The notes under the pieces were generated by a model. That model ran no database searches. It worked only from the letters and a program-made list of their open reading frames with translations, and was not told where the DNA came from. Made by a program: the position numbers and the translations under genes. 64,000 nucleotides of DNA, taken from positions 8,701-72,700 of the forward strand of contig JAVZDD010000001.1 in assembly GCA_038874075.1 (NCBI GenBank), in the 5' to 3' direction. Within the stretch, counting starts at the first letter, position 1; every line of letters starts with the position of its first letter. Below, piece by piece: positions 1-64,000 of this stretch. The stretch is from Candidatus Nanoarchaeia archaeon (GTDB lineage Archaea; Nanobdellota; Nanobdellia; Jingweiarchaeales; Jingweiarchaeaceae).

Positions 1-489
1 GGACCTGCAATTGCATTGAGTATGGAGCCACCAGAAGAAGACGTAATGAAGAGACCACCAAGAGATCCAAAACAAGGCGTGTTGTATGGTAGATTTGCTT
101 CGATACTTGCATCATTCTTCACACAATTTTTTGGAACAGCAGGCATCTTTTGCTTATCCTATTACATTTGGAAAGAGCCATTGCAGGAGGCAATGACAAT
201 GGCATTCATACAAGCAACATTTCAAGAGTTGGCAACGGTATGGAATTGTAGGTCTGAAAAGAAATCTGTGTTTAGAATGAATCCATTCACAAACAAATTC
301 CTAGTAATTGCTGTCTTAGCTTCCTTGGTTTTAACTGCATCTCTAACGATCGTTCCAGTATTCCAGCAAATGTTTGGTACTGTTGCATTAAGTCTCACTG
401 ATTGGATCATAGTAATTGCAATTGGCAGTGTCGGATTTTTAATCGTACCTGAAGTATTTTATGGTAGAAAAATTTGGAAATGGGTTTAA
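1..489 (+). CDS. C-terminal fragment of a cation-transporting P-type ATPase (type II, Ca2+/Na+K+-like); 5' end lies outside the window
   Basis: Translation from base 1 reads GPAIALSMEPPEEDVMKRPPR, the conserved TM5-6 motif of type II P-type ATPases, followed by hydrophobic C-terminal TM helices; stop at 489. Confidence 0.7.
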   Translation, partial: GPAIALSMEPPEEDVMKRPPRDPKQGVLYGRFASILASFFTQFFGTAGIFCLSYYIWKEPLQEAMTMAFIQATFQELATVWNCRSEKKSVFRMNPFTNKFLVIAVLASLVLTASLTIVPVFQQMFGTVALSLTDWIIVIAIGSVGFLIVPEVFYGRKIWKWV

Positions 490-516
490 GTAAAATATTT
501 AATGTTATGAAGGTAA

Positions 517-1074
517 GTGATTAATATGTATAAAATCTTAACAATAAGAGACAGGATAAGAGTACCACCAGAATTATTTAGTAAAGATATAGAAGAAGCT
601 GTGGGTGAATCGATTAAGAAAAGTTATGAAGGTGTATTGGATAAAACACATGGGCTTTTTCTTGCACTCACAAAAATAAATGAAATAGGTGAAGGGGTAA
701 TAATTCCGGGTGACGGTGCTGTTTATTACAATGTAACGTTTGAAGTGTTAGTTTATAAGCCAGAATTGCATGAGGTTGTTGAAGGTAAAGTGAATGAGAT
801 AGCGGAATATGGTGCCTTCATAAAGATTGGGCCATTGGATGGACTCGTTCACGTATCGCAAGTAATGGATGATTACGTGAGTTATAGCAAATCACAAAGT
901 TTGTCTGGAAAACAGACAAAGAGAACGCTAAAAGTGGGTGATGTCGTGCTTGCAAGAGTAATCGCAATAAGTTTAAGAAGTTTGCAGGATGCAAAGATAG
1001 GATTAACGATGAGGCAAGAAGGACTTGGAAAAGCAGAGTGGTATGAAGAAAAGAAAAAGGGTGTGAAGAAATGA
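517..1074 (+). CDS. rpo7: DNA-directed RNA polymerase subunit E' (Rpo7/Rpb7 homolog, S1 domain)
   Basis: 185 aa. N-terminal Rpb7-like fold followed by S1-like segment (GAFIKIGPLDGLVHVSQVMDDYVSY). Conserved archaeal gene order with spt4/S24e/S27ae downstream. Confidence 0.85.
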   Translation: MINMYKILTIRDRIRVPPELFSKDIEEAVGESIKKSYEGVLDKTHGLFLALTKINEIGEGVIIPGDGAVYYNVTFEVLVYKPELHEVVEGKVNEIAEYGAFIKIGPLDGLVHVSQVMDDYVSYSKSQSLSGKQTKRTLKVGDVVLARVIAISLRSLQDAKIGLTMRQEGLGKAEWYEEKKKGVKK

Positions 1075-1262
1075 AGGAAGTTGCATGTAAAAGATGTTTA
1101 CGCATTGTACCAAAAGGAAAAGATTGCCCAATATGTAAAGGGAAGGACATGAGTGAAAATTGGAAAGGTTTTGTTGTAATTATAAATCCTGAGAAAAGTA
1201 AAATTGCGAACATACTTAAAAGGGATTTGCCTGGCGAGTATGCACTAAAGGTGAGTAAGTGA
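1071..1262 (+). CDS. spt4: RNA polymerase subunit E'' / transcription elongation factor Spt4 (zinc ribbon)
   Basis: 63 aa, C-x2-C...C-x2-C zinc ribbon (CKRCLRIVPKGKDCPICKGKD); 4-nt overlap with rpo7, typical archaeal operon partner. Confidence 0.75.
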   Translation: MKEVACKRCLRIVPKGKDCPICKGKDMSENWKGFVVIINPEKSKIANILKRDLPGEYALKVSK

Positions 1263-1583
1263 ATGGATATCGAGATTAAAGGAAGAAATGAGAATAAACT
1301 CTTCAATCGCGAAGAGATAAGTTTTTCTGTTGAATTTGATAAGATTCCAAAAAGGAGTGAGATAAAAGAGAAGTTATGTGAGAAGTTAAATCTACAAAAA
1401 GATTTGTGTGTTTTAAGGAGATTGAAAGGTGGTTTTGGTTCAAGGAGATTAATCGGAGAGATTTTTGTTTACAAAAACAAGGAAGAACTGATGAAATACG
1501 AACCAAAGTTTTTTTTGATAAGAGATGGTTTTCTAAAGAAAGAGGAGAAGGTAAAGAAGGAGGAGAGTAAAGAAGAGAAGTGA
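1263..1583 (+). CDS. rps24e: 30S ribosomal protein S24e with K/E-rich C-terminal extension
   Basis: [25 protein letters not shown]...[20 protein letters not shown] matches S24e family core; C-terminal [15 protein letters not shown] tail. Confidence 0.85.
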
Positions 1584-1588
1584 TTCAG

Positions 1589-1861
1589 ATGGTAAAAGAA
1601 GATGAAGAAGCAAAAGAAGAAAAGAAAGAGGAAAGCTTAGAGAAAGAAGGGGAGGAAAAGGTAAAAAAGGTCGAGAAGAAGGGTAAGAAAAAAAGAAAAA
1701 ATAGAAAGCCGAGTGAAAAGTGGAGGATGTACAGTATTTCTGGTGAGAAAGGTATTAAAAGGAAAAACAAGTCTTGTCCGAAGTGTGGCGAAGGTGTTTT
1801 CTTGGCAGAGCATAAGGACAGGTTCTCTTGTGGAAAATGTGGATACACAATTTTTAAGTAG
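1589..1861 (+). CDS. rps27ae: 30S ribosomal protein S27ae (C4 zinc ribbon) with K/E-rich N-terminal extension
   Basis: C-terminal [25 protein letters not shown] zinc ribbon typical of S27ae; ATG at 1589 preferred over GTG at 1580 that overlaps S24e stop. Confidence 0.8.
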
Positions 1862-1911
1862 TTTTCTATTCGTTTGATATCATTAATTTATAAAAAATGA
1901 AATACTAAAAA

Positions 1912-2895
1912 TTGATGATGATATGTCTTGGGATTGAAGGAACGGCACATACATTTGGTATAGGGATTTTAAGTGAAGATGGTAAAGTGCTAGCAAACGC
2001 TAAAAAGGTATATTCGCCGCAAGAAGGATTTGGAATCAAGCCAGTCGAAGCAGCTGAGCATCATAAAAAATTTTCGGAAGATGTGTTGAATGAAGCATTG
2101 GAAAGGGCAAAGATAAAATTGAGTGATGTTGATCTGATTGCATTCTCGCAGGGTCCTGGTTTACCTCCTTGCTTGAGCGTTACATTAAAAAAGGCAATAG
2201 AGATAGCAAAGAGAATAAAAAAACCAATTGTTGGTGTGAATCACTGTATCGCACATTTAGAGATTGGTAGGTTAATTTGTAAATGTAGTGATCCTGTAAT
2301 GTTATATGTTTCTGGAGGTAATACACAAGTAATCGCATTTAGCGAAGGTAAGTATCGTGTTTTTGGTGAGACATTGGACATCACAATAGGAAACCTGCTC
2401 GATTGTTTTGCAAGGGCAGCAAATCTACCTTTTCCTGGTGGACCAAAAATAGAAGAACTTGCAAAAAGAGGGACAAAATACATACAATTACCATACAGGG
2501 TTAAAGGTATGGATGTGAGTTTTACAGGTATCCTAACACTCTTGGAAAAAAAATTGAAAGAAAATAAAATAGAAGACCTTTGTTATTCACTGCAAGAAAC
2601 TACATTCGCAATGTTAGTTGAAGTGAGTGAAAGAGCGATTGCTCATTTAAGAAAAAATGAGTTGTTGCTTACTGGTGGAGTTGCAGCAAACAAAAGACTA
2701 CAAGAGATGTGTGAAGTAATGTGTAGAGAAAGGGGGGCTGGGTTTTATGTTGTTCCTCATGAATATGCTGGTGATTGTGGCGCTAATATAGCCTGGACTG
2801 GTATACTGGCAAAAAATAATTCAACAAGGAATTTTGGAAAGATTAAGATAAAGCCAAAGTGGAGGACAGATGATGTATCTGTAGACTGGAGATGA
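1912..2895 (+). CDS. kae1: tRNA N6-adenosine threonylcarbamoyltransferase Kae1 (KEOPS catalytic subunit), not fused to Bud32
   Basis: 327 aa; ICLGIEGTAHTFGIGI N-terminus, metal-binding HCIAHLEIG motif, ASKHA fold signature GGVAANKRL; follows the rpo7-spt4-S24e-S27ae block as in many archaea. Confidence 0.9.
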   Translation: MMMICLGIEGTAHTFGIGILSEDGKVLANAKKVYSPQEGFGIKPVEAAEHHKKFSEDVLNEALERAKIKLSDVDLIAFSQGPGLPPCLSVTLKKAIEIAKRIKKPIVGVNHCIAHLEIGRLICKCSDPVMLYVSGGNTQVIAFSEGKYRVFGETLDITIGNLLDCFARAANLPFPGGPKIEELAKRGTKYIQLPYRVKGMDVSFTGILTLLEKKLKENKIEDLCYSLQETTFAMLVEVSERAIAHLRKNELLLTGGVAANKRLQEMCEVMCRERGAGFYVVPHEYAGDCGANIAWTGILAKNNSTRNFGKIKIKPKWRTDDVSVDWR

Positions 2896-2896
2896 T

Positions 2897-3730
2897 TTAT
2901 TTCCTTTCTCTTCTTCTACTTTTCTTCTTAACCTTTTCTTCCTTTGGTGGTTTTTCTACTTTAACTTCTATTTTTTCTGATGGTACTTTTCTCTTTTTAT
3001 AGAATTCTAGCAGATATGATAAGAGTATAAGCACGATGCCAATGATCAAAAATATTGTAAAATTGTTCATTGTCACGGATAAAATGTTGATCACGATCTG
3101 TGATATCTCAGCTCTTCCTATAAATGGTGATTTTTCTAGATAAGAATTGATACTTGCTACAACAATAAAACCTAAGAATCCAACAACTCCAAAACATATT
3201 CCTATTGTCCTTAATTTCCAGTACTTTTCTGTGAGATAAATCAGTACTAATATGATCAAGAATGATATTAGTACCATATACGAAAAAAAGCTGAATATTG
3301 TTTTGTGTGTTTTTTCTGTGAGAAACGCCAATAAAGCAGTTGTGCCTCCTTCTCTAAGACATTCAAGTATCTCACATTTTGGTTCGGTATAGTATATGGA
3401 ATTAACTATTTTATCAATGATGTGAGAGACGAATCCATCATAATTTAGGGGGAGTATCTCACTGCATTTGATTGTGATGGTAGTTATGCCTGCATTTATG
3501 TTGTCAAACTCCATGTTTGGATCCAATTCACATACTTGTCTCATTGAAGTGTATACTTCGATCGTCGAGTTAGAAACCTCTGGTGATTGTAGAATCACGC
3601 TTTTTAATATGTCTTTAACTGTCTCTACGGATGTAAGCTGATAGCCTGTAAGACTGAAAAGTGATAGAAATAAGAATAAACATAGGAAAATGCCAAGTAC
3701 AAATTCAACAAATTTTTTAATTGTACTCAC
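2897..3730 (-). CDS. Hypothetical polytopic membrane protein with basic C-terminal tail
   Basis: 277 aa; N-terminal hydrophobic helix, several internal TM-like stretches, lysine/arginine-rich C-terminus; no recognisable catalytic motif. Confidence 0.45.
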   Translation of the reverse strand: MSTIKKFVEFVLGIFLCLFLFLSLFSLTGYQLTSVETVKDILKSVILQSPEVSNSTIEVYTSMRQVCELDPNMEFDNINAGITTITIKCSEILPLNYDGFVSHIIDKIVNSIYYTEPKCEILECLREGGTTALLAFLTEKTHKTIFSFFSYMVLISFLIILVLIYLTEKYWKLRTIGICFGVVGFLGFIVVASINSYLEKSPFIGRAEISQIVINILSVTMNNFTIFLIIGIVLILLSYLLEFYKKRKVPSEKIEVKVEKPPKEEKVKKKSRRRERK

Positions 3731-3769
3731 ATTATTTATACAAAATTCTTAAATTATAAATTTATCTCA

Positions 3770-4945
3770 TTAAGTAAAAATTGGATGTCTATCTTGTACT
3801 TCTTTGTGTGTTATACCCTCTAAATTTAAGAAATAATGGATGAACACATCATCAGCGATCAATGTTCTTATTTCAAAAACTAATTTTTCTAATGAAGATG
3901 GTACTGCAGTTTCACCGAGTTCTTTTTCTCTTTCGATTATCCTACCAGGGATTTGTATCAACAGGTCATTTGCATTTAATTTCATTGCTGCTAATGAAGT
4001 TTTATATGACGTAATTAAATTAATGTTGGCTCCTGAACTGTGAATTAAATCGATCTTTTCAGCCCAATATTTTCTTCCAGATCCAGAAATTATTTCAATT
4101 AAATCGTCTTTTTTTATCGTGGACAAGCCAGCATCTGATTTATGGTACACGTGTATGTCATCGTCTTTTTTTGCGCAATGTGCCAATCTTTTTGCATAGA
4201 ATTTTGCAACGACATTACTCATACCCACACCAACGGTAACAATTTTTTTGTTGTTTTCCTTAGTTTTATGAATCCTTAATGCTCTTTTTAAAAATTGATT
4301 TGAATCAAGCTTTATATTTTTTATATAATCGATGAACTCGCTTTTTCTTTGATTGATGTTTTTATCTGAATTGAGTATATCAATTAAACATAATCCAGTC
4401 AAAAGGGCTGAGTGCTCAAATTCTGAACCGAGAATGTCCAATGGATTGTTGATTAGTTGTCTCGTATCTAAATCACGTTCATCAATCTTTGTTCTACCAG
4501 GTATGTGTATTTTATAATCGGAGAGCTCACCTATTTTTTGTTGCGGATATGAAGTAAAACAGATTAATTTTGAACCTGCTTCTCTTGCTTCACTTGCATA
4601 ACCTACTGTTTCTGGTGTTGTGCCTGTACCTGTAATCAACAATAATGTGTGGTCTTTGTTAAACTCGGGTGATAAAGTGGATTCCTCGGTGATCCAACCT
4701 GAGTTAAAACCATTTATCCTTGCATATGCAGACAGGATAACACCAACCAAACCTGACCTACCAACTCCAACAAACCAAATTGGTTTTTTTTCATCCTTAA
4801 CTTTTCTCAGATGAGACTTGACTTCATCAATCGGACCACTTATTTGATTCATCTTTAAACGTTCACAAGCAAATTGAAAGGAATCATTGAAGTAATCAAA
4901 AATTTTGATTTTTTCTGAAAGTTTATCATCAAGTGTCATGTTCAT
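3770..4945 (-). CDS. Tandem SIS-domain sugar-phosphate isomerase-like protein
   Basis: 391 aa with two SIS-type phosphosugar-binding motifs (WFVGVGRSGLVGVILSAYA and IVTVGVGMSNVVAKFYAKRL), as in bifunctional PGI/PMI or GlmS-C-like proteins. Confidence 0.55.
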   Translation of the reverse strand: MNMTLDDKLSEKIKIFDYFNDSFQFACERLKMNQISGPIDEVKSHLRKVKDEKKPIWFVGVGRSGLVGVILSAYARINGFNSGWITEESTLSPEFNKDHTLLLITGTGTTPETVGYASEAREAGSKLICFTSYPQQKIGELSDYKIHIPGRTKIDERDLDTRQLINNPLDILGSEFEHSALLTGLCLIDILNSDKNINQRKSEFIDYIKNIKLDSNQFLKRALRIHKTKENNKKIVTVGVGMSNVVAKFYAKRLAHCAKKDDDIHVYHKSDAGLSTIKKDDLIEIISGSGRKYWAEKIDLIHSSGANINLITSYKTSLAAMKLNANDLLIQIPGRIIEREKELGETAVPSSLEKLVFEIRTLIADDVFIHYFLNLEGITHKEVQDRHPIFT

Positions 4946-4979
4946 TTAAGAAATGTTTGATTATTTAAAAAACTTTTTA

Positions 4980-5465
4980 CTATAATTTTAATTTCTGGAA
5001 TTCTAATAGGTTGTGAATCGTTGCATTTGCATGACTTGTACCTAATGAGATGCACGGTATATAAACTGAAAGCTTCCTAAAAATATATGGTACTTTTCCG
5101 TATTTTTTATTGAATGATTTATCTATTATTCTTGATGTGGTGTAACCAAATGCAAATGTGCCTGCAAATTCTAGTGCAGCAAATAATGTCAACCCTGCAT
5201 GGAAGCCAAAATTTTGGATAAAGAAATTCACAAAGGGATTGAGCTCTTTAAATTCTCTTGAAAGCGCATGACCCATGTAAGTGGTTACATAGTCACTGGT
5301 CAAGTTAAATGTATAATAGCATGTGGAAATCGCCTCAAGAATTTCTTCTAAAAACTTTGCTTTTTTGTTACTTAATTTATCAACGAGGCATCTGTTGAGT
5401 TTGTCTTCTAAATTATTTAGCTTTTCCTTTGTTCTTCTACTAATTTTATTTATGCTATCAAACAT
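4980..5465 (-). CDS. Hypothetical protein
   Basis: 161 aa ORF in good coding context between two minus-strand genes; no recognisable motif. Confidence 0.3.
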   Translation of the reverse strand: MFDSINKISRRTKEKLNNLEDKLNRCLVDKLSNKKAKFLEEILEAISTCYYTFNLTSDYVTTYMGHALSREFKELNPFVNFFIQNFGFHAGLTLFAALEFAGTFAFGYTTSRIIDKSFNKKYGKVPYIFRKLSVYIPCISLGTSHANATIHNLLEFQKLKL

Positions 5466-5515
5466 AGAATCTGTGAGGTAATATACAATTATATTTTTTA
5501 CTAAATAGTGATAAA

Positions 5516-6340
5516 TTAACCTAAATATGACATTTTCACGTAAAAAGTTCTCGGAACTCTTTTTAGCACATGCTCAACCATTTTGTCATCGATTGGTCTT
5601 ATACCCTCATTTGCATAGAATCTACAAACTCGCTCGCAATTGACAAGTATCTCTCTTGGAATATATGAAGACAGGTGAAAAATCTTATTCAATGCTTCTT
5701 CGCTGAATGGGTTACTCTCTTCTTTGCTTTGCATTGAGTTTAAAATTCTCAGTTGGATCATTCTCGTTGCTTCATCACTCTGCATCGGTCTCAATGCATT
5801 TTCCCAAACAATTCTATTTCTAAACGCATCTTTAAAAGGTTTATGTGATTTTATCCGCTTCGTTGAAGCCATTATGATACTTGCACCTAGATGATCATGG
5901 AATGCTCTTAAAAAATGATAAACATTTTGATTGTTTACCAAATGTGCTTCATCAAGAAAAATGATTGGTCTTCTGTCGCCAAGCTTCATTTTTAAAAAAT
6001 TTAAGAATCCAATCCTCTCTGGTGTTCTTCTTAGAATAATATCTAGGATGTTTTGCTTACCGATCGTATTTGCAAACTCATATACTAGAGAATTCTCAGT
6101 ACTTATAACAGGATCAATGAATATCGTCGCATACTTTTTCTTGTCTAAAAGTTTTTGGAAATGTAAGAGTAATGAGCTCTTACCGCTACCAGGTGGTCCA
6201 AAAATGTTCATTGAATCTCCAGAAATTATAATTTCGTGAAGGTCTCTCTTTATGTCATCAAATCCAACAAAGATTTGAGGGTCAGCACTAATAATGAATG
6301 GATTGGATTTCCATCCATATCTAACGAACCATGTGTCCAT
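5516..6340 (-). CDS. AAA+/P-loop ATPase (archaeal ATPase family), divergent from the giant surface-protein gene
   Basis: 274 aa; Walker A GPPGSGKSSLL, Walker B IIFLDEAH; N-terminal W-x-NPF segment as in ExeA/TniB/ORC-like AAA+ proteins. Confidence 0.6.
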   Translation of the reverse strand: MDTWFVRYGWKSNPFIISADPQIFVGFDDIKRDLHEIIISGDSMNIFGPPGSGKSSLLLHFQKLLDKKKYATIFIDPVISTENSLVYEFANTIGKQNILDIILRRTPERIGFLNFLKMKLGDRRPIIFLDEAHLVNNQNVYHFLRAFHDHLGASIIMASTKRIKSHKPFKDAFRNRIVWENALRPMQSDEATRMIQLRILNSMQSKEESNPFSEEALNKIFHLSSYIPREILVNCERVCRFYANEGIRPIDDKMVEHVLKRVPRTFYVKMSYLG

Positions 6341-6485
6341 TTTTTTGCTTTTTAAACATAACTCTCATCTAATCATCCATTTGTCCTATCCAGTTATGAT
6401 TTTATATGCGATGTTAGTTTTTAACTTTGTCGGATGATGTTCTATATACAATGAATCATACAAAGTCCTTTATCGATAACTTTTT

Positions 6486-6506
6486 TATTTCTGAGTAGTA
6501 TTATAA
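6486..6506 (+). promoter_or_regulatory. Candidate archaeal TATA/BRE region upstream of the giant ORF (possibly leaderless transcript)
   Basis: ttttttatttc / tattataat AT-rich boxes 10-35 nt upstream of the ATG at 6517 in a 176-nt intergenic gap. Confidence 0.25.
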
Positions 6507-6516
6507 TGCTTATTAA

Positions 6517-9500
6517 ATGGTCAACATGAAGAGAGATAAAGCTTTTTATGTAGTGTTAGTCTTAGTTCTTTTTATATTTCTTTCCATCTCATTCACTAAT
6601 CAAATGATAGCTCAAATTCTACTTCTATTGGTTTTATCTAGTTTTATCTTCATCAGAGTCAATGTTATTCCAAACAAAAAAGCAATTTCAAGAGTGGTGC
6701 TCTATTTAATTGTGATCATTTTTTTCGTTTTCTATCAGTTTTACTTCTCAAGGCTCATTGACGTTGTTTTTGCTGCCACTGTATGGAATTTTGTTTCTCC
6801 AACACCCACAAATAATACTTGCACCACGCAAGGACCAATAAATGCAACTGTGATCGATGGAAGTCCAAGTCTATGTAAGTTGTACGTAAGCCAAAATCCA
6901 GGTTCCGGCTGGAGTATACATGAAATGAGCTTGACACTAGGCTCACCAAACTATTGTTATAACGGCACTTGGTGGCAGAGTGTTAGTAATGGGAGATGGT
7001 ATTACAAGGTCAACATGACGGATGTAAATGGAGTCTCAAGCTTTTCTAACGGTGATTATGAAAGGACATTCGTTTTAGATACTGCAAATCCATCTGTGAC
7101 AGCGAATCCAACCAAATATCCACCTGGGCAAACAAGAGCCAAGAATGGTGATAATGTCACGTTCAATGTAACTGTTATTGATTCTACGATTGCTCCTTGT
7201 GGTGTAAAAAATGTAACCGTACACTTGAGTCTTGGATTTAATTGTACTCAAGGTGAAATTTTGAATTTAATAAAATATGGTGCAACGGATTATTACGTTG
7301 GGAATTGTACTGTAGATGCAACAAATGAGGGTACATATTACCTTCCTGTATATGCATATGATAATGTTGATCACTTGAATGATAGCGTACAGGTGACAGT
7401 CTCAGTAGATTATACGCCACCAACTGTAACAATAACATCTCCCACGAACACACAATACAATACGAGTAGTATAAACCTAACATTCACTGCTAATGATAAC
7501 ATAGCGTCAACGATGACTTGTCAGAGGACTTTGGACGGAGTAACAACATTGATTGGTGCAGTAAACAATAATACTGAAAATACGACAATAATGAACCTAG
7601 AACCTGGAGTACATCAAGTAAATGTAACTTGTTGGGATGATGCTTACAACAATGGAACTTCTTCAACGATCACATTTGGGGTATGGCGTTATATTTACGC
7701 GAATGTGACGCGGAATCCGGAAGCGCCTGCAAATTTATCAAGAGTTCCTGGTTGCTCAATACCAACTTCAATTACGTGGAATGTGACAGATATAAAAGAT
7801 GAGTTTGATAACCCAATTAATGGAACTCTCTTGAATGTAACATGGCGTGGAAACACGGTATGGAATGGGAACATTTACACGTGGTGGAACAAAAGTTGGC
7901 AGAGAAGGAAACCAATCACAATTTCAAATGTTAACACCTCGGATCTAATCGATTATCAAGTCGTAATGAACATTACATATGATAATGATATGCAAAGCGA
8001 TTTTTCAGACATCAGATTTACTTGGTATAATAAAACAAGTGGTGTAGAAGTAGAAATACCATATTGGATTGAAAACAAATCTGATTCTAATTGGGTTTAT
8101 GTTTGGGTCAAAATACCTATCATTTATGCTAGTTCAAATACCACAATTTATGTTTATTATAAAAATACCACTCTCGTAAGTTCAAAAAGTAACGGTAGAG
8201 ATACATTTGATTTATTTGATGATTGGGAAAGCGGGATTGTAAACACAAGTTATTGGACTACTGGTGGTAGTGTTTCACCATATTGGATCACTCACACATC
8301 AACAAAATACCAGGGAAGCTATTCTTCTGGTAATAATGATATTGGAGATTTACAGATATCATGGATTAAAAAAAGTATTAATCTTTTGATGCCTGGAAAA
8401 TTGGAATTCTATTGGTCAGTTTCTTCAGAATCTTGCTGTGACTTCCTTTATTATTGTATAGACAATGATGGTTGTACGAGAACTTCTGGTTATATAAGTA
8501 GAATTGCTGGTACGGTGGGCTGGACATTTGTGAATTATAACTTGACAGCTGGCACCCACAGTATAAAGTTCGCGTATGAGAAAGATATAAGCGTATCCTA
8601 TGGTTCGGATACTGGGTGGATTGATTTTGTGAAAGTCAGGAAATATGTTTATCCTGAACCGACTAGTTCCATTGGGACAGAAGAGCAAATAGAAAATTTA
8701 AATCTTTTACCACTAAGTGGGGTGTTTGATATTCCCAATGATAACGTTCTTGGAGAAAGTGATGATTTCTTAAACATTACGATCACAAAACCATATTACT
8801 TTGCTTACACAAACAATTCTTCTGATTATCATATACAGGGCGTCCTGAATCAAAGTGGTTCGTTGATCTCATGGACACCAAGTGGAAGTGCAATAGATAA
8901 TTTTGAACCTTCTATTGAAGGAGGACCATCAGTCAGTGCTAGTTATTTGATAAGGGATGATTTGAGTGTAACCTTAACAGAAAATACACATTATATAAAA
9001 ACAAATTATGGAGATTGGAATGCAAGTGATAATAATGCTGGTGATACAATTATACCGAATACCACATTTACTGGTATAAATAATTACTGTGGTACTGTCA
9101 CGTTCTCAAAGAGCTATCTCGTGCATGGAAAGATAAGTGATATATCCAGCATTATCTGGTCTCCTTCTGGGAATAATATAGATAGATTTTATGGTGGAAG
9201 TTATGGTGGTCCAGATGTAAGCTATGGTAGCTTGGTAGTGATTGACAATAAAGGTAATGTGGTAGCACCAACGAATTACTCAGAAAATAAAATTGGAGAT
9301 TGGAATGCAAGTGATAATAATGCTGGTGATGTGATAATATCAAATTTAAATATCACATCAAAGCTCGATGCTGGTAGTTGTGGTACATTAAATTGTTATT
9401 GGCACGGTTATGTGAATCAAACAAAGAGCTATACTGTCTGGGCAAATTTAACAATTAAGAGTGTGGCACCGCCAAATGCTACAATTGTCTATAGATCAAA

Positions 9501-12500
9501 TTGTAATACGCCTTATAATGTAACTTTAAGAGTAAACTTAACTGATGATAAGGGTAACTTGGTTTCGGGAGCGAATACAATTATATATCATCCAAGTGGT
9601 ACATGCAGCGTGAATGATGAGAATAATGGATATTATAATTGTACCTATGATCCAAGCGATACGATAGTGCCTGGGCTCTATACATGGACAGCAGAGGCAA
9701 GTAAAAATTATTATTATAATACTGGTAATGCAACACTTTTGTATTTGGAAATCAGAGGTTGTTCTAACATTAACATTACCCAGCCATTAAATACTTCTTC
9801 CTTTAATCGATCACAAACAATGGATATTAAGGTTAACATAACGGATGAATTCAATCAACCAGTAAGCGATGTAGGCGTTACTTGTGAGCTCACAAAAGCA
9901 AATGGGGTGAAAGTTTATCCAAATTGTATTTACAATCTTTCATCATATCTTTGGGAAGCTAATTACACATTTGCAAATGATGATCCGGTTGGAATTTGGT
10001 ATTTGAAAGTGAATGTAAGTGGAAGTTATTCTTACGCTGAGAAAATATACGAAATCACTTTGTTCGGAAAGTTGAATGTTACAAGTGTCTTAACAAAAGA
10101 TAAAGTAGATAGGGGTTCTGATTGGGGGTATGGTACGATAGCATTGTTGAATGCAAGTATCAATGATGAGAGTGGCCCAGTAAGTGATGTATATGTAAAA
10201 TTTTATGCAAATGATAATTTCATTGGTGAAAACACGACAGATAGTAGTGGAATTGCAAGATTGTACTGGGATCCAGATGATAATTTAAATGTGGGTGCAT
10301 ACAAGATCGAGGTGGAAGCGTACAAGACTTATTATTATAATGATACAAGTAAAAGTTTGAACAATTATACAGATGTTTATGGCAAGTTATTTGTCAGAAA
10401 TGTTTCATCACCGGTAAATGTTGATAGAAAAAATAATTATGGTTATGGTACAATTGCGATTCTTGAGGTAAATGTGAGTGATGATTTATATGTTCCAATA
10501 AATGCATCAACAGTAGAATTTTACATTAATACTAGTGTTGTGGGAACAAACACAAGTGGTGTGAATGGATATTATAAATATAACTGGGATCCAGATAACA
10601 ATCTAAATCCTGGAATTTATGTTTTCTATGCAAATGCAAGAGATGTGCAATACTATCACAATTATACAGATACTGTACCTAATAGTACAATTACTGTTTG
10701 GGGTAAATTAAACATTACTTCTTTCGGATTTACTGATAAAGAAATTTACAGGATTGGAGAATCAACAGTTCTAAGCGTAAATGTGAGTGATGAAAATGAT
10801 GTTGCTGTAAATAATGCAATAGTTTCATTCGTAAGAGATTCAAGTATCATAAATGTGACCAACACTACAAATGGTTATGCAAGTTACACTTATGATCCAA
10901 GCGATACGATAACGCCAAACAACTATACTATGTATGTAAATGTGAGCAAGCAGTACTATTACAATGATTCAAAGCAAGATTGGCTTTTAATAAAAGGCAA
11001 GATAAATTTAACTATCATTTCGCCAAACACAGGTCAGAAGTTCTATAGAAATAATACAGTACAATTAAATTCAAATGTGACAGATGAAAATAATGTTGAA
11101 GTCTCTCCTGATTGGTCTGAATGGAAGAAGATATTTCCCACGCAAGAAGTGATTTCAAATCAACCCGATTATGATTGGAATATTCCATACAACTATCCAA
11201 AAGGATTGCTTTCAATACAATTTAATGCAACTAAAATGTACTATGATATTGTAGGTGCAATTCCAAGTGTTGACATTACAATATGGTCTAAAGCAAATGT
11301 CACAATATTAAACTCTCCTCAAGATTTGAATAGGGGAAACAATATAACAATTGTTGCAAGGGTTTCAGATCATTTCACGAATGAGAACTTGGGTGGTTAC
11401 GATATTGGTTGGTTTGTGAATGATGTTAATATAGCAAATTACACAACTGCCCCTGATGGAACTTCTTCTTATTATTGGATAACGAATTGTTCATATGATG
11501 TTGGTGTGAATTGGATAAATGCTACGATTGGAAATGATACAAGTAATTACATTGATGCTAACATAGCAAACAGTAAAATAGATATCCACTTAATTGGAAA
11601 CCTATCCACATCAATCATTTCACCTCATCTGGATTCACTCTACCATATAAATGATGTAATACAATTAAATTCAAGTACAATTGATGATTGTAACAATTAT
11701 GTCATACCAGTTGTTACATGGAGAAATGAAACAGATGTCATTCAAAGTGGTATAAATGCGACATGGACGATTCCGTTGACCTACAATAAGGGACCAACAA
11801 ATATCACTATTTATGCGAATAAAAGTTATTATTATAATGCAACAAATTCGACACGGATAATCATATATCGCTGGGTAAACATCACGGACTTAAACCCAAT
11901 AAATGTTACTTATCCTGTTGGAACAATCATAAACTTTACATGTTTTGTTAGAGATGCAAATCTTTCACTAGGAATCGAGAATTATCCTGTAAACTTCTAT
12001 AAAAATGGAGTACTTCAGAATGTTAGTTATACAAATACAAGTGGTCTCGCACTTTGGATATGGAACACAACGAATGAACTAAGTAACAATTACACAATAA
12101 AATGTAATATTACGGACAATGCAACGCTTTATTTAAATAAGAGCCACCCATATGAGCAGCAAGGTAATATCACGATTGAAAGAAGATTGTGGATTATAAA
12201 CATCTCAGTTGATAACAGAACGATTTATAGAAATGATACTTGGGCAATATTAAACAATCTACCATATGCCACAAATATTACGGTCGAGGTCTGGGATGCG
12301 GCAATAAATCCTGCTTCAAATGTAATCGTACATTTCTTCAATTCGACAAATGAAATGGGTAATTGTACTACAAATTCAGATGGTAAGTGCAGTGTCATAT
12401 TTAATCCACCTGATACAATCATTGTACAAAATTACACAATTTTAATTAATGCAACAAAGATAGGTAATGATCCATCTTTCACTGAAAATACAACAATTGA

Positions 12501-15500
12501 AATATTGGGTGTCTTAAGGATAAATGCGAGTAATTACCCAACAGGGTTGGATGTAAATTATGAAAATGAGACGATAGAGGCAACGATAGAGCATGATATT
12601 TTAATTACAGATGTGATTTTGAACATTACACTCCCAAATAGTACTGTTATCTCTTCCCAAATGCAATCAATGGGAAATAATAATTATGTATTAAATTATA
12701 CACCTAAAATAAATGGTACGCATTCTTACTTTGTTTATGCGATTGACGCATCTAACTTTTTGAATCAAAGTTCAACCGCTTATTTCACTGCTTATAGAAA
12801 TACAACACTTTCGACAAAGCATGCACCACAATTGATCACGATCACGAACATGACATACTTTAATACTCAGCAATTACAAGTAAGTTTGAATGTAACTAAC
12901 CTGGGCCCATCAAGTGCTTATTACACAAACCTAAGTGTACAAACACCAAGTGGTTGGATCTCTAATTACAATGGTAATTGTGGTTTAATAAAAGATGGAG
13001 AATCATGCCTAAGAACTGTTGATATTACAGTACCTTCAAATACTTCACCCGGTATTTATTATCTAAATTCAAATACAACATGGATGAATCCTGATAATAC
13101 ATATAGTTACATTACGAATGTTACAACAGTGAATGTAACTTCAAATCCATTGTTAAACATCTCACAGAATAGTATTGGGGTTGTTGTCCAGCACAATTCT
13201 TATAATATAACAATATTCACAGTTCAATCAATAGGCAATGACAATTTAAGTAACATTCAGTTTGATTGTTATACTGGAATTGTTTGTACAAATTTTAGTG
13301 TCTCTTTCTCACCTTCAAGTATTAGCTTTCTAGGAAGAGGAAATTCACAAGATGTAAATGTAAATGTAAGTGTGCCGCTTGGATTTGCAATGGGTAATTA
13401 TACTGGAATTATAAGGGCGAATGCGACAAGTAGTGTTTGTAATCCAAGTAGTAATTGTTGGGATGAAGTGGAGATAAATATAGAAGTACCACCATCATCG
13501 ACTTGGTATGCTGAAGAGAAGAACTTTTCATTAGCAAGAGTAAATACATCATCTACTGGATTTATTGGTAATATAACAATAAACAATACTGGAAACACAC
13601 CAATACAATTCACATGGGAAGCTTATGGAAACATTTCTTACATGCTCATCGGTGAAAATATCACAGTAGAAAATCAAACTGTAAAAAACATGACAATTAG
13701 TTATTCCATACCCCATACCCTAAACGATACAAACAATACACCAGCATTCTACGCTGGTGGAATAAGGATCATTGCAATAAATGGAGTTCCACAATCGATG
13801 AATTTCTCTGTTAACTTTAGCGTTTATGATACGTTTGCACCAAACATAAACAACTTTAGCTTAGATTCAAATTTCATTGATATAAATTATGGTGTACTTG
13901 GCATTACAGCAAATGTGACAGATAACGTTAAAGTACAATCTGTGTACGTGGAATTTAGTAGACCTGGGAAAAAGTTTAGCAATTTGATGACAAATGTATA
14001 CGATGACATTTATTACTATTCTTGTAAAGCAGATGGAAGTTGTATCGATGCACTTGGAATATGGAACATAAAAATTTCGACATTTGATACTGCAAATAAT
14101 CCTGAAAATCCACCCCCAGGCTATAATGTGAACAGTAGTGGGTATTTACAAGTAGAAGTTGTTGGAAATACAAGTGTAGATATCCTAACAATCCCTGTAA
14201 TAAATGTATCAAATATAACACAAGGTTACGTTTATGAGTTTAATATAACTCCAATATTCAACAACACATTCAAGGGAACTGCATTTTATTCAAATTTGTC
14301 ATTGAATATTAGTTACCCACTCACAATTGATAATGTAAGTACAAAAACAATTAATTTTGGTAATGTTTCAAGATACAGTGCAGTAAATCAGACACTTCTA
14401 GTAAAAATACCGTCTGGAACAGTACCTGGAACTTATCTAATTAACTACAACGCTAGTTGGATGAATGCAGATAATACTCATAATTCAAACATAAACCAAA
14501 CAACAATAAATGTGCTATCAAATCCATTACTGAATATCGTCGAAGATTATATTTTGACTACAATTGCACATGGTTCTTCTAATGCAACGACCTTCAATCT
14601 AAGTTCATATGGTAATGACAATTTAAGTAACATTGAGATAACATGTGTTTCAGGCACTGTATGTACCAATCCTTGCTTTGATGTTCTGTTTGATAAAAAT
14701 TACTTAAACTTGAGCGCTGGAAACAGTTCAATTGTTACAGTAAGTGTGAATGTGGGTTTGGGATGCAGTCCTGGTAATTATACTGGAATTATAAGGGCGA
14801 ATGCGACGAGTAGTGTTTGTAATCCAAGTAGTAATTGTTGGGATGAAGTGGAGATAAATGTAAGTGTCTTAACTTCACCAACATGGGGAATAACACCAAA
14901 TTACCTTTCTCAGATTGTTTATGATAACTCAAGTGGTAATTTAATTGACATATTGGTAAACAATACTGGTAATGTACAAATTAATTTATCAATCACACTT
15001 TCTGGTAATGCAACGACGCCAACACAATTAATTAATGTCACAGAAACAGATGTAAGCGTAGATAAGGTAAGTACAAAAAATGTGACGGTTACTTATGATA
15101 TTCCCAACAATCAAATACCGGGCATATATCAAGCAATTATAACCTTCACAAATACATCTTCTCCAGCAAATCCAACACAAGTAAACGTCACAATTTATAT
15201 TGATGTGAGGGATCCGTATTCTCCTACAATTTCAAATCCGAACCTATCAAAAACAGCACTTGAGGCAAACTTCGAATCTCTTACAATAAATGCAACCATT
15301 ACTGATAATGTTGCAATCTCAGAAGCTTGGGTAAATATCACATTACCAAATATGAGCAATAATATTATTTTTATGAACAATATTGGAGATAATCTATACA
15401 GCACTACATACAAACCACCAATTGGTGGAAGTTACGGTGTAACAATTTATGCAAATGATACATCAAATAACATTGCTTCTATGTATGCAGGCTCGTTTAA

Positions 15501-18500
15501 TGTAATTGGTAAAACAACTGGTAATTTGAAACAAACACCAACGAGTATTAGTTTTAACAACATCACGTACTTACAAGGAGCTCAATTTGATGTTCACTTG
15601 AATATCACGAATGTTGGGAATACAACAATGCGCTACTTGAACCTGACAGTTTTGGTACCTCAAGATGAATATGACTGTGAGAATGGGAAATGCAAGTGGA
15701 ACTTCACATGTAGTGGTCTTAATTGTAATGGCAGTGGAATAAGCTGTGGTAATTTAACGATAAATGAAAGTTGTGATGGTAATTTTACAATATTTGTACC
15801 AAAAGGTACAAGCGGTGGTACTACAAATAATATATTCGGAGCCGCATTTTGGCTCGATCCAGATCTTACAATTGGAAACACAACCAATTATACATCTGTG
15901 ACAGTTGCATCGAATCCTGTTATCAATGTCACCCCATTGGTGGTTAGTAACAGTATTGAACAAGGAAAAATAAGTGTGCTTGGTTCAATTAATATTAGCT
16001 CATATGGTAATTCACCACTTTATACAATGAATTATACAAGTGTTGGGGGAAATTTACCTTATGCTTGGTTATCATTCGCACCAGAGATCGTAAATATACC
16101 TGTTGGTGTAAGAAGAAATTTAGACATAAGTGTAAGTGTTCCCTTTGGTCAAAATCCTGGTATCTACAACACGACACTCATTGTAAACGCAACTGGTTCC
16201 GCCCCATTCTGTGATCCAAGTTCAAGTTATTACAATCCTAATAGTAAGTGTTGGGAATTTGTGAATTTGAGTTTAAATGTACCTGAAAATTGGTCCTGGA
16301 GCAGGTATCCAAGCTCAGATTACATCATTGTTCCAATCACCACGAGTGGACAAATAAACATCACGGTAAACAATACTGGAAACATGGATATTAACTTTGA
16401 AGTTCAATACAGTGGTGATACTTCAATACTTGATCCATTCAGACCAACTTCTTTATTTTCACCGAAGCAAAGCAGTAACTTATTACAAGTGGGTTACAAT
16501 GGTACGATTTCAGGACTTTATAATGTGTTAATAAAATTGGTGAATCTATCCATCCCTTCACCATATCCAAAAGAGCAAACAACAAATATCACATTGAATG
16601 TAACAAATGTTCCTCCTAATATCCAAAATGTGAGTATTGCACCTAGTATCTTGGATGTGAATTATCAAAAAGTGAACATAAGTGCTGTGGTGACGCACCC
16701 AGCATCAAGTGTATATGTCTGGGCTAATATAACAAAACCAGACAATTCAATCACAACAATTCCAATGTCTGGTGTTGGAAATACTTACAGTGCTACCTAC
16801 ACACCGGAACAGGAAGGGATGTATGGTGTTACAATTTATGCGAATGAAAGTAGGGATGGTCTAATGAGTTCTTCTGGAATATATAATTTCTTAGCGTTTG
16901 CGACCACATCACTTGAACTCATTTCGATTCCAAACGAAACAGCAGTTTACAAGATAACACAGTACGATGGAAACATCACAAACTTGAACATTACAGTAAG
17001 AAATACGGGTATGGCAACTGCATACAATACTGTAGTCTCATTACAAGCTCCTCAAGGTTGGACTTTAATTCCAACAATGATAAATTACGGAAATATCACA
17101 AGAAATTCTGCAAATTCAACAATTGTAACAATTACGATACCTAAAGGTACACCACCCGGTAATTATTATGTGAATTTAAATTTGAGCTGGATGAATCCAA
17201 ATAATGTTGTTTCAACTGTCACTTCAAATGTAAGATTTGAAGTTGCACAAAATCCGTTCGCTAACTTTACAACAAAGGAAGCGAGTTCAGTAACATTGGA
17301 TGGGTACTCGAATTATACTATATTAACCTTAAATTCAACGGGTAACATAGATGCAACTGACATTTCAATTTCATGCGTATCTGGACCATGTTCAAATTTG
17401 AGTACCACGATTTCGCCTCCATTTATCTCTTATCTTGCAATTGGAAATACAAGAGATATAAATATAAGCTTCAGCGTTCCAGTTGGATATCCAGCTGGAA
17501 CTCATGTGATTGGTATAAACGCATTCACTCCTATCAACTCAGATGCTGCGAATATCTCGATCACCGTACCACCAAATTACTCATGGAATAGGACACCTAG
17601 TTCTATATTTGCAAGGGTTGGGGTGAGTGAAAACTACACAACGACTGAAATCGGGAGGATAGAGGTAGATAACCTAGGAAACATTGAAATGTTCTTTAAT
17701 ATAACAATCGATAACTCAACATACATCTATCCGAATGTAACGGTCTTGCAAGTACCTAGACAATCAAAGGGTGTTGTTGGTGTGAGGACAGTCGTACCGT
17801 CTGAAAGAGGAACGCACAATGCAACAATTACGATTATAAACAACCTGACAAAAGAGGAAATGAATACAACCGTGAATCTGGAAGTAACAGAACTTAGGGT
17901 GAATGTGATAAGTCCAATTTCAAATGAACTTAGGCCTGTGAAGTTGAATGATACGCTGGAAGTTTTTGCGAATGTAACTTATCAAGGAGTACCATTAACA
18001 GATGGTGTGAATTGGACGATTGAGTTGAGCAATGCAATATATGGTATTACGAAGCAATGTGATGTAAATAACGCAACTTATCAAACAGACCGTTGGAGAA
18101 TTACATGTATAATTCCTGAGACAAGAGATGCAACTTTATATGATTTGGTTGTAAGCGCATATGCATATGATCCATCAATCAACACGATTTCATCAAGTAC
18201 AAGAACAAATGCAATATTTTATGAAGATATCACACCACCCAAATTTGTTGGCGTAAACATCAGTTCTGTGCAACCAAATGAAATTGCTGTTATTAAAGTG
18301 AATGTAACTGATAACGTTGCTGTTTCAGATGCTTGGGTAGAAATAATGTATCCAAATTACAGTACTACAAGTGCAAATCTCACTTATATTGAAAATTTGT
18401 GGCAAATGAGTTTTAATGACACATCACAGATAGGAGATTATGAACTAAAAATCTACGCAAAAGATAATTCGAATAATCTGAATCAAACATATAGTTGGTT

Positions 18501-21105
18501 TGGTTCGTACTACCCGATGAGATTTTATGGGGAAGCGAAGGATGTCGCTGGCAATCCTTATTACATCGAATTTAATTTCTACAGACCTGGAAAAACAGAT
18601 CTACTTTTCAATGTCACAAGCAATCAAACAGGAATCTATGATAAGAACATTAGTGCTAGATTGTATGATATTGAAGTAAAAGCATTTGGAAATAAAATTA
18701 AGTTATATGGTACCAATCTGACAAAGTTCAACAATAGTGGTCTATACTCACCTTTAATATTGGATGATATTGCTGGTGCTTATATTGGCTATGGTGCACT
18801 TAGAGGATTATATGTTGATATAATAAACACAATTTATTACGTTAGTGGTAGTTTAATGATCGATTTTGCTGGAATACCCATCCATTCAATAAATTGGGTT
18901 GGAGTGTATAAGTGTAATAGCTTTGATAGATACAACAAAAAATGTAATCCTAGCGGTAATATTACAAATCCTTGGAATAGGATTGGTGGAGCAATCATTG
19001 GATATACAGCAAATATAAACTTGAGCTCATTTTCAGCATACGCTGCTGCTGAATATATTTGTGGAAATGGAATTTGTGAAAGTGGTACTGGTGAGAGTAG
19101 TGCAAATTGTCCAATTGATTGTCCAACCGAAGTTCCAACACCACCAGGTGGTGGTCCTGGAGCACCGGTGATACCAACACCAACAGTAAATCTAACAAAC
19201 ATCACAGAGGCACTTGTCAATATCACAGAGAAGATTGAGGAACTTATACCAATTCCATCAATGACTGTGATCACAAAATCAATATATGTTGTTTTGTATC
19301 CTGGTGAATATAAAATAGAGTCGATTGATATCACAAACAATTTGAATAGGAAGATAAAAGTAAATATTTCAGTCGAAGGTGCTGCATGGGAATTTGTACA
19401 ATTCGAGAAAACTGAATTCGAAATTGATCCGAGAAGAATTGAGACGATTAATATAAAATTGTATGCATTACCAACTGCACTACCTGGCATTTACACAGGT
19501 AAACTAATTGTTAAAACTGAAAACTTGACAAGCATCATTCCAATTACAATAAAAGTTGAGCTCGCAAGGGAAGCACTTCTTGATATCAAAATTGAGACAA
19601 TAACAAAGGTAATTAAACCAGACGAGCCACTACAATACCGTGTATCATTGTATAATATGGGTACTACAAAGAAGGTGGATGTAACGATAAATTACTCGAT
19701 TAGAAGTATTGAATTTAATAGAACAATATTGAGTCAGCAGGAAACACTAGCGATAGAGACTTCGCTCTCATTCAGAAGATCAATAAAACTACCAAACGAC
19801 ACAAAGCCTGGCAAATTCATCATAGAAGCAGTCGCGTATTATGACAATAGAACTGCAAGTTCCATCGACACATTTGATATTGCTGTAACTCCGTTCGTCG
19901 TTAATATATTCTGGCAGATTTTCACATCACCCTTCACTTATGCAATCATTGCAATTGTCATTGCGATTTATTATGGCAGAAAGTACTATTTGATGTGGCT
20001 CGCAAAGAAGAAGGCAGCAGCTAGATACATCTTCCCTGTTAGCTTCAATAAATTACCAAAGGCAGGTAGAAGATCCATACTCGTTGGTAAAATTGCTGAA
20101 ACAGAATATCCTGCTTATTTTGACATAGACAACCTGACAATGCACGTTGTAGATGCTGGAGGTACTGGTGCTGGAAAATCAGTTTCAGGAATGATAATTG
20201 CTGAAGAACTGTTGAAGAAGGGCATTCCTGTAATCGTATTTGATCCAACACTGCAATGGACTGGTTTTATAAAACCTTGTAGAGATAAGAAGATGCTGGA
20301 GAAATATCCAAAATTTGGATTAAAAACGAGTGATGCGAGGGCATTTCCAACGAACATAATTGTAGTCACAGACCCTGAGATGGATATTAACATAAAGGAA
20401 ATTGCAGCCAGGAAAGGTGAAATAACGGTGTTTTGTTTGAGTAAGCTCACGCCTGAGCAGTTGGATAAATTTGTAAGAAGGACGATAGATGCAATATTTG
20501 ATGTTAGTTGGAGTGAATCAAAGGAATTGAGATTATTAGTTGTTTACGATGAGGTGCATAGATTACTGCCGAAATACGGTGGAAAGGGTGGTTACACCGC
20601 GCTTGAGAGGGGATGTAGAGAATTTAGGAAATGGGGAATTGGATTGTTCATGATATCGCAGGTATTGATGGACTTTAGAGGAGCGATAAGGGCAAACATT
20701 GGGACGGAGATACAGCTAAGGACGAAATACGAAGGTGATATTGGAAGAGTGAAACAGAAATATGGTCCAGAGTATTCAGCAACACTTCCAAAATTAAGAA
20801 TAGGTAGTGCAATGGTGCAGAATCCGGATTACAACGATGGTAAACCTTATTTCATTGAATTTAGACCATTATTACATGATACATTCAGGATAACAAATGA
20901 AGAATTAGAAACGTATAAGAAATTACAAGAATCAATTAGTGAAATAGAGAAAAAAATTAAAGATTTGAAGGATAAAAAGATAGATACATATGATATAGAG
21001 ATAGAATTGGGACTTGCAAAAGAAAAATTGAAACAAGGTTTGACACATATGGCCGAAACTTATATTGAATCGATGAAAGAAAAATTAAAGCGTTTGGAGA
21101 AGTGA
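6517..21105 (+). CDS. Giant (4862 aa) glycosylation-sequon-rich surface protein. It has an N-terminal triple-TM anchor, a DUF2341/LamG-like head, tandem repeat modules, a penultimate TM helix and a C-terminal cytoplasmic HerA/FtsK-type (DUF87) ATPase domain with a coiled-coil tail
   Basis: Uninterrupted 14.6 kb ORF in an AT-rich genome where stop codons are frequent by chance; consistent codon usage; very high density of N-x-S/T sequons; repeated domain architecture; motif details listed in the sub-features below. Confidence 0.85.
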   Translation: MVNMKRDKAFYVVLVLVLFIFLSISFTNQMIAQILLLLVLSSFIFIRVNVIPNKKAISRVVLYLIVIIFFVFYQFYFSRLIDVVFAATVWNFVSPTPTNNTCTTQGPINATVIDGSPSLCKLYVSQNPGSGWSIHEMSLTLGSPNYCYNGTWWQSVSNGRWYYKVNMTDVNGVSSFSNGDYERTFVLDTANPSVTANPTKYPPGQTRAKNGDNVTFNVTVIDSTIAPCGVKNVTVHLSLGFNCTQGEILNLIKYGATDYYVGNCTVDATNEGTYYLPVYAYDNVDHLNDSVQVTVSVDYTPPTVTITSPTNTQYNTSSINLTFTANDNIASTMTCQRTLDGVTTLIGAVNNNTENTTIMNLEPGVHQVNVTCWDDAYNNGTSSTITFGVWRYIYANVTRNPEAPANLSRVPGCSIPTSITWNVTDIKDEFDNPINGTLLNVTWRGNTVWNGNIYTWWNKSWQRRKPITISNVNTSDLIDYQVVMNITYDNDMQSDFSDIRFTWYNKTSGVEVEIPYWIENKSDSNWVYVWVKIPIIYASSNTTIYVYYKNTTLVSSKSNGRDTFDLFDDWESGIVNTSYWTTGGSVSPYWITHTSTKYQGSYSSGNNDIGDLQISWIKKSINLLMPGKLEFYWSVSSESCCDFLYYCIDNDGCTRTSGYISRIAGTVGWTFVNYNLTAGTHSIKFAYEKDISVSYGSDTGWIDFVKVRKYVYPEPTSSIGTEEQIENLNLLPLSGVFDIPNDNVLGESDDFLNITITKPYYFAYTNNSSDYHIQGVLNQSGSLISWTPSGSAIDNFEPSIEGGPSVSASYLIRDDLSVTLTENTHYIKTNYGDWNASDNNAGDTIIPNTTFTGINNYCGTVTFSKSYLVHGKISDISSIIWSPSGNNIDRFYGGSYGGPDVSYGSLVVIDNKGNVVAPTNYSENKIGDWNASDNNAGDVIISNLNITSKLDAGSCGTLNCYWHGYVNQTKSYTVWANLTIKSVAPPNATIVYRSNCNTPYNVTLRVNLTDDKGNLVSGANTIIYHPSGTCSVNDENNGYYNCTYDPSDTIVPGLYTWTAEASKNYYYNTGNATLLYLEIRGCSNINITQPLNTSSFNRSQTMDIKVNITDEFNQPVSDVGVTCELTKANGVKVYPNCIYNLSSYLWEANYTFANDDPVGIWYLKVNVSGSYSYAEKIYEITLFGKLNVTSVLTKDKVDRGSDWGYGTIALLNASINDESGPVSDVYVKFYANDNFIGENTTDSSGIARLYWDPDDNLNVGAYKIEVEAYKTYYYNDTSKSLNNYTDVYGKLFVRNVSSPVNVDRKNNYGYGTIAILEVNVSDDLYVPINASTVEFYINTSVVGTNTSGVNGYYKYNWDPDNNLNPGIYVFYANARDVQYYHNYTDTVPNSTITVWGKLNITSFGFTDKEIYRIGESTVLSVNVSDENDVAVNNAIVSFVRDSSIINVTNTTNGYASYTYDPSDTITPNNYTMYVNVSKQYYYNDSKQDWLLIKGKINLTIISPNTGQKFYRNNTVQLNSNVTDENNVEVSPDWSEWKKIFPTQEVISNQPDYDWNIPYNYPKGLLSIQFNATKMYYDIVGAIPSVDITIWSKANVTILNSPQDLNRGNNITIVARVSDHFTNENLGGYDIGWFVNDVNIANYTTAPDGTSSYYWITNCSYDVGVNWINATIGNDTSNYIDANIANSKIDIHLIGNLSTSIISPHLDSLYHINDVIQLNSSTIDDCNNYVIPVVTWRNETDVIQSGINATWTIPLTYNKGPTNITIYANKSYYYNATNSTRIIIYRWVNITDLNPINVTYPVGTIINFTCFVRDANLSLGIENYPVNFYKNGVLQNVSYTNTSGLALWIWNTTNELSNNYTIKCNITDNATLYLNKSHPYEQQGNITIERRLWIINISVDNRTIYRNDTWAILNNLPYATNITVEVWDAAINPASNVIVHFFNSTNEMGNCTTNSDGKCSVIFNPPDTIIVQNYTILINATKIGNDPSFTENTTIEILGVLRINASNYPTGLDVNYENETIEATIEHDILITDVILNITLPNSTVISSQMQSMGNNNYVLNYTPKINGTHSYFVYAIDASNFLNQSSTAYFTAYRNTTLSTKHAPQLITITNMTYFNTQQLQVSLNVTNLGPSSAYYTNLSVQTPSGWISNYNGNCGLIKDGESCLRTVDITVPSNTSPGIYYLNSNTTWMNPDNTYSYITNVTTVNVTSNPLLNISQNSIGVVVQHNSYNITIFTVQSIGNDNLSNIQFDCYTGIVCTNFSVSFSPSSISFLGRGNSQDVNVNVSVPLGFAMGNYTGIIRANATSSVCNPSSNCWDEVEINIEVPPSSTWYAEEKNFSLARVNTSSTGFIGNITINNTGNTPIQFTWEAYGNISYMLIGENITVENQTVKNMTISYSIPHTLNDTNNTPAFYAGGIRIIAINGVPQSMNFSVNFSVYDTFAPNINNFSLDSNFIDINYGVLGITANVTDNVKVQSVYVEFSRPGKKFSNLMTNVYDDIYYYSCKADGSCIDALGIWNIKISTFDTANNPENPPPGYNVNSSGYLQVEVVGNTSVDILTIPVINVSNITQGYVYEFNITPIFNNTFKGTAFYSNLSLNISYPLTIDNVSTKTINFGNVSRYSAVNQTLLVKIPSGTVPGTYLINYNASWMNADNTHNSNINQTTINVLSNPLLNIVEDYILTTIAHGSSNATTFNLSSYGNDNLSNIEITCVSGTVCTNPCFDVLFDKNYLNLSAGNSSIVTVSVNVGLGCSPGNYTGIIRANATSSVCNPSSNCWDEVEINVSVLTSPTWGITPNYLSQIVYDNSSGNLIDILVNNTGNVQINLSITLSGNATTPTQLINVTETDVSVDKVSTKNVTVTYDIPNNQIPGIYQAIITFTNTSSPANPTQVNVTIYIDVRDPYSPTISNPNLSKTALEANFESLTINATITDNVAISEAWVNITLPNMSNNIIFMNNIGDNLYSTTYKPPIGGSYGVTIYANDTSNNIASMYAGSFNVIGKTTGNLKQTPTSISFNNITYLQGAQFDVHLNITNVGNTTMRYLNLTVLVPQDEYDCENGKCKWNFTCSGLNCNGSGISCGNLTINESCDGNFTIFVPKGTSGGTTNNIFGAAFWLDPDLTIGNTTNYTSVTVASNPVINVTPLVVSNSIEQGKISVLGSINISSYGNSPLYTMNYTSVGGNLPYAWLSFAPEIVNIPVGVRRNLDISVSVPFGQNPGIYNTTLIVNATGSAPFCDPSSSYYNPNSKCWEFVNLSLNVPENWSWSRYPSSDYIIVPITTSGQINITVNNTGNMDINFEVQYSGDTSILDPFRPTSLFSPKQSSNLLQVGYNGTISGLYNVLIKLVNLSIPSPYPKEQTTNITLNVTNVPPNIQNVSIAPSILDVNYQKVNISAVVTHPASSVYVWANITKPDNSITTIPMSGVGNTYSATYTPEQEGMYGVTIYANESRDGLMSSSGIYNFLAFATTSLELISIPNETAVYKITQYDGNITNLNITVRNTGMATAYNTVVSLQAPQGWTLIPTMINYGNITRNSANSTIVTITIPKGTPPGNYYVNLNLSWMNPNNVVSTVTSNVRFEVAQNPFANFTTKEASSVTLDGYSNYTILTLNSTGNIDATDISISCVSGPCSNLSTTISPPFISYLAIGNTRDINISFSVPVGYPAGTHVIGINAFTPINSDAANISITVPPNYSWNRTPSSIFARVGVSENYTTTEIGRIEVDNLGNIEMFFNITIDNSTYIYPNVTVLQVPRQSKGVVGVRTVVPSERGTHNATITIINNLTKEEMNTTVNLEVTELRVNVISPISNELRPVKLNDTLEVFANVTYQGVPLTDGVNWTIELSNAIYGITKQCDVNNATYQTDRWRITCIIPETRDATLYDLVVSAYAYDPSINTISSSTRTNAIFYEDITPPKFVGVNISSVQPNEIAVIKVNVTDNVAVSDAWVEIMYPNYSTTSANLTYIENLWQMSFNDTSQIGDYELKIYAKDNSNNLNQTYSWFGSYYPMRFYGEAKDVAGNPYYIEFNFYRPGKTDLLFNVTSNQTGIYDKNISARLYDIEVKAFGNKIKLYGTNLTKFNNSGLYSPLILDDIAGAYIGYGALRGLYVDIINTIYYVSGSLMIDFAGIPIHSINWVGVYKCNSFDRYNKKCNPSGNITNPWNRIGGAIIGYTANINLSSFSAYAAAEYICGNGICESGTGESSANCPIDCPTEVPTPPGGGPGAPVIPTPTVNLTNITEALVNITEKIEELIPIPSMTVITKSIYVVLYPGEYKIESIDITNNLNRKIKVNISVEGAAWEFVQFEKTEFEIDPRRIETINIKLYALPTALPGIYTGKLIVKTENLTSIIPITIKVELAREALLDIKIETITKVIKPDEPLQYRVSLYNMGTTKKVDVTINYSIRSIEFNRTILSQQETLAIETSLSFRRSIKLPNDTKPGKFIIEAVAYYDNRTASSIDTFDIAVTPFVVNIFWQIFTSPFTYAIIAIVIAIYYGRKYYLMWLAKKKAAARYIFPVSFNKLPKAGRRSILVGKIAETEYPAYFDIDNLTMHVVDAGGTGAGKSVSGMIIAEELLKKGIPVIVFDPTLQWTGFIKPCRDKKMLEKYPKFGLKTSDARAFPTNIIVVTDPEMDINIKEIAARKGEITVFCLSKLTPEQLDKFVRRTIDAIFDVSWSESKELRLLVVYDEVHRLLPKYGGKGGYTALERGCREFRKWGIGLFMISQVLMDFRGAIRANIGTEIQLRTKYEGDIGRVKQKYGPEYSATLPKLRIGSAMVQNPDYNDGKPYFIEFRPLLHDTFRITNEELETYKKLQESISEIEKKIKDLKDKKIDTYDIEIELGLAKEKLKQGLTHMAETYIESMKEKLKRLEK
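6544..6780 (+). other. N-terminal triple transmembrane anchor of the giant protein
   Basis: Three hydrophobic helices (FYVVLVLVLFIFLSISF; IAQILLLLVLSSFIFI; VVLYLIVIIFFVFYQFYF) separated by short basic loops; positive-inside rule places the following ~4400 aa outside. Confidence 0.6.
7870..8660 (+). other. DUF2341-like domain followed by LamG/concanavalin-like domain
   Basis: WWNKSWQRRKPITISN...DFSDIRFTWYNKTSGVEVEIPYWIENKSDSNWVYVWVKIPIIYASSNTTIYVYYKN matches the W-W-x-YR...DIRF...YWIE...VWVK...YVYYGN signature of DUF2341; the following ~150 aa has the LamG-like pattern usually paired with it. Confidence 0.55.
13393..13479 (+). repeat. 87-bp near-identical direct repeat, copy 1 (in-frame, encodes GNYTGIIRANATSSVCNPSSNCWDEVEIN)
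   Basis: ggtaattatactggaattataagggcgaatgcgacaagtagtgtttgtaatccaagtagtaattgttgggatgaagtggagataaat recurs at 14773 with one mismatch. Confidence 0.9.
14773..14859 (+). repeat. 87-bp near-identical direct repeat, copy 2
   Basis: One mismatch (acaag vs acgag) relative to 13393-13479; flanking sequence diverged. Confidence 0.9.
19061..19135 (+). other. Cys-rich knot module (CGNGICESGTGESSANCPIDCP) followed by a Pro/Gly/Thr linker
   Basis: Pattern C-G-N-G-x-C-E-x-G-x-x-E-x-x-x-x-C-P-x-D-C; the same pattern occurs three times in the Cys-rich protein at 54130-55269. Confidence 0.5.
19921..19980 (+). other. Penultimate transmembrane helix separating the extracellular region from the cytoplasmic ATPase domain
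   Basis: FTSPFTYAIIAIVIAIYYG followed by basic RKYYLMWLAKKKAAAR (positive-inside). Confidence 0.7.
20020..20880 (+). other. Cytoplasmic HerA/FtsK-superfamily P-loop ATPase domain (DUF87/AAA-like, related to VirB4/TrbE/CedB-type ATPases)
   Basis: Walker A VDAGGTGAGKS (20155-20181) followed by GIPVIVFDPTLQW; Walker B LLVVYDEVHRLLP (20534-20560); EFRKWGIGLFMISQ (the EGRK-G...SQ motif of DUF87); terminal PYFIEFRP beta-strand pattern. Confidence 0.8.
20881..21102 (+). other. C-terminal coiled-coil tail of the giant protein
   Basis: Heptad-like K/E-rich sequence NEELETYKKLQESISEIEKKIKDLKDKK...KEKLKRLEK. Confidence 0.5.
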
Positions 21106-21110
21106 TAAGG

Positions 21111-22532
21111 ATGGAATTAAATTTACCTTTTTTGAAGAGGGAGGAAAAGGGAGAAAGCGAAGAGGAGAAAAGGAAAGATAGGGATAATAATAAAAAGGAG
21201 GAGGAAAAGAAGAAGAAATTGACTGAAGCAAAGACTGTGGGTGAGATGGCTGCAATCTTGCAGGAAATTCCAGTGGAAGATGAGGAAGTGAAAGAGGAAG
21301 AGAAAAGGGAAGAAAAAGCTGGCATAGAAATTGATCCAAAGCAATTGTTTATAGAAATTGAAAAAATGAAGGTTGAGATTGATGGAATAAAAGAAGATAA
21401 GACAAGAATTGAGGAAAAAATTGATAGATTCGTTGAGAGTATTGGTGAGCTTAGAAGTCTGTTATCACAAAGGGAAGTGTCATTCAAGGAACAGGAAATA
21501 AAGCTCAATAAATTAGTTGAAATTGTGGGTGAAATAGACCCAACAAAGTATGGCGTAGAGCTAAAAAAAATTGAAAAGGATGTTTCTATTCTACAAGCAA
21601 GAATAGAAAAATTGGAAAGAATAAGTGTTGATTTAGTTAAAGACTTACAATCGCTACGGGATATCTTGGATAAAGTGAAGGACATCTCTACTATAATGGG
21701 AATGAATAGGGAATTAAGTGAAAAATTAGCGAAGATTGAGGATATTGGAAGTAAAGTGGAAAGAGATACAAATAAAGTTGAAAAAATGTACGCTGAAATT
21801 GATAAAAAAATTATGGATATACCGATGCTAAAAGAAAAAAATGAGAAGTTGGATGGACTTTTAAAGGAGCTTTTGATGAGTGTTGATGAAATTAAAATCA
21901 GATTAGATGCTTGTATAAGTAAAGATGACCTTGATTCATTAAGAGAAAGTATGAGGGAAGAAACGAGAGTACAAGTCGAAGATTTAAGGAAAGAGATTGA
22001 GGAAATGAAAATATCAAAACCTGTCGAAGAAAAAATCGAAGAGATTAAGAAATTTCCAAGTGAAAGTGAGATCGAGGAATTAAAGAGGGAGAGGGAAGAA
22101 ATAATCAGGTTTTTGAGCGCGCTTGAAGATGAATACAGGGAAGCCACAATCTCTGAGAAGAGTTATCAAGAAGCAAAAGAAAAAAACACGGTAAGATTGC
22201 ATCAAATTGAAAAGAGATTGAAGGAAATAAAGGAGATGGAAGAACAGATGGAAATTGAGAAGCAAATATTTACTGCGAAAAAAGCAATTGATGAGATAAA
22301 TCGGGTGAGTGAAGAGTTAAATAAGAAACTTACTGATATTGAGAAAAAATTAACAAGTGTTGATTTACTTGTATCTGACATCCAGAACATTAAAAATAAA
22401 TTAACGCAGTTGGAGGAAAGCGATAAAAAAATTATAAGTGATAGCACAGCATTATCAAATCAATTTAATCAAATAAAATCGATCTTTGAAAAAAGACTAA
22501 AAGAAATGTCAAAAATTGTGGAAGAGTTATAG
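21111..22532 (+). CDS. Long coiled-coil protein (E/K-rich), immediately downstream of the giant gene
   Basis: ~474 aa dominated by heptad-like E/K/L/I repeats, no TM; ATG at 21111 preferred over GTG at 21102 that overlaps the giant gene's stop. Confidence 0.6.
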   Translation: MELNLPFLKREEKGESEEEKRKDRDNNKKEEEKKKKLTEAKTVGEMAAILQEIPVEDEEVKEEEKREEKAGIEIDPKQLFIEIEKMKVEIDGIKEDKTRIEEKIDRFVESIGELRSLLSQREVSFKEQEIKLNKLVEIVGEIDPTKYGVELKKIEKDVSILQARIEKLERISVDLVKDLQSLRDILDKVKDISTIMGMNRELSEKLAKIEDIGSKVERDTNKVEKMYAEIDKKIMDIPMLKEKNEKLDGLLKELLMSVDEIKIRLDACISKDDLDSLRESMREETRVQVEDLRKEIEEMKISKPVEEKIEEIKKFPSESEIEELKREREEIIRFLSALEDEYREATISEKSYQEAKEKNTVRLHQIEKRLKEIKEMEEQMEIEKQIFTAKKAIDEINRVSEELNKKLTDIEKKLTSVDLLVSDIQNIKNKLTQLEESDKKIISDSTALSNQFNQIKSIFEKRLKEMSKIVEEL

Positions 22533-22541
22533 TGATTTTTA

Positions 22542-25500
22542 ATGCTAAGATCATGGAAAAGATTGGTTATATTAGCGATATGGTGCTTATTCTTAATTAG
22601 TTTTTCAAAGGCTGAATGGTGGAATACTTCATTTCATTACAGAGTACCAGTTAATATAAGTACTGGAAACTATAACAGGACTGAATGGCCGATTGAGATA
22701 AGAATAAACTTTACACAATTAATTTATGATCTAAAGGGTAGATATGAGATATTTGATAATAATTCTATTCGTGTCATAGAATATGATTCAGATGGTTATG
22801 TAATAAATGATAACAACGGACTTGGAATCGTCTCACAATTTGACGAAGATGAAGATTACGATGCAACTTATAATGCTGTTGGTGAATTGGTCTTTCTATT
22901 AAATGGAACAACACCTGCTAATACCACCAGGTACTTTTACATTTATTTTGATACAATGGAAAATCAAAAACAACCTCCAAGCTACCAGACAAATTTGACA
23001 TATGTGTGGGATGATGAAGAATTTAATGTGAATAACTCAATTTACAGACTTTGGATTGATACGCTTAGAAACGATAATACATCCGGAATATATAAAGTAA
23101 ATTTTACAGATGGTAGACTGCTCACCGAAATTGCGCCAAGCGGAAGAACGCTTGAGTATGTTAGTTATTGGAATTCAACAAACCAATTCATGTATAACCT
23201 TTCCCACCAAATGAAAATTTTGTATGCAGGACCGGTAAGAATTGTTGTAGAACAGTTGGGAAATGAATCACTTTGGAACTCTAATGTTCAAACAAACCAA
23301 ACAAAATTAAGGAAGAAGTATGTCTTCTATGAGAAAAATCAGTGGATAAGGATAAATGAAACATTAAGTAATGTGCATACGACAGATATAGATAGGTGTT
23401 CGAACGATCCAACATATATACCTGGTGCTCCTGGAACAAGTGATTATATATACGCACTTGCGATTGACGCGAGGAGAGGAAATTTCTATGGAAATGCATA
23501 CGTAATAAATGATTGGGTATCTGTCTTTAATTCAAGTACTGCTGTTGGTATGGGTGTAATACTTTTATATAATTCAACACCAAACTATTTTGTAGACTAT
23601 AGTGACACTTGGGGTAGGATTGGAGTACAGTTGGACAATACAACAATTCCAATTAATGAAAGCATTTCTTTCTCTGCTATTTTGTATTTTAATAACATTT
23701 CTTCGCATAGCCCAATTGAAGAATTGAGGAATAGAGTATTTGCTCCTGTTTCCATTTCAATGGGCAATGCAAGCGCATGGTATATAAACATCACAACGAT
23801 AACTAATCACGACGTTTACAATCGAAAAGAAATGGTAAGTATAATTGCAAATGTCACTTCTGATCCTTGGAACCTTGTAAACTATGTAAATGCTACGCTT
23901 GATTTAAATTCTCTTTTAATGCAACTTACTTATGCTGGATTTAAGTATTATACTGGTAATTACACGTTTGCAAACAACGATACGACGGGTGTTTGGAACA
24001 TTACAACAATTGCTTACGATTCATCTTGGCAATTTTTAAATCAATCTTCAAAATTGATAAACCTAACAGATATTTACAACATGAACTTGACGATAAGAAA
24101 CAAGTATGGACCGATCTCAAGAAAGTTGATTACTGATGTGGGTATAAAAAATTATAGAAATGATACAAACATTGTTGGTATTCCGCAGTCAAATTTCAGT
24201 TGTAATTTAACAATTTTAGAATTTTCTGAAATCGGAAATGGCTTATACAACCTAAATTTTACTGCTCCAATTGAAATCGGTAATTATACATTATTCTGTA
24301 ATATAAATTTCAACGGAAACGTTGGCAATTCAACTGACAGCTATATTACAGAAGAAAATAAGACGCAAGTGAGTATTGAACTTTTACCAGACAATATCAC
24401 AGCCACAAATATCACTTCAACGAATTCACAGATTTTTGAGATGAATTTAACAGCAATTAACCTCAGAAATGGTACGGCATACAAAGCTAACATCACGATT
24501 TCTCTACCAACAAATTGGAGTGCAACGCAAACATTTTTCAATTGTGGTGATATTGCACCGAGTAACAATTGCACTATATATTTCAATGTGACGATTCCAA
24601 GTAAGACCCATTCTGGAAATTATGTAGTAAATGCGACGATTGCTTGGATGAATCCTGATGGATCAATAAATCAAACGAGTGACTTTTCGAATGTAAATGT
24701 TACATCGAACATTACTCTCTATATTCCTGAAAATGAACTAATTGCAGTGGTTGAGCATGGGAGAAATATGCAGATTGGAAACTTTACCTTAAATTCGCTT
24801 GGCAATGATCCTGTATCAAATATTAGTTTTTCATATCAAATTGCTGAAAACATATCCATCATCTTCACACCAAGTGATATTTCTTATTTGGATTCTGGAG
24901 AATCTATTGTTGTATTTGTAAACGTTTCTGTTCCGGCTGGCTACGCACCTGGAAATTACATAGGAAACATCACAATAGATACCGAAAACGATGGAAGCAA
25001 AACATTGTTATTGAACATAGATGTGCCATTGAACAGAACTTGGACAAGGATCCCAAGCGCATGTTATAAATATATAGCTGCACCTGTGGGTTTTGCATGC
25101 AATATCACAATAAATAACACAGGAAACGCTGAATTAAATTTTACCATACATCCAAATGCGACTTCCGATTCAATGGTAAATCAAACATGGCCGAATGTGA
25201 CGAGCATCTTCTTAGAAAAACAGACTTCTTATGTGCTGCCAATCTTTTATAATATCACTGGATTAAACAATGGAACATTTCAAACGACATATACAATAAC
25301 AGCAAACCAATCGGATGCAATTCCACAAAATTTAACAACGATCGTTAATATCACAATTTCACTTGGTCCTGAAATAAACATCACAATTTATCCAAGTTTA
25401 ACAGAACAGATGAGTGATATCGTAATAAATGCGAGTTTATATGATAGGTCTTATACTGGGATATCTTGGGTAAAAATAAATGTGACGAGACCCAATGGAA

Positions 25501-27680
25501 CGATAGATACAACAGAAATGATCCTTGTGAATTCAAGTGGTGATTTCTCAAACTGGACGATCACATATCCCCATAACTGGGGTTCTACATTGTTGAGGGG
25601 AAGATATGATGTGATAGTATACTCAATGGACAACACGGGTGCAATTAACAATGTGACTGGAAACTTCACAATACATGCAAACTTATCGATAATAATGAGG
25701 ACTGGAGCTAGTTCATATTTCCAAGGCGAAAATGGCATTATAAGATACAATGTATACGACTCAAATCAAATACCACTACAAAATGTGAGTGTTTGGATAA
25801 ATATTACAGATCCTGAAGGTAATCGATTGCAAATAATACCTTCCTCTCCATATATCACAAATTCAAACGGTACACTGGATTATTTGCCTCAATTTGAAAT
25901 CACTTCGGATGCGAAGCCTGGAAATTATACTTTAAGTTCATATTCCTCATTCTTTGACCCCATCACAAACACAAGTACAAACAAGATGAATTCAACAATC
26001 TTCTTCGTTTATCCGGTGCTTAGTGCTGATTTCATCACTGTGATCAATTGGTTTCCCAACAATTTGATGCGTTTTATAATATCTACCTATGAAAGAGGCA
26101 TACCCGCTGATCCTGAACAAATGAATTTGGTTGTTTATGACCCAAATTTGGTTGTATATATAAATGCTTCTTCGCTCAATAACTTTACAAGAAGGAGTGT
26201 TGGGTCTTACATTTTTGCGTACATGATGCCATCAAGTCCACCATTGGGACAATACACTGCCTTTCTGAATGTATCAAAAGATGGATTCAGGATTGAGAAA
26301 ACAATTGTCTTCAACGTGGTTCAGGGTCCCCAGTTGATTTTGTATGATATCATATTGATGCTCTTAAAGTCAGAGGTAAATCAAAGTGAAAATCTACCCT
26401 TTGAACTCACGATCATAAACAAAGGTAATGTAAATCAAGATGTTTATGTTGATTATTGGATAAGTACGAGCCCTCTTGGGATACCTTGTAGCAATTGCTG
26501 GGTTGCAAAAAATGCAGATGTTGTATTTGTACCGGTAAATTCGAGTGTCACGTTAAGTAGAAGTGCACCAATTTATTCAACACAAGCTCCAGGTACTTAT
26601 TATTTAAACACAAATGTGACTTATGGAATCAATTTTACTGATTCAAAGACGATCCAACAATCAAAGAGTTTTATTGTTAGAGGAGCCCAGCCAACGAATG
26701 TAACACCAATTACGAACATTACACCTCTCTTGATCATTCCAAATCCAAGAATAAGCATCATTGGTTATCCATCAGTTATTGATATTGAGAAAGGATGGAC
26801 AAAATATGTAAGTGTTGAAATTAAGAATGTTGGTAATACAAATCTAAATAATATTTCACTTCAGATTGCCGGAATTCCTTTTTCATGGTTTGAAATAACA
26901 CCAAGCTTAATTGGCATCTTGTATCCAGAAAATTCAACCACATTTTTGATAAAAATTTCTCCTCCAAGTGATACTGAAACGGCTGAATTCAACGTTACAT
27001 TGATAGTCACATCTGACTTGGCAAGTGATAGTAAAAGATTTGTTTTGGGTGTTTTTTCCACTTTACAAGAGATGTTAAAGAGACAGATAAGTAGATTATG
27101 GGAACAATATAATCTGGTGAGGGGAAAAGCGGGTGTTGCTTCAAGCGAAGGAAAAAATGTTACTGCTGTACTTGATCTATTAAACCAGGCAAAGATGGCG
27201 CTTGAGAATGCTGAGAACTATTTGAACATGAAGATGTACGATGAATGCATCGCTTCGATTGGAAGAGCTAGAGATTTGATAGATAAGGCTGAGCAAGCAC
27301 TTTTAATTGCTCCTGTCATACGTGTCATTCCGGAGAAACCAGTTGAAGTATTACCAAACTGGATTCCATACATATTTTCGTTCTTGTCACTACTCATTTT
27401 AATTATTGTTTTAACGATGATCATATTTTATTTATTAAAGAGAAAAAGAGAGGAAGAGATAAGACCTAGCATTGAAGAGATAAAAAGGGTTAAGGAAGTG
27501 ATTGAAAGGGAACCAAAAGATATACTTGAGAGAAAAAGGGATGCGATCAAAGAAGCATTAAAAGTGATTGAAAGGGAGCATAGGATGGGTCTATTATCAA
27601 CTGAGAGTTATGGTGAATTGAAAAGAAAGAATGAGGAGAAGCTAGCAATTATTGAAAGAAAACTTAAAGGTGAATATTGA
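22542..27680 (+). CDS. Second giant surface protein (1712 aa) with signal peptide, N-terminal DUF2341-like domain, the shared A/B/C module, Ig-like repeats, a C-terminal TM helix and a cytoplasmic coiled-coil tail
   Basis: Signal peptide MLRSWKRLVILAIWCLFLISFSKA; WWNTSFHYRVPVNIS...EWPIEIRINF (DUF2341-like); N-x-S/T sequons throughout; module with TIAWMNPDGS and LGNDPVSNISF; TM WIPYIFSFLSLLILIIVLTMIIFYLL (27361-27440) then KRKREEE... coiled coil. Confidence 0.8.
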   Translation: MLRSWKRLVILAIWCLFLISFSKAEWWNTSFHYRVPVNISTGNYNRTEWPIEIRINFTQLIYDLKGRYEIFDNNSIRVIEYDSDGYVINDNNGLGIVSQFDEDEDYDATYNAVGELVFLLNGTTPANTTRYFYIYFDTMENQKQPPSYQTNLTYVWDDEEFNVNNSIYRLWIDTLRNDNTSGIYKVNFTDGRLLTEIAPSGRTLEYVSYWNSTNQFMYNLSHQMKILYAGPVRIVVEQLGNESLWNSNVQTNQTKLRKKYVFYEKNQWIRINETLSNVHTTDIDRCSNDPTYIPGAPGTSDYIYALAIDARRGNFYGNAYVINDWVSVFNSSTAVGMGVILLYNSTPNYFVDYSDTWGRIGVQLDNTTIPINESISFSAILYFNNISSHSPIEELRNRVFAPVSISMGNASAWYINITTITNHDVYNRKEMVSIIANVTSDPWNLVNYVNATLDLNSLLMQLTYAGFKYYTGNYTFANNDTTGVWNITTIAYDSSWQFLNQSSKLINLTDIYNMNLTIRNKYGPISRKLITDVGIKNYRNDTNIVGIPQSNFSCNLTILEFSEIGNGLYNLNFTAPIEIGNYTLFCNINFNGNVGNSTDSYITEENKTQVSIELLPDNITATNITSTNSQIFEMNLTAINLRNGTAYKANITISLPTNWSATQTFFNCGDIAPSNNCTIYFNVTIPSKTHSGNYVVNATIAWMNPDGSINQTSDFSNVNVTSNITLYIPENELIAVVEHGRNMQIGNFTLNSLGNDPVSNISFSYQIAENISIIFTPSDISYLDSGESIVVFVNVSVPAGYAPGNYIGNITIDTENDGSKTLLLNIDVPLNRTWTRIPSACYKYIAAPVGFACNITINNTGNAELNFTIHPNATSDSMVNQTWPNVTSIFLEKQTSYVLPIFYNITGLNNGTFQTTYTITANQSDAIPQNLTTIVNITISLGPEINITIYPSLTEQMSDIVINASLYDRSYTGISWVKINVTRPNGTIDTTEMILVNSSGDFSNWTITYPHNWGSTLLRGRYDVIVYSMDNTGAINNVTGNFTIHANLSIIMRTGASSYFQGENGIIRYNVYDSNQIPLQNVSVWINITDPEGNRLQIIPSSPYITNSNGTLDYLPQFEITSDAKPGNYTLSSYSSFFDPITNTSTNKMNSTIFFVYPVLSADFITVINWFPNNLMRFIISTYERGIPADPEQMNLVVYDPNLVVYINASSLNNFTRRSVGSYIFAYMMPSSPPLGQYTAFLNVSKDGFRIEKTIVFNVVQGPQLILYDIILMLLKSEVNQSENLPFELTIINKGNVNQDVYVDYWISTSPLGIPCSNCWVAKNADVVFVPVNSSVTLSRSAPIYSTQAPGTYYLNTNVTYGINFTDSKTIQQSKSFIVRGAQPTNVTPITNITPLLIIPNPRISIIGYPSVIDIEKGWTKYVSVEIKNVGNTNLNNISLQIAGIPFSWFEITPSLIGILYPENSTTFLIKISPPSDTETAEFNVTLIVTSDLASDSKRFVLGVFSTLQEMLKRQISRLWEQYNLVRGKAGVASSEGKNVTAVLDLLNQAKMALENAENYLNMKMYDECIASIGRARDLIDKAEQALLIAPVIRVIPEKPVEVLPNWIPYIFSFLSLLILIIVLTMIIFYLLKRKREEEIRPSIEEIKRVKEVIEREPKDILERKRDAIKEALKVIEREHRMGLLSTESYGELKRKNEEKLAIIERKLKGEY

Positions 27681-27693
27681 TTTAGGTGAGCAA

Positions 27694-28404
27694 ATGGTAA
27701 GGATAATAGGTGTGATATCTGGTAAGGGTGGAGTTGGTAAGACAACGGTCGTTGCTAATCTTGGACTAGCGCTTACTACAAAATTCAATAAAGAAGTGAT
27801 AATCATCGATTGTAACATTACAACATCTCATTTGGGTCTATACTTTGGTTTACATAGCGTGACAACGACATTAAACAATGTATTAAGGGGAGAAGCGATC
27901 ATTGAGGATGCAATTTATATGCATGAAAGTGGATTAAAAATCGTTCCTGCCTCTTTGGCAGCACATGATTTGATTGGTGTTGACATCATCATGCTTGAAA
28001 AAACATTGGAAAGATTATTCGGAAAGGCTGATTTTGTATTATTGGATTCTGCGCCTGGTCTTGGTAGGGAGGCATATGGTACAATAATTGCGAGCAAAGA
28101 AGTAATAATGGTCACGATTCCATATTCACCAGCAATAATTGATTTAATCAGATGTAATCAAGTGATCAAGGAGCTTGGTCCAAGGGCCCTTGGCATCGTA
28201 TTGAACATGGTCACTAGGGACAGATATGAGCTAACGGAGGAGGAAGTAAGTAATATCGTTGGGTTACCTGTGATCGGATCGATACCATATGATAAAAACA
28301 TACTGAAATCCCTTGCATTGAGAACACCTTTACTTAACTATAAACCAAAATCTAGAGCAAGTAAAGAGTTCATAAAACTTGCGAATAGGATTTTAGAACT
28401 ATAA
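27694..28404 (+). CDS. minD: MinD/ParA-family (SIMIBI) ATPase
   Basis: Deviant Walker A GKGGVGKTT near the N-terminus (MVRIIGVISGKGGVGKTTVVANLG), Walker B FVLLDSAPG; ATG at 27694 has a GGTGA Shine-Dalgarno-like motif 7 nt upstream, and the in-frame extension to 27652 overlaps the upstream gene. Confidence 0.85.
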   Translation: MVRIIGVISGKGGVGKTTVVANLGLALTTKFNKEVIIIDCNITTSHLGLYFGLHSVTTTLNNVLRGEAIIEDAIYMHESGLKIVPASLAAHDLIGVDIIMLEKTLERLFGKADFVLLDSAPGLGREAYGTIIASKEVIMVTIPYSPAIIDLIRCNQVIKELGPRALGIVLNMVTRDRYELTEEEVSNIVGLPVIGSIPYDKNILKSLALRTPLLNYKPKSRASKEFIKLANRILEL

Positions 28405-29490
28405 TCTCATTAATTCATCTTTTATTTTCTTTGCCTCATCTTCGAACATCTTCTGTAAGTTACTTACCTGTTCTCCTGTCTTTGAAATTTTTGTGTTTAA
28501 TTCATTTATTTTATCTGTGATCAATGTTATCTGCTGATTGAAATTCAAAATTTTCTCTTCATTTGCGGAGATCCTCTTGTTAATTTTGTCTATATCGTTT
28601 CCAAGTCTCTCAATTATTTCAGAAAACTTCTTGCCGTAATCCCTCATTTCGCTTTCCGTCTCCCCAATCTTCTGCACCGAAGCTTTTTGCTTCTCAATCG
28701 CCCCTTTCAATTCATCTATGTCCTTCCTTATGGAATCAAGCTGATCTGACACAAGTGAGAAATTAGATTGAAAATTCTTAAATAAATCTGCAATCTTTGC
28801 TTTACTCACTTCCTCTATGTGTTTTTGTAATTCTGTCTCAAATTTTGATGTCTCACTCTTCATTTCTTCTACTAATTTTTTTGCAATTGAAACTAATTCC
28901 TTCTCCACACGTTCCTTAACTGCATTCTTTATCCTTTCTTCCTTAAATTTGAAAATTTTTTTCAAATCCAATATTTCTTCATTTATTTTTTCAATTGCTC
29001 TTTTAGATTGTTTGGCTTCGTCTTGTAGTGTTGTGAGCGTCTCCTCAACCTTCAAAACTCTGTCCTGAACTTTTCTAATTTCTGTATGGGTATTTTTATA
29101 CTCATCGTCGCTTGCTTTCTTTATTTCGTTTATGAGCTTCTCTATATCTTCAAAACTTTTTTCTGTGGTAATTGCTTCTGGCTTTCTTTCTATTGGTATC
29201 ACTCCTTCTTGTTGTTGGACTTTCCTATTAAGAAGTTTTCTTGATATTGCATCAAGTTGGGAAGAAATTTGATTTATTTTTTCTGACTGCATGTTTGATG
29301 CATTTTTCAATTGTTGAATCTCTGGGAGTGAGGATAATGAATTCTCAATCTTCAATAATCTTTCATTCATCGCTGTTATTTGATTTCTTACTTCATCTAT
29401 CTCCTTCTGCCTCAAAGATTTTAACTTTCTCCTGAACTTCTCTTCTATTTTTTCATATTCCTTGATCCATTCTGGAATTTCTTCTTCCAT
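28399..29490 (-). CDS. Coiled-coil protein (E/K/Q-rich), convergent to minD
   Basis: 363 aa of near-continuous heptad-like repeat, no TM, no catalytic motif. Confidence 0.5.
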   Translation of the reverse strand: MEEEIPEWIKEYEKIEEKFRRKLKSLRQKEIDEVRNQITAMNERLLKIENSLSSLPEIQQLKNASNMQSEKINQISSQLDAISRKLLNRKVQQQEGVIPIERKPEAITTEKSFEDIEKLINEIKKASDDEYKNTHTEIRKVQDRVLKVEETLTTLQDEAKQSKRAIEKINEEILDLKKIFKFKEERIKNAVKERVEKELVSIAKKLVEEMKSETSKFETELQKHIEEVSKAKIADLFKNFQSNFSLVSDQLDSIRKDIDELKGAIEKQKASVQKIGETESEMRDYGKKFSEIIERLGNDIDKINKRISANEEKILNFNQQITLITDKINELNTKISKTGEQVSNLQKMFEDEAKKIKDELMRL

Positions 29491-29576
29491 AATAATTTAT
29501 TGTTTTAAAAACTTAAAACCTTTACTTACTACTCTATTTAGAAAATTTTATTATTGGTAGTAACAAATTAAAAAAT

Positions 29577-30407
29577 ATGCCTGCGAATTTACCACCTGAA
29601 TACTACAAAGCAGAGAAAGAATATAAAAAAATTAAAGGAACCAAGGAAAAGATAGAGTTCCTGAAGAAAATGATATCGTTAATACCGTTGCACAAAGGTA
29701 GCGAGAAGCATGTGGCACAGTTAAAACAGAGATTATCAAAGTTAAGAGAAAAGCTTGAGCGTGAAGAGGAGCAGAAGAAAATAGTCAGTAGAAAAAGTTT
29801 TGGAATAAAGAAAGAGGGTGCTGCCCAGGTTTGCTTGGTGGGATTACCAAACACTGGAAAATCGTTCATTTTGAATAAGTATTGTAATAAAAAGATTGAA
29901 TCGAGCGAAAAACCATTTGAGACAAAAATACCTCAAGTTGGAATGTTAGATTACAATGGGGTAAAAATACAGTTGATAGAAATACCAAGTTTCTTTGAGG
30001 GTTTTGCAGATAAAAATAGAGAAATGATGGCCATCATAAATAATTGTGATCTCGTAGTTGTTCTTGGAAACTATGAACCGATCGAGCGTGAATTTAAAAA
30101 AGCAAATATTAGCAAGAAAGTAATAAGAGCAAGTAGCAATGAAGTGATTGATGAGAAGATATGGAATTCGCTGGATTTAATTAGAGTATTCACAAAACCA
30201 GTTGGTAAGAAACCTGAAGATAAACCAATCACACTTAAAAAAGGATCAAATGTTTTTGATCTTGCGCAAAACATACATAAGGATTTTGTGAATAAATTCA
30301 AGTTTGCAAAGGTCTGGGGAAAGTCTGTAAAGTATGATGGTCAGTTCGTTGGTATGGACCATGTGCTCGAGGATGGTGACATTATAGAGTTCCATCTACA
30401 TAAGTGA
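29577..30407 (+). CDS. Shortened DRG-family GTP-binding protein with C-terminal TGS domain and degenerate G3/G4 motifs
   Basis: N-terminal helical region (HVAQLKQRLSKLREKL) as in DRG; G1 VGLPNTGKS; G3 position reads EIPS instead of DxPG; no NKxD found; C-terminal TGS-like LIRVFTKPVGKKPEDKPITLKKGSNVFDLAQNIHKDFVNKFKFAKVWGKSVKYDGQFVGMDHVLEDGDIIEF. Confidence 0.7.
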   Translation: MPANLPPEYYKAEKEYKKIKGTKEKIEFLKKMISLIPLHKGSEKHVAQLKQRLSKLREKLEREEEQKKIVSRKSFGIKKEGAAQVCLVGLPNTGKSFILNKYCNKKIESSEKPFETKIPQVGMLDYNGVKIQLIEIPSFFEGFADKNREMMAIINNCDLVVVLGNYEPIEREFKKANISKKVIRASSNEVIDEKIWNSLDLIRVFTKPVGKKPEDKPITLKKGSNVFDLAQNIHKDFVNKFKFAKVWGKSVKYDGQFVGMDHVLEDGDIIEFHLHK

Positions 30408-30411
30408 GAAT

Positions 30412-31014
30412 ATGGAAATTGGAAGAGGAGCTGAGGCGATATTGTTAAGAGAAGGTAATAAATTAGTCAAGCATCGCATAAAGAAAAGCTATAGGATTAG
30501 GGAGATAGATGAAGAATTAAGAAAAAGAAGAACAAAAAATGAGATGAAGCTCTTAAACGAAGCAAGAAGAATTGGTGTGAATGTACCAATGGTCGTGGGT
30601 GTCGATGAAAAAGAAATGAAGATAGAAATGGAGTTTTTGGAAGGAAAAGTGCTGAAAGAATGGTTGGATAAATTGGGGAAGGATAGGGAAAGCATTTGCA
30701 GAGAGATAGGGAGACAAATCGCATTGCTCCATAAGGCAAATATTATTCATGGAGATTTAACAACAAGTAACATGATTTTGAGTGATGGAAAAGTTTATTT
30801 TATTGATTTCGGGCTTGGTTTTTTTTCAAATAAAATTGAAGATAAAGCGTGTGACTTGCATCTCTTAAAAGAGGCATTGATAAGTGCGCATCACAATATT
30901 TGGAAAAAATGTTTTAATCTCATATTGAAGGCATACAAGAAAGAGCTTGGTAGCGAAGCTGATGACATATTCTTGAGACTTAAAGAAATTGGTAGTAGGG
31001 GTAGATATTTCTAA
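30412..31014 (+). CDS. bud32: Bud32/Kae1-associated atypical protein kinase (KEOPS subunit)
   Basis: 200 aa; kinase catalytic loop IHGDLTTSNMIL and DFG-equivalent YFIDFGLG; size and motifs of archaeal Bud32 (RIO-like). Confidence 0.8.
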   Translation: MEIGRGAEAILLREGNKLVKHRIKKSYRIREIDEELRKRRTKNEMKLLNEARRIGVNVPMVVGVDEKEMKIEMEFLEGKVLKEWLDKLGKDRESICREIGRQIALLHKANIIHGDLTTSNMILSDGKVYFIDFGLGFFSNKIEDKACDLHLLKEALISAHHNIWKKCFNLILKAYKKELGSEADDIFLRLKEIGSRGRYF

Positions 31015-31080
31015 GTGTTTATAGGACAATGTTTATAAAATTGGATAATATCAAATGAAAAGCTGTAGATAAAATAAATA

Positions 31081-31094
31081 AAATATTTAAATAT
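31081..31094 (+). promoter_or_regulatory. Candidate TATA box upstream of rps15
   Basis: aaatatttaaatat located 21-34 nt upstream of the ATG at 31115 in a 100-nt intergenic gap. Confidence 0.25.
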
Positions 31095-31114
31095 GTAAGT
31101 ATTGGAGTGATAGC

Positions 31115-31573
31115 ATGGCAAGAATACATACAGCAAGACATGGTAAACATGGATCAAAAAAACCGATAAAGAAGATACCGCCAAGCTGGCTTAGATACAA
31201 ACCTTTTGAAGTTGAAAAGTTGGTGGTTAAACTAGCAAAGGAAGGATATCAAAGTGCGCAGATAGGTAGTATTTTAAGAGACAAATATGGAATTCCAAGT
31301 GTTAAAAACATCACAAACAAAAAGATTACAAAGATAATGAAGGAAAATGAATGCTATTCAAAACTTCCTGAAGACCTAATAAATTTAATTAAAAAAGCTG
31401 TTAGGGTAAGAACGCATATTGAAAGGAATAAGAAAGACAAGGTTTCAAAGAGAAATCTAGTTCTAATTGAATCAAAGGTAAAGAGGCTTGAGAAATATTA
31501 TAAGAGAAAAGGTGTAATTCCAAGAACATGGACTTATGATCCGGAGAAAGCGAGATTGTTAGTTAGTGAATAA
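31115..31573 (+). CDS. rps15: 30S ribosomal protein S15 (uS15/S13e)
   Basis: [17 protein letters not shown]...PSWL N-terminus typical of archaeal S15P/S13e; conserved S15-RecJ-S3Ae neighbourhood. Confidence 0.85.
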
Positions 31574-32975
31574 AATGTCTATTTCTGATTTTAAATTAAG
31601 AATTAATGAAATTGCAAGGGAAGTGAATAAGTACTTAGAAAATGTTGAGACTGTGCGAGTCATATCTCACTACGATACAGATGGTATTTGTGCGGCAAGC
31701 ATCATTTGTAAGATGTTGCTCAGAAAAAACAAAAAATTTCATATCTCACTAATAAAGCAACTTGAAAAAGAAAAAATAGCTGAACTTGAGAAAGAAACCT
31801 ACAGTTTCTTTATTTTTACTGATTTGGGTGCTGGACAAATTGAAAATCTGATAAATCTATCAAAGTCAAGTAAAATACTCATACTCGATCACCATCAATT
31901 AAAAGATTCTATCAACAATGAAAACATAATCCATATAAACCCACATTTATTTAACATCGATGGTTCAGAAATATCTGGTGCAGGCGTATCTTATCTGTTT
32001 ACTAAAGAAATTGATGAAAAAAATTCAGATTTGGTCCATCTTGCAATAATTGGAGCTATAGGTGACAGACAGGAAAAAGATGGTAAATTCTTTGGAATCA
32101 ATGAGATGTTATTAAGCGAAGCAGTCAATTCAAATATAATGGAAGTGAAAAAAGGACTGAGAATTTTTGGTAGAGTATCCAGACCCATACACATTGTTTT
32201 ACAGTATTCAACAGATCCATTTATCCCTGGCGTTTCTGGAAATGAATCTGGTGCTGTACGTTTCCTCTCAGACATTGGGATAAAGATAAAGGATGAAAGT
32301 GGACGCTGGAGAAGAATGTGTGATTTGAGTGAAGAGGAAGAAAGAAAGTTAGTCACTGCTGTTATAATGCGCAGGTTGGATACTTCGGAAAAACCTGAAG
32401 ATGTGCTTGGAAATGTTTATACGATTAAGGGTGCATCTGACATTCTTTCTGATGCACATGAATTTTCATCTCTGCTAAATGCTTGCGGCAGGATGAACTC
32501 AGCAAGTATTGGGGTAATGCTCTGTATTGGAAGCAATGGAAATTTGATTGAGAATGTGAGAGAAATAATGCAACAATATAAAATCAAGATACTAAACGCA
32601 TTGAATTGGGTATTGGAGAATTTGAATAACAAAGAAAGGATAATCACAACAGATAAATGTTTTTATATCATTGGTAAAGGAGACATAGACGATAACATTA
32701 TCGGTACAGTCTGTTCAATCATACTTGAATCTGGAACAATAACAACAAAAAGGATAATCGTGGGTTTTGCAAACAGGGAAAATAAAGTTAAAGTTTCTAT
32801 AAGATCTAAGGATGAATATGTGAACATTGGAAAAATATGTGGCCAAATTGCAAAAAAATTAAACTTTGAAGGTGGAGGTCATAAACATGCCGGTGGAGCT
32901 AGAATAAATTTAAATAGTGAGAAAGAGTTTATAAATGAGTTTGAAAAGTATTTAAATGAAGATTTACAGAAATAA
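31566..32975 (+). CDS. DHH-family phosphoesterase, archaeal RecJ/Cdc45/GAN-like nuclease
   Basis: DHH motifs [16 protein letters not shown] and ILILDHHQ; DHHA1 motif [12 protein letters not shown] near the C-terminus; 469 aa. Confidence 0.8.
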
Positions 32976-33546
32976 AGTGAAGAAAATGGTAAAGGCACTG
33001 AAGACAAAGAAAAAAGAATGGTATACCATACATGCACCAAAAGTATTTAATGAGATAGAGATAGGTGAAACGCTTGCTGATGATCCAAACAAAATAATTG
33101 GTAGGAGTATATACACAAACATTAGCAATTTGATTGGTGATTTCACAAAGGATTACATGAAGCTCCGATTGAAGATAAATGAAATTAAGGACCATGATGC
33201 TTATACAATCATTGACTCATTCATGCTCGCAACCCCATATCTGTTAAGATTAATTAGGCGAAGAACTTCTAAACTTGATATCGTTGAAAAGGTGGAGACT
33301 AAAGACAATAAGAAACTTGTGGTCAAGACATGGCTCATCACGTTCAGAAAAACACAAGCACCAAAGAGAACAAAATTAAGAAAGTTTTTTGTGACTGAGA
33401 TAAAAAAGATTGCAAAAGAGAATACATACGATGCGCTGATTCTTAACATTATAACAGGTAAAATACAGAAGGACTTGATGAATAAAATGAAAGTAATATA
33501 TCCATTAAGACATTTGGAAATTAGGAACACCAAATTATTAAAATGA
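32956..33546 (+). CDS. rps3ae: 30S ribosomal protein S3Ae (eS1)
   Basis: [36 protein letters not shown]... characteristic S3Ae N-terminus; 196 aa. Confidence 0.85.
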
Positions 33547-34958
33547 TAAAACTTTTTGATACTTTTACTCGAAAAAAAAGAAAATTTGTTCCAATAGAGA
33601 AGGGCAAAGTGCGCATGTATTGTTGTGGATTAACGGTTTACAATTATGCGCACATTGGAAATTTGAGGACATATATTTTCGAAGATGTGCTTAGAAGAAT
33701 GTTTGAATATAATGGTTTCCAAGTGATACATGTAATGAATGTGACCGATGTCGGTCACCTAACTTCTGATGCTGACACTGGTGAAGATAAGGTAGAGATG
33801 GGTGCAAAAAGGGAGGGAAAGACTGCCTGGGAAATTGCTGAATTTTACACGAAGGCTTTTCTTCTTGATATGGAGCGATTGAATATCTTGAAACCAACAA
33901 TCTTGTGTAAAGCAACTGACCACATAAAAGAAATGATTGAATTAATAAAAAAACTTGAAGAGAAAGGATACACTTACTTGACGGATGATGGTCTTTATTA
34001 TGACACATCAAAATTCAAGGAATATGGAAAGTTAACTGGAATGACATTCAAGGAATTAAATGAGAAATTGAAGGCTGGAGCAAGAGTTGAATTCAATCCA
34101 CAAAAAAGAAATATAACTGATTTTGCGCTCTGGAAATTTTCACCAAAGGACAAAAAAAGACAGATGGAGTGGGATTCTCCCTGGGGTGTAGGATTCCCTG
34201 GATGGCACATTGAGTGTACCGCGATGAGCATGAAATACCTTGGCGAGCACTTTGATATACATTGTGGTGGTATAGACCACATTCCGATACATCATACAAA
34301 TGAAATAGCACAAGCAGAAGCAGCGACTGGAAAAAAATTTGTTAATTACTGGCTACATGGTGCTTTTCTCGTATTGGGTCCAGGAATCAAAATGGCAAAA
34401 TCTGCCGGGAATTTCATTACATTGCAGACATTGATTGACAATGGGTACGATCCACTAGCATACCGTTATTTGTGCTTAACAGCACATTATCGCTCGGAAC
34501 TCAAGTTTGAGTTTGAAAATATGAAAGCTGCGATGAATTCACTTTCCACATTGCGCGAGAATGTAAGGATAATGAAAGGCAATCTAGAGAGTAAAGTAAA
34601 CAAGAGGAAAATAGCAAAATACAAGAAAGAATTCTTAAATGCGATTAATGACGATCTAAACATGCCACTTGCGCTTTCAATTCTGTGGAAAGTAGTAAGA
34701 AGCAAAGAATTGAATAATCAAGAAAAATATGAATTAGTATTGGACTTTGATAGGGTGCTCGGATTAAATTTGGATGTTGAAGTAAAGGTTGAATTAACAG
34801 AAGAGCAAAAAAGATTGATAGAGGAAAGAGAAAAAGCAAGAAAAGAAAAAGATTGGAAAACAGCAGATGAAATAAGGGAAAAGCTGCGAAAGCAAGGTAT
34901 AATCTTAGAAGACACAGATAAAGGTGTTGTGTGGAAGAAAATTCATTCTTCTTCGTAA
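33543..34958 (+). CDS. cysS: Cysteinyl-tRNA synthetase
   Basis: Class I motifs HIGN ([17 protein letters not shown]) and KMSKS (KMAKSAGNF); 471 aa. Confidence 0.9.
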
Positions 34959-35710
34959 ATTTCATTCAATATATTCAGAAGATTTCTATCATTTCTTGAA
35001 AGTGAATAATTTGAAGATGGTACACTTGAAACTCTATCTATGAATCTACTTAAGAGTCTAAATTTACCGCTTTTCTCCTTGACTACACCTTTCTTTAACA
35101 ATTTTTCCAATGCATTTTTGTACATAATTACTCCTCTTTCAATTGGAATGAAGGAAAAGCTCCGATAATACGTTTCTGGAAGCGGTTTTTCGTTTGCTTG
35201 CAATAAGAAACCTTTACTTCTTATTTTATCAAATATCTCTTCAATTGTTTTTGCTCCGTCTTTAAGTGCAAAGTAAACATTGAAACAACTTACGTACTCT
35301 TGGTATTTTTTTATTCTACCCTCATCGTCCTTTAGTACATTAACTGGGAATGACATCATATTCCTTAGTTGGATTAATCTTTCATCGTATGGCATCGGTG
35401 GTCCATCAAAGACATCAAAGCTTATCGTCACAATTGGTCTACTTGGTAAACTCCAGAAATCTAATGATAAATCTACCTTATCCTGCAATTCATTTATTTC
35501 TTCTTCTCTAATTTTTTTTGTGAGGATAATGTCCAAATCTGGTGCTCTTTTTCCCAATTCCCTTGCAAGTCTAAATTGAATTTCTCTGTCATCAAAGTAG
35601 GCCCAAGAACCTGAAATTGCAGCATCATATCCTCTCACTAGTAACATCTCCTTTACAAGATTGACATCTTGCTCTGCCTTTTTAATTTTCATAAAAATCA
35701 CGATTTGCAT
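34943..35710 (-). CDS. Hypothetical protein
   Basis: 255 aa ORF with coding-like composition, overlaps neighbours by a few codons at each end; no recognisable motif. Confidence 0.4.
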
Positions 35711-36513
35711 ATGGTCGTTCCAATTACTTTCTCGCCTAGAAGTGCTTTTTTTATCCTGTCTTTTTTCCTCGCATTCACGATCAATGATTCTATGCCAATT
35801 TCACTTAACTTAAGCAATTCTTCGATCTTTCTCCTCATACCACCGGTAACATCGATTTTCATTGAACCTCTTATTCCCTTTTCTATCGATTTGAAGTTCT
35901 TTGGCGTAATTTTTTCAATTAGCTTTGCATCTGGATTAATTTTAGGATCAGAAGTGAAAACACCATCTACATCCGTACCATGTATGATTTTCTTGGCATT
36001 CAAATACTTAGCAAGAAAAGGAACGATATCATCCCCAGATAATATTGAACACCCGCGTTTCTCATCGTATGCTGGAACTCCATATAGTGTTGGCACTAAA
36101 CCAAGTTCAACTAGTCCTTTTTCCACTTCAATGAACATCTTTTTTATTTTACCGTCTGACATAATCGCAGAAGCACTTGCTTGGCAAGGTATCGCTGGCA
36201 CACCCAAATCAATTAATTCCTTTGTCACGATTGAATTCAAATCATTTTGAAGTCTTTGCGTTTCAGCGAATGCCACTAATTGTTTTTTATTTTTAATTCC
36301 TTTATCAATTTTTGTTCTCTTCACGATTGGATGTCCGTATGATCCTGCCCCATGCACAAGAATTAATTTTACTCCTCTTTTATATGCGACTGCGATCTCC
36401 CTAGCTATCCTTCTCAGCACATCCAAATCAACACGTGGTACCTTGCTTTCTTTGCATGCAAATACGCTCCCACCGATTTTTAAAATTATTAATTGTTTGA
36501 TCACAATCACCAT
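35698..36513 (-). CDS. Amino-acid-kinase-fold protein, probable isopentenyl phosphate kinase
   Basis: N-terminal LIILKIGGSVF glycine-rich loop and LILVHGAGSYGHP motif of the AAK/IPK family; 271 aa; located in an isoprenoid-lipid gene neighbourhood. Confidence 0.6.
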   Translation of the reverse strand: MVIVIKQLIILKIGGSVFACKESKVPRVDLDVLRRIAREIAVAYKRGVKLILVHGAGSYGHPIVKRTKIDKGIKNKKQLVAFAETQRLQNDLNSIVTKELIDLGVPAIPCQASASAIMSDGKIKKMFIEVEKGLVELGLVPTLYGVPAYDEKRGCSILSGDDIVPFLAKYLNAKKIIHGTDVDGVFTSDPKINPDAKLIEKITPKNFKSIEKGIRGSMKIDVTGGMRRKIEELLKLSEIGIESLIVNARKKDRIKKALLGEKVIGTTICKS

Positions 36514-36549
36514 TAATTTTTAATCTAACTTTAATTTAAAAACTTATTT

Positions 36550-37479
36550 TCAAGTCAAGTTTAAAAACCTATTTTCATTTCCTGCGCTCAGTAAAACAAC
36601 CCTACTATCTTTTTTATCATCGATGATTTTATACCCTGAATAATCTGAAAGTTTATCAGCAAAACTTTTTATTTCTTCGAATCTTGGCATCGATTCTTCT
36701 CCTAACCTTTCTCTTGAAAAACCAACCCTCATATACGCCTTAACCTCAACAAAATTGGGAGAAGCTTTCTTTATCAGTTCAGCATAACCTTTAACACCAG
36801 TCATGTTAAGACCTTTCACAAGCGTTAATCTAATCACCTTCCTTGTTTTTATAGAGGGTAAAATCTCGAGGGTTTTGTTTAATCTATCCCAATTTCCTGG
36901 AACCAGTGGTTGACATGTTTTCTTGTATATGTTTTCATTTGGTGCAGCTAGAGTAATATAGAGCTGTGTTGGTGGTTCCATTTTTAGGAGCGCATCTGGA
37001 TTCGTACCATTAGAAACTAAAAAAGTGGTCATCTTCCTTTGATGGAAATATTTGATCAATTCCGATATCTTCGGATAAAGTGTAGGTTCTCCTGCCAGCG
37101 AAATTGCAACATGTTTTGGTTCAAATGCTTCTTCAACCTTTTTTTTATCCGCTTTCTCATCTCCTTTATAACCAATCAGCAAACTTCTCTGGGCTTCAAT
37201 TGATTTTTCAACAATTTCTTGTGGCTCATCAAAATCCCTCATTTTTATTTCTGTTCCTTGAAAACTCCTCCAACAAAAAATGCAGCTTTGCGTGCAGTAA
37301 GTAAGATTTGGTGTCATTTGCAAGCAACGGTGTGATTGGATACCATAAAATTGCTGTTTATAACAAAAACCGCGGTTCAGAATACTTTTCTTTGTCCATA
37401 AACAAAGCTTTACAGCACCATATTTGCCAATTATTTTATACCCTTGTCTTTGATACAATTTTATGAGTGCTTCATCCAT
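36550..37479 (-). CDS. taw1: Radical SAM tRNA 4-demethylwyosine synthase (Taw1/TYW1-like)
   Basis: C-x3-C-x2-C radical SAM motif within TYCTQSCIFCWRSFQG; N-terminal cysteine set (CLWTKKS...GFCY...HRCLQMTP) consistent with the auxiliary cluster of Taw1; 309 aa. Confidence 0.7.
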   Translation of the reverse strand: MDEALIKLYQRQGYKIIGKYGAVKLCLWTKKSILNRGFCYKQQFYGIQSHRCLQMTPNLTYCTQSCIFCWRSFQGTEIKMRDFDEPQEIVEKSIEAQRSLLIGYKGDEKADKKKVEEAFEPKHVAISLAGEPTLYPKISELIKYFHQRKMTTFLVSNGTNPDALLKMEPPTQLYITLAAPNENIYKKTCQPLVPGNWDRLNKTLEILPSIKTRKVIRLTLVKGLNMTGVKGYAELIKKASPNFVEVKAYMRVGFSRERLGEESMPRFEEIKSFADKLSDYSGYKIIDDKKDSRVVLLSAGNENRFLNLT

Positions 37480-37530
37480 ACAGTTTTAAAATCAAATTAC
37501 ATTATTAATATTTTTGAAAGTATAGAAAAA

Positions 37531-37538
37531 TTTAATAG
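37531..37538 (+). promoter_or_regulatory. Candidate TATA box for the tRNA-Gly gene
   Basis: tttaatag located ~24-31 nt upstream of the tRNA 5' end (archaeal TATA consensus TTTAWATA at about -26). Confidence 0.35.
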
Positions 37539-37561
37539 AATTTATTTCATTATTAAATCGT

Positions 37562-37633
37562 GCGGTTGTAGTCTAGCGGTTAGGACTTGTCCCTGCCACG
37601 GACAGAACCCGGGTTCAAATCCCGGCAACCGCA
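37562..37633 (+). tRNA. tRNA-Gly (anticodon GCC), no encoded CCA, no intron
   Basis: Acceptor stem GCGGTTG/CAACCGC, D-arm TAGTCTAGCGGTTAGGACT, anticodon stem TGTCC/GGACA with loop CTGCCAC, T-arm CCGGGTTCAAATCCCGG, discriminator A. Confidence 0.85.
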
Positions 37634-37644
37634 TTGTTGAGAAT

Positions 37645-38289
37645 ATGGGTGAAATTGAAGGTATTATTTTTGATATCGATGGTGTAATAATAGATTCTGA
37701 AGAAGCGCTTTATAGATACTATCGTGATTTGTTCTTACAATTTGGTTTCAAAGAGATTAAAAGAGAAAGAATAATGAAATTCAATGGTTATGCTGATAGA
37801 GATTGGATTACTGCACTTCTTCCAAAAAGTGAAAGGAAGAACAAGAACTTAGTAAATGAGATGGTGAAAATTGGTGTGAGGATATATGGTCCTTACTATT
37901 TGGCTAAATATGCTAAATTGTTTAATGGTGCAAAGCAGATACTTAAAGAATTGAAGAAGAGATATGAATTGGCAATTGTTACAAACAACACGAGAGGAGA
38001 TGTACGAATCATAATAAAGAAATTTGGGCTTGGTGGAATCTTCGATGCCATAGTCACAATTAATGATGTGAAAAATCCAAAGCCATCACCAGAACCTCTC
38101 ATCCTAGCATCTAAAAAACTAGGAATTCCGAGGCAAAATTTGCTTTATATTGGGGATACTAAAGTAGACAGAGAAACAGGTAGAAGGGCAAAGATAAAAA
38201 CAATCATTATAAACAAGAATGGTAAACCAGATTACAGCTTATTGAGAAAGTATTTACCCAAATATTTGGCACCTAAGTACAATAAGTAA
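37645..38289 (+). CDS. HAD-superfamily hydrolase (phosphatase/beta-phosphoglucomutase-like)
   Basis: Motif I IIFDIDGVIIDSE, motif III K...VTNNTRGD region, motif IV YIGDTKVDRETG; start moved to ATG 37645 because the 37444 in-frame extension runs through the tRNA gene. Confidence 0.7.
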   Translation: MGEIEGIIFDIDGVIIDSEEALYRYYRDLFLQFGFKEIKRERIMKFNGYADRDWITALLPKSERKNKNLVNEMVKIGVRIYGPYYLAKYAKLFNGAKQILKELKKRYELAIVTNNTRGDVRIIIKKFGLGGIFDAIVTINDVKNPKPSPEPLILASKKLGIPRQNLLYIGDTKVDRETGRRAKIKTIIINKNGKPDYSLLRKYLPKYLAPKYNK

Positions 38290-39290
38290 TCGTTCTTTTC
38301 GAATACCTTATACAACAAAAGTGCGATTCTTCTTGTTTTTTTGAGTTGTGGTAGTATTAATTGATTAACCCTCTCCTCATATTCATGTAAGTTCGCAATT
38401 GTGTAGTCTAAATGCTTCTTTGATGTTTTTATGATTGCTTCGCTTGCCATTTTAGCGCAGGCAGTTGAGATATTAATGCCTCCGCCTGTCAAACAATCAA
38501 TCTGGGAGGCTGCATCTCCGACCAGAATCCCATGGTTAAAAACACACCTCATGGGCAAACTTGCAGGTAAATATGCACCCCTCAGCTCCTTAGCACCAAA
38601 TTCTTTTTTTATAAATTCCATCCTTTCTCTAACCTCTTCTGCTGTAAGAGCTCCTGTTCCTATATTATATTCATTCTTTTTTGGGAATTTCCATGCATAT
38701 CCACTACTTGAGTATTTTTTACCAAAGTAAAATTTAATCTCGTGATCATCAACTTTTTTCTTTGCTTTACCTTCTACGGCAAAACCCAACATTGGATCTG
38801 GCATTCCAAAAAATTTCCTGACAATTGAAAGTGCACCATCACAACCAACAATAAGTTTGCATTTTATGTTCTGGGGCTCAACGACAATACCATCACTTTC
38901 CTTTCTAATCCGATTAACCCTTTGCCCCATCCTTATTTCTCCTCCTTTTTTTCTTACTTGCTTCGCTATCTCGGCTTCAACTTTTTCTTTATCAAGCATC
39001 CAATATTCATGATCAATTTCTGCTCCGATTTCAAATTTATTTGGGAAGAACAATCTGAATTTTGTTATTATGTTCTCAATTCCTTTTTTTGATTCGTAGA
39101 GTGATGGGAAGGAATAACCAAATCTACTTGTAGTACTTACGCATTCACCGCATGCTTTTTGAAAAAATTTTTTATGCTCTTCAAGTAAAACAAAATCCCT
39201 TTTTTCCTCGGCTAGGAACTTTGCTAGGATGAGCCCAGCTGGTCCACCTCCAACAACCACTATTTCCCGTTTCTCCATCATTCCACGCAT
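38232..39290 (-). CDS. FAD-dependent geranylgeranyl reductase (digeranylgeranylglycerophospholipid reductase family)
   Basis: N-terminal FAD-binding VVVGGGPAGLILAKFLAEE...LLEE, conserved C..C segment (KACGECVS); 352 aa; adjacent to GGGPS. Confidence 0.75.
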   Translation of the reverse strand: MRGMMEKREIVVVGGGPAGLILAKFLAEEKRDFVLLEEHKKFFQKACGECVSTTSRFGYSFPSLYESKKGIENIITKFRLFFPNKFEIGAEIDHEYWMLDKEKVEAEIAKQVRKKGGEIRMGQRVNRIRKESDGIVVEPQNIKCKLIVGCDGALSIVRKFFGMPDPMLGFAVEGKAKKKVDDHEIKFYFGKKYSSSGYAWKFPKKNEYNIGTGALTAEEVRERMEFIKKEFGAKELRGAYLPASLPMRCVFNHGILVGDAASQIDCLTGGGINISTACAKMASEAIIKTSKKHLDYTIANLHEYEERVNQLILPQLKKTRRIALLLYKVFEKNDYLLYLGAKYLGKYFLNKL

Positions 39291-40003
39291 TTTATAAATT
39301 TCTTCATTAGTTTTAAAATTTTCGTTGGCTCTTTTTTCTCGAGAACGGTGCTGAGAACTACTTTATCACTACCGCATTTGAAAAACTTTCTTACCTGAGA
39401 AGGATTTCTAATTCCTCCGCCAACAATCAATACACATCTTTTTAGCATTCTCCTTGCCCTCTTTACAATGTTATAATCAACCGGTTTTTTTGCTCCTGAT
39501 CCTGCCTCTAAATATAACACATTTGAATCTTTTCTTAGCCTAAATTTTTTGATTATCTCGAGTACCTTTTCCTTGCTTATCTTTTTAGCACCAACTTTTT
39601 TACCAACCCTACTGAATGGTCCAAATATTAGATATCCAAAATTTATTGTCTTCTCACTACTTTTAACGATGAATCTACCAATTAAACTACGAATGTATGT
39701 AAAATTAAATGAATAATTGAGGAGAATCGGTGCCATTATTTTGTCTACATAATCATAAGCCAGTATACCTTGCATTATCCTACCTGGAAAGAGTATGATT
39801 GGAGAAAGACGCTCCTCTTTCAGCTTCCTTGCCCACTTCATCACTTCAAAACCACTTTCTTTTGTGCAACCAATCCAAAATTCAACGTGTTTTTTTAAAA
39901 AGTTCTTATTATATTCATTCTTCAACATACGACACGCTTTAAAAAAATTTCCAATTTCTTTTTTACTTGGATCCAACAAAAAACATATTTTTTTTGTTCT
40001 CAT
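39278..40003 (-). CDS. Geranylgeranylglyceryl phosphate synthase (GGGPS/PcrB family TIM barrel)
   Basis: FLLDPSK N-terminal motif, YLEAGSGAKKP and C-terminal GGGIRNPSQV phosphate-binding motifs; 241 aa. Confidence 0.75.
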   Translation of the reverse strand: MRTKKICFLLDPSKKEIGNFFKACRMLKNEYNKNFLKKHVEFWIGCTKESGFEVMKWARKLKEERLSPIILFPGRIMQGILAYDYVDKIMAPILLNYSFNFTYIRSLIGRFIVKSSEKTINFGYLIFGPFSRVGKKVGAKKISKEKVLEIIKKFRLRKDSNVLYLEAGSGAKKPVDYNIVKRARRMLKRCVLIVGGGIRNPSQVRKFFKCGSDKVVLSTVLEKKEPTKILKLMKKFIKCVE

Positions 40004-40092
40004 AATATTTATAAGTAGCCCGGACTTTTTTTATTTTATGTATTTAAAAAAATATCGCCCAGTTTCTTTTATTAAATTTAAATTTATATAAA

Positions 40093-41187
40093 ATGGTGAG
40101 TAGGATGGGTAAAAAGATAGATATTCAAAAAATTTTGAAGCAAAAGACACCTTTAATAGACAAGAAAATTGAGGAGTTTATCCCAAGAAAATTTAATGAA
40201 GCTAAGCTTGAATTCATCGCTGGAAAGCCATCTTATAAATATGATGTCGATGCAATTACGAAGGCAATCTCGCTCCCTGTTTGGGATTTTCTAGATAGGG
40301 GTGGAAAAAGATGGAGACCCACGCTTTTCCTACTATTTCTAGAAGCGCTGGGTAAAAATCCAGAGAAATACATTGATTTCGTTTTGATACCTGAACTTCT
40401 ACATAATGGAAGTATAATAATAGATGATATTGAGGACATGAGCGAGGAGAGGAGGGGTAAACCTGCACTTCATAAGATATTCGGTGAGGACATCGCAATA
40501 AATGCAGGTAATTGCCTCTATTATCTATCACTATTGCCTTTATTAAAAAATAGGGCAAAGCTTGACCAAAAAACACTTTTGAAGATTTATGAGATGTATG
40601 CGCAAGAGATGATAAGAATACATCTTGGGCAAGCAACGGACATTGCTTGGCACCGAGGTCTTGCAAGTGCAAATGAAATATCTGAAGAAGAGTACTTGGA
40701 GATGTGTTCAAATAAGACAGGTTGCATTTCCCGAGTTGCAGCTAAGCTTGCAGCAATTATTGCTGGAAAAAGCGACGAAGAAATTGAAAAAATTGGAAAA
40801 TTTGCGGAAATGATTGGAATTGCGTTTCAAATCCAAGATGATATACTAAATCTCGTGGGTGAAGAATTCGCAAGGGGGAAGGGTGGGCTAGGAGAAGACA
40901 TAACGGAGGGGAAAAGGAGTTTATTAGTAATTCACACGCTAAAAAAAGCGAATGAAAGGGATAGAAATAGGCTCATAGAAATATTGGAAATGCACACAAC
41001 AGACCAAAGAATTAGGAATGAGGCAATAGATATCATAAAAAAATACCATTCAATTGAATATGCAAAAGAAAGAGCGAGGGAACTGGTAATGAAGGCATGG
41101 AATGACATTGACAAGATTCTGCCTGCATCAAAAGCAAAAGAAGAGCTGAGAGCTTTTGCGTATTACTTAATTGAAAGAAAGATATAG
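40093..41187 (+). CDS. idsA: Polyprenyl (geranylgeranyl) diphosphate synthase
   Basis: First Asp-rich motif IIIDDIEDMSEERRGKP, second Asp-rich motif FQIQDDILN; 364 aa trans-prenyltransferase fold. Confidence 0.85.
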   Translation: MVSRMGKKIDIQKILKQKTPLIDKKIEEFIPRKFNEAKLEFIAGKPSYKYDVDAITKAISLPVWDFLDRGGKRWRPTLFLLFLEALGKNPEKYIDFVLIPELLHNGSIIIDDIEDMSEERRGKPALHKIFGEDIAINAGNCLYYLSLLPLLKNRAKLDQKTLLKIYEMYAQEMIRIHLGQATDIAWHRGLASANEISEEEYLEMCSNKTGCISRVAAKLAAIIAGKSDEEIEKIGKFAEMIGIAFQIQDDILNLVGEEFARGKGGLGEDITEGKRSLLVIHTLKKANERDRNRLIEILEMHTTDQRIRNEAIDIIKKYHSIEYAKERARELVMKAWNDIDKILPASKAKEELRAFAYYLIERKI

Positions 41188-41490
41188 GTGTTCATAGTGG
41201 AAGAGGAAGCAAGAGAATACGTAAATTCAATCAATAAAAATGGGTTGAAAGCAGCTTTTACTTATGGTGATCCTGCTGGAAAGGACATAGATTTGTGTAT
41301 TGTCTCTGAAAAACCAGAACTCATTACAAAACCTCCTGAAGGTATAGACTTAAAGGTTCTAAAACCAAAAGAATTTGAAGAAAAGCTAAATCACTTCGGT
41401 AAACAAGCAGTCGAATTCAGAACTATCATAGGTAAAGAGTATCTCGCTGACATTATAAAAAAACTCAGTTTAAAGATATCTCTGAAGTAG
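41188..41490 (+). CDS. Small hypothetical protein (possible minimal nucleotidyltransferase-like)
   Basis: 100 aa, start overlaps idsA stop; weak G-x...DID pattern (TYGDPAGKDIDLCIV). Confidence 0.3.
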   Translation: MFIVEEEAREYVNSINKNGLKAAFTYGDPAGKDIDLCIVSEKPELITKPPEGIDLKVLKPKEFEEKLNHFGKQAVEFRTIIGKEYLADIIKKLSLKISLK

Positions 41491-41495
41491 CTCAC

Positions 41496-41906
41496 TCATC
41501 TCTTCAAAGCTTCCTTAACATCTTTTTTTATTCCTTCATGAATTTTATATTTTCCTATATCCTCTGGTTTTATCCATTTATAATCATCATGCTCTTTACT
41601 TAGTTTTATTTTTCCCCCACTATATCTGCAGAGGAGCGTTATACCAATTACTTGTGTTTTTCTGTTTTCTTTAAAAAATGTCCAGATCCTAACTGGTCTA
41701 ATAATCTTAACTTTTATTCCAGTTTCTTCCTTTATTTCTCTTTGTAGTGCTTTCTCAGGCTCTTCACCGAATTTAATTTTACCACCAGGTATATCCCATT
41801 CCTCTTTAAAAACATCTTCGGTGCTACTTCGCCTAAGTATTAGAATCCTCCTACCTTTGAAAATGACTGCTTTTAAAGCAAGATAAATTTTTTGCAATTG
41901 AATCAA
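41496..41906 (-). CDS. NUDIX hydrolase
   Basis: Nudix box GGKIKFGEEPEKALQREIKEETGI (G-x5-E-x7-REU-x-EE-x-G-U); 136 aa. Confidence 0.75.
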   Translation of the reverse strand: MIQLQKIYLALKAVIFKGRRILILRRSSTEDVFKEEWDIPGGKIKFGEEPEKALQREIKEETGIKVKIIRPVRIWTFFKENRKTQVIGITLLCRYSGGKIKLSKEHDDYKWIKPEDIGKYKIHEGIKKDVKEALKR

Positions 41907-42529
41907 CTTTCAATCTCTTCTAATATCCTTTCAATAATTTCCTGGTCAACTTCTTCAATTTCTTTATTAGTCGTGTCTATCTTAATAACCTTACGATGTC
42001 TCTTTAATTTTTCCTCCAATTTTTCCTCCATCTTGTTCATCAATTTTTCATTTTTCAAATCGGTGATGTCTATTTTTGTTAGATCTTTTTTCTTGAGCAT
42101 TCTATCTTTTTTTTCCTCATTGCTACATACCAAGTAAATTACAATGTCCGGTTTAGATGAAAGTCTTTGTAGTTTTTCGGCAATTTTTTTATCGATTTCT
42201 CTAATCACGTTTCCCCTGTGTACATCACTAAAAACCTCTAATGATGGTAGGTACCTATCAGCAACGACGATGTAATTATTTGATACTTCTTTTCTTATGT
42301 TTAAATCATTTAGATAAAAATCAGTAAAGTAAAGAACATCATGTAGTAATTCTGGGGTAGGAGTCCTAACAACTTGCCTAACCAAACTACCAAACTTACT
42401 GTTGGAAAGTGCATTTTTTTTATAAACGGCATTGTAACCTAATTTATTGAGTGCTTCCACTAAATTCTTTGCGTGTGTTGTTTTTCCCGCACAAGTAACT
42501 CCTTCAAACACGATGTATTTACCTCGCAT
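41903..42529 (-). CDS. P-loop nucleoside/nucleotide kinase (thymidylate-kinase-like)
   Basis: N-terminal KYIVFEGVTCAGKTT Walker A in the position seen in dTMP kinases; 208 aa. Confidence 0.5.
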   Translation of the reverse strand: MRGKYIVFEGVTCAGKTTHAKNLVEALNKLGYNAVYKKNALSNSKFGSLVRQVVRTPTPELLHDVLYFTDFYLNDLNIRKEVSNNYIVVADRYLPSLEVFSDVHRGNVIREIDKKIAEKLQRLSSKPDIVIYLVCSNEEKKDRMLKKKDLTKIDITDLKNEKLMNKMEEKLEEKLKRHRKVIKIDTTNKEIEEVDQEIIERILEEIES

Positions 42530-42544
42530 TTTTCATCACTTTTA

Positions 42545-44203
42545 CTACCAATAAATAGTATAATTTATATTTTTAGCTTTTTCGTATTCTGAAATAAGGT
42601 CTTTTTTACTCACCTCTGTTTTTATGATGTTCCACGGAAGTACTTCAGCAAATTCTCTTTTTCTGAGATAGAACCTTAAGCTCCTCTTGTTCAATTTGAG
42701 TGCTTTATACCATGCGTCCAAATCATTCCCAAGTTTGTATGCATCATAAAGAATTTTACCTGCGATTCTGTCACCCCTAACCAGAATACCCTCAATGACA
42801 AGTTGTTCTTTTGTCATTAGTTCCACTTTTGTATTTTTCATTTTTCCTACTTTACTTTTTATAAAATTGATTTTTTTCATGTATTCGTTGTAACTTAATT
42901 GTCTATCCCATTGAAAGGGAGTAAATGGTTTTTTAATGTGGCAATTTATGTGAAGGATTAATTTTATTCCTTTTCCACCATACTCATCCAATTTCTTTCT
43001 AACTTTTTTTATGAGATCTGCTAATTCTTCTAGGTCTTTTTTTGTTTCGAATGGAAATCCTATAATTAGGAATAATTGTAATTTTGGAATTCCCATTTTA
43101 ACAAACATTTTAATTGAGTTAAACAGTTGATCATCGCTAATCATCTTATTTATCTTATACCTCAATCTTAAACTTGTCTCCGGAGCAATCGTGAATATGT
43201 CATTGTCTATAAGCTCCAAAAATGATGCTGAAAGCATATCCGCACGTTGTGATCCAACAATTATCTTATATCCCATTCCCTTAAGCTTTTTCAATACATA
43301 CAAAATGTCTGGATGTGCATCTTCTGATGGAGCAATCAATCTTATTTTATCTGTGTAATTTCTCAATTTTCTTGCTATTTTTATGATGATCTCTTTCTTT
43401 CTGAAACGTTGAGGTCTGAACATATAACTCAACATACAAAATCTACACCCTCGATTACAACCTCTTGCGATTTCAATCGAACAAAGATTTGATTCAAGAG
43501 AAAAAGGAGAAACAATGAAATGTTGGAAATAGTTTATGTTGTTTGTATATCTTTTTTCTACTTTACTTGCAGCTGGCGCTATAGTTACTATTCTACTTAT
43601 TTTATTGTCGTTTGAATATTTGATCTTGTATAAGGATGGTACATAAACACCTTTTATTTTTGCGAACTCTCTCAAAATTTCACTTTTCTTTTTGTTTCTA
43701 TACTTTTTATACACTTTCAATAATTCTTTAATTGTATCTTCGGCCTCTCCTATTACAAATACATCAAAAAAAAGTGAAAGTGGTTCAGGGTTATATGATG
43801 CACATGTACCTCCGCCAATTATGATTGGTCTCTCTCTTTCACTTGCAAAGACCGGTATTCCGGTGTTTTCTAGTATTTTTAATATATTTGGATATAACAA
43901 TTCATAATGCAGCGTGAAACTGATAACTTCAAATTCTTTGAGTTTCGTCTGTGTTTCTATGGTTAATACTTCCTTCTCTTTTTTCTGTAAGAAGAATCGT
44001 TCACAAAAAGTATCTTTATCTCTGTTCAACAGAAAATAAATCAGCTGAAATCCAACACATAACATCCCATACTTGTATTCATCTGGATAACCATGGGCCC
44101 ATCTAATCAAATTTTTTCTTTTCAAAAGTGCAATCTTATTTTTAATATTAACTGGGTTACCTTTTTCTGATCTCAATAATTTCTTTAAATATTCCCTATA
44201 CAT
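42545..44203 (-). CDS. Radical SAM protein with N-terminal B12-binding-like domain (class B-like)
   Basis: 552 aa; CNRGCRFC (C-x3-C-x2-C) about 230 aa from the N-terminus, preceded by a Rossmann-like region (VFVIGEAEDTIKEL). Confidence 0.6.
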   Translation of the reverse strand: MYREYLKKLLRSEKGNPVNIKNKIALLKRKNLIRWAHGYPDEYKYGMLCVGFQLIYFLLNRDKDTFCERFFLQKKEKEVLTIETQTKLKEFEVISFTLHYELLYPNILKILENTGIPVFASERERPIIIGGGTCASYNPEPLSLFFDVFVIGEAEDTIKELLKVYKKYRNKKKSEILREFAKIKGVYVPSLYKIKYSNDNKISRIVTIAPAASKVEKRYTNNINYFQHFIVSPFSLESNLCSIEIARGCNRGCRFCMLSYMFRPQRFRKKEIIIKIARKLRNYTDKIRLIAPSEDAHPDILYVLKKLKGMGYKIIVGSQRADMLSASFLELIDNDIFTIAPETSLRLRYKINKMISDDQLFNSIKMFVKMGIPKLQLFLIIGFPFETKKDLEELADLIKKVRKKLDEYGGKGIKLILHINCHIKKPFTPFQWDRQLSYNEYMKKINFIKSKVGKMKNTKVELMTKEQLVIEGILVRGDRIAGKILYDAYKLGNDLDAWYKALKLNKRSLRFYLRKREFAEVLPWNIIKTEVSKKDLISEYEKAKNINYTIYW

Positions 44204-45429
44204 ATCTGCTCCCTTGCTTTTTTAAAATCTGAGATTATCCTTTTCTCATTTAGAAAAACTTTTTTATTTTTCATCAAAAATTTACCATTTACTAAAAGGT
44301 CTTCTGGTGCTGGTGACAATGAAATTATTTTTTTAATTAAAGATTGTTTTGAAAAAACATGGAATTTATTATTAAAAAATACAAAATCGGCACTCTTACC
44401 CACTTCAATGCTCCCGACTTCTTTCTCTACACCCAAACATTTTGCAGCATCTATTGTTATCAAATCTAATAGTTTTTGGTGATCTAAATTGTAATGTTCA
44501 TATGAGAAATTAGCGATGCTAAGTAAATTACATGTTTTTCCAGTTGCTAAACCATCACTAGCCAAAGAAATTTTTATTCCCTTCTCTAAAAATTTTTTAA
44601 TAGGTGGTAATTTGTTTTTTAGAAAAACATTTGAAATTGGACAAAACGAAACATTTGCGTTATTCTTTTTAATGATCTGAATTTCATTCTCGTCAACGTG
44701 AACACAATGGACAAGTAGAGTCCTGGATGAAATAAGTTTGTAAGATTCCATCACTTCGATTGGGTATTCACCATAAACTTCTTTTACTTTTTTTCTTTCA
44801 TCAAGTGTCTCATTTATGTGAATGGTTAGGAAGATGTTGTCATATTCATAAAATTTTTCCGAAATCATCTCTAAAATTTTTTCGTTTAAGAAGGGTAAAG
44901 AATGGAGCCAAATGCCAACTTTTATATTATTTGAATTGAATTCTTCAAATGTTTTATCAAATTTCTCTGGAAAATCTTTTAAATAAGTGCTTAATTTGTC
45001 AGAAAGCATTATTGGATATCCAAGAAAAGCCTTAAGATTCGATTTTTTCACATTTTCCCAGTTTCTTGCTGCTACAAAGAGAGATGTACCTGATTTTATT
45101 AACTCAAGCAATGAGTAATTAACTGTGGAGTTTTGAACAAATTTTTTATTTTTCACCTTCTTCCACATTTCCTCAGTTTTTTTGATGTAGTCATCCAACT
45201 TCATCTTTTTAATTAATCCTTTATATATCGTTTCACCAAGATGGAAATGTGTGTTTATGAAACTCGGAAGGACAATTTTTTTATTAAGATCAATGACAAT
45301 CTTTGCTTCTGATTCAGAATAATTACCAACTTTTTTTATTTTACCATCTTCTATCAAAATATCTCCTTCTATTACTTCCCTCTTTTTGTTCTGTGTAACA
45401 ATAATTCCATTCTTTAATATGAAGTCCAT
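44185..45429 (-). CDS. Metal-dependent amidohydrolase (MTA/SAH/5'-deoxyadenosine deaminase-like family)
   Basis: N-terminal ILKNGIIVTQN...GDILIEDGKI and metal-binding SFINTHFHL (HxH) motif; 414 aa; overlaps the upstream radical SAM gene by 19 nt. Confidence 0.65.
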   Translation of the reverse strand: MDFILKNGIIVTQNKKREVIEGDILIEDGKIKKVGNYSESEAKIVIDLNKKIVLPSFINTHFHLGETIYKGLIKKMKLDDYIKKTEEMWKKVKNKKFVQNSTVNYSLLELIKSGTSLFVAARNWENVKKSNLKAFLGYPIMLSDKLSTYLKDFPEKFDKTFEEFNSNNIKVGIWLHSLPFLNEKILEMISEKFYEYDNIFLTIHINETLDERKKVKEVYGEYPIEVMESYKLISSRTLLVHCVHVDENEIQIIKKNNANVSFCPISNVFLKNKLPPIKKFLEKGIKISLASDGLATGKTCNLLSIANFSYEHYNLDHQKLLDLITIDAAKCLGVEKEVGSIEVGKSADFVFFNNKFHVFSKQSLIKKIISLSPAPEDLLVNGKFLMKNKKVFLNEKRIISDFKKAREQICIGNI

Positions 45430-45432
45430 AAT

Positions 45433-46488
45433 TCACCTATGGATTGGCACGTATACAGTACACAAATACAATTCATGCACATTCCATTTTTTTGGTACAA
45501 AAATTTCAGTACTTTTAACTTCATCTGTCTGGAGAAAACAAAGTGGATCTGGCCCGTCAAAATGACCATATTCTAAATAAGAAGAACCAGCGCATCCTCC
45601 TTTACATTGTTGATAGATACTGCAGTTTATACATTTACCCCTTGGATTTCTTTCTCTAATTCTCTTGAAGATTTCCGAGTTCATTATTTCATCGATTGCT
45701 TTTTCTTTGATATTCCCACCACTTTCTTTGAGATATATACATGGACTTACCTCACCATCTGGTTGGATCCTAAAAGAGTAAGTGCCACAAGGGCAGCCAG
45801 CGAATGCCCCCTTGATTCCTGCATATGCTCTGAAAATTGGGTCAGATATACTTACTGTATCCATGCTAAGGGAAGCAAGGAATTGGTAAACTTTTTTTAA
45901 TGTTTCCTTATCCAACCTTAATTTTTCTATCATCTCTTCTCTACCAGTTGGTCTATATCTATTTATCCTCCAAGAATCAACTCTGAGTTTCTTACAAAGT
46001 TCATACATTTTTTCTAATGTTTTGATGTCAGAGTTCAATTTTGTTATGCAGGTAACTATCTCTACCTTTACACCATTTTCAACGAGTTTTTTAATCGTCT
46101 CTGTTGCTTTTTTGAAAGTCCCATTTACTCCTCTAAACCAATCATGTCTCCTCGCATCTGGAAAATCTAAGGAAACCCCGATGTCGTGAAATAGATTTAA
46201 GTTATGTTTTATTAATGAAAAGGTTGTTCCATTGGTCGTCAATGAAATTTTTATTTTAGAATTTTCAGCAATATATTTGCAAAGAGGAATAAAATCTCTT
46301 CTCAGTGGACATTCACCTCCACCAAAATTAATTGCAACCGTACCTGCACTTTTTAATTTTTTAACCACTTGTTTTGACTCTTCAAACGTGAGCTCATTCC
46401 TTCTAATGATGCCAGAATTGTTATAGCAATGTCTGCATCTAAGATTGCACAAATTAGTGAATGACCATCCGGCTATTAACATGGTCAA
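45433..46488 (-). CDS. Radical SAM/SPASM-domain protein
   Basis: CNLRCRHC radical SAM motif near the N-terminus; C-terminal Cys-rich SPASM-like region (CPCGTYSF...SPCIYL...CINCSIYQQCKGGCAGSS); 351 aa. Confidence 0.7.
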   Translation of the reverse strand: MTMLIAGWSFTNLCNLRCRHCYNNSGIIRRNELTFEESKQVVKKLKSAGTVAINFGGGECPLRRDFIPLCKYIAENSKIKISLTTNGTTFSLIKHNLNLFHDIGVSLDFPDARRHDWFRGVNGTFKKATETIKKLVENGVKVEIVTCITKLNSDIKTLEKMYELCKKLRVDSWRINRYRPTGREEMIEKLRLDKETLKKVYQFLASLSMDTVSISDPIFRAYAGIKGAFAGCPCGTYSFRIQPDGEVSPCIYLKESGGNIKEKAIDEIMNSEIFKRIRERNPRGKCINCSIYQQCKGGCAGSSYLEYGHFDGPDPLCFLQTDEVKSTEIFVPKKWNVHELYLCTVYVPIHR

Positions 46489-46563
46489 AATATTTTTTGT
46501 ACTGTATATTTAAATATTTTACCATTAAATTTTTTATTAAGAAAAAACATATTTTTAGCAGAA

Positions 46564-47295
46564 ATGGAGAACATATTAGCAATATTTGTCAGTGTGGATT
46601 TGAATAGAAATTTGTACGGTATAAGTAAATATATTGGAGAAAAAAAGATAGAGAAGGTTTATCTGCTTTACAATAAATTGAATAACTTCTTTGGAAGAAA
46701 TTCAAGAGAGATCACAGATATTATTCAAGAAAAGTTGAATGGGATTATTGAATGCGAAAAATTTCCAATAAATCCAGAATCATTCGAAGAATGTTTTAAA
46801 GAACTTTATAAATTGATTAAAAAAGAAAGAAACAAAACCATTTATGTTGACGTTTCTTCAACCACTAAATCAGCTACAGTTGCCACATTTTCTCTTGCAT
46901 CAGTATTCAACATCATACCGTACATCGTGATTCCTGAAGAAAATAAAGAGACAAGTGAGGCATATATAAAAGTATTGAAAAAAATGAAGTATAGAAAAGG
47001 TATTGCGCTCTATGAAATACCAATTATCAAGAATGAAAAGATAATGAATGATAAGGAAGCAATGGTCCTAAAAATTTTGAAGAAAAATAAGGGAAAAGTG
47101 GAAGGGATGGGAAAAATATTGCGTCTATTTGGTAAAAAGGTAACAAAAAAAGAATTGACAAAACTTGGATATCTTTTAGAGAAAATGGAGAAAAAGAACT
47201 TGATAATTACAAAAAAAGAGGGAAGGATAGTAATCATCAAAATGACTCATTTTGGTAAACTTATAAGTGAGACGATACTAGAAGCAATGGAATAA
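46564..47295 (+). CDS. Hypothetical regulator with C-terminal winged-helix, possibly CARF-wHTH (Csa3-like) architecture
   Basis: 243 aa; N-terminal alpha/beta region with DVSSTTKSATV motif (resembles the CARF D-x-T-x-G-x-R region), C-terminal wHTH-like KEAMVLKILKKNKGKVEGMGKILRLFGKKVTKKELTKLGYLLEKMEKKNLI. Confidence 0.35.
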   Translation: MENILAIFVSVDLNRNLYGISKYIGEKKIEKVYLLYNKLNNFFGRNSREITDIIQEKLNGIIECEKFPINPESFEECFKELYKLIKKERNKTIYVDVSSTTKSATVATFSLASVFNIIPYIVIPEENKETSEAYIKVLKKMKYRKGIALYEIPIIKNEKIMNDKEAMVLKILKKNKGKVEGMGKILRLFGKKVTKKELTKLGYLLEKMEKKNLIITKKEGRIVIIKMTHFGKLISETILEAME

Positions 47296-47354
47296 ACTTT
47301 ATTATACACGATTTACCGAAAGATATTTAAATAAAAAGTTATTACTTTAAAGTA

Positions 47355-48578
47355 ATGATAAAGAAATGCATTTTTTCAATCGTAATTTTATTACTCTTGA
47401 TTACTCCAGCGTGTGCTGTAAACTTCAAGCTAATTGATATCTCAACTGAAAGTGATGTAGTTCCACCTGGAAAGATATTCCTAACGAAATTGGATATCAA
47501 AAATTTCGACACGAGAAGTGCATATGTGTTCGTGAAATTCAAAGTGAACGATGATGTTTATGAGCAGGGACAGATTCTATACTTGCCTTCACTAGTTGAG
47601 ATTTTTCCAGCATTTTATGTACCCGCACCAAAAGAGCCTGGTTTTTTCAAATTAGAAGCGATTATCTATGATTACCAGAATTCATCGAATGTTTCTAAGA
47701 TGATGATCGTAAAGCCACTCATGTATGACTTCGCAGTAAGCCTTTATCCAATAAAAAATGGTACTTTTTCTGGTGAGAATACCTCATTTGTGCTTGAAAT
47801 GGCGAACATCGGTAATTATAATGATGTGTATACGATTGACCTATACGGTTGGGATAATTTTAAAATTGAAAATAGTAAAGTGAGCTTATATGCGAATTCT
47901 AAAAAAGATATAAGAATAGACGTCTATGTACCTCCTGAGACAAAGAAAGGAATTTACACAATAAGCGCGAAGGTCTGTTCGATAACAACACAAGTTTGTA
48001 AGATTGTGGAATCAAATTTATCTGTTGTGGCTTCAGAAAAAGAACAGAATATCGTGAGACTTGAGCAAACCACAAGTATAATAAAAAAAGATGAGAAAGC
48101 AATTTTTTCTTTCAGCATAAGAAACAAAGGAAATAGCAACAAGAACTACCTTATTCTCGTTGAACCAGCTCTTCCAGAAAATGAAACATGGGATGGGGAA
48201 TTAAAAATTGAACCCAATTCGTTTGTATTAAAGCCAAATGAAGAAATGAAGATTGGAGTTGAAATTGAGCCGAAGAAAATTGGAAATTTCAGCTTTTCTT
48301 ACCAGATATTTTCAAATGGTGTGATGATAGATGATGGAGTGCTTTCATTTGAATCAGTTGAAGTAATACCAATTGGATATGCTATAGCAAATATCTTCAA
48401 GCCATCCCCGACATCAATCTTAATTGCGCTTGTTTTAATCATTGCCATATTATTATACCTAAGATGGAGGGGAGTAATTTTTAAATCAAAGGGAGAATTA
48501 GTGGGTGAGCTTGAACCAATTACTGAGGAAAATGAAAAAACAGAAGAAACACCAATAAATTTCCCGCAAGAAAAATAA
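47355..48578 (+). CDS. Secreted beta-rich protein with signal peptide and C-terminal TM anchor (CARDB/Ig-like)
   Basis: Signal-like MIKKCIFSIVILLLLITPACA; C-terminal TM ILIALVLIIAILLYL followed by acidic tail; 407 aa. Confidence 0.5.
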   Translation: MIKKCIFSIVILLLLITPACAVNFKLIDISTESDVVPPGKIFLTKLDIKNFDTRSAYVFVKFKVNDDVYEQGQILYLPSLVEIFPAFYVPAPKEPGFFKLEAIIYDYQNSSNVSKMMIVKPLMYDFAVSLYPIKNGTFSGENTSFVLEMANIGNYNDVYTIDLYGWDNFKIENSKVSLYANSKKDIRIDVYVPPETKKGIYTISAKVCSITTQVCKIVESNLSVVASEKEQNIVRLEQTTSIIKKDEKAIFSFSIRNKGNSNKNYLILVEPALPENETWDGELKIEPNSFVLKPNEEMKIGVEIEPKKIGNFSFSYQIFSNGVMIDDGVLSFESVEVIPIGYAIANIFKPSPTSILIALVLIIAILLYLRWRGVIFKSKGELVGELEPITEENEKTEETPINFPQEK

Positions 48579-48612
48579 AGTTTAATAACTACTTCTTCTT
48601 TTTCTTATTAAC

Positions 48613-49131
48613 ATGGTGAAAGGGATACTGGTAGACAAAAAAGTAATCGTTGAAAATGAAGAGGATGCCAACACAATCTATAATAGAGGTAAGTATGGTG
48701 TAATAAAAAACAGAAAGCTTGAACTCTCCTTGGTTGAAGCATTATATCTGATTGAAAAAGGTGATTTGGAAGTTTACGATGAAAATGAGAATAAATTAGA
48801 ATTCAAAGAATTTATGAAAATAGCAAGTGAAAGAATTCCAAGATTTTACACAATATTTTCTGTTTATCGAGACATTAGATCAAGAGGTTACATCACGAAA
48901 ACAGCACTCAAATACGGTGCTGATTTCAGGGTATACGAAAGGGGTGCTGAGCCAGGAAAAGAGCATGCAAAGTGGATTTTATACTGCGTGCATGAAAGTG
49001 AGGAGTTTGATTGGAAGAAATTTAGCAGTATGAACAGAGTTGCGCATAGTGTAAGAAAAACATTATTAATAGGTGTTGTCGATGATGAAGGGGATGTAAC
49101 TTATTGGAACACAACTTGGTTGAAACCGTAG
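48613..49131 (+). CDS. endA: tRNA-splicing endonuclease catalytic subunit
   Basis: 172 aa; YRDIRSRGYITKTALKYGADFRVYERG...HAKWILYCVHE...LIGVVDDEGDVTYW matches the EndA catalytic domain (Tyr, His, Lys triad region). Confidence 0.8.
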   Translation: MVKGILVDKKVIVENEEDANTIYNRGKYGVIKNRKLELSLVEALYLIEKGDLEVYDENENKLEFKEFMKIASERIPRFYTIFSVYRDIRSRGYITKTALKYGADFRVYERGAEPGKEHAKWILYCVHESEEFDWKKFSSMNRVAHSVRKTLLIGVVDDEGDVTYWNTTWLKP

Positions 49132-49159
49132 GTGATGAAAAATAAAGAAAATTTATTTT

Positions 49160-49699
49160 TTGACTGGGAATAAAGAAAAATTTAAGGAAGCAAGTTCAAT
49201 ATTGGAAGCATATGGCGTATGTTTGGAACAAGTTAGTCTAGATATAAGGGAAGTACAGGAAATAGACGTTGAGGTCGTGACAAAGAAGAAAGCAGAGGAA
49301 GCAGTTAAACGACTTAGAAAACCTGTGATCGTTGAAGATACTGCACTTTATTTGAGAGCATTGAATGGATTTCCAGGTGCATTGATTGATTGGATGTTAA
49401 AAAGTATTGGGAACAATGGAATCATCAGGATCGTGAATGAATTTAAAGAAAGGAAAGCGATGGCTGTGACTTGTGTTGCGTTTTGCAAACCAGGAAAAAA
49501 ACCAGTCACTTTTGTCGGGGAGATAAACGGGAAAATAGCAAAGAAAGCAAAGGGTAAAGGTTTTGGCTGGGATCCAATATTCATACCAACTGGTCACAAA
49601 AGGACATTTGGTGAAATGAGTAAAAAGGAGAAGAATAAGATTTCAATGCGCAGAATTGCACTAGAAAAATTTGCCAAGTGGTTTCTAAGAGCCAGGTAA
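49160..49699 (+). CDS. Non-canonical purine NTP pyrophosphatase (Ham1/RdgB/ITPase family), TTG start
   Basis: N-terminal TGNKEKFKEASSIL and C-terminal FGWDPIFIP motifs of the Ham1 family; no in-frame ATG upstream after the stop at 49136. Confidence 0.8.
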   Translation: MTGNKEKFKEASSILEAYGVCLEQVSLDIREVQEIDVEVVTKKKAEEAVKRLRKPVIVEDTALYLRALNGFPGALIDWMLKSIGNNGIIRIVNEFKERKAMAVTCVAFCKPGKKPVTFVGEINGKIAKKAKGKGFGWDPIFIPTGHKRTFGEMSKKEKNKISMRRIALEKFAKWFLRAR

Positions 49700-49704
49700 A
49701 ATGA

Positions 49705-50280
49705 ATGAGGAAAATAATACTTGCGTCCAGTTCTCCAAGAAGAATTGAACTATTGAAAAAGCTCGGTATAAAATTTGATGTGATTCCAAGTAGAATCAGG
49801 GAAGCTGAAATTAAGATTAGAGACCCAATTAAATTTGCGAAGGAGCTAGCAGTCAGAAAGGCAAAAAGTGTTGCAAGGAAAGTTAAGAATGGAATCGTGA
49901 TTGGTGCTGATACTGTTGTTGTTCTTGATAGAGAGATAATTGGTAAACCAAAGAATGAGGAAGATGCAAAACAGATTTTAAAAAAATTGAGTGGTAGGAC
50001 ACACAAAGTTATCACAGCTTTGGCTGTAATTGATGCAAAAACAAAAAGGTTGGTCTGCGATGTTGAAATCACAAAATTGAAGTTCAGAAAAATGAGCGAG
50101 GAGAAGATAAAAGAATACGTAAAAAGTGGGGAAGGAATGGACAAGGCAGGTGCATATGCAATCCAAGGTAAAGGTATCTCTTTTTTAGAAAAAATTGAAG
50201 GCTCCTATTCAAATGTAATTGGACTGCCAATTTCTAAATTAGTTAGGTTACTAAAAAAATTTAATATTGAAGTTAATTAG
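49705..50280 (+). CDS. maf: Maf-like nucleotide pyrophosphatase
   Basis: IILASSSPRRIELLKKLGIKFDV N-terminus and AGAYAIQG motif typical of Maf; 191 aa. Confidence 0.85.
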   Translation: MRKIILASSSPRRIELLKKLGIKFDVIPSRIREAEIKIRDPIKFAKELAVRKAKSVARKVKNGIVIGADTVVVLDREIIGKPKNEEDAKQILKKLSGRTHKVITALAVIDAKTKRLVCDVEITKLKFRKMSEEKIKEYVKSGEGMDKAGAYAIQGKGISFLEKIEGSYSNVIGLPISKLVRLLKKFNIEVN

Positions 50281-50644
50281 TATAAGAGGTAAGATGGTCG
50301 AAATTACAATTGTTATGTTGTCGTTGGTCATTGAAATAATAATTTGGGGTGTCGTCGGTTATTTCTGGTCAAGAGACAAAAAAGAATCAATAATAAATGC
50401 TTTAATAATTGCATTTTTAGGTTCTTTGGGTATTGGATTAATTACAAATTATGTCGTATTAACAACTCAAAACATCATCTTTCTAGTCATCGGTTTTTTC
50501 CTGAGTTTGATTATGGTTCCTTTGATTAGTGGTGTCATTGTCTTTGGTGATCTTAGAATTACAGTCTATTCATGGATAACAGTGATGGTAATCAAGTTCA
50601 TACTTTTTTTCGTAGGTGTGAGTTTATTCATAAGAACAAGTTGA
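50267..50644 (+). CDS. Small hypothetical membrane protein
   Basis: 125 aa, four hydrophobic helices. Confidence 0.4.
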   Translation: MKLISIRGKMVEITIVMLSLVIEIIIWGVVGYFWSRDKKESIINALIIAFLGSLGIGLITNYVVLTTQNIIFLVIGFFLSLIMVPLISGVIVFGDLRITVYSWITVMVIKFILFFVGVSLFIRTS

Positions 50645-50646
50645 CT

Positions 50647-51540
50647 TCACATTGCTCTGAGGATTCTTATCCTTTCTTGGATTGGTGGGTGTGTGGCAAA
50701 TAATGCATCTAATGGACTTCTATTTGGATCAACAAAGAAAAGGTGAGAAACCGCCTCACTCACATTCATACTTTTACCCATATTCATCTTCATTATTTTC
50801 TCTAATGCGCTTGCTAGCCCTTCTGGATACCTCGTCAATTTTGCAGCATCTGCATCTGCCAGAAATTCTCTTCTTCTGGATATCGCTGCTTGAACTAATC
50901 TCGTGGCAATTGGTGCAAATATCGCAAGAATAAGACCAATTATCAGGATTAAACCGGCACCTCTTTCTCCCCTTTCCCTTCTAAAACCAAACCTATAAGA
51001 GCGAAGTAACATGTGGCTAACAATTGCAACCAAACCAACTAACACAGCAACGAGTGTGGCGAACCTTATATCATAGTTTTTTATGTGTGAAATCTCATGA
51101 CCTATCACACCCTCTAATTCCATCCGATTCAGATTTTTCAATAGTGCCGTTGTAACTGCAATTGAAGAATGCGCTGGGTCCTTACCTGTTGCGAATGCAT
51201 TCATTTCATCACTTTCGATCACATATACCTTTGGTTTTGGTATCCCAGCAGCGATGCTCAAACCTTCAACAGTATTTATCAGATAAGCGTGTTCCCTTTC
51301 ATTCGCAGGTTTGGCATCTGTGGCAGCGAGCACAATCTCATCTCCGTAGTTGTAAGAAATAAAGATGTATGAAATTGCGATAATAAAAGCAAAGATGATG
51401 AAGATTGCGCTGAGCTCGGGTGCAAATATCAAACTGATCACATAAAAAAGAGCAAGAAGAAATATGAAAACAAGAATTACAAGAAAGATCGAGTCCCTCT
51501 TATTTTTCTCTATTTGTTCATAAAAACTTATTCTTTCCAT
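50647..51540 (-). CDS. htpX: HtpX-like M48 zinc metalloprotease
   Basis: HEXXH motif GHEISHIKNYD, N-terminal TM helices; 297 aa; adjacent to lemA. Confidence 0.85.
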   Translation of the reverse strand: MERISFYEQIEKNKRDSIFLVILVFIFLLALFYVISLIFAPELSAIFIIFAFIIAISYIFISYNYGDEIVLAATDAKPANEREHAYLINTVEGLSIAAGIPKPKVYVIESDEMNAFATGKDPAHSSIAVTTALLKNLNRMELEGVIGHEISHIKNYDIRFATLVAVLVGLVAIVSHMLLRSYRFGFRRERGERGAGLILIIGLILAIFAPIATRLVQAAISRRREFLADADAAKLTRYPEGLASALEKIMKMNMGKSMNVSEAVSHLFFVDPNRSPLDALFATHPPIQERIRILRAM

Positions 51541-51542
51541 TT

Positions 51543-52097
51543 CTATTCAAACTTCACTTTCACTGGCTCTCTCTCTTTTTCTTCTATCTCAAAAAACGGT
51601 CTCGTCTTCCTTCCCATCAATGAAGCAAACCAAACCCCAGGTATTGTTGTGACTAGGTTGTTATATTCAAGTGTTGAATCATTGAAAAACTGCCTGGCAT
51701 ATGCAATCTTGCTCTCAATCCCATCCAATTGTTCCTGCAGAAGCTTGAAATTCTCGCTTGCTCTCAATTGTGGATAGTTTTCAGCTATTGCAAATATCGT
51801 TTTTAATGCCCTTGTCAACTCTCCCTCTGCTCTTATTCTTTCACTTATGTTACCTGCCTTCATCATGTTTTCTCTTGCCTTTGTTACCATCTCAATTGCT
51901 TTCTTTTCATGCGCCATGTAACCCTTCACTGTTTCAACTAGATTTGGAACTAGGTCTGCCCTTTTTTTTAACTGCACATCTATCTGTGACCAAGCATTGT
52001 CAATCCTGTTTGAAAGCACAATTATTTTGTTTATGTAGTAAACACATATGAATGCTAGAATGACAACCACGCCAACAATTATCCAAAACAAACTCAT
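51543..52097 (-). CDS. lemA: LemA family protein
   Basis: N-terminal TM (FWIIVGVVVILAFICVYY) then LSNRIDNAWSQIDVQLKKRADLVPNLVETVKGY, the conserved LemA core; 184 aa. Confidence 0.85.
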   Translation of the reverse strand: MSLFWIIVGVVVILAFICVYYINKIIVLSNRIDNAWSQIDVQLKKRADLVPNLVETVKGYMAHEKKAIEMVTKARENMMKAGNISERIRAEGELTRALKTIFAIAENYPQLRASENFKLLQEQLDGIESKIAYARQFFNDSTLEYNNLVTTIPGVWFASLMGRKTRPFFEIEEKEREPVKVKFE

Positions 52098-52193
52098 GCA
52101 ATCACCTTTTATTTAAGGTGTTATATAAACTTAAATATTTTATGCGTACGTTAAACGATAAGTTAAAATTTTCATTTTTACTATTAAATTCAC

Positions 52194-54023
52194 ATGAATA
52201 AGAAACTGATCTTATTCTTAATGATCTCTTTTTCATTTATTTTGATTAATCCAGTTTACGCTGCATCAAAGTCCAAGACCTATTCTTTTCCTTCGATTTA
52301 TATTAACTTGAATTTACAAGAAGATGGTTCTATCATCGTTGCACAAAACAGAACTTATCTTTTCAAAGGAAGTTTTTCCTGGGCATATCTGGATTTTTTA
52401 AAGAAAGGTGCAAAGGACATTGATCTGATCGGTATTTACAATCCATATACGGGTGAGCTATACAGATACAATGTGGAAGAAGATTCAACACACTTGAAGG
52501 TGACTTGGTATTACACTGCAAGCAATGAACTCAAAACGTTTCTCATCGTTTACAAGATCATTGGTGCTGTGAAGAGATATGAGGACGTTGCTGAGTTTTA
52601 TTGGAAAGTGATTGAGGATCAGCATCCATATATTAACAATCTTTACGTGAATGTCACACTTCCAAAATCAAGTTCAAAGTTGTTCAAGATATTTGTGCAT
52701 GGTAAGGGAACACCAGGTGATATCAAATTTTCAAAAGACAACAGTTCAGCAATTGTAAGCTATCGCAACATACCACTGGACACTTTTGTTGAATTTAGAA
52801 TTCTTGCTTCACCAGACATTTTTCCAGACGTCCCATTAATAAATCAGAAGGCATATGAAAAAATCTTGGAGGAAGAAAAAACAAATTTCATTCTTAGCTC
52901 TATTGCCCCGCTACTTTTATTCATCATCCTGCCTTTATGCATGGTTATATTATACATCTATTATTACAAGAAGTATGGTACTGAATACAAGGTTGAGTAT
53001 GATCTCAAATACGATCCTGAGATACCAAGAGACATTCCTCCATTGGCGCTAGTGAACTTTTTTGAGGAAGAAAAAGAAGCACCGATCAGTCTAGCAGCAA
53101 GGGCATTCTTAGCCACAATATTTGATCTTGCAAGGAGAGGGTACATTGAAATAATTGAAGAGAAGAAAGAATCACTTTTTGGTTTAATTAAAAAAACAGA
53201 GCAACGATTTGTATTAACGAACAAAGGTAGAGAAGCTTATTATTCAAGATTGACTCCTCCCCAGCTCCTGCCATTCGAAAAGGATGTACTCCATTTATTA
53301 TTTACAACGATTTCAGAAAATGGAAATGAAGTTACAAGTACTGATATTACAGAATGGTGCAAGAAACACCCCCATCTGATACAGGGTAGGATTAAGAGCT
53401 TAGATGAGAGCGCGAGACATTGGTTCGAGCAAAATTATTTCAAAATATATGAGAGTGTTAGCGAGAAGAAGAGAGAAAAATATATATTATTCTTTACTGT
53501 TAATTTTACGATTCTAACTTTACTTTTCTTCTGGATATTGTTACCTAACATCCGCATACTCATTCAAGGTCTAATACTTGGACCATTTCTGGGTTATTTT
53601 ATTGGTAAGGCAATTACAAGGCCATTATCAAGACATACAAGGGAAGCGATGCTTGATAAAAAGAAGTGGGAAGCATTCAAAAGATACATTTCTGATTTTT
53701 CAGCAATGGAAAGCGCTCCATCTGTATTGATTCATCTCTGGGACAAATACTTGGTCTATGCAATTGTTTTGGGAGTAGCTGAGAAGTTACTTGAAAACAT
53801 AAAGAGATTGAGTGAGGAGAGAAATATCACATTCACACCTGTTGTTTGGTATCGTGGAACAACACCACTACACATAGGAGCCATGTCTCCTCAAGCCTTT
53901 TCCTCCTTCATTAGTAGCATGTCAGGTACAATAAGCTCCCTCAGTTCAGCTTCATCTGTTGGCGGTGGATTTGCTGGTGGGGGCGGTGGAGGTGGAGGTG
54001 GGGGTGGGGGTGGAGCTGGATAG
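52194..54023 (+). CDS. DUF2207-like membrane protein with C-terminal poly-glycine tail (typical LemA neighbour)
   Basis: Signal peptide, ~230-aa extracellular domain, TM helices (IAPLLLFIILPLCMVILYIYYY; ILTLLFFWILLPNI), C-terminus GGGFAGGGGGGGGGGGGGAG; 609 aa. Confidence 0.65.
   Translation: MNKKLILFLMISFSFILINPVYAASKSKTYSFPSIYINLNLQEDGSIIVAQNRTYLFKGSFSWAYLDFLKKGAKDIDLIGIYNPYTGELYRYNVEEDSTHLKVTWYYTASNELKTFLIVYKIIGAVKRYEDVAEFYWKVIEDQHPYINNLYVNVTLPKSSSKLFKIFVHGKGTPGDIKFSKDNSSAIVSYRNIPLDTFVEFRILASPDIFPDVPLINQKAYEKILEEEKTNFILSSIAPLLLFIILPLCMVILYIYYYKKYGTEYKVEYDLKYDPEIPRDIPPLALVNFFEEEKEAPISLAARAFLATIFDLARRGYIEIIEEKKESLFGLIKKTEQRFVLTNKGREAYYSRLTPPQLLPFEKDVLHLLFTTISENGNEVTSTDITEWCKKHPHLIQGRIKSLDESARHWFEQNYFKIYESVSEKKREKYILFFTVNFTILTLLFFWILLPNIRILIQGLILGPFLGYFIGKAITRPLSRHTREAMLDKKKWEAFKRYISDFSAMESAPSVLIHLWDKYLVYAIVLGVAEKLLENIKRLSEERNITFTPVVWYRGTTPLHIGAMSPQAFSSFISSMSGTISSLSSASSVGGGFAGGGGGGGGGGGGGAG
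53961..54019 (+). repeat. G-rich GGN codon tract (poly-Gly) on the + strand
   Basis: ggcggtggatttgctggtgggggcggtggaggtggaggtgggggtgggggtggagctgg. Confidence 0.9.
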
Positions 54024-54129
54024 GTAAGTAGATGAACGAGTTGATATAAGTATATTATATTCATTCTAATTCAGCGCTTCTCGTGATCTTCCTTTCAATT
54101 TTAATAACAAATTTAAACAAAGAAAAAGT

Positions 54130-55269
54130 TTATTCTTCTTTCTTCTTCTTGTAGAAGATTAGGTAGATTGCGTACACCACGACCAAGAACAGTACTAATG
54201 CACCTAAATTTGCAGGTTGTAACGCTCCTACGAAAAATCCAGTTGGCGCTACTTCTTCAGATGCTGGTGTGATTACTAACCCAGTTGTTCCTGGAGCACA
54301 GGTACCACAATCTTCCGCGCAGCTATCACAACTTTCCCCATTCTCACATATCCCATTACCACAAACAGCTAAGCAATCATTATCACTTAAAGAATTACAA
54401 TTAACTGGGCAACATCCATCTCCATTTGCACATGTAGTGATGGGTATGTTTGAACATGAAGCTATGCATGTGTTCGGATAATTGCAGACATCTAATGTGC
54501 ATGCATTGTTATCAACACAATCTAAATCCGATGTACAAAGTGGAGTAACACAAATACTGTCACATCTTATTTTCCCCTCCTCACAAGGTGGAATGCATGG
54601 TCTTGTCTCAGTTTCATTCGGTTTGTTCTTGGTTGTGTTGCAATTATTTAAGTCATTACATGTTCTAGTTCTTGTTTGAACATTGTTTATGCAATCTGAC
54701 CAGTCTGACCAACTTGTACATGTCCAATTCTCTTGGCATGGTGGTGGAGGTGGGGGTGGAGGCGGAGGTGGACAAGTTCCACAATCTTGAGGACAAGATG
54801 AGCATGTCTCTGCACCATTACAAGATCCATCTCCACAGTACGGTGTAGGTGGAGGACAAGTTCCACAATCTACTGGACAATTTGAACATGTTTCACCAGA
54901 TTCACATACACAATTACCACATTTATTTGTTGTAACAGTTAGGTTCAAATTCATCAAATTACCTGAATAACAAATTTGTGGTGCTTCATTCACACAGTAT
55001 CCTGCAACTTTAAAAGTAACAGTTTCATTAACCGCATCCACTTGCAATCCGTAATAACCTTGACCATTCCAAGTAATCGTATTAAAACTTGATTTTAATA
55101 CACCGTTCACATATGCTGCTACTAATGTGCCATCAGGAACCGGATTTCCATCAATAGAGGCATAACCTTCAAATGCACAAGGTATTGCAAAAGCACTAGA
55201 AATACTAAAAACCACCAATGCAATCAAAATTGCAATTAAATCCTTTTTTTTCATTTTGACCCTCATCAA
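54130..55269 (-). CDS. Secreted Cys-rich protein with three CG(N/D)G-x-C-E...C-x-x-C-P-x-DCGTC knots, a poly-Pro linker and a C-terminal TM anchor with basic tail
   Basis: Signal peptide MMRVKMKKKDLIAILIALVVFSISSAFA; CGNCVCESGETCSNCPVDCGTCPPP, CGDGSCNGAETCSSCPQDCGTCPPPPPPPPPPP, CGNGICENGESCDSCAEDCGTC; C-terminus APTGFFVGALQPANLGALVLFLVVVYAIYLIFYKKKKEE. Confidence 0.6.
   Translation of the reverse strand: MMRVKMKKKDLIAILIALVVFSISSAFAIPCAFEGYASIDGNPVPDGTLVAAYVNGVLKSSFNTITWNGQGYYGLQVDAVNETVTFKVAGYCVNEAPQICYSGNLMNLNLTVTTNKCGNCVCESGETCSNCPVDCGTCPPPTPYCGDGSCNGAETCSSCPQDCGTCPPPPPPPPPPPCQENWTCTSWSDWSDCINNVQTRTRTCNDLNNCNTTKNKPNETETRPCIPPCEEGKIRCDSICVTPLCTSDLDCVDNNACTLDVCNYPNTCIASCSNIPITTCANGDGCCPVNCNSLSDNDCLAVCGNGICENGESCDSCAEDCGTCAPGTTGLVITPASEEVAPTGFFVGALQPANLGALVLFLVVVYAIYLIFYKKKKEE
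54739..54772 (+). repeat. G-rich tract on + strand (encodes an 11-proline run on the - strand)
   Basis: ggtggtggaggtgggggtggaggcggaggtgga. Confidence 0.9.
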
Positions 55270-55325
55270 CTCAATTATTTTCTTCTTTTTAAATGTTTTT
55301 GATTACCATAAAAAAGATAAAAAAT

Positions 55326-58300
55326 TTATTCTATCTCTAACCTGTCACCCTGTGTCATATATATCCAGTATGGTCTATTTTGTTGGTCATTAAATTCAGT
55401 CAATGCCCATGGTAGTGGTGGTGGGTTGTTGCCCCATTCTGGATTGTAATACTTCCACATCGTTCCATCATAATACCATATCACTGTGTAATTCCCACTT
55501 ATTGATTCAAGCACATTCCAAACCGAGTAATCGCCACCCAACGAATCAATGTCTTCCAAGACCAGTCTTGGTAGGAAGAATCCATTCCATCCTGCATGTA
55601 GATTAATCGTTACATTGTAGTTCCCAGTTGTATCGAGCACGAATATTATCATTTCTGAATTTGTCATCACGTTTCCTGCAACATCCTTACATTTCACGTG
55701 ATATGCATACATCCCATCCTGCAATCCTGATAATTCATAGTAATGGTAAGTGCCATCTCCTTCTAATGTGTTCATTATGTAAGCCATTGTATCATATGAC
55801 CTACTCAAAACATCGAACTTGCATGTTGCTGGTTCATTTGTGAATACTTGCAACATAATACCTTCGCTTCCATCCAAGATTCCGCCTGGCGCTGAATTTA
55901 CGATCTCTGGTGGTGTAAAGTCAATTGGTACTCCTCTCTCTATTCTTCTCGTCACATTCCATCCTGCATTGTCTCTTATATTTATGTCCAACCAGTTACC
56001 TCCGCCGAGCGTGGTAATCACATAACAATATCCAATTTTTGTCAATGAATTGAAGTAACAAAGTGGGGGCAATGTGGCGTCTGTACTGTAGATTGGTTCT
56101 TGCAATCCTGAACTAGGTGTTAGATCAGTTATTGTGAAGTTCACAAACCAACCTAACATTGGTACGCTGTACTGTGTATCGGGTGTAATTGAAGGTGCAT
56201 ATGTATCAACAAACACATTCACATGCTCCGACCAGGTTGTCTTTCCAGCTTTGTCAACTGCTCTAACTCTGTAAGTGTGCATTCCATCTGAACTTACACC
56301 TGTGTAAGGTGATGTTACACTATTGACAATACTTCCATCAACTTCAATGTCAAACCTATCAAAGTTCGTGTCACTCCCACCGTTCCATATTACTTTATAA
56401 TCTCCATCTCTATCATACGGTGGATTATCAACATTCTGTGTTCCTATATTCACTGGTTGTGGTAGATAATTGTCTATCTTAACAACACCCCAAGCTATGT
56501 CATTTTTTCCATTTCCTGCCTTGTCATACACATAAACTTCCAAATGATAAGTGCCTTCTGGGGTACTTTCATAGATTGGAACCATGTATGTGATTGGTTC
56601 TGTTCCAGCATAGCATCTATACAACATGCTTGAATCTTCACTATCAATGTGACCAACAATTGTTCCTCCTCCACCTGTGAATACCATTATCTTAAAGCTC
56701 TTAGGATTGTCCTCTTTACATAAGAAGGAAACTTCTAACATCTCACCTGCTTTCTTCCAAACTGGTGTCAGTGGACTCTGTATCTCAACGGATGGCCACA
56801 CATTATCATATGTAAATCTAACATCTCTTGATTTCAAGCTATTTCCAAGATTGTCATAAGCGACTGCATATATCGTGTAGGTATCGGTCTGTTCTGGCAT
56901 CCATGTGATCATCCAACCATCTTGCTGTGAATCATCTAATCCTATTAGTTCTGGGTATTCACTTTCGTCTTCTCCATAAACCATCCTGTAGAACTCAACT
57001 CTTTCAATTCCGCTAACTGCATCAGCAGTTACGGCTTCTATTTCTATTGCAGCTTCGGAACCGCTTATATATTCATTATTGAGTGGTCTTATTATCGCAA
57101 CACTTTCTGGTTCTCCATTATCAACGATGACGATCACTTGTTCCGAATATCCTGTGTTTCCTACGTTGTCTGTCAATCTCGCAATTATACCATATGCCAA
57201 ACCATCTGTTGCTGTGGTCGTGTCCCATGAGTATGTACATTTATATTCATAACCAGGACTCGGACCTATGTATTCACAATCACTAACTTCATTCCATGTT
57301 TGTCCATTGTCTGTTGAAATTTCTATCTTCATCGGTTCTGGCACATTTGCTTCATCTACCAAAACTTGTATGTCAATTGTTCCTTTCACAAACATGTTAT
57401 TTTCTGGGTATTGAATTTCCAATGCTGGTGCTATTGTGTCAACATTTACCATGACCGAATCACTTCCAATATTTCCTGCATTGTCTGCTATTTCAACTTT
57501 CAGCTCTTGCTCTCCTTGGGGCAGTTCCTTATCGTTCGGTACCATTATCGTTCCATAACACATTCTATTCGTATTATCGTATGGTACGGATCCTAATGAT
57601 ATGCCACCAAGTGTTATATAGCAAGGTGTACCTGTTGTTATCCCTCCTGTAACTTGTCCTTCATACGAATCTAAAATATCTGCACTTATTTGGATCGGAT
57701 GACTACCTAAAAGATCATTTTCAAATGGTAAAGTTACCTCCACTTCTGGCGCATGATTGTCTATGCCAATCTTCGGTAAGTTCCAGATTGTTACTATATC
57801 TTGGATTACATCTGCTATGCAAGTTGGTGGACAGTTTTCCATGTATCCATCTTCACATCCGCACTGCATCATAATTGAGTGATATACTTCTCCTAAGCTA
57901 TTTCCCATGTTTCCAAGATTGTCATCAACTGAGACAGCTAAAAACACTACACCATCTGGTATCCCACTTGGATTTGGTATGGTTGCATAACCTTGACATT
58001 CTTTTGCTTCAGCATTATATACGAGTGTTCCATCCGTCTCAAGTTCTACGATCTTAAATTCTGGTAACAAATCAATCAAGTAAGCATAGCACTGCCTACC
58101 ATCTTCTATCCCAACATTGCACATTCCACTTAATGGATTTTCACAAGGTCCGTGTGGATTTGTCAAGTCTTCTGCTAATGTTACGATTGGTATATCTTCT
58201 CCGTCAGAATACCAACCATCAACTGGTTTCAAAATTAGGATGTGCGGTGGTGTGTTGTCTACTTTATGATATTGCACATGTTCTTGTTCAACATTGCCAA

Positions 58301-61300
58301 GCGCATCCTCAGCATACCACCTTATCTCATGTAAGCATTCCTCTCCTAAATAGAATGTTGTTTTAAGATTGCAATTCTCATCTGTGTAGATATCCTTTTC
58401 CTCTATTTTTGTATCAACTTCACCATCACAGTTTGAATCCCACCATATCTCATAATGTAATTTCTCAGGTCCTGCAGCACACATTTCTTGTTTATCGAGA
58501 GCTGTTAATGTTATTGGTGTTTGGGATGTTATCCAGTAACCATTATCCCATTGGGGTTGTCCGATGCTCTTGGTTGTTTCTGGCGGTGTGGTATCCACTC
58601 TCTCAACTTGTGTATGTGTATCTTCTTTATTTCCCAATGCATCTACACAATACCATTCTAGGGTGTGTTTGGAATCTTCACTATATTGTATTGGCTCTGT
58701 GTACAAAGTCCAATCTTGCTTCAACACATCATCCAAGTAGTATCTATAGTAGATTTTTACATCATCTACTGGATGTGGTGATTGGTCTTCACACGTCAAT
58801 ACTATCTTTGTGTTTTGTTTTATGTAATAGTCACAATCTCCTGAAGCAGCACAAGGTAATTCATCGCAAGGTTTGCTAAACCCATCGAAGTACTTTGTTG
58901 AAACTGGTGGTTTGTTATCAACATAAACACATTGTCTTTTTGTTTGTTCAGTCTTATCAACATTATCAACGGAATAAAACTCTATTAAGTGGCAGGAATC
59001 TTCTGTGATTTTGAACGGACCAGTATAGGTCAACCAATCTCCTGAACCAGTTGCATCTTCGCATGCTGTTTGGCTCTCACAATAAGTATCATCAACTAAA
59101 GTCACTCTATACTTTGTTTCCTTTATTCCTGATTTGTGAGGTCCTGTGTCCTCAACTGTTAATGTGATTGGAGTTTGCGATGTAATCCATTTCGGATAGC
59201 CACCTTGTCCTTCAACTAGTGGTTGACCATACGTCTTGGTTGTTGTTGGTGCTGTCTTGTCAACATAGAATACCTCCACATCTTCTATCATTTCATTTCC
59301 TAATGCATCCCAGCATCTTATGTGGAGTTCATGTTTGGTTTCTTCTGGGAAGCTTATCGGGAATTTATCATACCATCCGTAAAATTTCTGATAGTCATCA
59401 TCAAGATAATAACCCCACTCACAGTAGACACCGCCTACATTGCAACCTCTCCCTGTTGGATCTGGATCTGTCATTTGTACATCTATAGTTGTAATACCAT
59501 CGATAAAGCAGACATCATTTGGATTTTGTGGCAAGCAATCTCCATGATGAGGACCTACTATTGTCTTGGTTATTTCTGGTGGGACTGAATCGACTCTGAA
59601 GTATTCAACATCAACTTGGTTTTGATTACCAAGTGCATCCACACAATAATATTCTAAATCATGTAATGAGTCTTCTTGGAATGTGAAAGTGTATTTGGAT
59701 TCTCCAGACACATCAGCACAGCAATAATCACCTTCCATTGTTCCTCCAAATTGAGTACAGTATTGAGTTGTTAACCATGGTTGTTGTGGATCATCGAATG
59801 ATATTCTATAGCACATCTTCTCATGGTCAACTGGATGTGGTACTTGGTTATCCCAGCTGTCGTCGCAATCCAAGGTTATTGTTGTTACTTTGTCACTAAC
59901 CCAGTAATCGCAATTCTTAATATTAGTTATTTCTATATCGTCCACATACCAACCTTCATAATTGTTAAACAACGAATCTATTGTATCAAACCTGAACTTT
60001 ATTTTTACATTTTTTCCTGTATATGCGGACAAGTCAATCGTTACTTGACGCCATTGGTCTTCTGGGCCGGTTGAAGTCCAAACTTTAACCCAACCTGAAC
60101 CGTCATTCACGTAAACTTCTCTTGCATCGTAAGGAGAAAGTTTCTCTGTATTTTCATAGCTCCAGAATGTCAATTGTGAATTATCACCTAAGATAATGTC
60201 TTTTGAGATCAACTCTCCAGAATTTTCAAAACCTGTATCATAATTGTGGTCTGATTCTTTATTGTAAGCCCAGCTGTGAGTTGGACTGTGACTTCTGTAT
60301 TCAGTTATGTGCCACAAGCCTGTGGCAGTCCATTCACCTGCTCCGTTTTCTACATTATCACTAAAGGTTGTTGATTCACATTTTATCTTTGGCTCTCCAA
60401 TTGTTTTTATTCCCTGTGGTGGGACTGAATCAACAATGTCATATTCCACATGCAACTGCTCAGTATTGCCCAATTCATCCACACAGTACCACTCTAATAC
60501 ATGAGCTGAATCTTTTTCTTTATATATCACCAAAGGTTCATTGTCGTATACAACATATTCCTTGAAATCTCCTGGCTGTTCTCCTACAAGGTAGTCTCTA
60601 TAATATATTTTGACATGATTTACTGGATGTGGATCTTGATCTGAGCAACTAACTGTTATTAGAGTTTTTTGTGTTATGAAATAGCATCCGTCGGTTGGAT
60701 TTGGCATATTTGGATAATACAATGCTTGCTCGTCTGATGTGCAAGCATGCTTAGGATTGTCTAATGTTTTTTGTGAAACTGGTGGTTTAGTATCAACTAT
60801 GTCCAATTCTACATGTTCGCTTTCTTTGTTACCTAAAGCATCAACACAGTACCAAGTAAGTCTGTGATAGGATTCATAATTTGGTAAATCTTCGTAATAG
60901 AATTTAATATAATTACCAACAGTTTCTTCTTTTACAGTTTGCCAATTATCTTCCCAATTCATCTTCCATTCAATCTTATAGTGAATCTTCACGTCATCTA
61001 CTGGATGAGGTTGTTGATCAGCGCAAGAAAGTTCTATAGGGGTTTCGTCTGTCATAAACCAGCAATCGTTGATTCCGTACTGCGTCTTTTCTTCTTGTGT
61101 ACACTCATGTTTTGGGGTTCCTAGTGATTTCTGTGAAACAGGAGGTGTGTTCTCGACGAATACACATTGAGTTTTTATTGGTTCTTTGTTTCCAAGCAAG
61201 TCAACACTATAATATTCTATCATGTGACACGACTGCTCAGTTTTGTAGAAAGGTCCTGTATATTCGTTCCATCCTTCACTTTCATAGCTGTGAATGGGTT

Positions 61301-64000
61301 GACAGTAGGTACTTGGATCAAGACAATAATTATCATTAACAAGTGTGTTCATCCAATAAATCTTGTACATGCCAACAGCGCATATTTCTCCGCCATCTGT
61401 TGCTGCGAGTGTTATTGGTGTCTGACTCGTTATCCATTTCGGATAGCCACCTTGTCCTTCAACTAGTGGTTGACCATATGTCTTGGTTGTTGTTGGTGGG
61501 ACTGTATCCACTTTATCAATTTCTACATGGATTTGTTCTGTATTGCCTAAAACATCCACACAATAATACTCTAATGTGTGTACAGAATCTTCTGGGAAGG
61601 TGAATTCTACATTACCATCTTCATCAACAAACCATTGTGTAAATTGACCATCATCGACTTTATATCTCCAATAAACTTTAACATGATTTGATGGGTGTGG
61701 TTCTTGGTCAACGCAATCTAATGTTATTTTTGTCTGTTGCGTTATCCAATAATCACAACCTTGGCTTTCTCCACATTCTATCTTTGGTTCCCCTATTATC
61801 TTTGTTGTTACGGGTGCTTTATCATCAACAATATCCAATTCAAAATGATGATTCTCTTCCCATCCGCAGCCATCTACTGCCCAGTATTCTATTAAATGGT
61901 AAGACTCTTTGCTCAATGTGATTGTCACGTCTTGGTTTTCTTCACCCATACCTTCCTGATCCAATAGCCATTGATCATTTGGATTGACCTTGTAGTAAAC
62001 TTTCCAATATATTTTTGTCTTGTCTGCATGCTCTCCTGTTTTTTGTGGGTCAGGGTCTTCAGCATGAAGTGTTATTTGAGTCCCTGTTTTCACAAATTGA
62101 CACCCATTTGTTAATTGAATACCTTGAGGTAGATTAGCGGCTGTTATTTCATCACTTGTGCATTCATGCGATACTCCTCCTGCAGGAATCAAAGTTTTAG
62201 TTGTTATTGGGGCAAGCGTGTCTCTGACAAATGAAACACCCAGACACTCAGAAATCTTTCCCCAATTCTCTGCTGTGTCCTTTCCTCTTAATCTTATGTA
62301 ATGTGTTCCATCTGATAACTTACTTGCATCAACGAAAGCACCTATGTATGCACATTTGTAACCATCCCACCTCGTGAAGTTATAAGAAGTGTCCATCCAA
62401 ATTCCGCTCCAAGGAGCTGGAATTGGTGGTATCACAACATCAATAAAGTATTCTCCACCTTGGATCTTTGATTCTTGATCACAAACTGTTGCATTGAGCC
62501 ATGTATTATTTCCACAAATCAAGTATTCATTCGGATATAGAACATTATCTAAGTAAATATCATAAGCACAATCTGGTGGGAGTATGTCCTCTTCAAAATA
62601 GGTACATTCACAGTTACCCCAATTCCCAGCATTATCTTGTGCTCTCACACAAACCCAATTCACTCCATCACTCTTAAAAACAATGTTCTTCTTCAAAAGG
62701 TATTCTACTAATTTGTCTAAATCAAAACTACCATCATCCGCTGGATATATCGTGCCTTTAACAGGTGCCTCGGGGTCGCATGAGGCATAGGAATCCGGAC
62801 CAACGAAAAATTCAGCTGTTTTTATCACTGTACAAGTATCCTCTGTCTTGGCTGTTAAGTTGAATACTCCATTGTTGTAATGTGGAGTCACGACAACATT
62901 CGAAGTTGTTGGACCAATCGTGTCTCTTGGACCCAATAACGGATCACAATAATCATTGCAACCCATTCCACTCGTTAATAAGCCACAACCATTCTCTGTA
63001 CATGTTTGATATCCATAATAACATATCCCATCTTTTACCGTGCCAGGTTCCGGACAATATTGAGAGTCGCGATAGTCACATACACACTCAGTATCACAAC
63101 TTCCACTATAATAGCAAGTATCATCAATTATCTTGGGTTGACATTCTATTCCAAAACCATCACACTCAGCTGAACAAGTTCTTATGCCATTGCCTATTGG
63201 TATTACTGGACCACCATCCTGCCCATCAGAATCAGCACAAGTGTGGGAAATTTCTTGTTGTTTTGGAACACATTCAAGTATTTTCAGGTTACACTCACCA
63301 GGCACCTCTGGCCTATAATCAAATGTTAGTAAGTAATTGTCTGGGTTATAATCGCACACTGCTATTTCAGGATAAAAGTATGGTTCACCAAAAGATTCAC
63401 AATCTGAATCGCTTGAACAACAAAAATTTCCATTAGTTCCATTTTTTCCTATACAGTCTAAGTCAGCGCAGTCTATGTAACCATCACAATCATTATCATA
63501 ACCATCAGTACAGTTTGTCTCAAGAGGTGCTGGTTCTTCATTCCATATCAAGGTGAATAAGCCACCTGTTTCAAAACATATAAGTTTAACTCCTCCACAT
63601 TCCTTTTCAAAGCATGAAGGACACTCTATGCTCCCGCACGTCCAATTTTTACTACAGGGTTTCTTACCCACTACATAACAACCATTAGGCCCGCAAGAGT
63701 AGTCATCTCCCCATTCTTGAATCTCTCCTGTTCCGACACCGATGCATTCTATACCAGTAGTGCAATCTAATTCGTCACAGTCTTGCGTATCGCTATACTG
63801 GCAAGTACAATCTTGTAAACATGTTCCACTATGATACCAAACATTTCCAACACACTCACCTTCACAATCGTCATTTGAATCACACTCAGCATCACATTTC
63901 TCTACGCTACAAGTGTGTGTTATTGTTGGGTCTCCTTGCGTGCACGCATCCTTATTTTCATCACAAACGCTTATGAAAGCATTTCTAAAATCCCAAGTTG
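55326..64000 (-). CDS. Third giant secreted/surface Cys-rich repeat protein (>2890 aa), N-terminus beyond the window edge
   Basis: ORF called 55326-63671 from a GTG; reading frame stays open on the minus strand to base 64000. Cys-rich N-terminal region with acidic DNDCDGYIDCADLDC (TSP3/Ca-binding-like) motif. More than ten repeats of a ~110-130 aa beta-sandwich-like domain (recurring PP...TK..G.P and HxxEYYCVDxLGN motifs). No C-terminal TM. Confidence 0.8.
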   Translation of the reverse strand, partial: TWDFRNAFISVCDENKDACTQGDPTITHTCSVEKCDAECDSNDDCEGECVGNVWYHSGTCLQDCTCQYSDTQDCDELDCTTGIECIGVGTGEIQEWGDDYSCGPNGCYVVGKKPCSKNWTCGSIECPSCFEKECGGVKLICFETGGLFTLIWNEEPAPLETNCTDGYDNDCDGYIDCADLDCIGKNGTNGNFCCSSDSDCESFGEPYFYPEIAVCDYNPDNYLLTFDYRPEVPGECNLKILECVPKQQEISHTCADSDGQDGGPVIPIGNGIRTCSAECDGFGIECQPKIIDDTCYYSGSCDTECVCDYRDSQYCPEPGTVKDGICYYGYQTCTENGCGLLTSGMGCNDYCDPLLGPRDTIGPTTSNVVVTPHYNNGVFNLTAKTEDTCTVIKTAEFFVGPDSYASCDPEAPVKGTIYPADDGSFDLDKLVEYLLKKNIVFKSDGVNWVCVRAQDNAGNWGNCECTYFEEDILPPDCAYDIYLDNVLYPNEYLICGNNTWLNATVCDQESKIQGGEYFIDVVIPPIPAPWSGIWMDTSYNFTRWDGYKCAYIGAFVDASKLSDGTHYIRLRGKDTAENWGKISECLGVSFVRDTLAPITTKTLIPAGGVSHECTSDEITAANLPQGIQLTNGCQFVKTGTQITLHAEDPDPQKTGEHADKTKIYWKVYYKVNPNDQWLLDQEGMGEENQDVTITLSKESYHLIEYWAVDGCGWEENHHFELDIVDDKAPVTTKIIGEPKIECGESQGCDYWITQQTKITLDCVDQEPHPSNHVKVYWRYKVDDGQFTQWFVDEDGNVEFTFPEDSVHTLEYYCVDVLGNTEQIHVEIDKVDTVPPTTTKTYGQPLVEGQGGYPKWITSQTPITLAATDGGEICAVGMYKIYWMNTLVNDNYCLDPSTYCQPIHSYESEGWNEYTGPFYKTEQSCHMIEYYSVDLLGNKEPIKTQCVFVENTPPVSQKSLGTPKHECTQEEKTQYGINDCWFMTDETPIELSCADQQPHPVDDVKIHYKIEWKMNWEDNWQTVKEETVGNYIKFYYEDLPNYESYHRLTWYCVDALGNKESEHVELDIVDTKPPVSQKTLDNPKHACTSDEQALYYPNMPNPTDGCYFITQKTLITVSCSDQDPHPVNHVKIYYRDYLVGEQPGDFKEYVVYDNEPLVIYKEKDSAHVLEWYCVDELGNTEQLHVEYDIVDSVPPQGIKTIGEPKIKCESTTFSDNVENGAGEWTATGLWHITEYRSHSPTHSWAYNKESDHNYDTGFENSGELISKDIILGDNSQLTFWSYENTEKLSPYDAREVYVNDGSGWVKVWTSTGPEDQWRQVTIDLSAYTGKNVKIKFRFDTIDSLFNNYEGWYVDDIEITNIKNCDYWVSDKVTTITLDCDDSWDNQVPHPVDHEKMCYRISFDDPQQPWLTTQYCTQFGGTMEGDYCCADVSGESKYTFTFQEDSLHDLEYYCVDALGNQNQVDVEYFRVDSVPPEITKTIVGPHHGDCLPQNPNDVCFIDGITTIDVQMTDPDPTGRGCNVGGVYCEWGYYLDDDYQKFYGWYDKFPISFPEETKHELHIRCWDALGNEMIEDVEVFYVDKTAPTTTKTYGQPLVEGQGGYPKWITSQTPITLTVEDTGPHKSGIKETKYRVTLVDDTYCESQTACEDATGSGDWLTYTGPFKITEDSCHLIEFYSVDNVDKTEQTKRQCVYVDNKPPVSTKYFDGFSKPCDELPCAASGDCDYYIKQNTKIVLTCEDQSPHPVDDVKIYYRYYLDDVLKQDWTLYTEPIQYSEDSKHTLEWYCVDALGNKEDTHTQVERVDTTPPETTKSIGQPQWDNGYWITSQTPITLTALDKQEMCAAGPEKLHYEIWWDSNCDGEVDTKIEEKDIYTDENCNLKTTFYLGEECLHEIRWYAEDALGNVEQEHVQYHKVDNTPPHILILKPVDGWYSDGEDIPIVTLAEDLTNPHGPCENPLSGMCNVGIEDGRQCYAYLIDLLPEFKIVELETDGTLVYNAEAKECQGYATIPNPSGIPDGVVFLAVSVDDNLGNMGNSLGEVYHSIMMQCGCEDGYMENCPPTCIADVIQDIVTIWNLPKIGIDNHAPEVEVTLPFENDLLGSHPIQISADILDSYEGQVTGGITTGTPCYITLGGISLGSVPYDNTNRMCYGTIMVPNDKELPQGEQELKVEIADNAGNIGSDSVMVNVDTIAPALEIQYPENNMFVKGTIDIQVLVDEANVPEPMKIEISTDNGQTWNEVSDCEYIGPSPGYEYKCTYSWDTTTATDGLAYGIIARLTDNVGNTGYSEQVIVIVDNGEPESVAIIRPLNNEYISGSEAAIEIEAVTADAVSGIERVEFYRMVYGEDESEYPELIGLDDSQQDGWMITWMPEQTDTYTIYAVAYDNLGNSLKSRDVRFTYDNVWPSVEIQSPLTPVWKKAGEMLEVSFLCKEDNPKSFKIMVFTGGGGTIVGHIDSEDSSMLYRCYAGTEPITYMVPIYESTPEGTYHLEVYVYDKAGNGKNDIAWGVVKIDNYLPQPVNIGTQNVDNPPYDRDGDYKVIWNGGSDTNFDRFDIEVDGSIVNSVTSPYTGVSSDGMHTYRVRAVDKAGKTTWSEHVNVFVDTYAPSITPDTQYSVPMLGWFVNFTITDLTPSSGLQEPIYSTDATLPPLCYFNSLTKIGYCYVITTLGGGNWLDINIRDNAGWNVTRRIERGVPIDFTPPEIVNSAPGGILDGSEGIMLQVFTNEPATCKFDVLSRSYDTMAYIMNTLEGDGTYHYYELSGLQDGMYAYHVKCKDVAGNVMTNSEMIIFVLDTTGNYNVTINLHAGWNGFFLPRLVLEDIDSLGGDYSVWNVLESISGNYTVIWYYDGTMWKYYNPEWGNNPPPLPWALTEFNDQQNRPYWIYMTQGDRLEIE
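59185..59251 (-). repeat. 67-bp near-identical intragenic repeat, copy 1 (encodes YGQPLVEGQGGYPKWIT)
   Basis: atccatttcggatagccaccttgtccttcaactagtggttgaccatacgtcttggttgttgttggtg recurs at 61432-61498 with one mismatch. Confidence 0.9.
61432..61498 (-). repeat. 67-bp near-identical intragenic repeat, copy 2
   Basis: One mismatch (atacg vs atatg) relative to 59185-59251; flanking sequence within the repeated protein domains is much more diverged. Confidence 0.9.

Follow-up and report, generated by a model that had tools for sequence, protein, structure and literature searches.

A lineage-specific SPEARE-type locus of a DPANN archaeon: a predicted membrane-anchored ATPase with a coiled-coil partner, a second surface protein and MinD

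Organization of the locus

Six open reading frames lie between positions 5516 and 29490 of the window, that is, of the whole 64-kb stretch of DNA (64,000 nucleotides) that was analysed. All six had been claimed in a first-pass annotation and were found in place, with two start codons corrected. A P-loop NTPase of the AAA_22/ATPase_2 type (274 aa; Pfam and NCBIfam) is encoded on the minus strand as a divergent neighbour (5516-6340). Four genes follow on the plus strand. The first (6517-21105) encodes a SPEARE-type giant protein of 4862 aa with Pfam matches to DUF2341, NPCBM_assoc, Ig-like, DUF87 and HerA_C. The second (21111-22532) encodes a coiled-coil partner protein of 473 aa, identified from its open reading frame, downstream homologues at related loci and an all-helical AF2 model. 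The third (22542-27680) encodes a second surface protein of 1712 aa, recognized by its open reading frame, a transmembrane (TM) helix, a motif HMM and paralogue alignment, and the fourth (27694-28404) an archaeal MinD-type ATPase of 236 aa (TIGR01969). A further open reading frame, for a coiled-coil protein of 363 aa, is a convergent neighbour on the minus strand (28399-29490), with a 6-nt overlap at the MinD stop.

The start codons affect how closely these genes are packed. Three NCBI assemblies also contain the giant gene, for which public gene calling uses M30 as the start, with a resulting length of 4833 aa. The coiled-coil gene, to which 474 aa had been assigned, is present at a different length: it encodes 476 aa from GTG 21102, which overlaps the stop of the giant gene by 4 nt as had been claimed, or 473 aa from ATG 21111, the start in the public annotation, which leaves a 5-nt gap instead. 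Similarly, the overlap described between the MinD gene and the 1712-aa gene exists only with a TTG start at 27652; with ATG 27694 (236 aa), which three NCBI assemblies annotate as the start, there is a 13-nt gap. The tight spacing of the plus-strand genes was nevertheless confirmed, since the gaps among the four are at most 13 nt. The internal starts are preceded by GGAG/GGTGA-like motifs. The spacing and these motifs are consistent with a single transcript of the four predicted genes.

The giant protein and its kinship with SPEARE proteins

A hydrophobicity scan of the giant protein gave the topology that had been described for it. Two or three N-terminal hydrophobic helices (aa 6-81; 6517-6759, plus strand; Kyte-Doolittle scan) form a putative signal anchor or signal peptide. 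They are followed by an extracellular region of about 4370-4400 aa (6760-19878, plus strand), delimited by Pfam, alignment and sequons, and a single TM helix at aa ~4455-4486 (19879-19974, plus strand; hydrophobicity scan and helix 33-62 of the AF2 model). The ectodomain (aa 82-4455) carries 256 N-x-S/T sequons, versus 100.6 +/- 8.4 in shuffled sequences, and that of the 1712-aa protein carries 95, versus 30.8 +/- 4.9. The N-glycosylation sequons are nearly missing from the cytoplasmic parts of both proteins. This distribution, enriched outside and near-absent inside, supports the topology of both surface proteins.

The Pfam matches in the giant ectodomain are of the adhesion type (Ig-like, NPCBM_assoc, MG2 and DUF2341), with DUF2341 at aa 495-582 (7999-8262, plus strand). 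Self- and paralogue alignment revealed four tandem modules of ~430-460 aa each at aa ~2048-3800 (12658-17916, plus strand), which contain NEW3/CARDB-like beta-sandwich domains. The gene also holds a 114-nt intragenic repeat, the copies of which are 89% identical and 1380 nt apart. Close to the membrane lies a pair of beta-sandwich domains (aa ~4182-4438; 19060-19830, plus strand; alignment columns 100-330 and BLASTP), and this pair is kept in short family members of 550-730 aa (BLASTP; L085, L086 and L088). Laminin_G gave no Pfam match in the giant protein even at E <= 1, and no protease, nuclease or toxin-like domain was found in it with Pfam and NCBIfam.

On the cytoplasmic side is a P-loop ATPase of the HerA/FtsK superfamily (20014-20886, plus strand), detected by Pfam, PDB profile search and Foldseek. 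Its Walker A (GGTGAGKS; 20158-20181, plus strand) and Walker B (D-E; 20548-20553, plus strand) residues are invariant in an alignment of 14 sequences. The Pfam scores for DUF87 (36.1 bits) and HerA_C (23.7 bits) are both above the cut-off, and HerA came out on top of the PDB profile search (E 4e-9). The best Foldseek match of the AF2 model (pLDDT 80.8) was Sulfolobus HerA (4d2i, E 2.6e-9), with TM-scores against HerA/FtsK-type structures of only 0.4-0.47; TcpA, EccC and VirB4 were also among the structural matches. The RecA-like core with Walker A and B is shared with the HerA/FtsK translocases (HerA-NurA, FtsK/SpoIIIE, TrwB/TcpA, EccC/EssC), and FtsK, the coupling proteins and EccC are precedents for anchoring a translocase ring in the membrane. 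Unlike these translocases, the window protein has no HAS-barrel, NurA partner or FtsK gamma domain (Pfam found neither the latter nor any other DNA-binding domain in it), and its motor is joined to, or in relatives encoded beside, a giant ectodomain, which is unique. Assignment to HerA proper was rejected: N-terminal to the ATPase core there is a TM helix and no HAS-barrel, the match to the NCBIfam HerA model reaches 21.5 bits (cut-off 800), and no NurA is found in the window neighbourhood.

Because HerA proteins of defence systems are among the closest solved structures, and weak PADLOC HerA matches were obtained (best E 6.8e-15), we considered an anti-virus membrane sensor-effector akin to Sir2-HerA or DUF4297-HerA. 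We regard this as extremely improbable. The PADLOC matches span the generic ATPase core only and not full-length HerA, and no effector domain (Sir2, nuclease or DUF4297) is present. Known defence HerA proteins are soluble and carry the HAS-barrel, in place of which a TM helix is found here. In addition, the gene is conserved among the housekeeping genes that flank the module, not in a variable island.

The giant protein ends in a tail of three helices and ~70 aa (20896-21102, plus strand; alignment and AF2 helices 355-422), which is conserved family-wide: in alignment numbering, G402, M406 and A407 are nearly invariant and Y410 is invariant. This tail agrees with the coiled-coil tip of SPEARE proteins (PMC10266531). 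The latter were described in Nanohaloarchaeota in 2019 (PMC6642349), and one of them, from Ca. Nanohaloarchaeum antarcticus, was detected by proteomics (PMC6642349). Their intracellular domain was first termed a type III restriction enzyme and was re-annotated in 2023 as a VirB4/TraG-like ATPase (PMC6642349, PMC10266531), the protein being described by Reva et al. as a giant adhesin with this ATPase and a coiled-coil tip (PMC10266531). Relatives of the ATPase of the window carry PF04851 ResIII matches.

The TM helix, ATPase and helical tail together are 43-46% identical to the ATPases of nanohaloarchaeal SPEARE loci. The SPEARE proteins listed by Hamm et al. in 2019 (PMC6642349) include AQV86_02330 of Nanohaloarchaea SG9, and the ATPase region of the window protein is 43% identical to it (E 1e-122). 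The same region is 46% identical to a 623-aa ATPase of Ca. Nanohalococcus occultus, encoded beside a 9409-aa giant that itself ends in a TM helix and an ATPase, the latter 43% identical to that of the window. At E <= 1e-30, a search of 1.84 billion proteins gave 372 cluster representatives of the family. Many members are 2000-7878 aa long with the match at the extreme C-terminus, and the relatives found were confined to DPANN-type genomes. Across the family, the length of the outer part lies between about 250 aa and over 15,000 aa, and its identity between loci is only 28-34%, versus 53-64% for the ATPase. In this comparison the family is sharply bounded, and what its members conserve as a unit is the pair of beta-sandwich domains next to the membrane together with the TM helix, the ATPase and the tail.

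As judged from its sequence, the giant protein is therefore a lineage-specific SPEARE-type protein of DPANN archaea and not a new kind of protein. It shares with the SPEARE proteins an N-terminal signal, an adhesin-like ectodomain of several thousand residues, a single TM helix on the C-terminal side, a cytoplasmic P-loop ATPase and a helical tip. The novelty implied by the first-pass annotation was thus overstated, since the centrepiece had been described in 2019 and re-annotated in 2023 (PMC6642349, PMC10266531). There are also differences. The lineage of the window (Ca. Parvarchaeota in NCBI naming) belongs to a group without homologues according to Hamm et al. (PMC6642349). The ectodomain consists of DUF2341 and NEW3-type modules, unlike that of nanohaloarchaeal SPEARE, and laminin-G, protease and toxin-like domains were not detected in it. 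The name SPEARE derives from serine protease and endonuclease activities; since Reva et al. dispute these domains in the original proteins too (PMC6642349, PMC10266531), the protease and endonuclease features may not define the family.

Reva et al. proposed in 2023 a type IV secretion-like straw, in which the giant protein would be a conduit by which a VirB4/TraG-type ATPase injects protein effectors into the host. VirB4 and the coupling proteins do belong to the superfamily of this ATPase, which has TcpA, EccC and VirB4 among its structural matches, and relatives show faint Pfam matches to TrwB_AAD_bind, T4SS-DNA_transf and AAA_10. Moreover, a second paralogous ATPase follows the giant gene in nanohaloarchaea, Woesearchaeota and a metagenome contig (L087). 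The best matches in both sequence and fold, however, are to HerA and not to VirB4 or VirD4, and the VirB4 N-terminal domain (PF03135) was not found in the window protein with Pfam. Among the genes of the locus there is no homologue of VirB3, VirB6, VirB8 or a pilin. An ectodomain of tandem beta-sandwiches has the architecture of a stalk or adhesin, not of a known conduit. We therefore consider the straw an unlikely account of this locus. The Ced and type IV secretion systems likewise use a membrane-associated ATPase of the HerA/VirB4 group, but this locus lacks CedA-type polytopic membrane proteins and VirB components. DNA import of the Ced type was rejected, with a CedD score of 28 bits against a cut-off of 600 (NCBIfam) and no Ced membrane proteins found.

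Partner proteins and their conservation across DPANN loci

The coiled-coil partner has a conserved core (aa 81-280; 21351-21950) with the invariant residues E84, E109, G112, E113 and R115, followed by a helical-hairpin motif (aa 318-372; 22062-22226). Its AF2 model is all-helical and has no significant structural relative. An HMM of the hairpin motif matched the C-terminal ~50 residues of the second surface protein at 31 loci (best E 3e-12). Across the whole window, only the coiled-coil gene and the 1712-aa gene matched, the latter at aa 1661-1709 (27522-27668, plus strand; E 2.5e-6). In one genome (L013), MinD itself is fused to the motif, with two HMM matches in its C-terminal extension. A resemblance of the ~50-aa motif to the SHOCT domain was considered; this assignment was rejected because PF09851 gave no match at E <= 10 in four motif-bearing segments. 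No paper was found that reports the near-universal coiled-coil partner of the ATPase, the hairpin motif common to this partner and the tail of the second surface protein, or its fusion to MinD.

The 1712-aa protein has, as had been claimed, its own TM helix and cytoplasmic tail: the hydrophobicity scan showed a signal-like N-terminus and a TM helix at aa 1603-1635 (27348-27446), and a charged tail of 77 aa follows. Its ectodomain is made of the repeat module of the giant protein (36% identity to those modules).

The presence of two such proteins raises the possibility that they are the main S-layer-like coat of the cell, with the ATPase, coiled-coil protein and MinD serving to anchor, organise or insert the coat, for example at growth or division, without any transport to or from a host. 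Both are very large proteins with a TM anchor and repeated beta-sandwich modules, in which sequons are extremely frequent, and their genes belong to a module that small genomes conserve as a single locus. MinD-family proteins are also known to organise envelope-associated structures in archaea. A coat of this kind nevertheless seems improbable to us. A motor of the HerA/FtsK type with invariant catalytic residues has no known role in S-layer anchoring, and an ectodomain that diverges fast, with lengths between 250 aa and over 15,000 aa, is more in keeping with host-specific adhesion than with a lattice. Furthermore, Ca. Nanohalobium constans reportedly lacks the giant protein and yet has an envelope (PMC10266531).

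The MinD-type ATPase scores 212.3 bits against archaeal MinD (TIGR01969; cut-off 201.75) and has the deviant Walker A KGGVGKTT (pattern KGGxxGK[ST]). Archaeal MinD4 positions archaella and chemosensory arrays. As in such ParA/MinD positioning systems (archaeal MinD4; PomXYZ of Myxococcus, PMC7993993), the MinD-family ATPase is encoded together with long coiled-coil proteins, and the fusion of the partner motif to MinD in one relative of the locus is a further likeness. Unlike in those systems, MinD is linked at only about 40% of the informative loci, and a surface-protein complex, as the cargo would be here, is not among the described cargoes of MinD.

The synteny was examined at 80 loci from other DPANN genomes, of which 75 or 51 were informative depending on the gene. 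At 58 of 75 loci, the ATPase gene is followed after at most 100 nt by a homologue of the coiled-coil gene, and at 73 of 75 such a gene is found within 3 kb; homologues also follow the ATPase genes of nanohaloarchaeal SPEARE, Woesearchaeota and metagenome loci. A second TM-anchored surface protein is present at 37 of 51 loci. MinD is inside or beside the module at 21 of 51, always with the second surface protein, and it is kept across differing gene orders. In the minimal four-gene modules (L047 and L064), the ATPase protein has 724-730 aa, the coiled-coil protein ~500-530 aa and the second protein 325-341 aa, together with MinD. The second TM-anchored paralogous ectodomain protein and MinD are linked in Aenigmatarchaeota as well as in the window lineage. 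Nanohaloarchaea have a second, short TM-ATPase paralogue instead, and the versions in Woesearchaeota, Nanohaloarchaeota and Micrarchaeota are without MinD and the second surface protein. The positioning step would thus not be universal.

Conserved synteny, the absence of which the first-pass annotation had named as its refutation, was therefore found. Many DPANN genomes show the genes in the order giant TM-ATPase, coiled-coil protein, second surface protein, MinD, and on these comparative grounds the predicted four-gene module is conserved in DPANN. Of the proposed super-locus of six genes, these four can be upheld as a module; its two flanking genes are unproven neighbours. The 363-aa coiled-coil gene has no homologue at the 80 related loci, and its protein scores only 10-14 bits with the profile of the partner-protein core, the level of coiled-coil composition, so that its membership was not upheld. 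The NTPase matches Pfam AAA_22 (33.5 bits; cut-off 27). An adjacent homologue was seen at one of the 80 loci (L029), at the other end of the module, most loci showing no DNA upstream of the giant gene. Two metagenome scans gave no further adjacent homologue.

The combination of an FtsK/HerA-type ATPase, MinD and coiled coils resembles bacterial division-site machinery, and the coiled-coil proteins show weak matches to SMC, Rad50 and EzrA. It could thus be imagined that a membrane-anchored FtsK-like DNA pump, an SMC-like coiled coil and MinD act together at the division site to clear or partition DNA, with the ectodomain being incidental. The SMC/Rad50/EzrA matches, however, are far under the cut-offs and typical of coiled-coil composition. 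No FtsK gamma or other DNA-binding domain was found, and many versions of the module are without MinD. A role in segregation would also leave unexplained why giant adhesin-like ectodomains are obligatorily fused or adjacent to the ATPase, and why the family is restricted to DPANN-type genomes. We judge it very unlikely.

Proposed function of the module

The first-pass annotation saw here a localised envelope-spanning machine, and the recurring synteny, the shared cytoplasmic motif and the fusion of this motif to MinD make such an assembly a reasonable reading, though not for all six genes. Its statement that no characterised system has this composition also held. On balance, we lean towards the view that the core of the locus is a lineage-specific SPEARE locus, in which a membrane-anchored ATPase with adhesive stalks is scaffolded, positioned at the host contact and translocates a macromolecule. 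By analogy with its relatives, the ATPase would form a membrane-anchored hexamer, which would show six long adhesive stalks to the host cell. Through the motif that they share, the tail of the second surface protein and the coiled-coil protein would assemble a scaffold in the cytoplasm, and MinD, as a membrane-binding positioning ATPase, would cluster the assembly at one site, most plausibly the host contact. ATP hydrolysis would then move a macromolecule across the symbiont membrane at this site.

The nearest relatives of the ATPase (HerA, FtsK and the coupling proteins) are DNA pumps, and nucleotide synthesis is generally missing from DPANN archaea. For these two reasons, we favour nucleic acid as the putative substrate. 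As an argument against a channel, one TM helix per subunit and a possibly cleaved N-terminal anchor may be too little. It also speaks against this reading that neither a nuclease nor a pilus, pore-forming or other secretion component was found among the genes of the locus. Cryo-electron tomography has revealed cytoplasmic bridges in a nanohaloarchaeon-host pair carrying such a giant gene (PMC11001535). A more far-reaching reading, which we find rather doubtful, is that of a previously unrecognised DPANN-wide envelope-spanning translocation machine: a new FtsK/HerA-driven class with its own adhesin, assembled at the host contact by a MinD-coiled-coil scaffold and forming or feeding the cytoplasmic bridges. 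It would consist of the TM-anchored HerA-like ATPase with its ectodomain and the universal coiled-coil partner, joined in some lineages by MinD and the second surface protein with the tail motif. Its motor would be coupling-protein-like, with an extracellular loop grown into a host-binding stalk. If this were true, the bridges would give the symbionts DNA, nucleotides or proteins.

No molecular machine has so far been assigned to host attachment of DPANN archaea and transfer across two envelopes. The giant SPEARE proteins are the leading candidates, and the discussion of them has hardly gone beyond single proteins in halophiles. The present analysis adds that the motor-bearing core is a sharply defined DPANN-wide family, including a hot-spring lineage of the Parvarchaeota type, that it has a near-universal coiled-coil partner, that a second surface protein and MinD accompany it in Aenigmatarchaeota and in the window lineage, and that a short motif is common to cytoplasmic parts of the module. 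The module probably serves host attachment and material exchange, and the outcome is a concrete parts list with specific interaction hypotheses for it.

The giant surface protein and its ATPase

The centrepiece of the locus is a 4862-aa open reading frame (ORF) at 6517-21105 (+), which encodes a giant surface protein. Its N-terminal part contains hydrophobic segments (aa 6-81). The outer region extends to about aa 4455 and has Pfam matches to DUF2341 (aa 495-582), several Ig-like domains and repeated NPCBM_assoc/NEW3 beta-sandwich domains; no Pfam match to a Laminin-G domain was found in this ectodomain. A single TM helix then leads to a P-loop ATPase with intact catalytic motifs (GGTGAGKS and VVYDEVH), followed by about 70 helical residues. 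If the N-terminal hydrophobic segment remains uncleaved, the protein would be arranged like a coupling protein (TM, loop, TM, ATPase) whose loop has grown enormously.

The ectodomain includes four tandem modules, each of about 430-460 aa, and the same building block (36% identity) makes up the 1712-aa second surface protein at 22542-27680 (+). Two neighbouring modules of the giant gene share a direct repeat of 114 nt (13393-13506 and 14773-14886; 89% identical, spacing 1380 nt), both copies of which encode the peptide RANATSSVCNPSSNCWDEVEIN unchanged. The repeat suggests a recent intragenic module duplication or gene conversion. N-x-S/T sequons number 256 in the giant ectodomain, against 100.6 +/- 8.4 expected, and 95 in that of the 1712-aa protein, against 30.8 +/- 4.9 expected; the cytoplasmic parts of the two proteins contain 0 or 1. 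A third very large ORF of the window (55326-63671, -; 2781 aa from GTG, possibly longer) encodes Big_13, Big_3_2 and MAM-like Ig domains, with neither an ATPase nor the tail motif described below.

In a PDB search with a profile from 14 family members, HerA proteins were the first matches (E about 4e-9), and FtsK and coupling proteins followed far behind. The AF2 model of the ATPase (pLDDT 80.8) gave a similar order: the best fold match was Sulfolobus HerA (4d2i, E 2.6e-9), followed by Sir2-HerA and HerA-NurA and then by TcpA, FtsK, EccC and VirB4, with TM-scores of about 0.4-0.47. HerA, however, has a HAS-barrel, whereas the giant protein has a TM helix in that place. Since HerA ranks first in both profile and fold matches and the TM helix replaces the HAS-barrel, the domain is a motor of the HerA/FtsK superfamily that forms its own subfamily. 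When 1.84 billion cluster representatives were searched exhaustively, 372 matched at E <= 1e-30, and relaxing the threshold to 1e-10 raised the number to just 523; the family is therefore sharply bounded. Many of these proteins, at 2000-7878 aa, match at their extreme C-terminus. Where family members extend past the ATPase, the extension contains TPR repeats or nothing recognisable. Two of them (P0327 and P0115) continue for several hundred residues, including TPR repeats, instead of stopping at the helical tail.

Relation to the SPEARE family

The SPEARE proteins of nanohaloarchaea were described as reaching 8553 aa and being mostly extracytoplasmic, with a C-terminal TM helix and a conserved cytoplasmic part interpreted as a type III restriction enzyme (Hamm 2019; PMC6642349). 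A later analysis found no nuclease, but instead a VirB4/TraG-like ATPase with a coiled-coil tip, and pointed out that another ATPase gene lies downstream (Reva 2023; PMC10266531). The ATPase domain of the window is 43% identical (E 1e-122) to AQV86_02330, a SPEARE protein listed in Hamm 2019, and 46% identical to a 623-aa ATPase of Ca. Nanohalococcus occultus. In the latter genome (CP104395.1), a 9409-aa giant gene lies directly upstream of the 623-aa ATPase gene, and its product has a C-terminal TM helix and an ATPase 43% identical to that of the window. Judged from its sequence, the giant protein is a SPEARE-type protein. The first-pass annotation had implied a categorically new machine; the centrepiece belongs instead to this published family as a new member, and the version in the window is a variant. 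Nanohaloarchaeal SPEARE loci carry a second, short ATPase, whereas the window carries a second surface protein without an ATPase together with a MinD.

The tandem of a giant ending in the ATPase and a short ATPase paralogue also occurs at a 15,808-aa gene of one Woesearchaeota genome and a 10,543-aa gene on a metagenome contig. The gene calls adjoining short TM-ATPase genes, of 15,808 aa (L086, 1-8004), 10,543 aa (L087, 1-8000) and 9,544 aa (L085, 16511-17869), are among the largest recorded archaeal ORFs. In L087 the end of the giant gene lies one base before the start of the ATPase gene.

According to Hamm 2019, Nanoarchaeota and Parvarchaeota have no homologues (PMC6642349). We found homologues in the window, in Ca. 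Haiyanarchaeum (L006) and in two MAGs labelled 'Nanoarchaeota' (L035 and L083); SPEARE-type homologues therefore exist in groups where none had been reported. Family loci were also seen in MAGs labelled Heimdallarchaeota (L005, a 3.5-kb contig) and Altiarchaeota (L013). These labels likely reflect either mis-binned DPANN contigs or transfer between symbiont and host lineages; Altiarchaeales are also on the SPEARE list of Hamm 2019 (PMC6642349).

Conserved neighbourhood and coiled-coil partner

All six ORFs reported in the first-pass annotation are present at their positions; the start overlaps claimed there depend on alternative start codons. The coiled-coil gene overlaps the giant gene (by 4 nt) only from an alternative GTG at 21102, which gives 476 aa; from ATG 21111 (21111-22532, +) it encodes 473 aa behind a gap of 5 nt. 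The overlapping TTG start of MinD at 27652 is absent from the records: three NCBI assemblies place the start at ATG 27694 (27694-28404, +; 236 aa), leaving a gap of 13 nt. Intergenic gaps on the + strand are at most 13 nt, with GGAG/GGTGA-like motifs upstream of the genes, and from this layout a single transcript for the + strand genes seems plausible.

The identical sequence is present in GCA_025920725.1, GCA_025920735.1 and GCA_025920765.1, under the NCBI organism name 'Candidatus Parvarchaeota archaeon'. Its accession block is next to that of Ca. Haiyanarchaeum thermophilum, which comes from a Tengchong hot-spring study of Parvarchaeales-related DPANN; the study does not discuss the locus (PMC10134863). 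The surroundings are housekeeping genes (Kae1, a SIS-domain protein, a DRG-type GTPase, a RIO/Bud32-type kinase, ribosomal proteins, a GAN/RecJ-like protein and CysRS). A DUF2207 membrane protein (52194-54023, +) and a run of a B12-binding radical SAM protein, an amidohydrolase and a radical SAM/SPASM protein (42545-46488, -) appear unrelated to the locus.

A scan with the ATPase alignment, at one genome per species, yielded at least 459 relatives, and the best 80 loci were analysed. These come mostly from Aenigmatarchaeota, with some from Micrarchaeota, Woese-, Pace- and Nanoarchaeota. The ATPase ORF spans the entire 10-kb upstream flank in 41 loci, which puts its length at 3700 aa or more; other family members are truly short (724-772 aa). 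Co-occurrence of the six genes had been suggested as a check, and four of them were found to recur together. Of 75 informative loci, 58 have a homologue of the 473-aa protein whose gene begins no more than 100 nt from the end of the ATPase gene, and 73 have one within 3 kb. Among the 51 loci with at least 9 kb of downstream sequence, the 1712-aa protein has a homologue in 37 and MinD is present in 21, every time alongside the second surface protein. MinD lies either behind the second surface-protein gene or between it and the coiled-coil gene; since its position differs in this way, the linkage outlived rearrangement. Two loci (L047 and L064) contain a miniature module of four genes encoding 724-730, 503-526, 325-341 and 239-252 aa. 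The coiled-coil homologue also lies downstream of ATPase genes in nanohaloarchaeal, Woesearchaeota and metagenome (L087) loci.

The remaining two genes are not supported as members of the module on present evidence. The convergent 363-aa coiled-coil gene (28399-29490, -) has no homologue in the related loci, and its scores against the partner profile are at the level of composition only. The divergent AAA_22-type NTPase (5516-6340, -) has one clear orthologue beside a module, at the opposite end (L029; 36% identical, sharing distinctive motifs at both termini); in most related loci the giant ORF exceeds the 10-kb flank and hides the DNA upstream of it. Of two metagenome scans for further cases, one returned nothing new and the other only the L029 organism.

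Additional genes were observed within some modules. In some Aenigmatarchaeota (L018, L019, L020, L045 and L063), a cassette of PAS-domain proteins, a response-regulator receiver protein and two unannotated proteins lies between the coiled-coil and second surface-protein genes, which hints at signal-dependent control. Two accessory genes are found repeatedly between the second surface-protein gene and either MinD or the coiled-coil gene (L014, L032, L057, L075, L016, L038 and others), encoding a polytopic membrane protein of about 154 aa with an HExxH motif (14 loci) and a small Arf/NOG1-like GTPase (5 loci). In 10 loci (L009-L011, L015, L017, L023, L031, L034, L036 and L070), the second surface-protein gene and MinD are separated by a gene of an unannotated family of about 220 aa without a Pfam match. 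The membrane protein, the GTPase and the 220-aa family are all absent from the window.

The coiled-coil protein is charged and disordered at its N-terminus. It has a conserved core (aa 81-280) with invariant E84, E109, G112, E113 and R115 and a nearly invariant P144, and a second conserved block at aa 318-372. Its AF2 model contains helices only (pLDDT 70, pTM 0.25), with the second block a confident helix-loop-helix (pLDDT about 90). Foldseek against PDB with this model gave no match below E = 1, only generic hairpins (for example ESCRT-I, CdvA and spectrin). In 31 loci, an HMM of the second block matches the last 50 or so residues of the second surface protein (E down to 3e-12). It also matches aa 1661-1709 of the 1712-aa protein of the window (E 2.5e-6); across the entire 64-kb window it matches the coiled-coil and 1712-aa genes only. 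In L013, a 452-aa MinD (5378-6736, +) carries two copies in a C-terminal extension and is followed by a second, ordinary MinD. The consensus, LLxxLEEQYkeGxISkexYexlKxkN, seemed SHOCT-like, but Pfam PF09851 gave no match at E <= 10, and we describe the motif only as a shared helical hairpin. Of all the sequence evidence, its presence in a scaffold protein, a membrane-protein tail and, in one genome, a MinD fusion hints most strongly that these products meet in the cytoplasm. A fusion of ATPase and coiled-coil protein was also sought: the core and motif HMMs matched none of the family representatives returned by the cluster search, including the C-terminally extended ones. DPANN coiled-coil proteins are also encoded in type IV pilus loci (Hamm 2024; PMC11291902); the surroundings of the present locus contain no pilus genes.

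Proposed mechanism and its alternatives

HerA, FtsK, coupling proteins and EccC form hexameric rings, through the central pore of which DNA or polypeptide is threaded. MinD-family proteins associate with membranes as ATP-bound dimers and determine where large assemblies are placed. Building on the homology, topology, catalytic motifs, conserved linkage and shared motif, we propose that the giant protein would be a membrane-anchored hexamer displaying six glycosylated stalks that bind the host. Below the hexamer, the shared hairpin would bring together the coiled-coil protein and the second surface protein's tail, MinD would concentrate the complex at one site, and ATP hydrolysis may drive the passage of a macromolecule across the symbiont membrane.

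We lean towards nucleic acid as the substrate, by analogy with the nearest relatives of the ATPase and because DPANN archaea are nucleotide auxotrophs. The main rival, put forward by Reva et al. as a 'straw', is protein export by the symbiont. Sequence identity across the related loci is 53-64% for the ATPase and 28-34% for the ectodomains. A cytoplasmically anchored, S-layer-like coat, a role in division or segregation and anti-phage defence would each explain less well the combination of an invariant motor, a fast-evolving ectodomain of variable size and a distribution restricted to DPANN-type archaea. The defence reading was also considered through PADLOC, the matches of which concerned the generic HerA core only.

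In the literature searchable as full text, SPEARE-type genes are not mentioned together with a coiled-coil partner, a second surface protein, the tail motif or MinD. The locus offers a practical list of parts for the question of how DPANN archaea bind their hosts and pass material through two envelopes.

Follow-up and report, generated by a model that had tools for sequence, protein, structure and literature searches.

By sequence comparison, the giant gene at 6517..21105 (+ strand) is a member of the already described SPEARE family of DPANN giant proteins and not a new type of machine. The last ~600 aa of its product (4862 aa, 539 kDa before glycosylation) aligned with SVXNc_0300 of Ca. Nanohalococcus occultus (36.5% over 603 aa, E 4e-122), which also gave a second HSP in the ectodomain. 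Further matches were AQV86_02330 of Nanohaloarchaea archaeon SG9 (43% over 431 aa, E 2e-123), which is among the SPEARE genes listed by Hamm 2019 (PMC6642349), and the 7878-aa representative of a cluster with a Nanohaloarchaea member (36% over ~600 aa, E 1e-122). SPEAREs were described in Nanohaloarchaeota in 2019 (Hamm, PNAS, PMC6642349) and re-analysed in 2023 (Reva, Front Microbiol, PMC10266531); SPEAREs named in these papers are NAR1_1133 of Ca. Nanohaloarchaeum antarcticus, the SG9 proteins, SVXNc_0300 and BNXNv_0298 (PMC6642349, PMC10266531). An earlier note on this DNA had regarded the architecture of the protein as unusual. It is not an unrecognised one: the same order of parts, i.e. 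signal peptide, giant Ig-like ectodomain, TM helix, VirB4/TraG/HerA-like ATPase and coiled coil, had already been published for the SPEAREs (PMC6642349, PMC10266531).

The homology with the SPEAREs covers two juxtamembrane beta-sandwich domains, the TM helix, the ATPase and the coiled coil, all within the last ~600 aa (36-43%, E ~1e-122), as well as a further membrane-proximal stretch of the ectodomain. In both, the cytoplasmic P-loop tail gives weak ResIII and VirD4 side-matches and a coiled-coil gene lies downstream; the homologue adjoining SVXNc_0300/0299 is 24% identical (E 3e-14). The present protein differs from the SPEAREs in belonging to a non-halophilic hot-spring lineage related to Parvarchaeales, a group in which Hamm 2019 reported no SPEARE homologues (PMC6642349), and in having three N-terminal hydrophobic segments instead of one signal peptide. 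Its tip is made up of DUF2341 and a domain without family match, whereas theirs carries WD40/PQQ propellers or a 'toxin-like' region, and its neighbours are a 1712-aa NEW3 protein and MinD, with no adjacent ~625-aa ATPase paralogue.

The presence of at least one LamG (laminin-G, ConA-like lectin) domain is a SPEARE trait according to Hamm 2019 (PMC6642349). Neither Pfam and NCBIfam profiles nor a PDB sequence search gave a LamG match in the giant protein, and for aa 480-760 the AF2 model, which drew on a 15-sequence alignment, was poor past DUF2341 (pLDDT <50). Pfam returned no protease or nuclease family in the giant protein, only a weak ResIII P-loop match on the ATPase (17 bits against a cut-off of 22.5). 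Because Reva 2023 found these domains likewise absent from the founding SPEAREs and the assignment is disputed (PMC10266531), their lack does not rule out membership in the family. The giant protein shares the adhesion-type character of SPEAREs through its length of 4862 aa, its many Ig-like domains and its repeats of ~100 aa and ~460 aa.

A scan of species-representative genomes confirmed 507 related stretches. There were 376 cluster representatives at E<=1e-30, and 34 of the best 145 are at least 3000 aa long; of the 80 top-ranking related loci, most had an ORF carrying the ATPase that was open across the entire 10-kb upstream flank. Short forms (~725 aa), which consist only of the juxtamembrane base and the ATPase, have the same partner genes. 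Proteomics has shown a family member to be expressed as protein (Hamm 2019, PMC6642349). The paper describing the organism (PMC10134863) mentions neither the giant protein nor HerA, and the 'dark matter' paper of Makarova 2014 contains no specific description of a giant ATPase module. Halomucin, the Omnitrophota/CPR giants and Ig-repeat adhesins are similar in size, in their tandem beta-sandwich repeats and in their presumed role in cell-cell contact of small-celled or episymbiotic organisms. We know of none among them with a C-terminal TM helix and a cytoplasmic ring ATPase.

Integrity of the giant gene and its N-terminus

The window, i.e. the whole stretch of 64,000 nt that was analysed, comes from Ca. 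Jingweiarchaeum tengchongense, a hot-spring DPANN archaeon. The frame starting at ATG 6517 comprises 4862 codons with zero internal stops. With the composition of the window (stop probability 0.073 per codon, mean open run 14 codons), the probability of 4862 open codons is ~1e-160. The NCBI contig JAPDLG010000005.1 is 100% identical to the window over 25 kb, and in the NCBI MAG GCA_025920725.1 the giant gene is intact and annotated with 4833 aa from Met30. The exact 4862-aa sequence is absent from the protein collection because this public gene call begins at Met30. The claim of the earlier note that the frame is a real gene was thus confirmed.

The same note had raised the concern of a chimera. 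An artefact of assembly or annotation, in which two or more genes are joined by mis-assembled repeats, would be in keeping with a MAG-derived short-read assembly and an internally repetitive gene, and one independent Logan contig stops inside the 3′ end of the giant gene. However, the longest internal DNA repeat found was 114 nt at 89%, and the C-terminal ~2000-2400 aa formed one collinear HSP with 4.6-4.8-kaa relatives of other lineages. In the comparison with six giant relatives, the protein matched those of other lineages from ~aa 970 to its end, and giant fusions are the norm for the SPEARE-type family. Together with the intact gene on the identical contig and the negligible chance of such an open frame, these results make an artefact highly improbable. 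The giant gene lies among housekeeping genes (Kae1, S15, S3Ae, CysRS) in a region of even GC content, indicating a chromosomal location.

The topology of the protein was predicted from hydropathy (Kyte-Doolittle), the positive-inside rule and composition. The Kyte-Doolittle scan gave hydrophobic segments at ~aa 9-27, 30-48 and 60-78 (6541..6750, + strand) and at aa 4466-4486, with none between, in agreement with the single C-proximal TM helix proposed earlier. How many N-terminal segments there are varies with the start that is used: three with ATG 6517 or 6526, but two with ATG 6604 (Met30), which drops the first. An in-frame TAA stands immediately 5′ of ATG 6517, and the A/T-rich TATA-like boxes (TTTTTTATT and ATTATAA; 6481..6506, + strand) 10-36 nt 5′ of this ATG would suit an archaeal transcript with a short leader or none. 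GTG 6694/6697, as starts giving a single signal peptide, are doubtful candidates, being without a charged n-region and without a recognisable upstream motif. The third hydrophobic segment is followed by the motif VFA|AT, in which V-F-A|A is compatible with a possible signal-peptidase cleavage site. The K/R-rich flanks of the hydrophobic segments (MKRDK, RVNVIPNKKAISR and GRKYYLMWLAKKKAAAR) fit the predicted topology with the N-terminus inside, the ectodomain outside and the C-terminus inside.

Among 57 long Met-starting relatives, 40 had one N-terminal hydrophobic segment (signal-peptide-like), 17 had none and 0 had more than one. The proposal that the protein is anchored at both ends therefore stands only in part: three N-terminal segments and a C-proximal TM helix are predicted, but this N-terminus has no parallel among the 57 relatives, and an N-terminal anchor, hence double anchoring, is doubtful. 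For one SPEARE, TM helices at either end are on record (PMC8470020).

Ectodomain, membrane-proximal base and ATPase tail

The predicted ectodomain (~4375 aa; 6772..19896, + strand) has a pI of 4.6 and 60 Cys and is rich in Asn/Ser/Thr, with Asn at 12.2% and 256 N-x-S/T sequons, where shuffled sequences gave 100±8. By contrast, the cytoplasmic tail of 373 aa is basic (pI 9.25), with 1 sequon and 2.1% Asn. This asymmetry in sequons, Asn, Cys and pI agrees with the earlier claim, which remains a prediction, that the bulk of the protein is extracellular and rich in sequons. The ectodomain is made up of some 40 beta-sandwich modules of Ig-like, MG2-like, NEW3 and DUF2341 type. The Pfam scan of tiles that had been suggested earlier recovered DUF2341, NEW3 and Ig-like domains as well as DUF87 and HerA_C; the matches in the giant protein included Big_7, MG2, MG4, Big_3_5, NEW3, DUF2341 and Filamin-like.

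At the distal end, a DUF2341 domain (aa 495-582; 7999..8262, + strand; Pfam 57.6/62.8 bits against a cut-off of 23.4) is followed at aa ~590-745 by a beta-rich domain without family match. In the comparison with the six giant relatives, the distal ~970 aa gave nothing but one short Ig-like match. Internal repeats were mapped by BLAST of tiles against the whole protein. This self-comparison, with the Pfam matches Big_7, MG2, Big_3_5 and MG4, defined ~10 tandem beta-sandwich repeats of ~100 aa of Ig-like/MG2/Big_7 type (aa ~960-1980; 9394..12456, + strand), and 4-5 super-repeats of ~460 aa (aa ~1980-3950; 12454..18360, + strand), diverged from each other and each with NEW3/NPCBM_assoc (CARDB-like). 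The Cys-rich motif CGNGICESGTGESSANCPIDC with a Pro/Gly-rich linker (aa 4181-4225; 19057..19191, + strand) was also present in the relatives read, short and giant alike. Next to the membrane is a conserved pair of beta-sandwich domains (aa ~4240-4460; 19234..19896, + strand), which recurs in 77 of 80 loci and is shared by the short forms (~725 aa) and the SPEAREs of nanohaloarchaea. The giant protein thus has a conserved membrane-proximal 'base' versus a lineage-specific distal 'tip'; across the 80 loci, identity was ~60% in the ATPase versus 28-35% in the ectodomain.

The fourth TM helix (aa 4466-4486; 19912..19974, + strand), modelled by AF2 as a helix of aa ~4472-4501, is followed by a K/R-rich stretch, a P-loop ATPase domain (aa ~4500-4790; 20014..20886, + strand) and a C-terminal coiled coil (aa ~4790-4862; 20884..21102, + strand) that appears as helices in the AF2 model and is conserved in relatives. 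The ATPase contains Walker A (GGTGAGKS, aa 4548; 20158-20181, + strand), Walker B (LLVVYDE, aa 4673; 20533-20553, + strand) and an intact REFRKWGIG...SQ block (arginine finger/sensor region, aa 4701-4715), and the Walker A, Walker B and REFRKWG...SQ residues were invariant in a 17-sequence family alignment. Pfam DUF87 (HerA central) scored 44.7 bits against a cut-off of 23.2, HerA_C was likewise above its cut-off, and a PDB sequence search with the ATPase gave HerA matches (best E 2e-9). The AF2 monomer model of the last 482 aa had a pLDDT of 84.5, so that modelling of individual modules, as put forward earlier, succeeded here but failed for aa 480-760 past DUF2341. Foldseek placed HerA 4d2i at the top, the leading matches being hexameric HerA translocases; TcpA ranked 16, the FtsK/SpoIIIE/TraB group 38 and VirB4 48, with probability 1.00 to HerA, FtsK, VirB4 and TcpA. 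As judged from motifs, profiles and the model, the cytoplasmic end is a HerA/FtsK-superfamily ring-ATPase domain with intact catalytic motifs, in support of the enzymatic end claimed before.

In sequence as well as in fold, the ATPase core is matched best by HerA of the HerA-NurA system (S. solfataricus, 4D2I), and Walker A, Walker B and an R-E-x-R-K-x-G-x-G...S-Q block are common to both. Unlike HerA, the giant protein is membrane-anchored and has a TM helix in place of the HAS barrel, with only ~60 aa between this helix and Walker A. The NCBIfam HerA equivalog models gave 20-32 bits against cut-offs of 800-970, and no NurA, Mre11 or Rad50 gene was found among the neighbouring genes. FtsK/SpoIIIE/TraB, TcpA, VirD4/TraG and VirB4 share with the giant protein the superfamily and a TM region N-terminal to a cytoplasmic ring ATPase. 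FtsK/SpoIIIE/TraB and the T4SS ATPases are active at the membranes of cell-cell contacts or septa, where they transport DNA or protein, but none is known to have an ectodomain of several thousand residues. Pfam FtsK_SpoIIIE (PF01580) reached 14.5 bits against a cut-off of 24, and the FtsK gamma (wHTH) domain is absent, the C-terminus of the giant protein being a coiled coil in the AF2 model.

Downstream genes

Gene order and sequence comparison indicate that the giant ATPase protein, a coiled-coil protein, a TM-anchored NEW3 surface protein and an archaeal MinD constitute a conserved four-gene module. The gene of the coiled-coil protein (473 aa, predicted to be cytoplasmic, no TM helix, no P-loop; 21111..22532, + strand) starts 5 nt after the stop codon of the giant gene and has a syntenic homologue in 60 of 62 loci. 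It is followed by the gene of a second surface protein (1712 aa; 22542..27680, + strand) with a signal peptide, a DUF2341-like start, a NEW3/MG2 ectodomain (95 sequons), a TM helix at aa 1611-1629 and a cytoplasmic coiled-coil tail of ~80 aa. The C-terminal ~305 aa of this protein match the 306-aa protein of a short-form operon, and a second surface protein lies downstream in 43 of the 62 loci. The fourth gene (236 aa; 27694..28404, + strand) encodes an archaeal-type MinD ATPase (TIGR01969 minD_arch, 212.6 bits against a cut-off of 201.75), and MinD is located within 10 kb downstream in 25 of the 62 loci.

Two other adjacent genes were rejected as partners. The upstream divergent AAA_22 ATPase (5516..6340) was dropped because a homologue was near only 1 of 80 related loci, and a homologue of the convergent 363-aa coiled-coil gene (28399..29490) was near 0 related loci. 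Published SPEARE work covers the giant protein alone, chiefly in Nanohaloarchaeota (PMC6642349, PMC10266531), and no description of conserved partners or of short/giant paralogue pairs was found.

DPANN archaea attach to other archaea and take most building blocks from them, and SPEARE-type proteins, which account for several percent of tiny DPANN genomes, are among the few family-specific candidates for the interface. The present results extend the family to Parvarchaeales-related hot-spring lineages, where the 2019 survey had none, and indicate that conservation within it is centred on the membrane-proximal base and on a HerA-type ATPase whose catalytic motifs are intact. What is new here is the fixed partner set of coiled-coil protein, second anchored surface protein and MinD. 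This set provides a concrete list of parts of the contact machinery that can be put to the test, and reveals no new principle.

Candidate functions of the module

We infer adhesion and ATP-driven translocation at host contacts as the function, and consider it probable that a SPEARE member within a four-gene module combines an ATPase ring, a host-binding fibre and polymer movement. By analogy with HerA, FtsK and VirB4, the ATPase domains would form a hexameric ring beneath the membrane. Six ectodomains would thereby be gathered into one long glycosylated fibre or sleeve, whose variable tip may bind the host surface. Driven by ATP, the ring could carry a polymer (DNA of the host or of the symbiont, or protein effectors) across the symbiont membrane at the contact site. 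The coiled-coil partners may serve as the scaffold of the complex, and MinD may position or assemble it at a membrane site. Several points speak against this explanation: six single TM helices form no obvious channel and the module revealed no polytopic channel subunit, no T4SS, Ced or NurA partner was detected nearby, and the profile and PDB searches gave no match to the LamG domain reported for SPEAREs. The earlier note had proposed an adhesin or fibre coupled to a cytoplasmic motor, which is a fair description of the architecture because the tail is a HerA/FtsK-superfamily ATPase, whereas the mechanical coupling is conjectural. In Hamm 2019 (PMC6642349), peptides of the ectodomain and of the TM/cytoplasmic part came from different size fractions; the two parts may therefore separate after synthesis, which would weaken a direct mechanical link.

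For the homologous SVXNc_0300 and BNXNv_0298, Reva 2023 (PMC10266531) proposed a T4SS-like 'straw', in which a VirB4/TraG-type secretion ATPase injects effectors into the host with the Ig-like fibre as conduit. VirB4 (rank 48) and the coupling protein TcpA (rank 16) are indeed among the structural matches, and the module includes a MinD/ParA-type ATPase. ParA-like VirC1 works with the Agrobacterium T4SS. However, HerA outscored VirB4/VirD4 in sequence and fold matches, the weak T4SS-DNA_transf match (16.6 bits) stayed below its cut-off of 20.1, TraC gave 21 bits against 567, and the VirB4 N-terminal domain (CagE/TrbE/VirB) was not among the Pfam matches. VirB6/8/9/10-like components, a pilin or effector genes were not found among the neighbouring genes, and to our knowledge strings of Ig-like domains do not act as conduits; we regard this proposal as quite unlikely. 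One specific version of the explanation preferred here is a DNA pump, i.e. a HerA/FtsK-type translocase, anchored in the membrane, by which host DNA would be taken up to supply nucleotides or DNA would pass from cell to cell, with CedB, FtsK/SpoIIIE and TraB as analogues and the ectodomain only docking the partner. It would agree with the closest characterised relatives, which are dsDNA translocases (HerA 4d2i, HerA-NurA with DNA, FtsK, TcpA), with the basic tail (pI 9.25) and with the reliance of DPANN archaea on hosts for building blocks (PMC10134863), and DNA handling by the tail was also suggested by Hamm 2019 (PMC6642349). Crenarchaeal CedB and CedD of the Ced system are likewise archaeal, membrane-associated HerA/VirB4-like ATPases of intercellular DNA transfer, but their NCBIfam matches were weak, far under the cut-offs (CedB 25 bits against 700, CedD 41 against 600), and covered little past the N-terminal P-loop segment. 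As the neighbouring genes include no CedA-like membrane partner or channel, and an FtsK gamma domain and a nuclease are also missing, this narrower version seems unlikely, though still worth considering.

The protein might also be chiefly a structural envelope or adhesin protein without cargo, the ATPase, MinD and coiled-coil partners serving only export, assembly, turnover or positioning of the ectodomain. Its glycoprotein-like composition resembles that of S-layer proteins, and archaeal MinD-type ATPases position envelope machines. The ~725-aa short forms retain base and ATPase alone with the same partners; what is conserved as a unit is therefore the set of base, ATPase, coiled-coil protein and MinD, to which the fibre does not belong. 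On the other hand, the catalytic motifs are strongly conserved in the DPANN members examined, which points to enzymatic activity being maintained, and we know of no HerA/FtsK ATPase that acts solely as an assembly chaperone of its own N-terminal domain; such a purely structural role thus has a small chance. A module of anti-virus defence or of a mobile element is largely refuted and most improbable. Sir2-HerA and DUF4297-HerA defence systems, like conjugative elements, are built around HerA-type ATPases, the best PDB sequence match was HerA of a SIR2/HerA antiphage complex, and ParA/MinD genes are common on plasmids. However, the flanking genes include no Sir2, DUF4297, nuclease, integrase or relaxase, the setting is one of housekeeping neighbours, even GC and a gene order recurring in related loci, and the membrane anchor with a 4375-aa ectodomain is without parallel in HerA defence systems. 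PADLOC and PHROGs gave only partial HerA/terminase-like P-loop matches, and the defence-system and virus readings were rejected.

Beyond the preferred explanation, it is conceivable, though we would not expect it, that the four-gene unit, with its ATPase protein in short or giant form, is a single ancient DPANN apparatus that builds a host bridge for the pumping of DNA or other polymers and differs in its make-up from T4SS, Ced and type IV filament systems, to which it would be unrelated. Its tips would set the host range, and the N-terminal TM hairpin would be an extra, lineage-specific membrane element. If so, the unit would be a bridge-building secretion/uptake machine widely shared in DPANN archaea.

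The giant gene and the topology of its product

The giant gene lies at 6517..21105 on the forward strand and reads from an ATG as a single ORF of 4862 codons. At the window's 65% A+T, stops are expected about every 14 codons, and the probability of 4862 open codons by chance is about 1e-160. NCBI contig JAPDLG010000005.1, which is 100% identical to the window across 25 kb, carries the same gene (annotated there as 4833 aa, with its start at Met30), and the uninterrupted frame reported in an earlier note on this sequence is borne out. The longest internal DNA repeat found in the gene was 114 nt at 89% identity. Furthermore, the product from aa ~970 to its end matches proteins of 4.6-4.8 kaa from other lineages, and its C-terminal ~2000-2400 aa align with other-lineage giants as single HSPs at ~38% identity. 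The gene is genuine, and a chimeric assembly is very unlikely. The independently assembled Logan contig SRR27170999_2743 (related locus L005) terminates inside the giant gene at window position 20740, 365 nt short of the stop, and its sequence downstream of 20740 agrees fully with the window (100% identity), suggesting an assembly break inside the gene in that data set. The neighbouring 1712-aa protein exactly matches NEW3 domain proteins (MCW1296998.1 and others) of Candidatus Jingweiarchaeum tengchongense, a hot-spring DPANN archaeon related to Parvarchaeales (PMC10134863).

A Kyte-Doolittle scan of the giant showed hydrophobic segments only at about aa 9-27, 30-48, 60-78 and 4466-4486. Lys/Arg-rich flanks are present before segment 1 (MKRDK), between segments 2 and 3 (RVNVIPNKKAISR) and after segment 4 (GRKYYLMWLAKKKAAAR), so that, under the positive-inside rule, the N-terminus and the last 373 aa are predicted to be cytoplasmic and the intervening 4375 aa to be outside. 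The composition agrees with this predicted topology: the middle part contains 256 N-x-S/T sequons (100±8 in shuffles), 12.2% Asn and 60 Cys and has a pI of 4.6, whereas the tail has one sequon, 2.1% Asn and a pI of 9.25. Because hydropathy, flanks and composition concur, the earlier description of three plus one hydrophobic segments, a sequon-rich ectodomain and a cytoplasmic tail was correct.

It had also been proposed that the protein is anchored in the membrane at both ends. Hydrophobic segments do lie at both ends; however, among 57 long relatives (at least 1500 aa) starting with Met, a single N-terminal segment of signal-peptide type is present in 40 and no segment in 17, and two or more were seen in none of the 57. 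The number in the giant itself depends on the start, being three from ATG 6517 or 6526 and two from ATG 6604, the NCBI call, and the VFA|AT sequence after the third segment conforms to the signal-peptidase -3/-1 rule and fits cleavage there. For these reasons the double anchor is possible but unproven; were it real, it would be particular to this lineage and not central to the system. TATA-like A/T-rich boxes located 10-36 nt 5' of ATG 6517 and an in-frame TAA immediately preceding it would be compatible with a leaderless start at this codon. The predicted N-terminus of the giant is, in any case, unusual.

A SPEARE protein with a HerA-type ATPase tail

Walker A (GGTGAGKS, aa 4548) and Walker B (LLVVYDE, aa 4673) motifs were read in the tail; after them comes REFRKWGIGLFMISQ (aa 4701), whose counterpart in S. 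solfataricus HerA is the aligned REGRKFGVG...SQR block. Pfam DUF87 (HerA central) and HerA_C score above cut-off on the tail, and FtsK_SpoIIIE, T4SS-DNA_transf and ResIII give P-loop matches below threshold. The AF2 model of the last 482 aa (pLDDT 84.5) displayed a beta-sandwich, a long TM helix, a RecA-like core and a C-terminal helical coiled coil. When this was compared with the PDB by Foldseek, hexameric HerA translocases ranked first, with TcpA at rank 16, FtsK at 38 and VirB4 at 48. These results indicate that the tail, the cytoplasmic enzymatic end suspected earlier, is a HerA-clade member of the FtsK-HerA superfamily with intact catalytic residues. The canonical T4SS, Ced, FtsK and HerA-NurA systems were each considered for the tail and its neighbours and rejected, and a defence-system or mobile-element reading of the locus is poorly supported.

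In the ectodomain, Pfam placed a DUF2341 domain at aa 495-582, Big_7, MG2, MG4 and Big_3_5-type beta-sandwiches at aa ~960-1980, and NEW3/NPCBM_assoc domains C-terminal to aa ~1980 (forward strand throughout). Tile-versus-protein BLAST revealed two repeat systems, consisting of ~100-aa tandem units at aa 960-1980 and four to five ~460-aa super-repeats at aa ~1980-3950. The super-repeats are followed in order by a Cys-rich motif (CGNGICESGTGESSANCPIDC), a Pro/Gly linker, two beta-sandwich domains and the TM helix. Identity across loci is ~60% in the ATPase versus 28-35% in the ectodomain, and when six giants were compared the first ~970 aa gave one short Ig-like match only; the giant thus has a conserved base and a variable tip.

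The earlier note set this architecture apart from the usual S-layer or adhesin type, but a surface fibre fused to an ATPase had already been described in the SPEARE family of giant DPANN surface proteins. Hamm et al. (2019; PMC6642349) reported very long nanohaloarchaeal SPEARE proteins, mostly extracytoplasmic with a TM domain toward the C-terminus, and confirmed their expression by proteomics. In a re-analysis of these proteins, Reva et al. (2023; PMC10266531) described a signal peptide, ~75 Ig-like domains, a TM segment, a VirB4/TraG-like ATPase and a terminal coiled coil; they did not accept that protease and endonuclease domains are present, and put forward a T4SS-like 'straw'. In addition, a mud-volcano study (PMC8470020) reported a 12,127-aa SPEARE with TM helices at both ends. 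The last ~600 aa of the giant share 36.5% identity (E 4e-122) with the C-terminus of SVXNc_0300 from the Ca. Nanohalococcus occultus genome, with a second HSP in the membrane-proximal ectodomain, and a 431-aa stretch of the giant aligns at 43% identity (E 2e-123) with AQV86_02330, one of the SG9 SPEARE genes listed by Hamm et al. (2019; PMC6642349). By these sequence matches, membership of the SPEARE family is established. The weak ResIII match behind the SPEARE 'restriction enzyme' label was reproduced on the giant tail. The disputed protease and nuclease domains were absent from the giant by Pfam, and Pfam, NCBIfam and PDB sequence searches found no LamG domain in it.

Distribution and the conserved gene module

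The matches listed by a word-indexed homologue search were all of 837 aa or less, and many of them were ~725-aa short forms with a signal peptide, the Cys motif, the linker, two beta-sandwiches, the TM helix, the ATPase and the coiled coil. A scan of species-representative genomes confirmed 507 related stretches, of which 80 loci were kept; the titles of these 80 include Aenigmat-, Micr-, Woese-, Pace-, Parv-, Nano-, Nanohal- and Altiarchaeota MAGs, and in most of them the ATPase-bearing ORF is open across the whole 10-kb upstream flank (at least 3800 aa). Searched exhaustively, 1.84 billion representatives yielded 376 clusters at E<=1e-30. Of the top 145 representatives with a Walker A motif, 34 are at least 3000 aa and 16 at least 4500 aa long (maximum 7878 aa), with the ATPase C-terminal in nearly all. 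The giant fusion is the norm in the family and not a peculiarity of the Jingweiarchaeum genome. About 11 of these 145 (P0188, P0189, P0192, P0201, P0224 and others) have the ATPase mid-protein or close to the N-terminus, followed by at least 600 residues; Hamm et al. (2019) remarked on a 'reversed' arrangement in one SG9 protein, and these may be further cases of it.

The family was found in Jingweiarchaeum, Haiyanarchaeum and MAGs labelled Parvarchaeota and Nanoarchaeota, which extends the 2019 distribution. Two MAGs, ERP108616_co1_335 (loci L034 and L053) and binchicken_co189_409 (L041 and L048), each carry a pair of paralogues, one short (~725 aa) and one giant (at least 3500 aa), and each paralogue has its own coiled-coil gene after it. 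In Ca. Nanohalococcus a 623-aa paralogue comes immediately after the 9409-aa giant.

Downstream of the giant gene lies a forward-strand gene for a cytoplasmic 473-aa coiled-coil protein. Its mechanical ORF begins at GTG 21102, overlapping the giant stop codon; the likelier start is ATG 21111, 5 nt past that stop, which has GGAG/GGTGA-like bases upstream and matches the public call. The module is completed by the 1712-aa protein, which has a signal peptide and a DUF2341-like start, an NEW3/MG2 ectodomain (95 sequons), a TM helix and an 80-aa coiled-coil tail, and by an archaeal MinD (TIGR01969 above cut-off) as last gene. The same order occurs in a short-form operon on an Aenigmatarchaeota-type contig (722 aa, 527 aa, 306 aa, MinD). 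In the 62 related loci whose downstream flank reached 4 kb or more, the coiled-coil gene was present in 60, a large NEW3 protein in 43 and MinD within the flank in 25; a coiled-coil homologue (24%, E 3e-14) also follows SVXNc_0300/0299. The module partners, base/tip divergence, paralogue pairs and wider range go beyond the literature found, and the partner genes, the wider range and the unusual N-terminus add modestly to what was known of the family.

Proposed function and other genes

Proteins of the FtsK-HerA superfamily form hexamers that use ATP to translocate DNA or protein. The giant tails might likewise assemble as a hexamer, bundling six ectodomains; with ~40 beta-sandwich modules per chain, the fibre would, by rough estimate, be ~100-200 nm long. 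The variable tip would attach to the host and the ring would drive a polymer through the membrane of the symbiont at the site of contact, while the coiled coils would scaffold and MinD position the complex. We favour this adhesin-plus-translocase reading with moderate confidence. Within it, DNA would be a likelier substrate than protein, since the nearest characterised relatives are DNA translocases. The fibre coupled to a cytoplasmic motor that the earlier note envisaged stands in outline, as a surface fibre joined to a cytoplasmic ATPase, but translocation and coupling are inferred.

Divergent from the giant gene, 5516..6340 (-) encodes an AAA_22/ExeA-like (XrtA-associated ATPase-like) P-loop protein. 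It was considered as a partner of the giant and is probably unrelated, because just one of the 80 related loci has a homologue nearby. A gene at 28399..29490 (-), convergent with the MinD gene and overlapping its end, encodes a 363-aa all-coiled-coil protein with weak SMC, Rad50 and archaea-specific SMC-related matches; no homologue was found in the 80 related loci. Three neighbouring genes at 42545..46488 (-) are possibly a peptide or cofactor maturation cluster; their products are a 551-aa B12-binding radical SAM protein, a 413-aa amidohydrolase and a 350-aa radical SAM-SPASM protein. A second giant ORF at 55326..63671 (-) encodes 2781 aa with Big_13, Big_3_2 and InhA-like MAM domain matches and no detected ATPase domain; this organism probably has in it a further large surface protein. 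Near it, 52194..54023 (+) encodes a 609-aa DUF2207 membrane protein.

Follow-up and report, generated by a model that had tools for sequence, protein, structure and literature searches.

The window, that is the whole 64,000-nucleotide stretch of archaeal DNA analysed here, contains between positions 6517 and 21105 a complete gene, a single unbroken open reading frame encoding 4,862 aa, stop codon included; this gene and all the features described below lie on the forward strand. A frame of 14.6 kb, open in DNA of 35% GC, cannot have originated by chance. Judged by its sequence, the product, which is encoded on the chromosome, belongs to the SPEARE family, giant surface proteins found in DPANN archaea, which are tiny symbionts; its source is most likely an Aenigmatarchaeota-like organism. 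The last 541 aa can be aligned over their full length with the C-terminal part of the SPEARE protein from Ca. Nanohaloarchaeum antarcticus. The BLASTP alignment (38% identity over 552 aa, E 5e-122) is collinear across Ig domains, transmembrane (TM) helix, ATPase and tail.

In a Kyte-Doolittle scan only four hydrophobic segments were found in the entire protein (aa 9-27, 30-48, 60-78 and 4468-4486). The first three (6541 to 6750) are helices making up a signal anchor or N-terminal membrane anchor, and an N-in, C-out topology is consistent with the positive residues that precede TM1 and that separate TM2 from TM3. Next comes the extracellular part, some 4,370 aa long (6802 to 19917) and composed of Ig-like, NEW3/CARDB-like and DUF2341 modules, for which Pfam reports NPCBM_assoc (102.5 bits), DUF2341 (57.6 bits) and weak Ig-like matches. 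This region is rich in N-x-S/T sequons, 256 against about 99 expected from shuffling, while the 362-aa tail contains one. Its membrane-proximal Ig-like domains (19486 to 19917) are kept as far as Nanohaloarchaeota, as seen in the Nha. antarcticus alignment, and are also found in the short paralogues P0074 and P0113. The fourth TM helix, IFTSPFTYAIIAIVIAIYY (19918 to 19974), is directly followed by the K/R-rich stretch GRKYYLMWLAKKKAAARY; this stretch and the sequon contrast support the location of the ATPase on the cytoplasmic side of the single C-terminal helix. The earlier note, which had placed the ATPase after a fourth TM helix, at the cytoplasmic terminus of a very large, glycosylated surface protein, was thus right on both points.

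The ATPase core (20020 to 20880, aa 4502-4788, in the frame of the giant gene) contains all four motifs quoted in that note, each found once in the translated frame. The Walker A motif AGGTGAGKS (20155 to 20181, aa 4547-4555), which includes K4554, aligns with HerA K154, and among 20 homologues its G, G, G and K never vary. The second motif, GIPVIVFDPTLQW, spans aa 4569-4581. In the Walker B motif LLVVYDEVHRL (20533 to 20565, aa 4673-4683), D4678 and E4679 align with HerA E355/E356, and the homologue alignment shows no variation at D, E, H and R. Finally, REFRKWGIGLFMISQ (20617 to 20661, aa 4701-4715) corresponds to the HerA-type Arg/Lys motif (R4704) plus the sensor SQ (Q4715); the residues R-E-F-R-K-W-G and S-Q are invariant and align with HerA REGRKFGVGL..SQ. 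A chance motif match is excluded, since the protein scores above the Pfam cutoffs for both DUF87 (43.7 bits, cutoff 23.2) and HerA_C (31.9 bits, cutoff 22). Profile matches in the PDB are HerAs, with E values of 1e-8 to 1e-11, and the top 20 Foldseek results are HerAs without exception; the closest relatives of the domain are HerA, VirB4, DptH and coupling-protein/FtsK motors. The proposal of a DUF87-type P-loop ATPase of the HerA/FtsK superfamily, with intact catalytic motifs, therefore holds, and at the sequence level the assignment to the HerA/VirB4 branch of the FtsK-HerA superfamily, with all core catalytic motifs kept, is established.

Differences from these relatives were also observed. 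Neither the VirB4 N-terminal domain nor the HerA HAS-barrel was found by Pfam in the window protein. Conservation of arginines, a point raised in the earlier note, holds only in part: the Arg of the REGRKFG motif (HerA R381) is invariant here and in the homologues too, whereas the position aligned with HerA R142 is a Met in the window protein and varies among homologues. The core is followed by a C-terminal tail (20890 to 21102), predicted by AF2 to form three helices (model residues 313-338, 344-358 and 362-380) and retained as far as Nanohaloarchaeota in the alignment; in Reva et al. 2023 (PMC10266531) this tail is called a coiled coil.

Three genes follow. The first (21102 to 22532) encodes a 476-aa coiled-coil protein, soluble and highly charged, in which no TM segments or sequons were found by scanning, and whose Pfam and NCBIfam matches are of the coiled-coil type only. 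As listed, its GTG start overlaps the stop codon of the giant gene; the true start is probably the ATG at 21111. The second (22542 to 27680) encodes another large, C-terminally anchored glycoprotein of 1,712 aa (NPCBM_assoc 70 bits, TM helix at aa 1611-1629, 95 sequons), which has repeats in common with the giant ectodomain and ends in an 83-aa cytoplasmic coiled-coil tail. The third (27652 to 28404), whose start overlaps the end of the glycoprotein gene, encodes an archaeal MinD-type ATPase (TIGR01969 minD_arch, 212 bits, cutoff 201.75). Homologues of the coiled-coil partner lie directly downstream, on the same strand, in 61 of 64 loci, those of the second glycoprotein downstream in 35 of 49, and MinD in 23 of 49. 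Since the genes overlap or sit 10 nt apart, and their order is conserved, we regard them as an operon. A polytopic channel protein (CedA, VirB6 or FtsK-N type) is not among its products, and no neighbouring gene encodes a Sir2, DUF4297, NurA or Dnd effector.

This context bears on the possibility that an antiphage HerA subunit, of the Sir2-HerA, DUF4297-HerA or Dnd/DptH type, was fused by chance to a surface protein. DptH and antiphage HerAs are indeed among the structural neighbours, and partial PADLOC HerA matches were obtained (best 52 bits, about 150 of 576 profile positions). These matches are, however, local and at the superfamily level, and every NCBIfam match of the ATPase lies far below cutoff; the HAS-barrel and any adjacent effector gene are missing, and the conserved neighbours are surface proteins, a coiled-coil protein and MinD. 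We consider such an origin very improbable.

Contrary to the view that the fusion had not been described, it is the SPEARE architecture published by Hamm et al. 2019 (PMC6642349), as the direct alignment confirms. These authors found sequences related to the intracellular region in Aenigm-, Woese-, Micrarchaeota and Altiarchaeales, a list with which the locus labels of our homologues agree, and showed expression of the SPEARE protein by proteomics; in Nha. antarcticus, peptides of the cytoplasmic part occurred only in fractions below 315 kDa (PMC6642349), so that the motor may be cleaved off the stalk. They read the domain as a type III restriction enzyme degrading imported host DNA (PMC6642349). 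The window protein does give a weak Pfam ResIII match (E 0.0092, 16.3 bits, cutoff 22.5), and one distant homologue, P0240, exceeds that cutoff (27.2 bits). Yet the ResIII module is a P-loop unit of the helicase type rather than a nuclease, and only the P-loop core is matched; DUF87 and HerA score far better, the structural neighbours are all FtsK-HerA superfamily ATPases, and no nuclease domain was found by Pfam or NCBIfam. The restriction-enzyme reading is thus effectively refuted, and we give it almost no credence. Reva et al. 2023 concluded likewise, re-annotating the domain as an ATPase similar to VirB4/TraG with a coiled coil behind it, and proposed contact-dependent secretion into the host (PMC10266531), which matches the function suggested in the earlier note.

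What is new here is the breadth of the fusion across DPANN, the comparison of motor and ectodomain conservation, and the conserved gene neighbourhood. Across DPANN genomes, at least 580 of them at species level and corresponding to 370 clusters (50% identity), the fusion of stalk and ATPase is the rule. Where a complete 10-kb flank is available, the reading frame is open through all 3,333 upstream codons in the great majority of loci. Most representatives (117 out of 145) reach at least 1,000 aa, up to 7,878, and in 74 of them the ATPase match ends within 30 residues of the C-terminus; minimal members such as P0102 (385 aa) consist of a TM helix and the ATPase only. Orthologues share 62-67% identity in the motor and 25-40% in the ectodomain, so that a strongly conserved motor is joined to a fast-evolving stalk. 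This contrast and the invariant catalytic motifs suggest an active enzyme under selection.

By analogy with solved relatives, the ATPase would assemble beneath the membrane as a ring, probably hexameric, and several ectodomain stalks would therefore be bundled. This ring might be an oligomerisation or mechanical device rather than a translocase, serving only to build a fibre from about six giant stalks; conformational changes driven by ATP and conveyed through the TM helices would control adhesion (inside-out signalling) or reshape or pull back the fibre, with coiled-coil partners as a submembrane scaffold placed by MinD. The absence of a channel protein from the conserved module, partners that are coiled-coil proteins and a positioning ATPase instead of T4SS or Ced components, the cytoplasmic tail of the second glycoprotein, and the lack of HAS-barrel and VirB4 N-terminal domain all favour such a device. 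Several of these features, together with the unconserved R142 position, count against a translocase, as do the possible cleavage of the motor from the stalk and the consideration that a DNA pore built from just six single TM helices would be a poor one. On the other hand, the solved relatives retrieved by structure searches are deposited as translocases, helicases, and secretion/coupling or defence-system ATPases, and members of the P0102 type have no stalk to organise. Motors of the HerA/FtsK family act on polymers, and no ring of this family is known to act purely as a signalling scaffold. We regard a purely mechanical role as rather unlikely.

SPEARE membership combined with a putative ATP-driven, polymer-moving motor is, with high probability, the best explanation of the whole. 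The ectodomain would attach the symbiont to its host and, at the contact site, the motor would use ATP to move a polymer, DNA or protein, across the symbiont membrane, while the coiled-coil partner and MinD would scaffold or position the assembly. Such a motor would resemble the membrane-anchored coupling ATPases CedB/CedD or VirD4; CedD is itself a TM-anchored HerA-clade ATPase, required for DNA import (PMC11868833).

The reading frame of the giant SPEARE-family surface protein runs without interruption over 4,862 codons (window 6517-21105, + strand), and the interval coding for its ATPase, window 20020-20880, corresponds to residues 4502-4788. The four motifs originally quoted for this interval were all found there, each in a single copy: AGGTGAGKS (residues 4547-4555), GIPVIVFDPTLQW (4569-4581), LLVVYDEVHRL (4673-4683) and REFRKWGIGLFMISQ (4701-4715). 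A hydropathy scan of the whole protein identified four hydrophobic segments only, at residues 9-27, 30-48, 60-78 and 4468-4486; the ATPase therefore lies, as proposed, C-terminal to the fourth transmembrane (TM) helix. TM4 is followed by the K/R-rich stretch GRKYYLMWLAKKKAAARY, and the region of about 4,370 residues between TM3 and TM4 contains 256 N-x-S/T sequons, where shuffling predicts about 99, while a single one is found in the 362-residue C-terminal region. Taken together, hydropathy, the K/R-rich stretch and sequon asymmetry directly support a predicted architecture in which an extracellular glycosylated stalk is joined to a cytoplasmic ATPase. A DUF2341 Pfam match (57.6 bits) falls at window 7999-8262, residues 495-582.

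When the C-terminal 462 residues were searched against Pfam at gathering thresholds, both DUF87, the central domain of helicase HerA (43.7 bits, threshold 23.2), and HerA_C (31.9 bits, threshold 22) were recognized, in agreement with the initial assignment of the domain to the DUF87/HerA type; T4SS-DNA_transf and ResIII fell below their cutoffs. NCBIfam matches of the ATPase, to CedD, HerA, CedB, TraC and TraD, are all local and far below threshold. Alignment of 20 homologues revealed invariant Walker A (G/G/G/K), Walker B (D-E-x-H-R), R-E-F-R-K-W-G, S-Q and N..E.Q positions. Compared with PDB sequences, the profile built on this alignment detects S. solfataricus HerA (4d2i) with an E-value of 7e-11 and other HerAs at 1e-8 to 1e-10; DotL, FtsK, TcpA and TrwB are marginal (E 0.02-0.7), and VirB4 is not among the PDB matches. 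The domain displays the features of the FtsK-HerA superfamily: Walker A, the Walker B acidic pair, a post-Walker-B Arg/Lys motif, a sensor Q and a RecA-like ASCE fold, its structure having been modelled as a monomer. In the HMM alignment, HerA K154 corresponds to K4554, E355/E356 to D4678/E4679, and R381, the arginine of the REGRKFG motif, to R4704. Two HerA residues, R142 and R381, are those we take to be relevant to a trans-acting arginine. Conservation of an arginine finger, which the earlier note had singled out for checking, holds for the second, whose aligned arginine is invariant among homologues, and not for the first, aligned to a methionine in the window and to variable residues elsewhere. 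At the level of sequence, these results show the HerA-clade ATPase to be intact and under strong conservation.

The fusion of such an ATPase to a giant stalk was held to be undescribed in the earlier note, a claim that fails on both literature and direct alignment. Hamm et al. (2019, PNAS; PMC6642349) defined as SPEARE a group of nanohaloarchaeal proteins of up to 8,553 residues. Most of their length lies outside the cytoplasm; close to the C-terminal end they have a TM helix, and their intracellular region, which is conserved, was interpreted in that paper as belonging to a type III restriction enzyme. Relatives were also reported from Woese-, Aenigm- and Micrarchaeota and from Altiarchaeales, and the protein was detected in proteomic data. 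A new analysis of the group by Reva et al. (2023, Front Microbiol; PMC10266531), which took in the 9,409-residue SVXNc_0300, found no nuclease; the order described there is a TM helix, a VirB4/TraG-like ATPase toward the cytosol and a terminal coiled coil, and SPEARE proteins were proposed to serve as "straws" for secretion into the host. The same authors also noted a second VirB4/TraG-family ATPase downstream of the SVXNc and BNXNv SPEARE genes.

The last 541 residues of the giant protein align with the C-terminus of the Ca. Nanohaloarchaeum antarcticus SPEARE protein, taken from the supplement of Hamm et al., and are 38% identical to it over 552 columns (E 5e-122). Collinearity extends from the membrane-proximal Ig-like domains across the TM helix and each of the ATPase motifs to the helical tail, and the two proteins thus share a homologous intracellular region. 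The extracytoplasmic bulk, C-terminal TM helix and cytoplasmic end expected of a SPEARE protein are indicated by hydropathy, the positive-inside rule and sequon distribution, and at 4,862 residues, with NPCBM_assoc, DUF2341 and Ig-like matches, this is a very long adhesion-type DPANN protein; the closest loci come from Aenigmatarchaeota and other DPANN metagenome-assembled genomes. As judged from this alignment, the window ORF is a member of the SPEARE family. Neither Pfam nor NCBIfam detected a protease or nuclease domain in it, which does not exclude membership, since such domains are, according to Reva et al. (PMC10266531), not real even in the founding members. The weak ResIII match of the window protein, together with an above-threshold ResIII match in a distant homologue (P0240), accounts for the restriction-enzyme annotation of 2019; with no nuclease present, that reading is rejected. 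The fusion is not mentioned in Makarova 2015, on archaeal membrane proteins, in the Thermococcales Ig-module paper or in the "Giant genes" preprint; no literature joining DUF87 with DPANN was found, and an exact-sequence look-up of the giant protein gave no match.

The association of the ATPase with an ectodomain is real and recurrent. The ATPase module gave 352 matches in the 90%-clustered database, labelled mostly as Aenigmarchaeota, Nanoarchaeota, Woese- and Pacearchaeota, and an exhaustive representative library gave 1,159 matches at E <= 1e-3, 370 at E <= 1e-30. Scanning one genome per species, at least 580 loci were found; the best 80 of these, 56-67% identical, are mostly labelled Aenigmatarchaeota, others Micr-, Woese-, Pace-, Parv-, Nanohalo- and Altiarchaeota. 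Among loci whose flank extends the full 10 kb, the great majority keep the frame open upstream through the whole 3,333 codons. In line with the suggested search of other genomes for DUF87 domains behind a TM helix and a long extracellular region, large members are common: 117 out of 145 retrieved representatives are at least 1,000 residues long, 69 at least 2,000 and 23 at least 4,000, with a maximum of 7,878, and the ATPase match ends within 30 residues of the C-terminus in 74 of them. Across hundreds of DPANN species, the fused form is the norm.

Family members form a size series, from a TM helix and ATPase alone (P0102, 385 residues), through mid-size proteins (database proteins P0074 and P0113, and the paralogues of about 725 residues in loci L032, L071 and L074), to the giants; mid-size members consist of a signal peptide, one or two Ig-like domains, a TM helix and the ATPase. 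A giant and a short paralogue coexist in some genomes (L037/L071 and L044/L074) and lie in tandem in locus L002 (1-11659), where a giant of at least 3,904 residues with C-terminal DUF87 is immediately followed by a 552-residue paralogue made of signal peptide, Ig-like domain, TM helix and ATPase; this tandem may correspond to the second downstream ATPase of nanohaloarchaeal SPEARE loci. In the paralogues of about 725 residues, the Ig domains are preceded by a Pro/Gly-rich linker; also common to them are a Cys-rich module (C..CCWC..C.{1,2}CPCP) and a cleavable signal peptide (..VYAQ or ..VHAQ). They are followed by a coiled-coil gene, a small glycoprotein gene and MinD, a module in miniature.

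Two loci at first resembled a two-gene form with a separate TM and ATPase ORF. In L048, a single in-frame TGA (8533-8535), within the conserved membrane-proximal Ig domain, breaks an otherwise intact giant-ATPase gene, and could be a sequencing error, a pseudogene mutation or a recoded stop; in L001, the ATPase lies 3' of an 8,615-residue gene and a string of fragments. Apparent split genes are interrupted fusions, and neither locus speaks for a natural two-gene form. Some homologues extend 150-730 residues beyond the ATPase; the idea that this extension is a fused coiled-coil partner was discarded for lack of BLASTP similarity, and Pfam finds TPR or DUF5752 only. In four of them (P0232, P0186, P0244 and P0173), 300-730 residues follow the ATPase, and TPR or DUF5752-like segments replace the short helical tail. 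One homologue, P0110, is labelled Patescibacteria (a CPR bacterium), and the closest genome match, L003, lies on a contig of 3.5 kb binned as "Heimdallarchaeota"; either DPANN contigs were mis-binned here or the sequences have moved between lineages.

Conservation is unevenly distributed along the protein. In 300-residue windows compared with eight orthologous loci, identity is 23-44% in the ectodomain, 35-40% in the membrane-proximal 300 residues and 62-67% in the window containing TM helix and ATPase. The motor is far better conserved than the stalk, and the protein may be described as a variable "antenna" on a conserved motor.

A conserved gene module travels with the motor. The stop codon of the giant gene overlaps the listed GTG start of a gene for a soluble, highly charged 476-residue coiled-coil protein; 10 nt past its end starts the gene of a 1,712-residue glycoprotein with a C-terminal TM helix (residues 1611-1629), an 83-residue cytoplasmic coiled-coil tail and ectodomain repeats in common with the giant protein; the end of this gene is overlapped by that of an archaeal MinD (TIGR01969, 212 bits). 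The coiled-coil gene has a homologue immediately 3' of the SPEARE gene in 61 out of 64 loci, and the large glycoprotein and MinD are found in 35 and 23 out of 49, respectively. The locus lies on the chromosome, its flanking genes being those of Kae1/TsaD, CysRS, a DRG GTPase and a RecJ-like DHH protein. A "WWN.S" segment occurs both in the giant protein, within the DUF2341 match, and in the 1,712-residue neighbour (window 22542-22700, a resemblance by eye only); along with the shared repeats, it suggests that parts of the two ectodomains descend from one source. Adjoining MinD, a convergent gene (window 28399-29490, - strand) codes for a 363-residue coiled-coil protein with SMC/JetC-like coiled-coil matches only. 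A 2,781-residue ORF with Ig-like domains (Big_13, 82.8 bits, and Big_3_2) lies at window 55326-63671 (- strand); with 11 sequons only, no ATPase and no hydrophobic segment in the scan, it seems to be a large protein of another kind than the SPEARE one.

From superfamily biology we infer that the ATPase would assemble as a ring under the membrane, bundling several stalks, and that this ring would use ATP to drive polymer movement at the contact between symbiont and host. The conserved module, however, encodes no polytopic channel protein, which counts against a translocase role. The main rival explanation is, for this reason, a ring with a bundling or mechanical function, the coiled-coil proteins serving as a scaffold positioned by MinD. 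An antiphage-HerA reading was rejected, there being no effector, partial PADLOC matches only and the wrong context. A bolder proposal, which we consider improbable, sees the four-gene module as a self-contained DPANN contact machine: six giant copies would provide the fibre, a membrane channel (3 + 1 TM helices each) and a HerA-like ring by which the symbiont would pump in host DNA or some other polymer, with MinD placing the apparatus at the contact site. If true, this would be a transport apparatus with components unrelated to T4SS or Ced.

In many DPANN genomes, no genes are more conspicuous than those of SPEARE-type proteins, which are believed to attach the cells to their hosts. The fusion itself was known; added here are the conservation gradient, the conserved gene module and the chromosomal locus. 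The window provides an intact, non-halophilic example, and the comparative data, which place the SPEARE motor in the HerA/VirB4 branch, sharpen the question of its role in the cytoplasm. The coiled-coil protein, the second glycoprotein and MinD are concrete candidates for interaction and localisation studies in the few cultivable DPANN-host systems.

Among known systems, archaeal HerA, such as that of S. solfataricus, is the best structural and sequence match of the ATPase core, with Walker A and B, the REGRKFG-type motif and the SQ sensor all aligning. Identity is only 14-18%, however, the R142 position is not conserved in the giant-protein family, the NCBIfam equivalogs of HerA reach 19-31 bits where 800-970 are required, and the giant-protein ATPase, unlike HerA, is membrane-anchored. 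No HAS-barrel was detected by Pfam, the core being directly preceded by the TM helix and a linker of about 35 residues, and operonic NurA, Mre11 and Rad50 are absent, the neighbours being the coiled-coil protein, the glycoprotein and MinD. Like VirD4/TraG/TrwB coupling proteins, the giant protein has a TM anchor N-terminal to its nucleotide-binding domain, but a coupling-protein family match with all-alpha domain (PF02534 or PF10412) is missing, PF02534 reaching 15.7 bits against 20.1. The VirB4/TrbE N-terminal domain (PF03135, CagE_TrbE_VirB) has no match in the giant protein, TraC (TIGR02746) scores 20.5 bits against 567, and no other T4SS genes lie near.

Of the analogues characterised by experiment, the closest is CedD, a TM-anchored HerA-clade ATPase needed for DNA import in Saccharolobus (PMC11868833). 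CedD is also the best NCBIfam match (E 1.7e-10), reaching, locally only, 40 bits against a cutoff of 600, with CedB, likewise local, at 22.8 against 700. Both are TM-anchored HerA-clade ATPases of Sulfolobales acting at cell-cell contacts; they differ in having a VirB4-like N-terminal domain, CedA/CedE channel partners and Ups pili, none of which is present here, and in having no ectodomain. No Ced or Ups genes are found in the window.

The named SPEARE relatives are NAR1_1133 (Nha. antarcticus), AOV94740.1 (Ca. Nanopetramus SG9), SVXNc_0300 and BNXNv_0298. In contrast to these nanohaloarchaeal proteins, the giant protein belongs to another phylum, is Aenigmatarchaeota-like and non-halophilic (35% GC), and has three N-terminal hydrophobic helices and a sequon-rich ectodomain of NEW3/DUF2341 modules, in which no WD40, LamG or toxin-like regions were detected; its 3' gene codes for a coiled-coil protein, in place of the second ATPase of SVXNc and BNXNv. 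Common to all are the DPANN lineage, the NEW3/NPCBM_assoc annotation and a shared plan: a giant adhesin-like ectodomain, a single C-terminal TM helix, a cytoplasmic P-loop ATPase and a coiled-coil tip.
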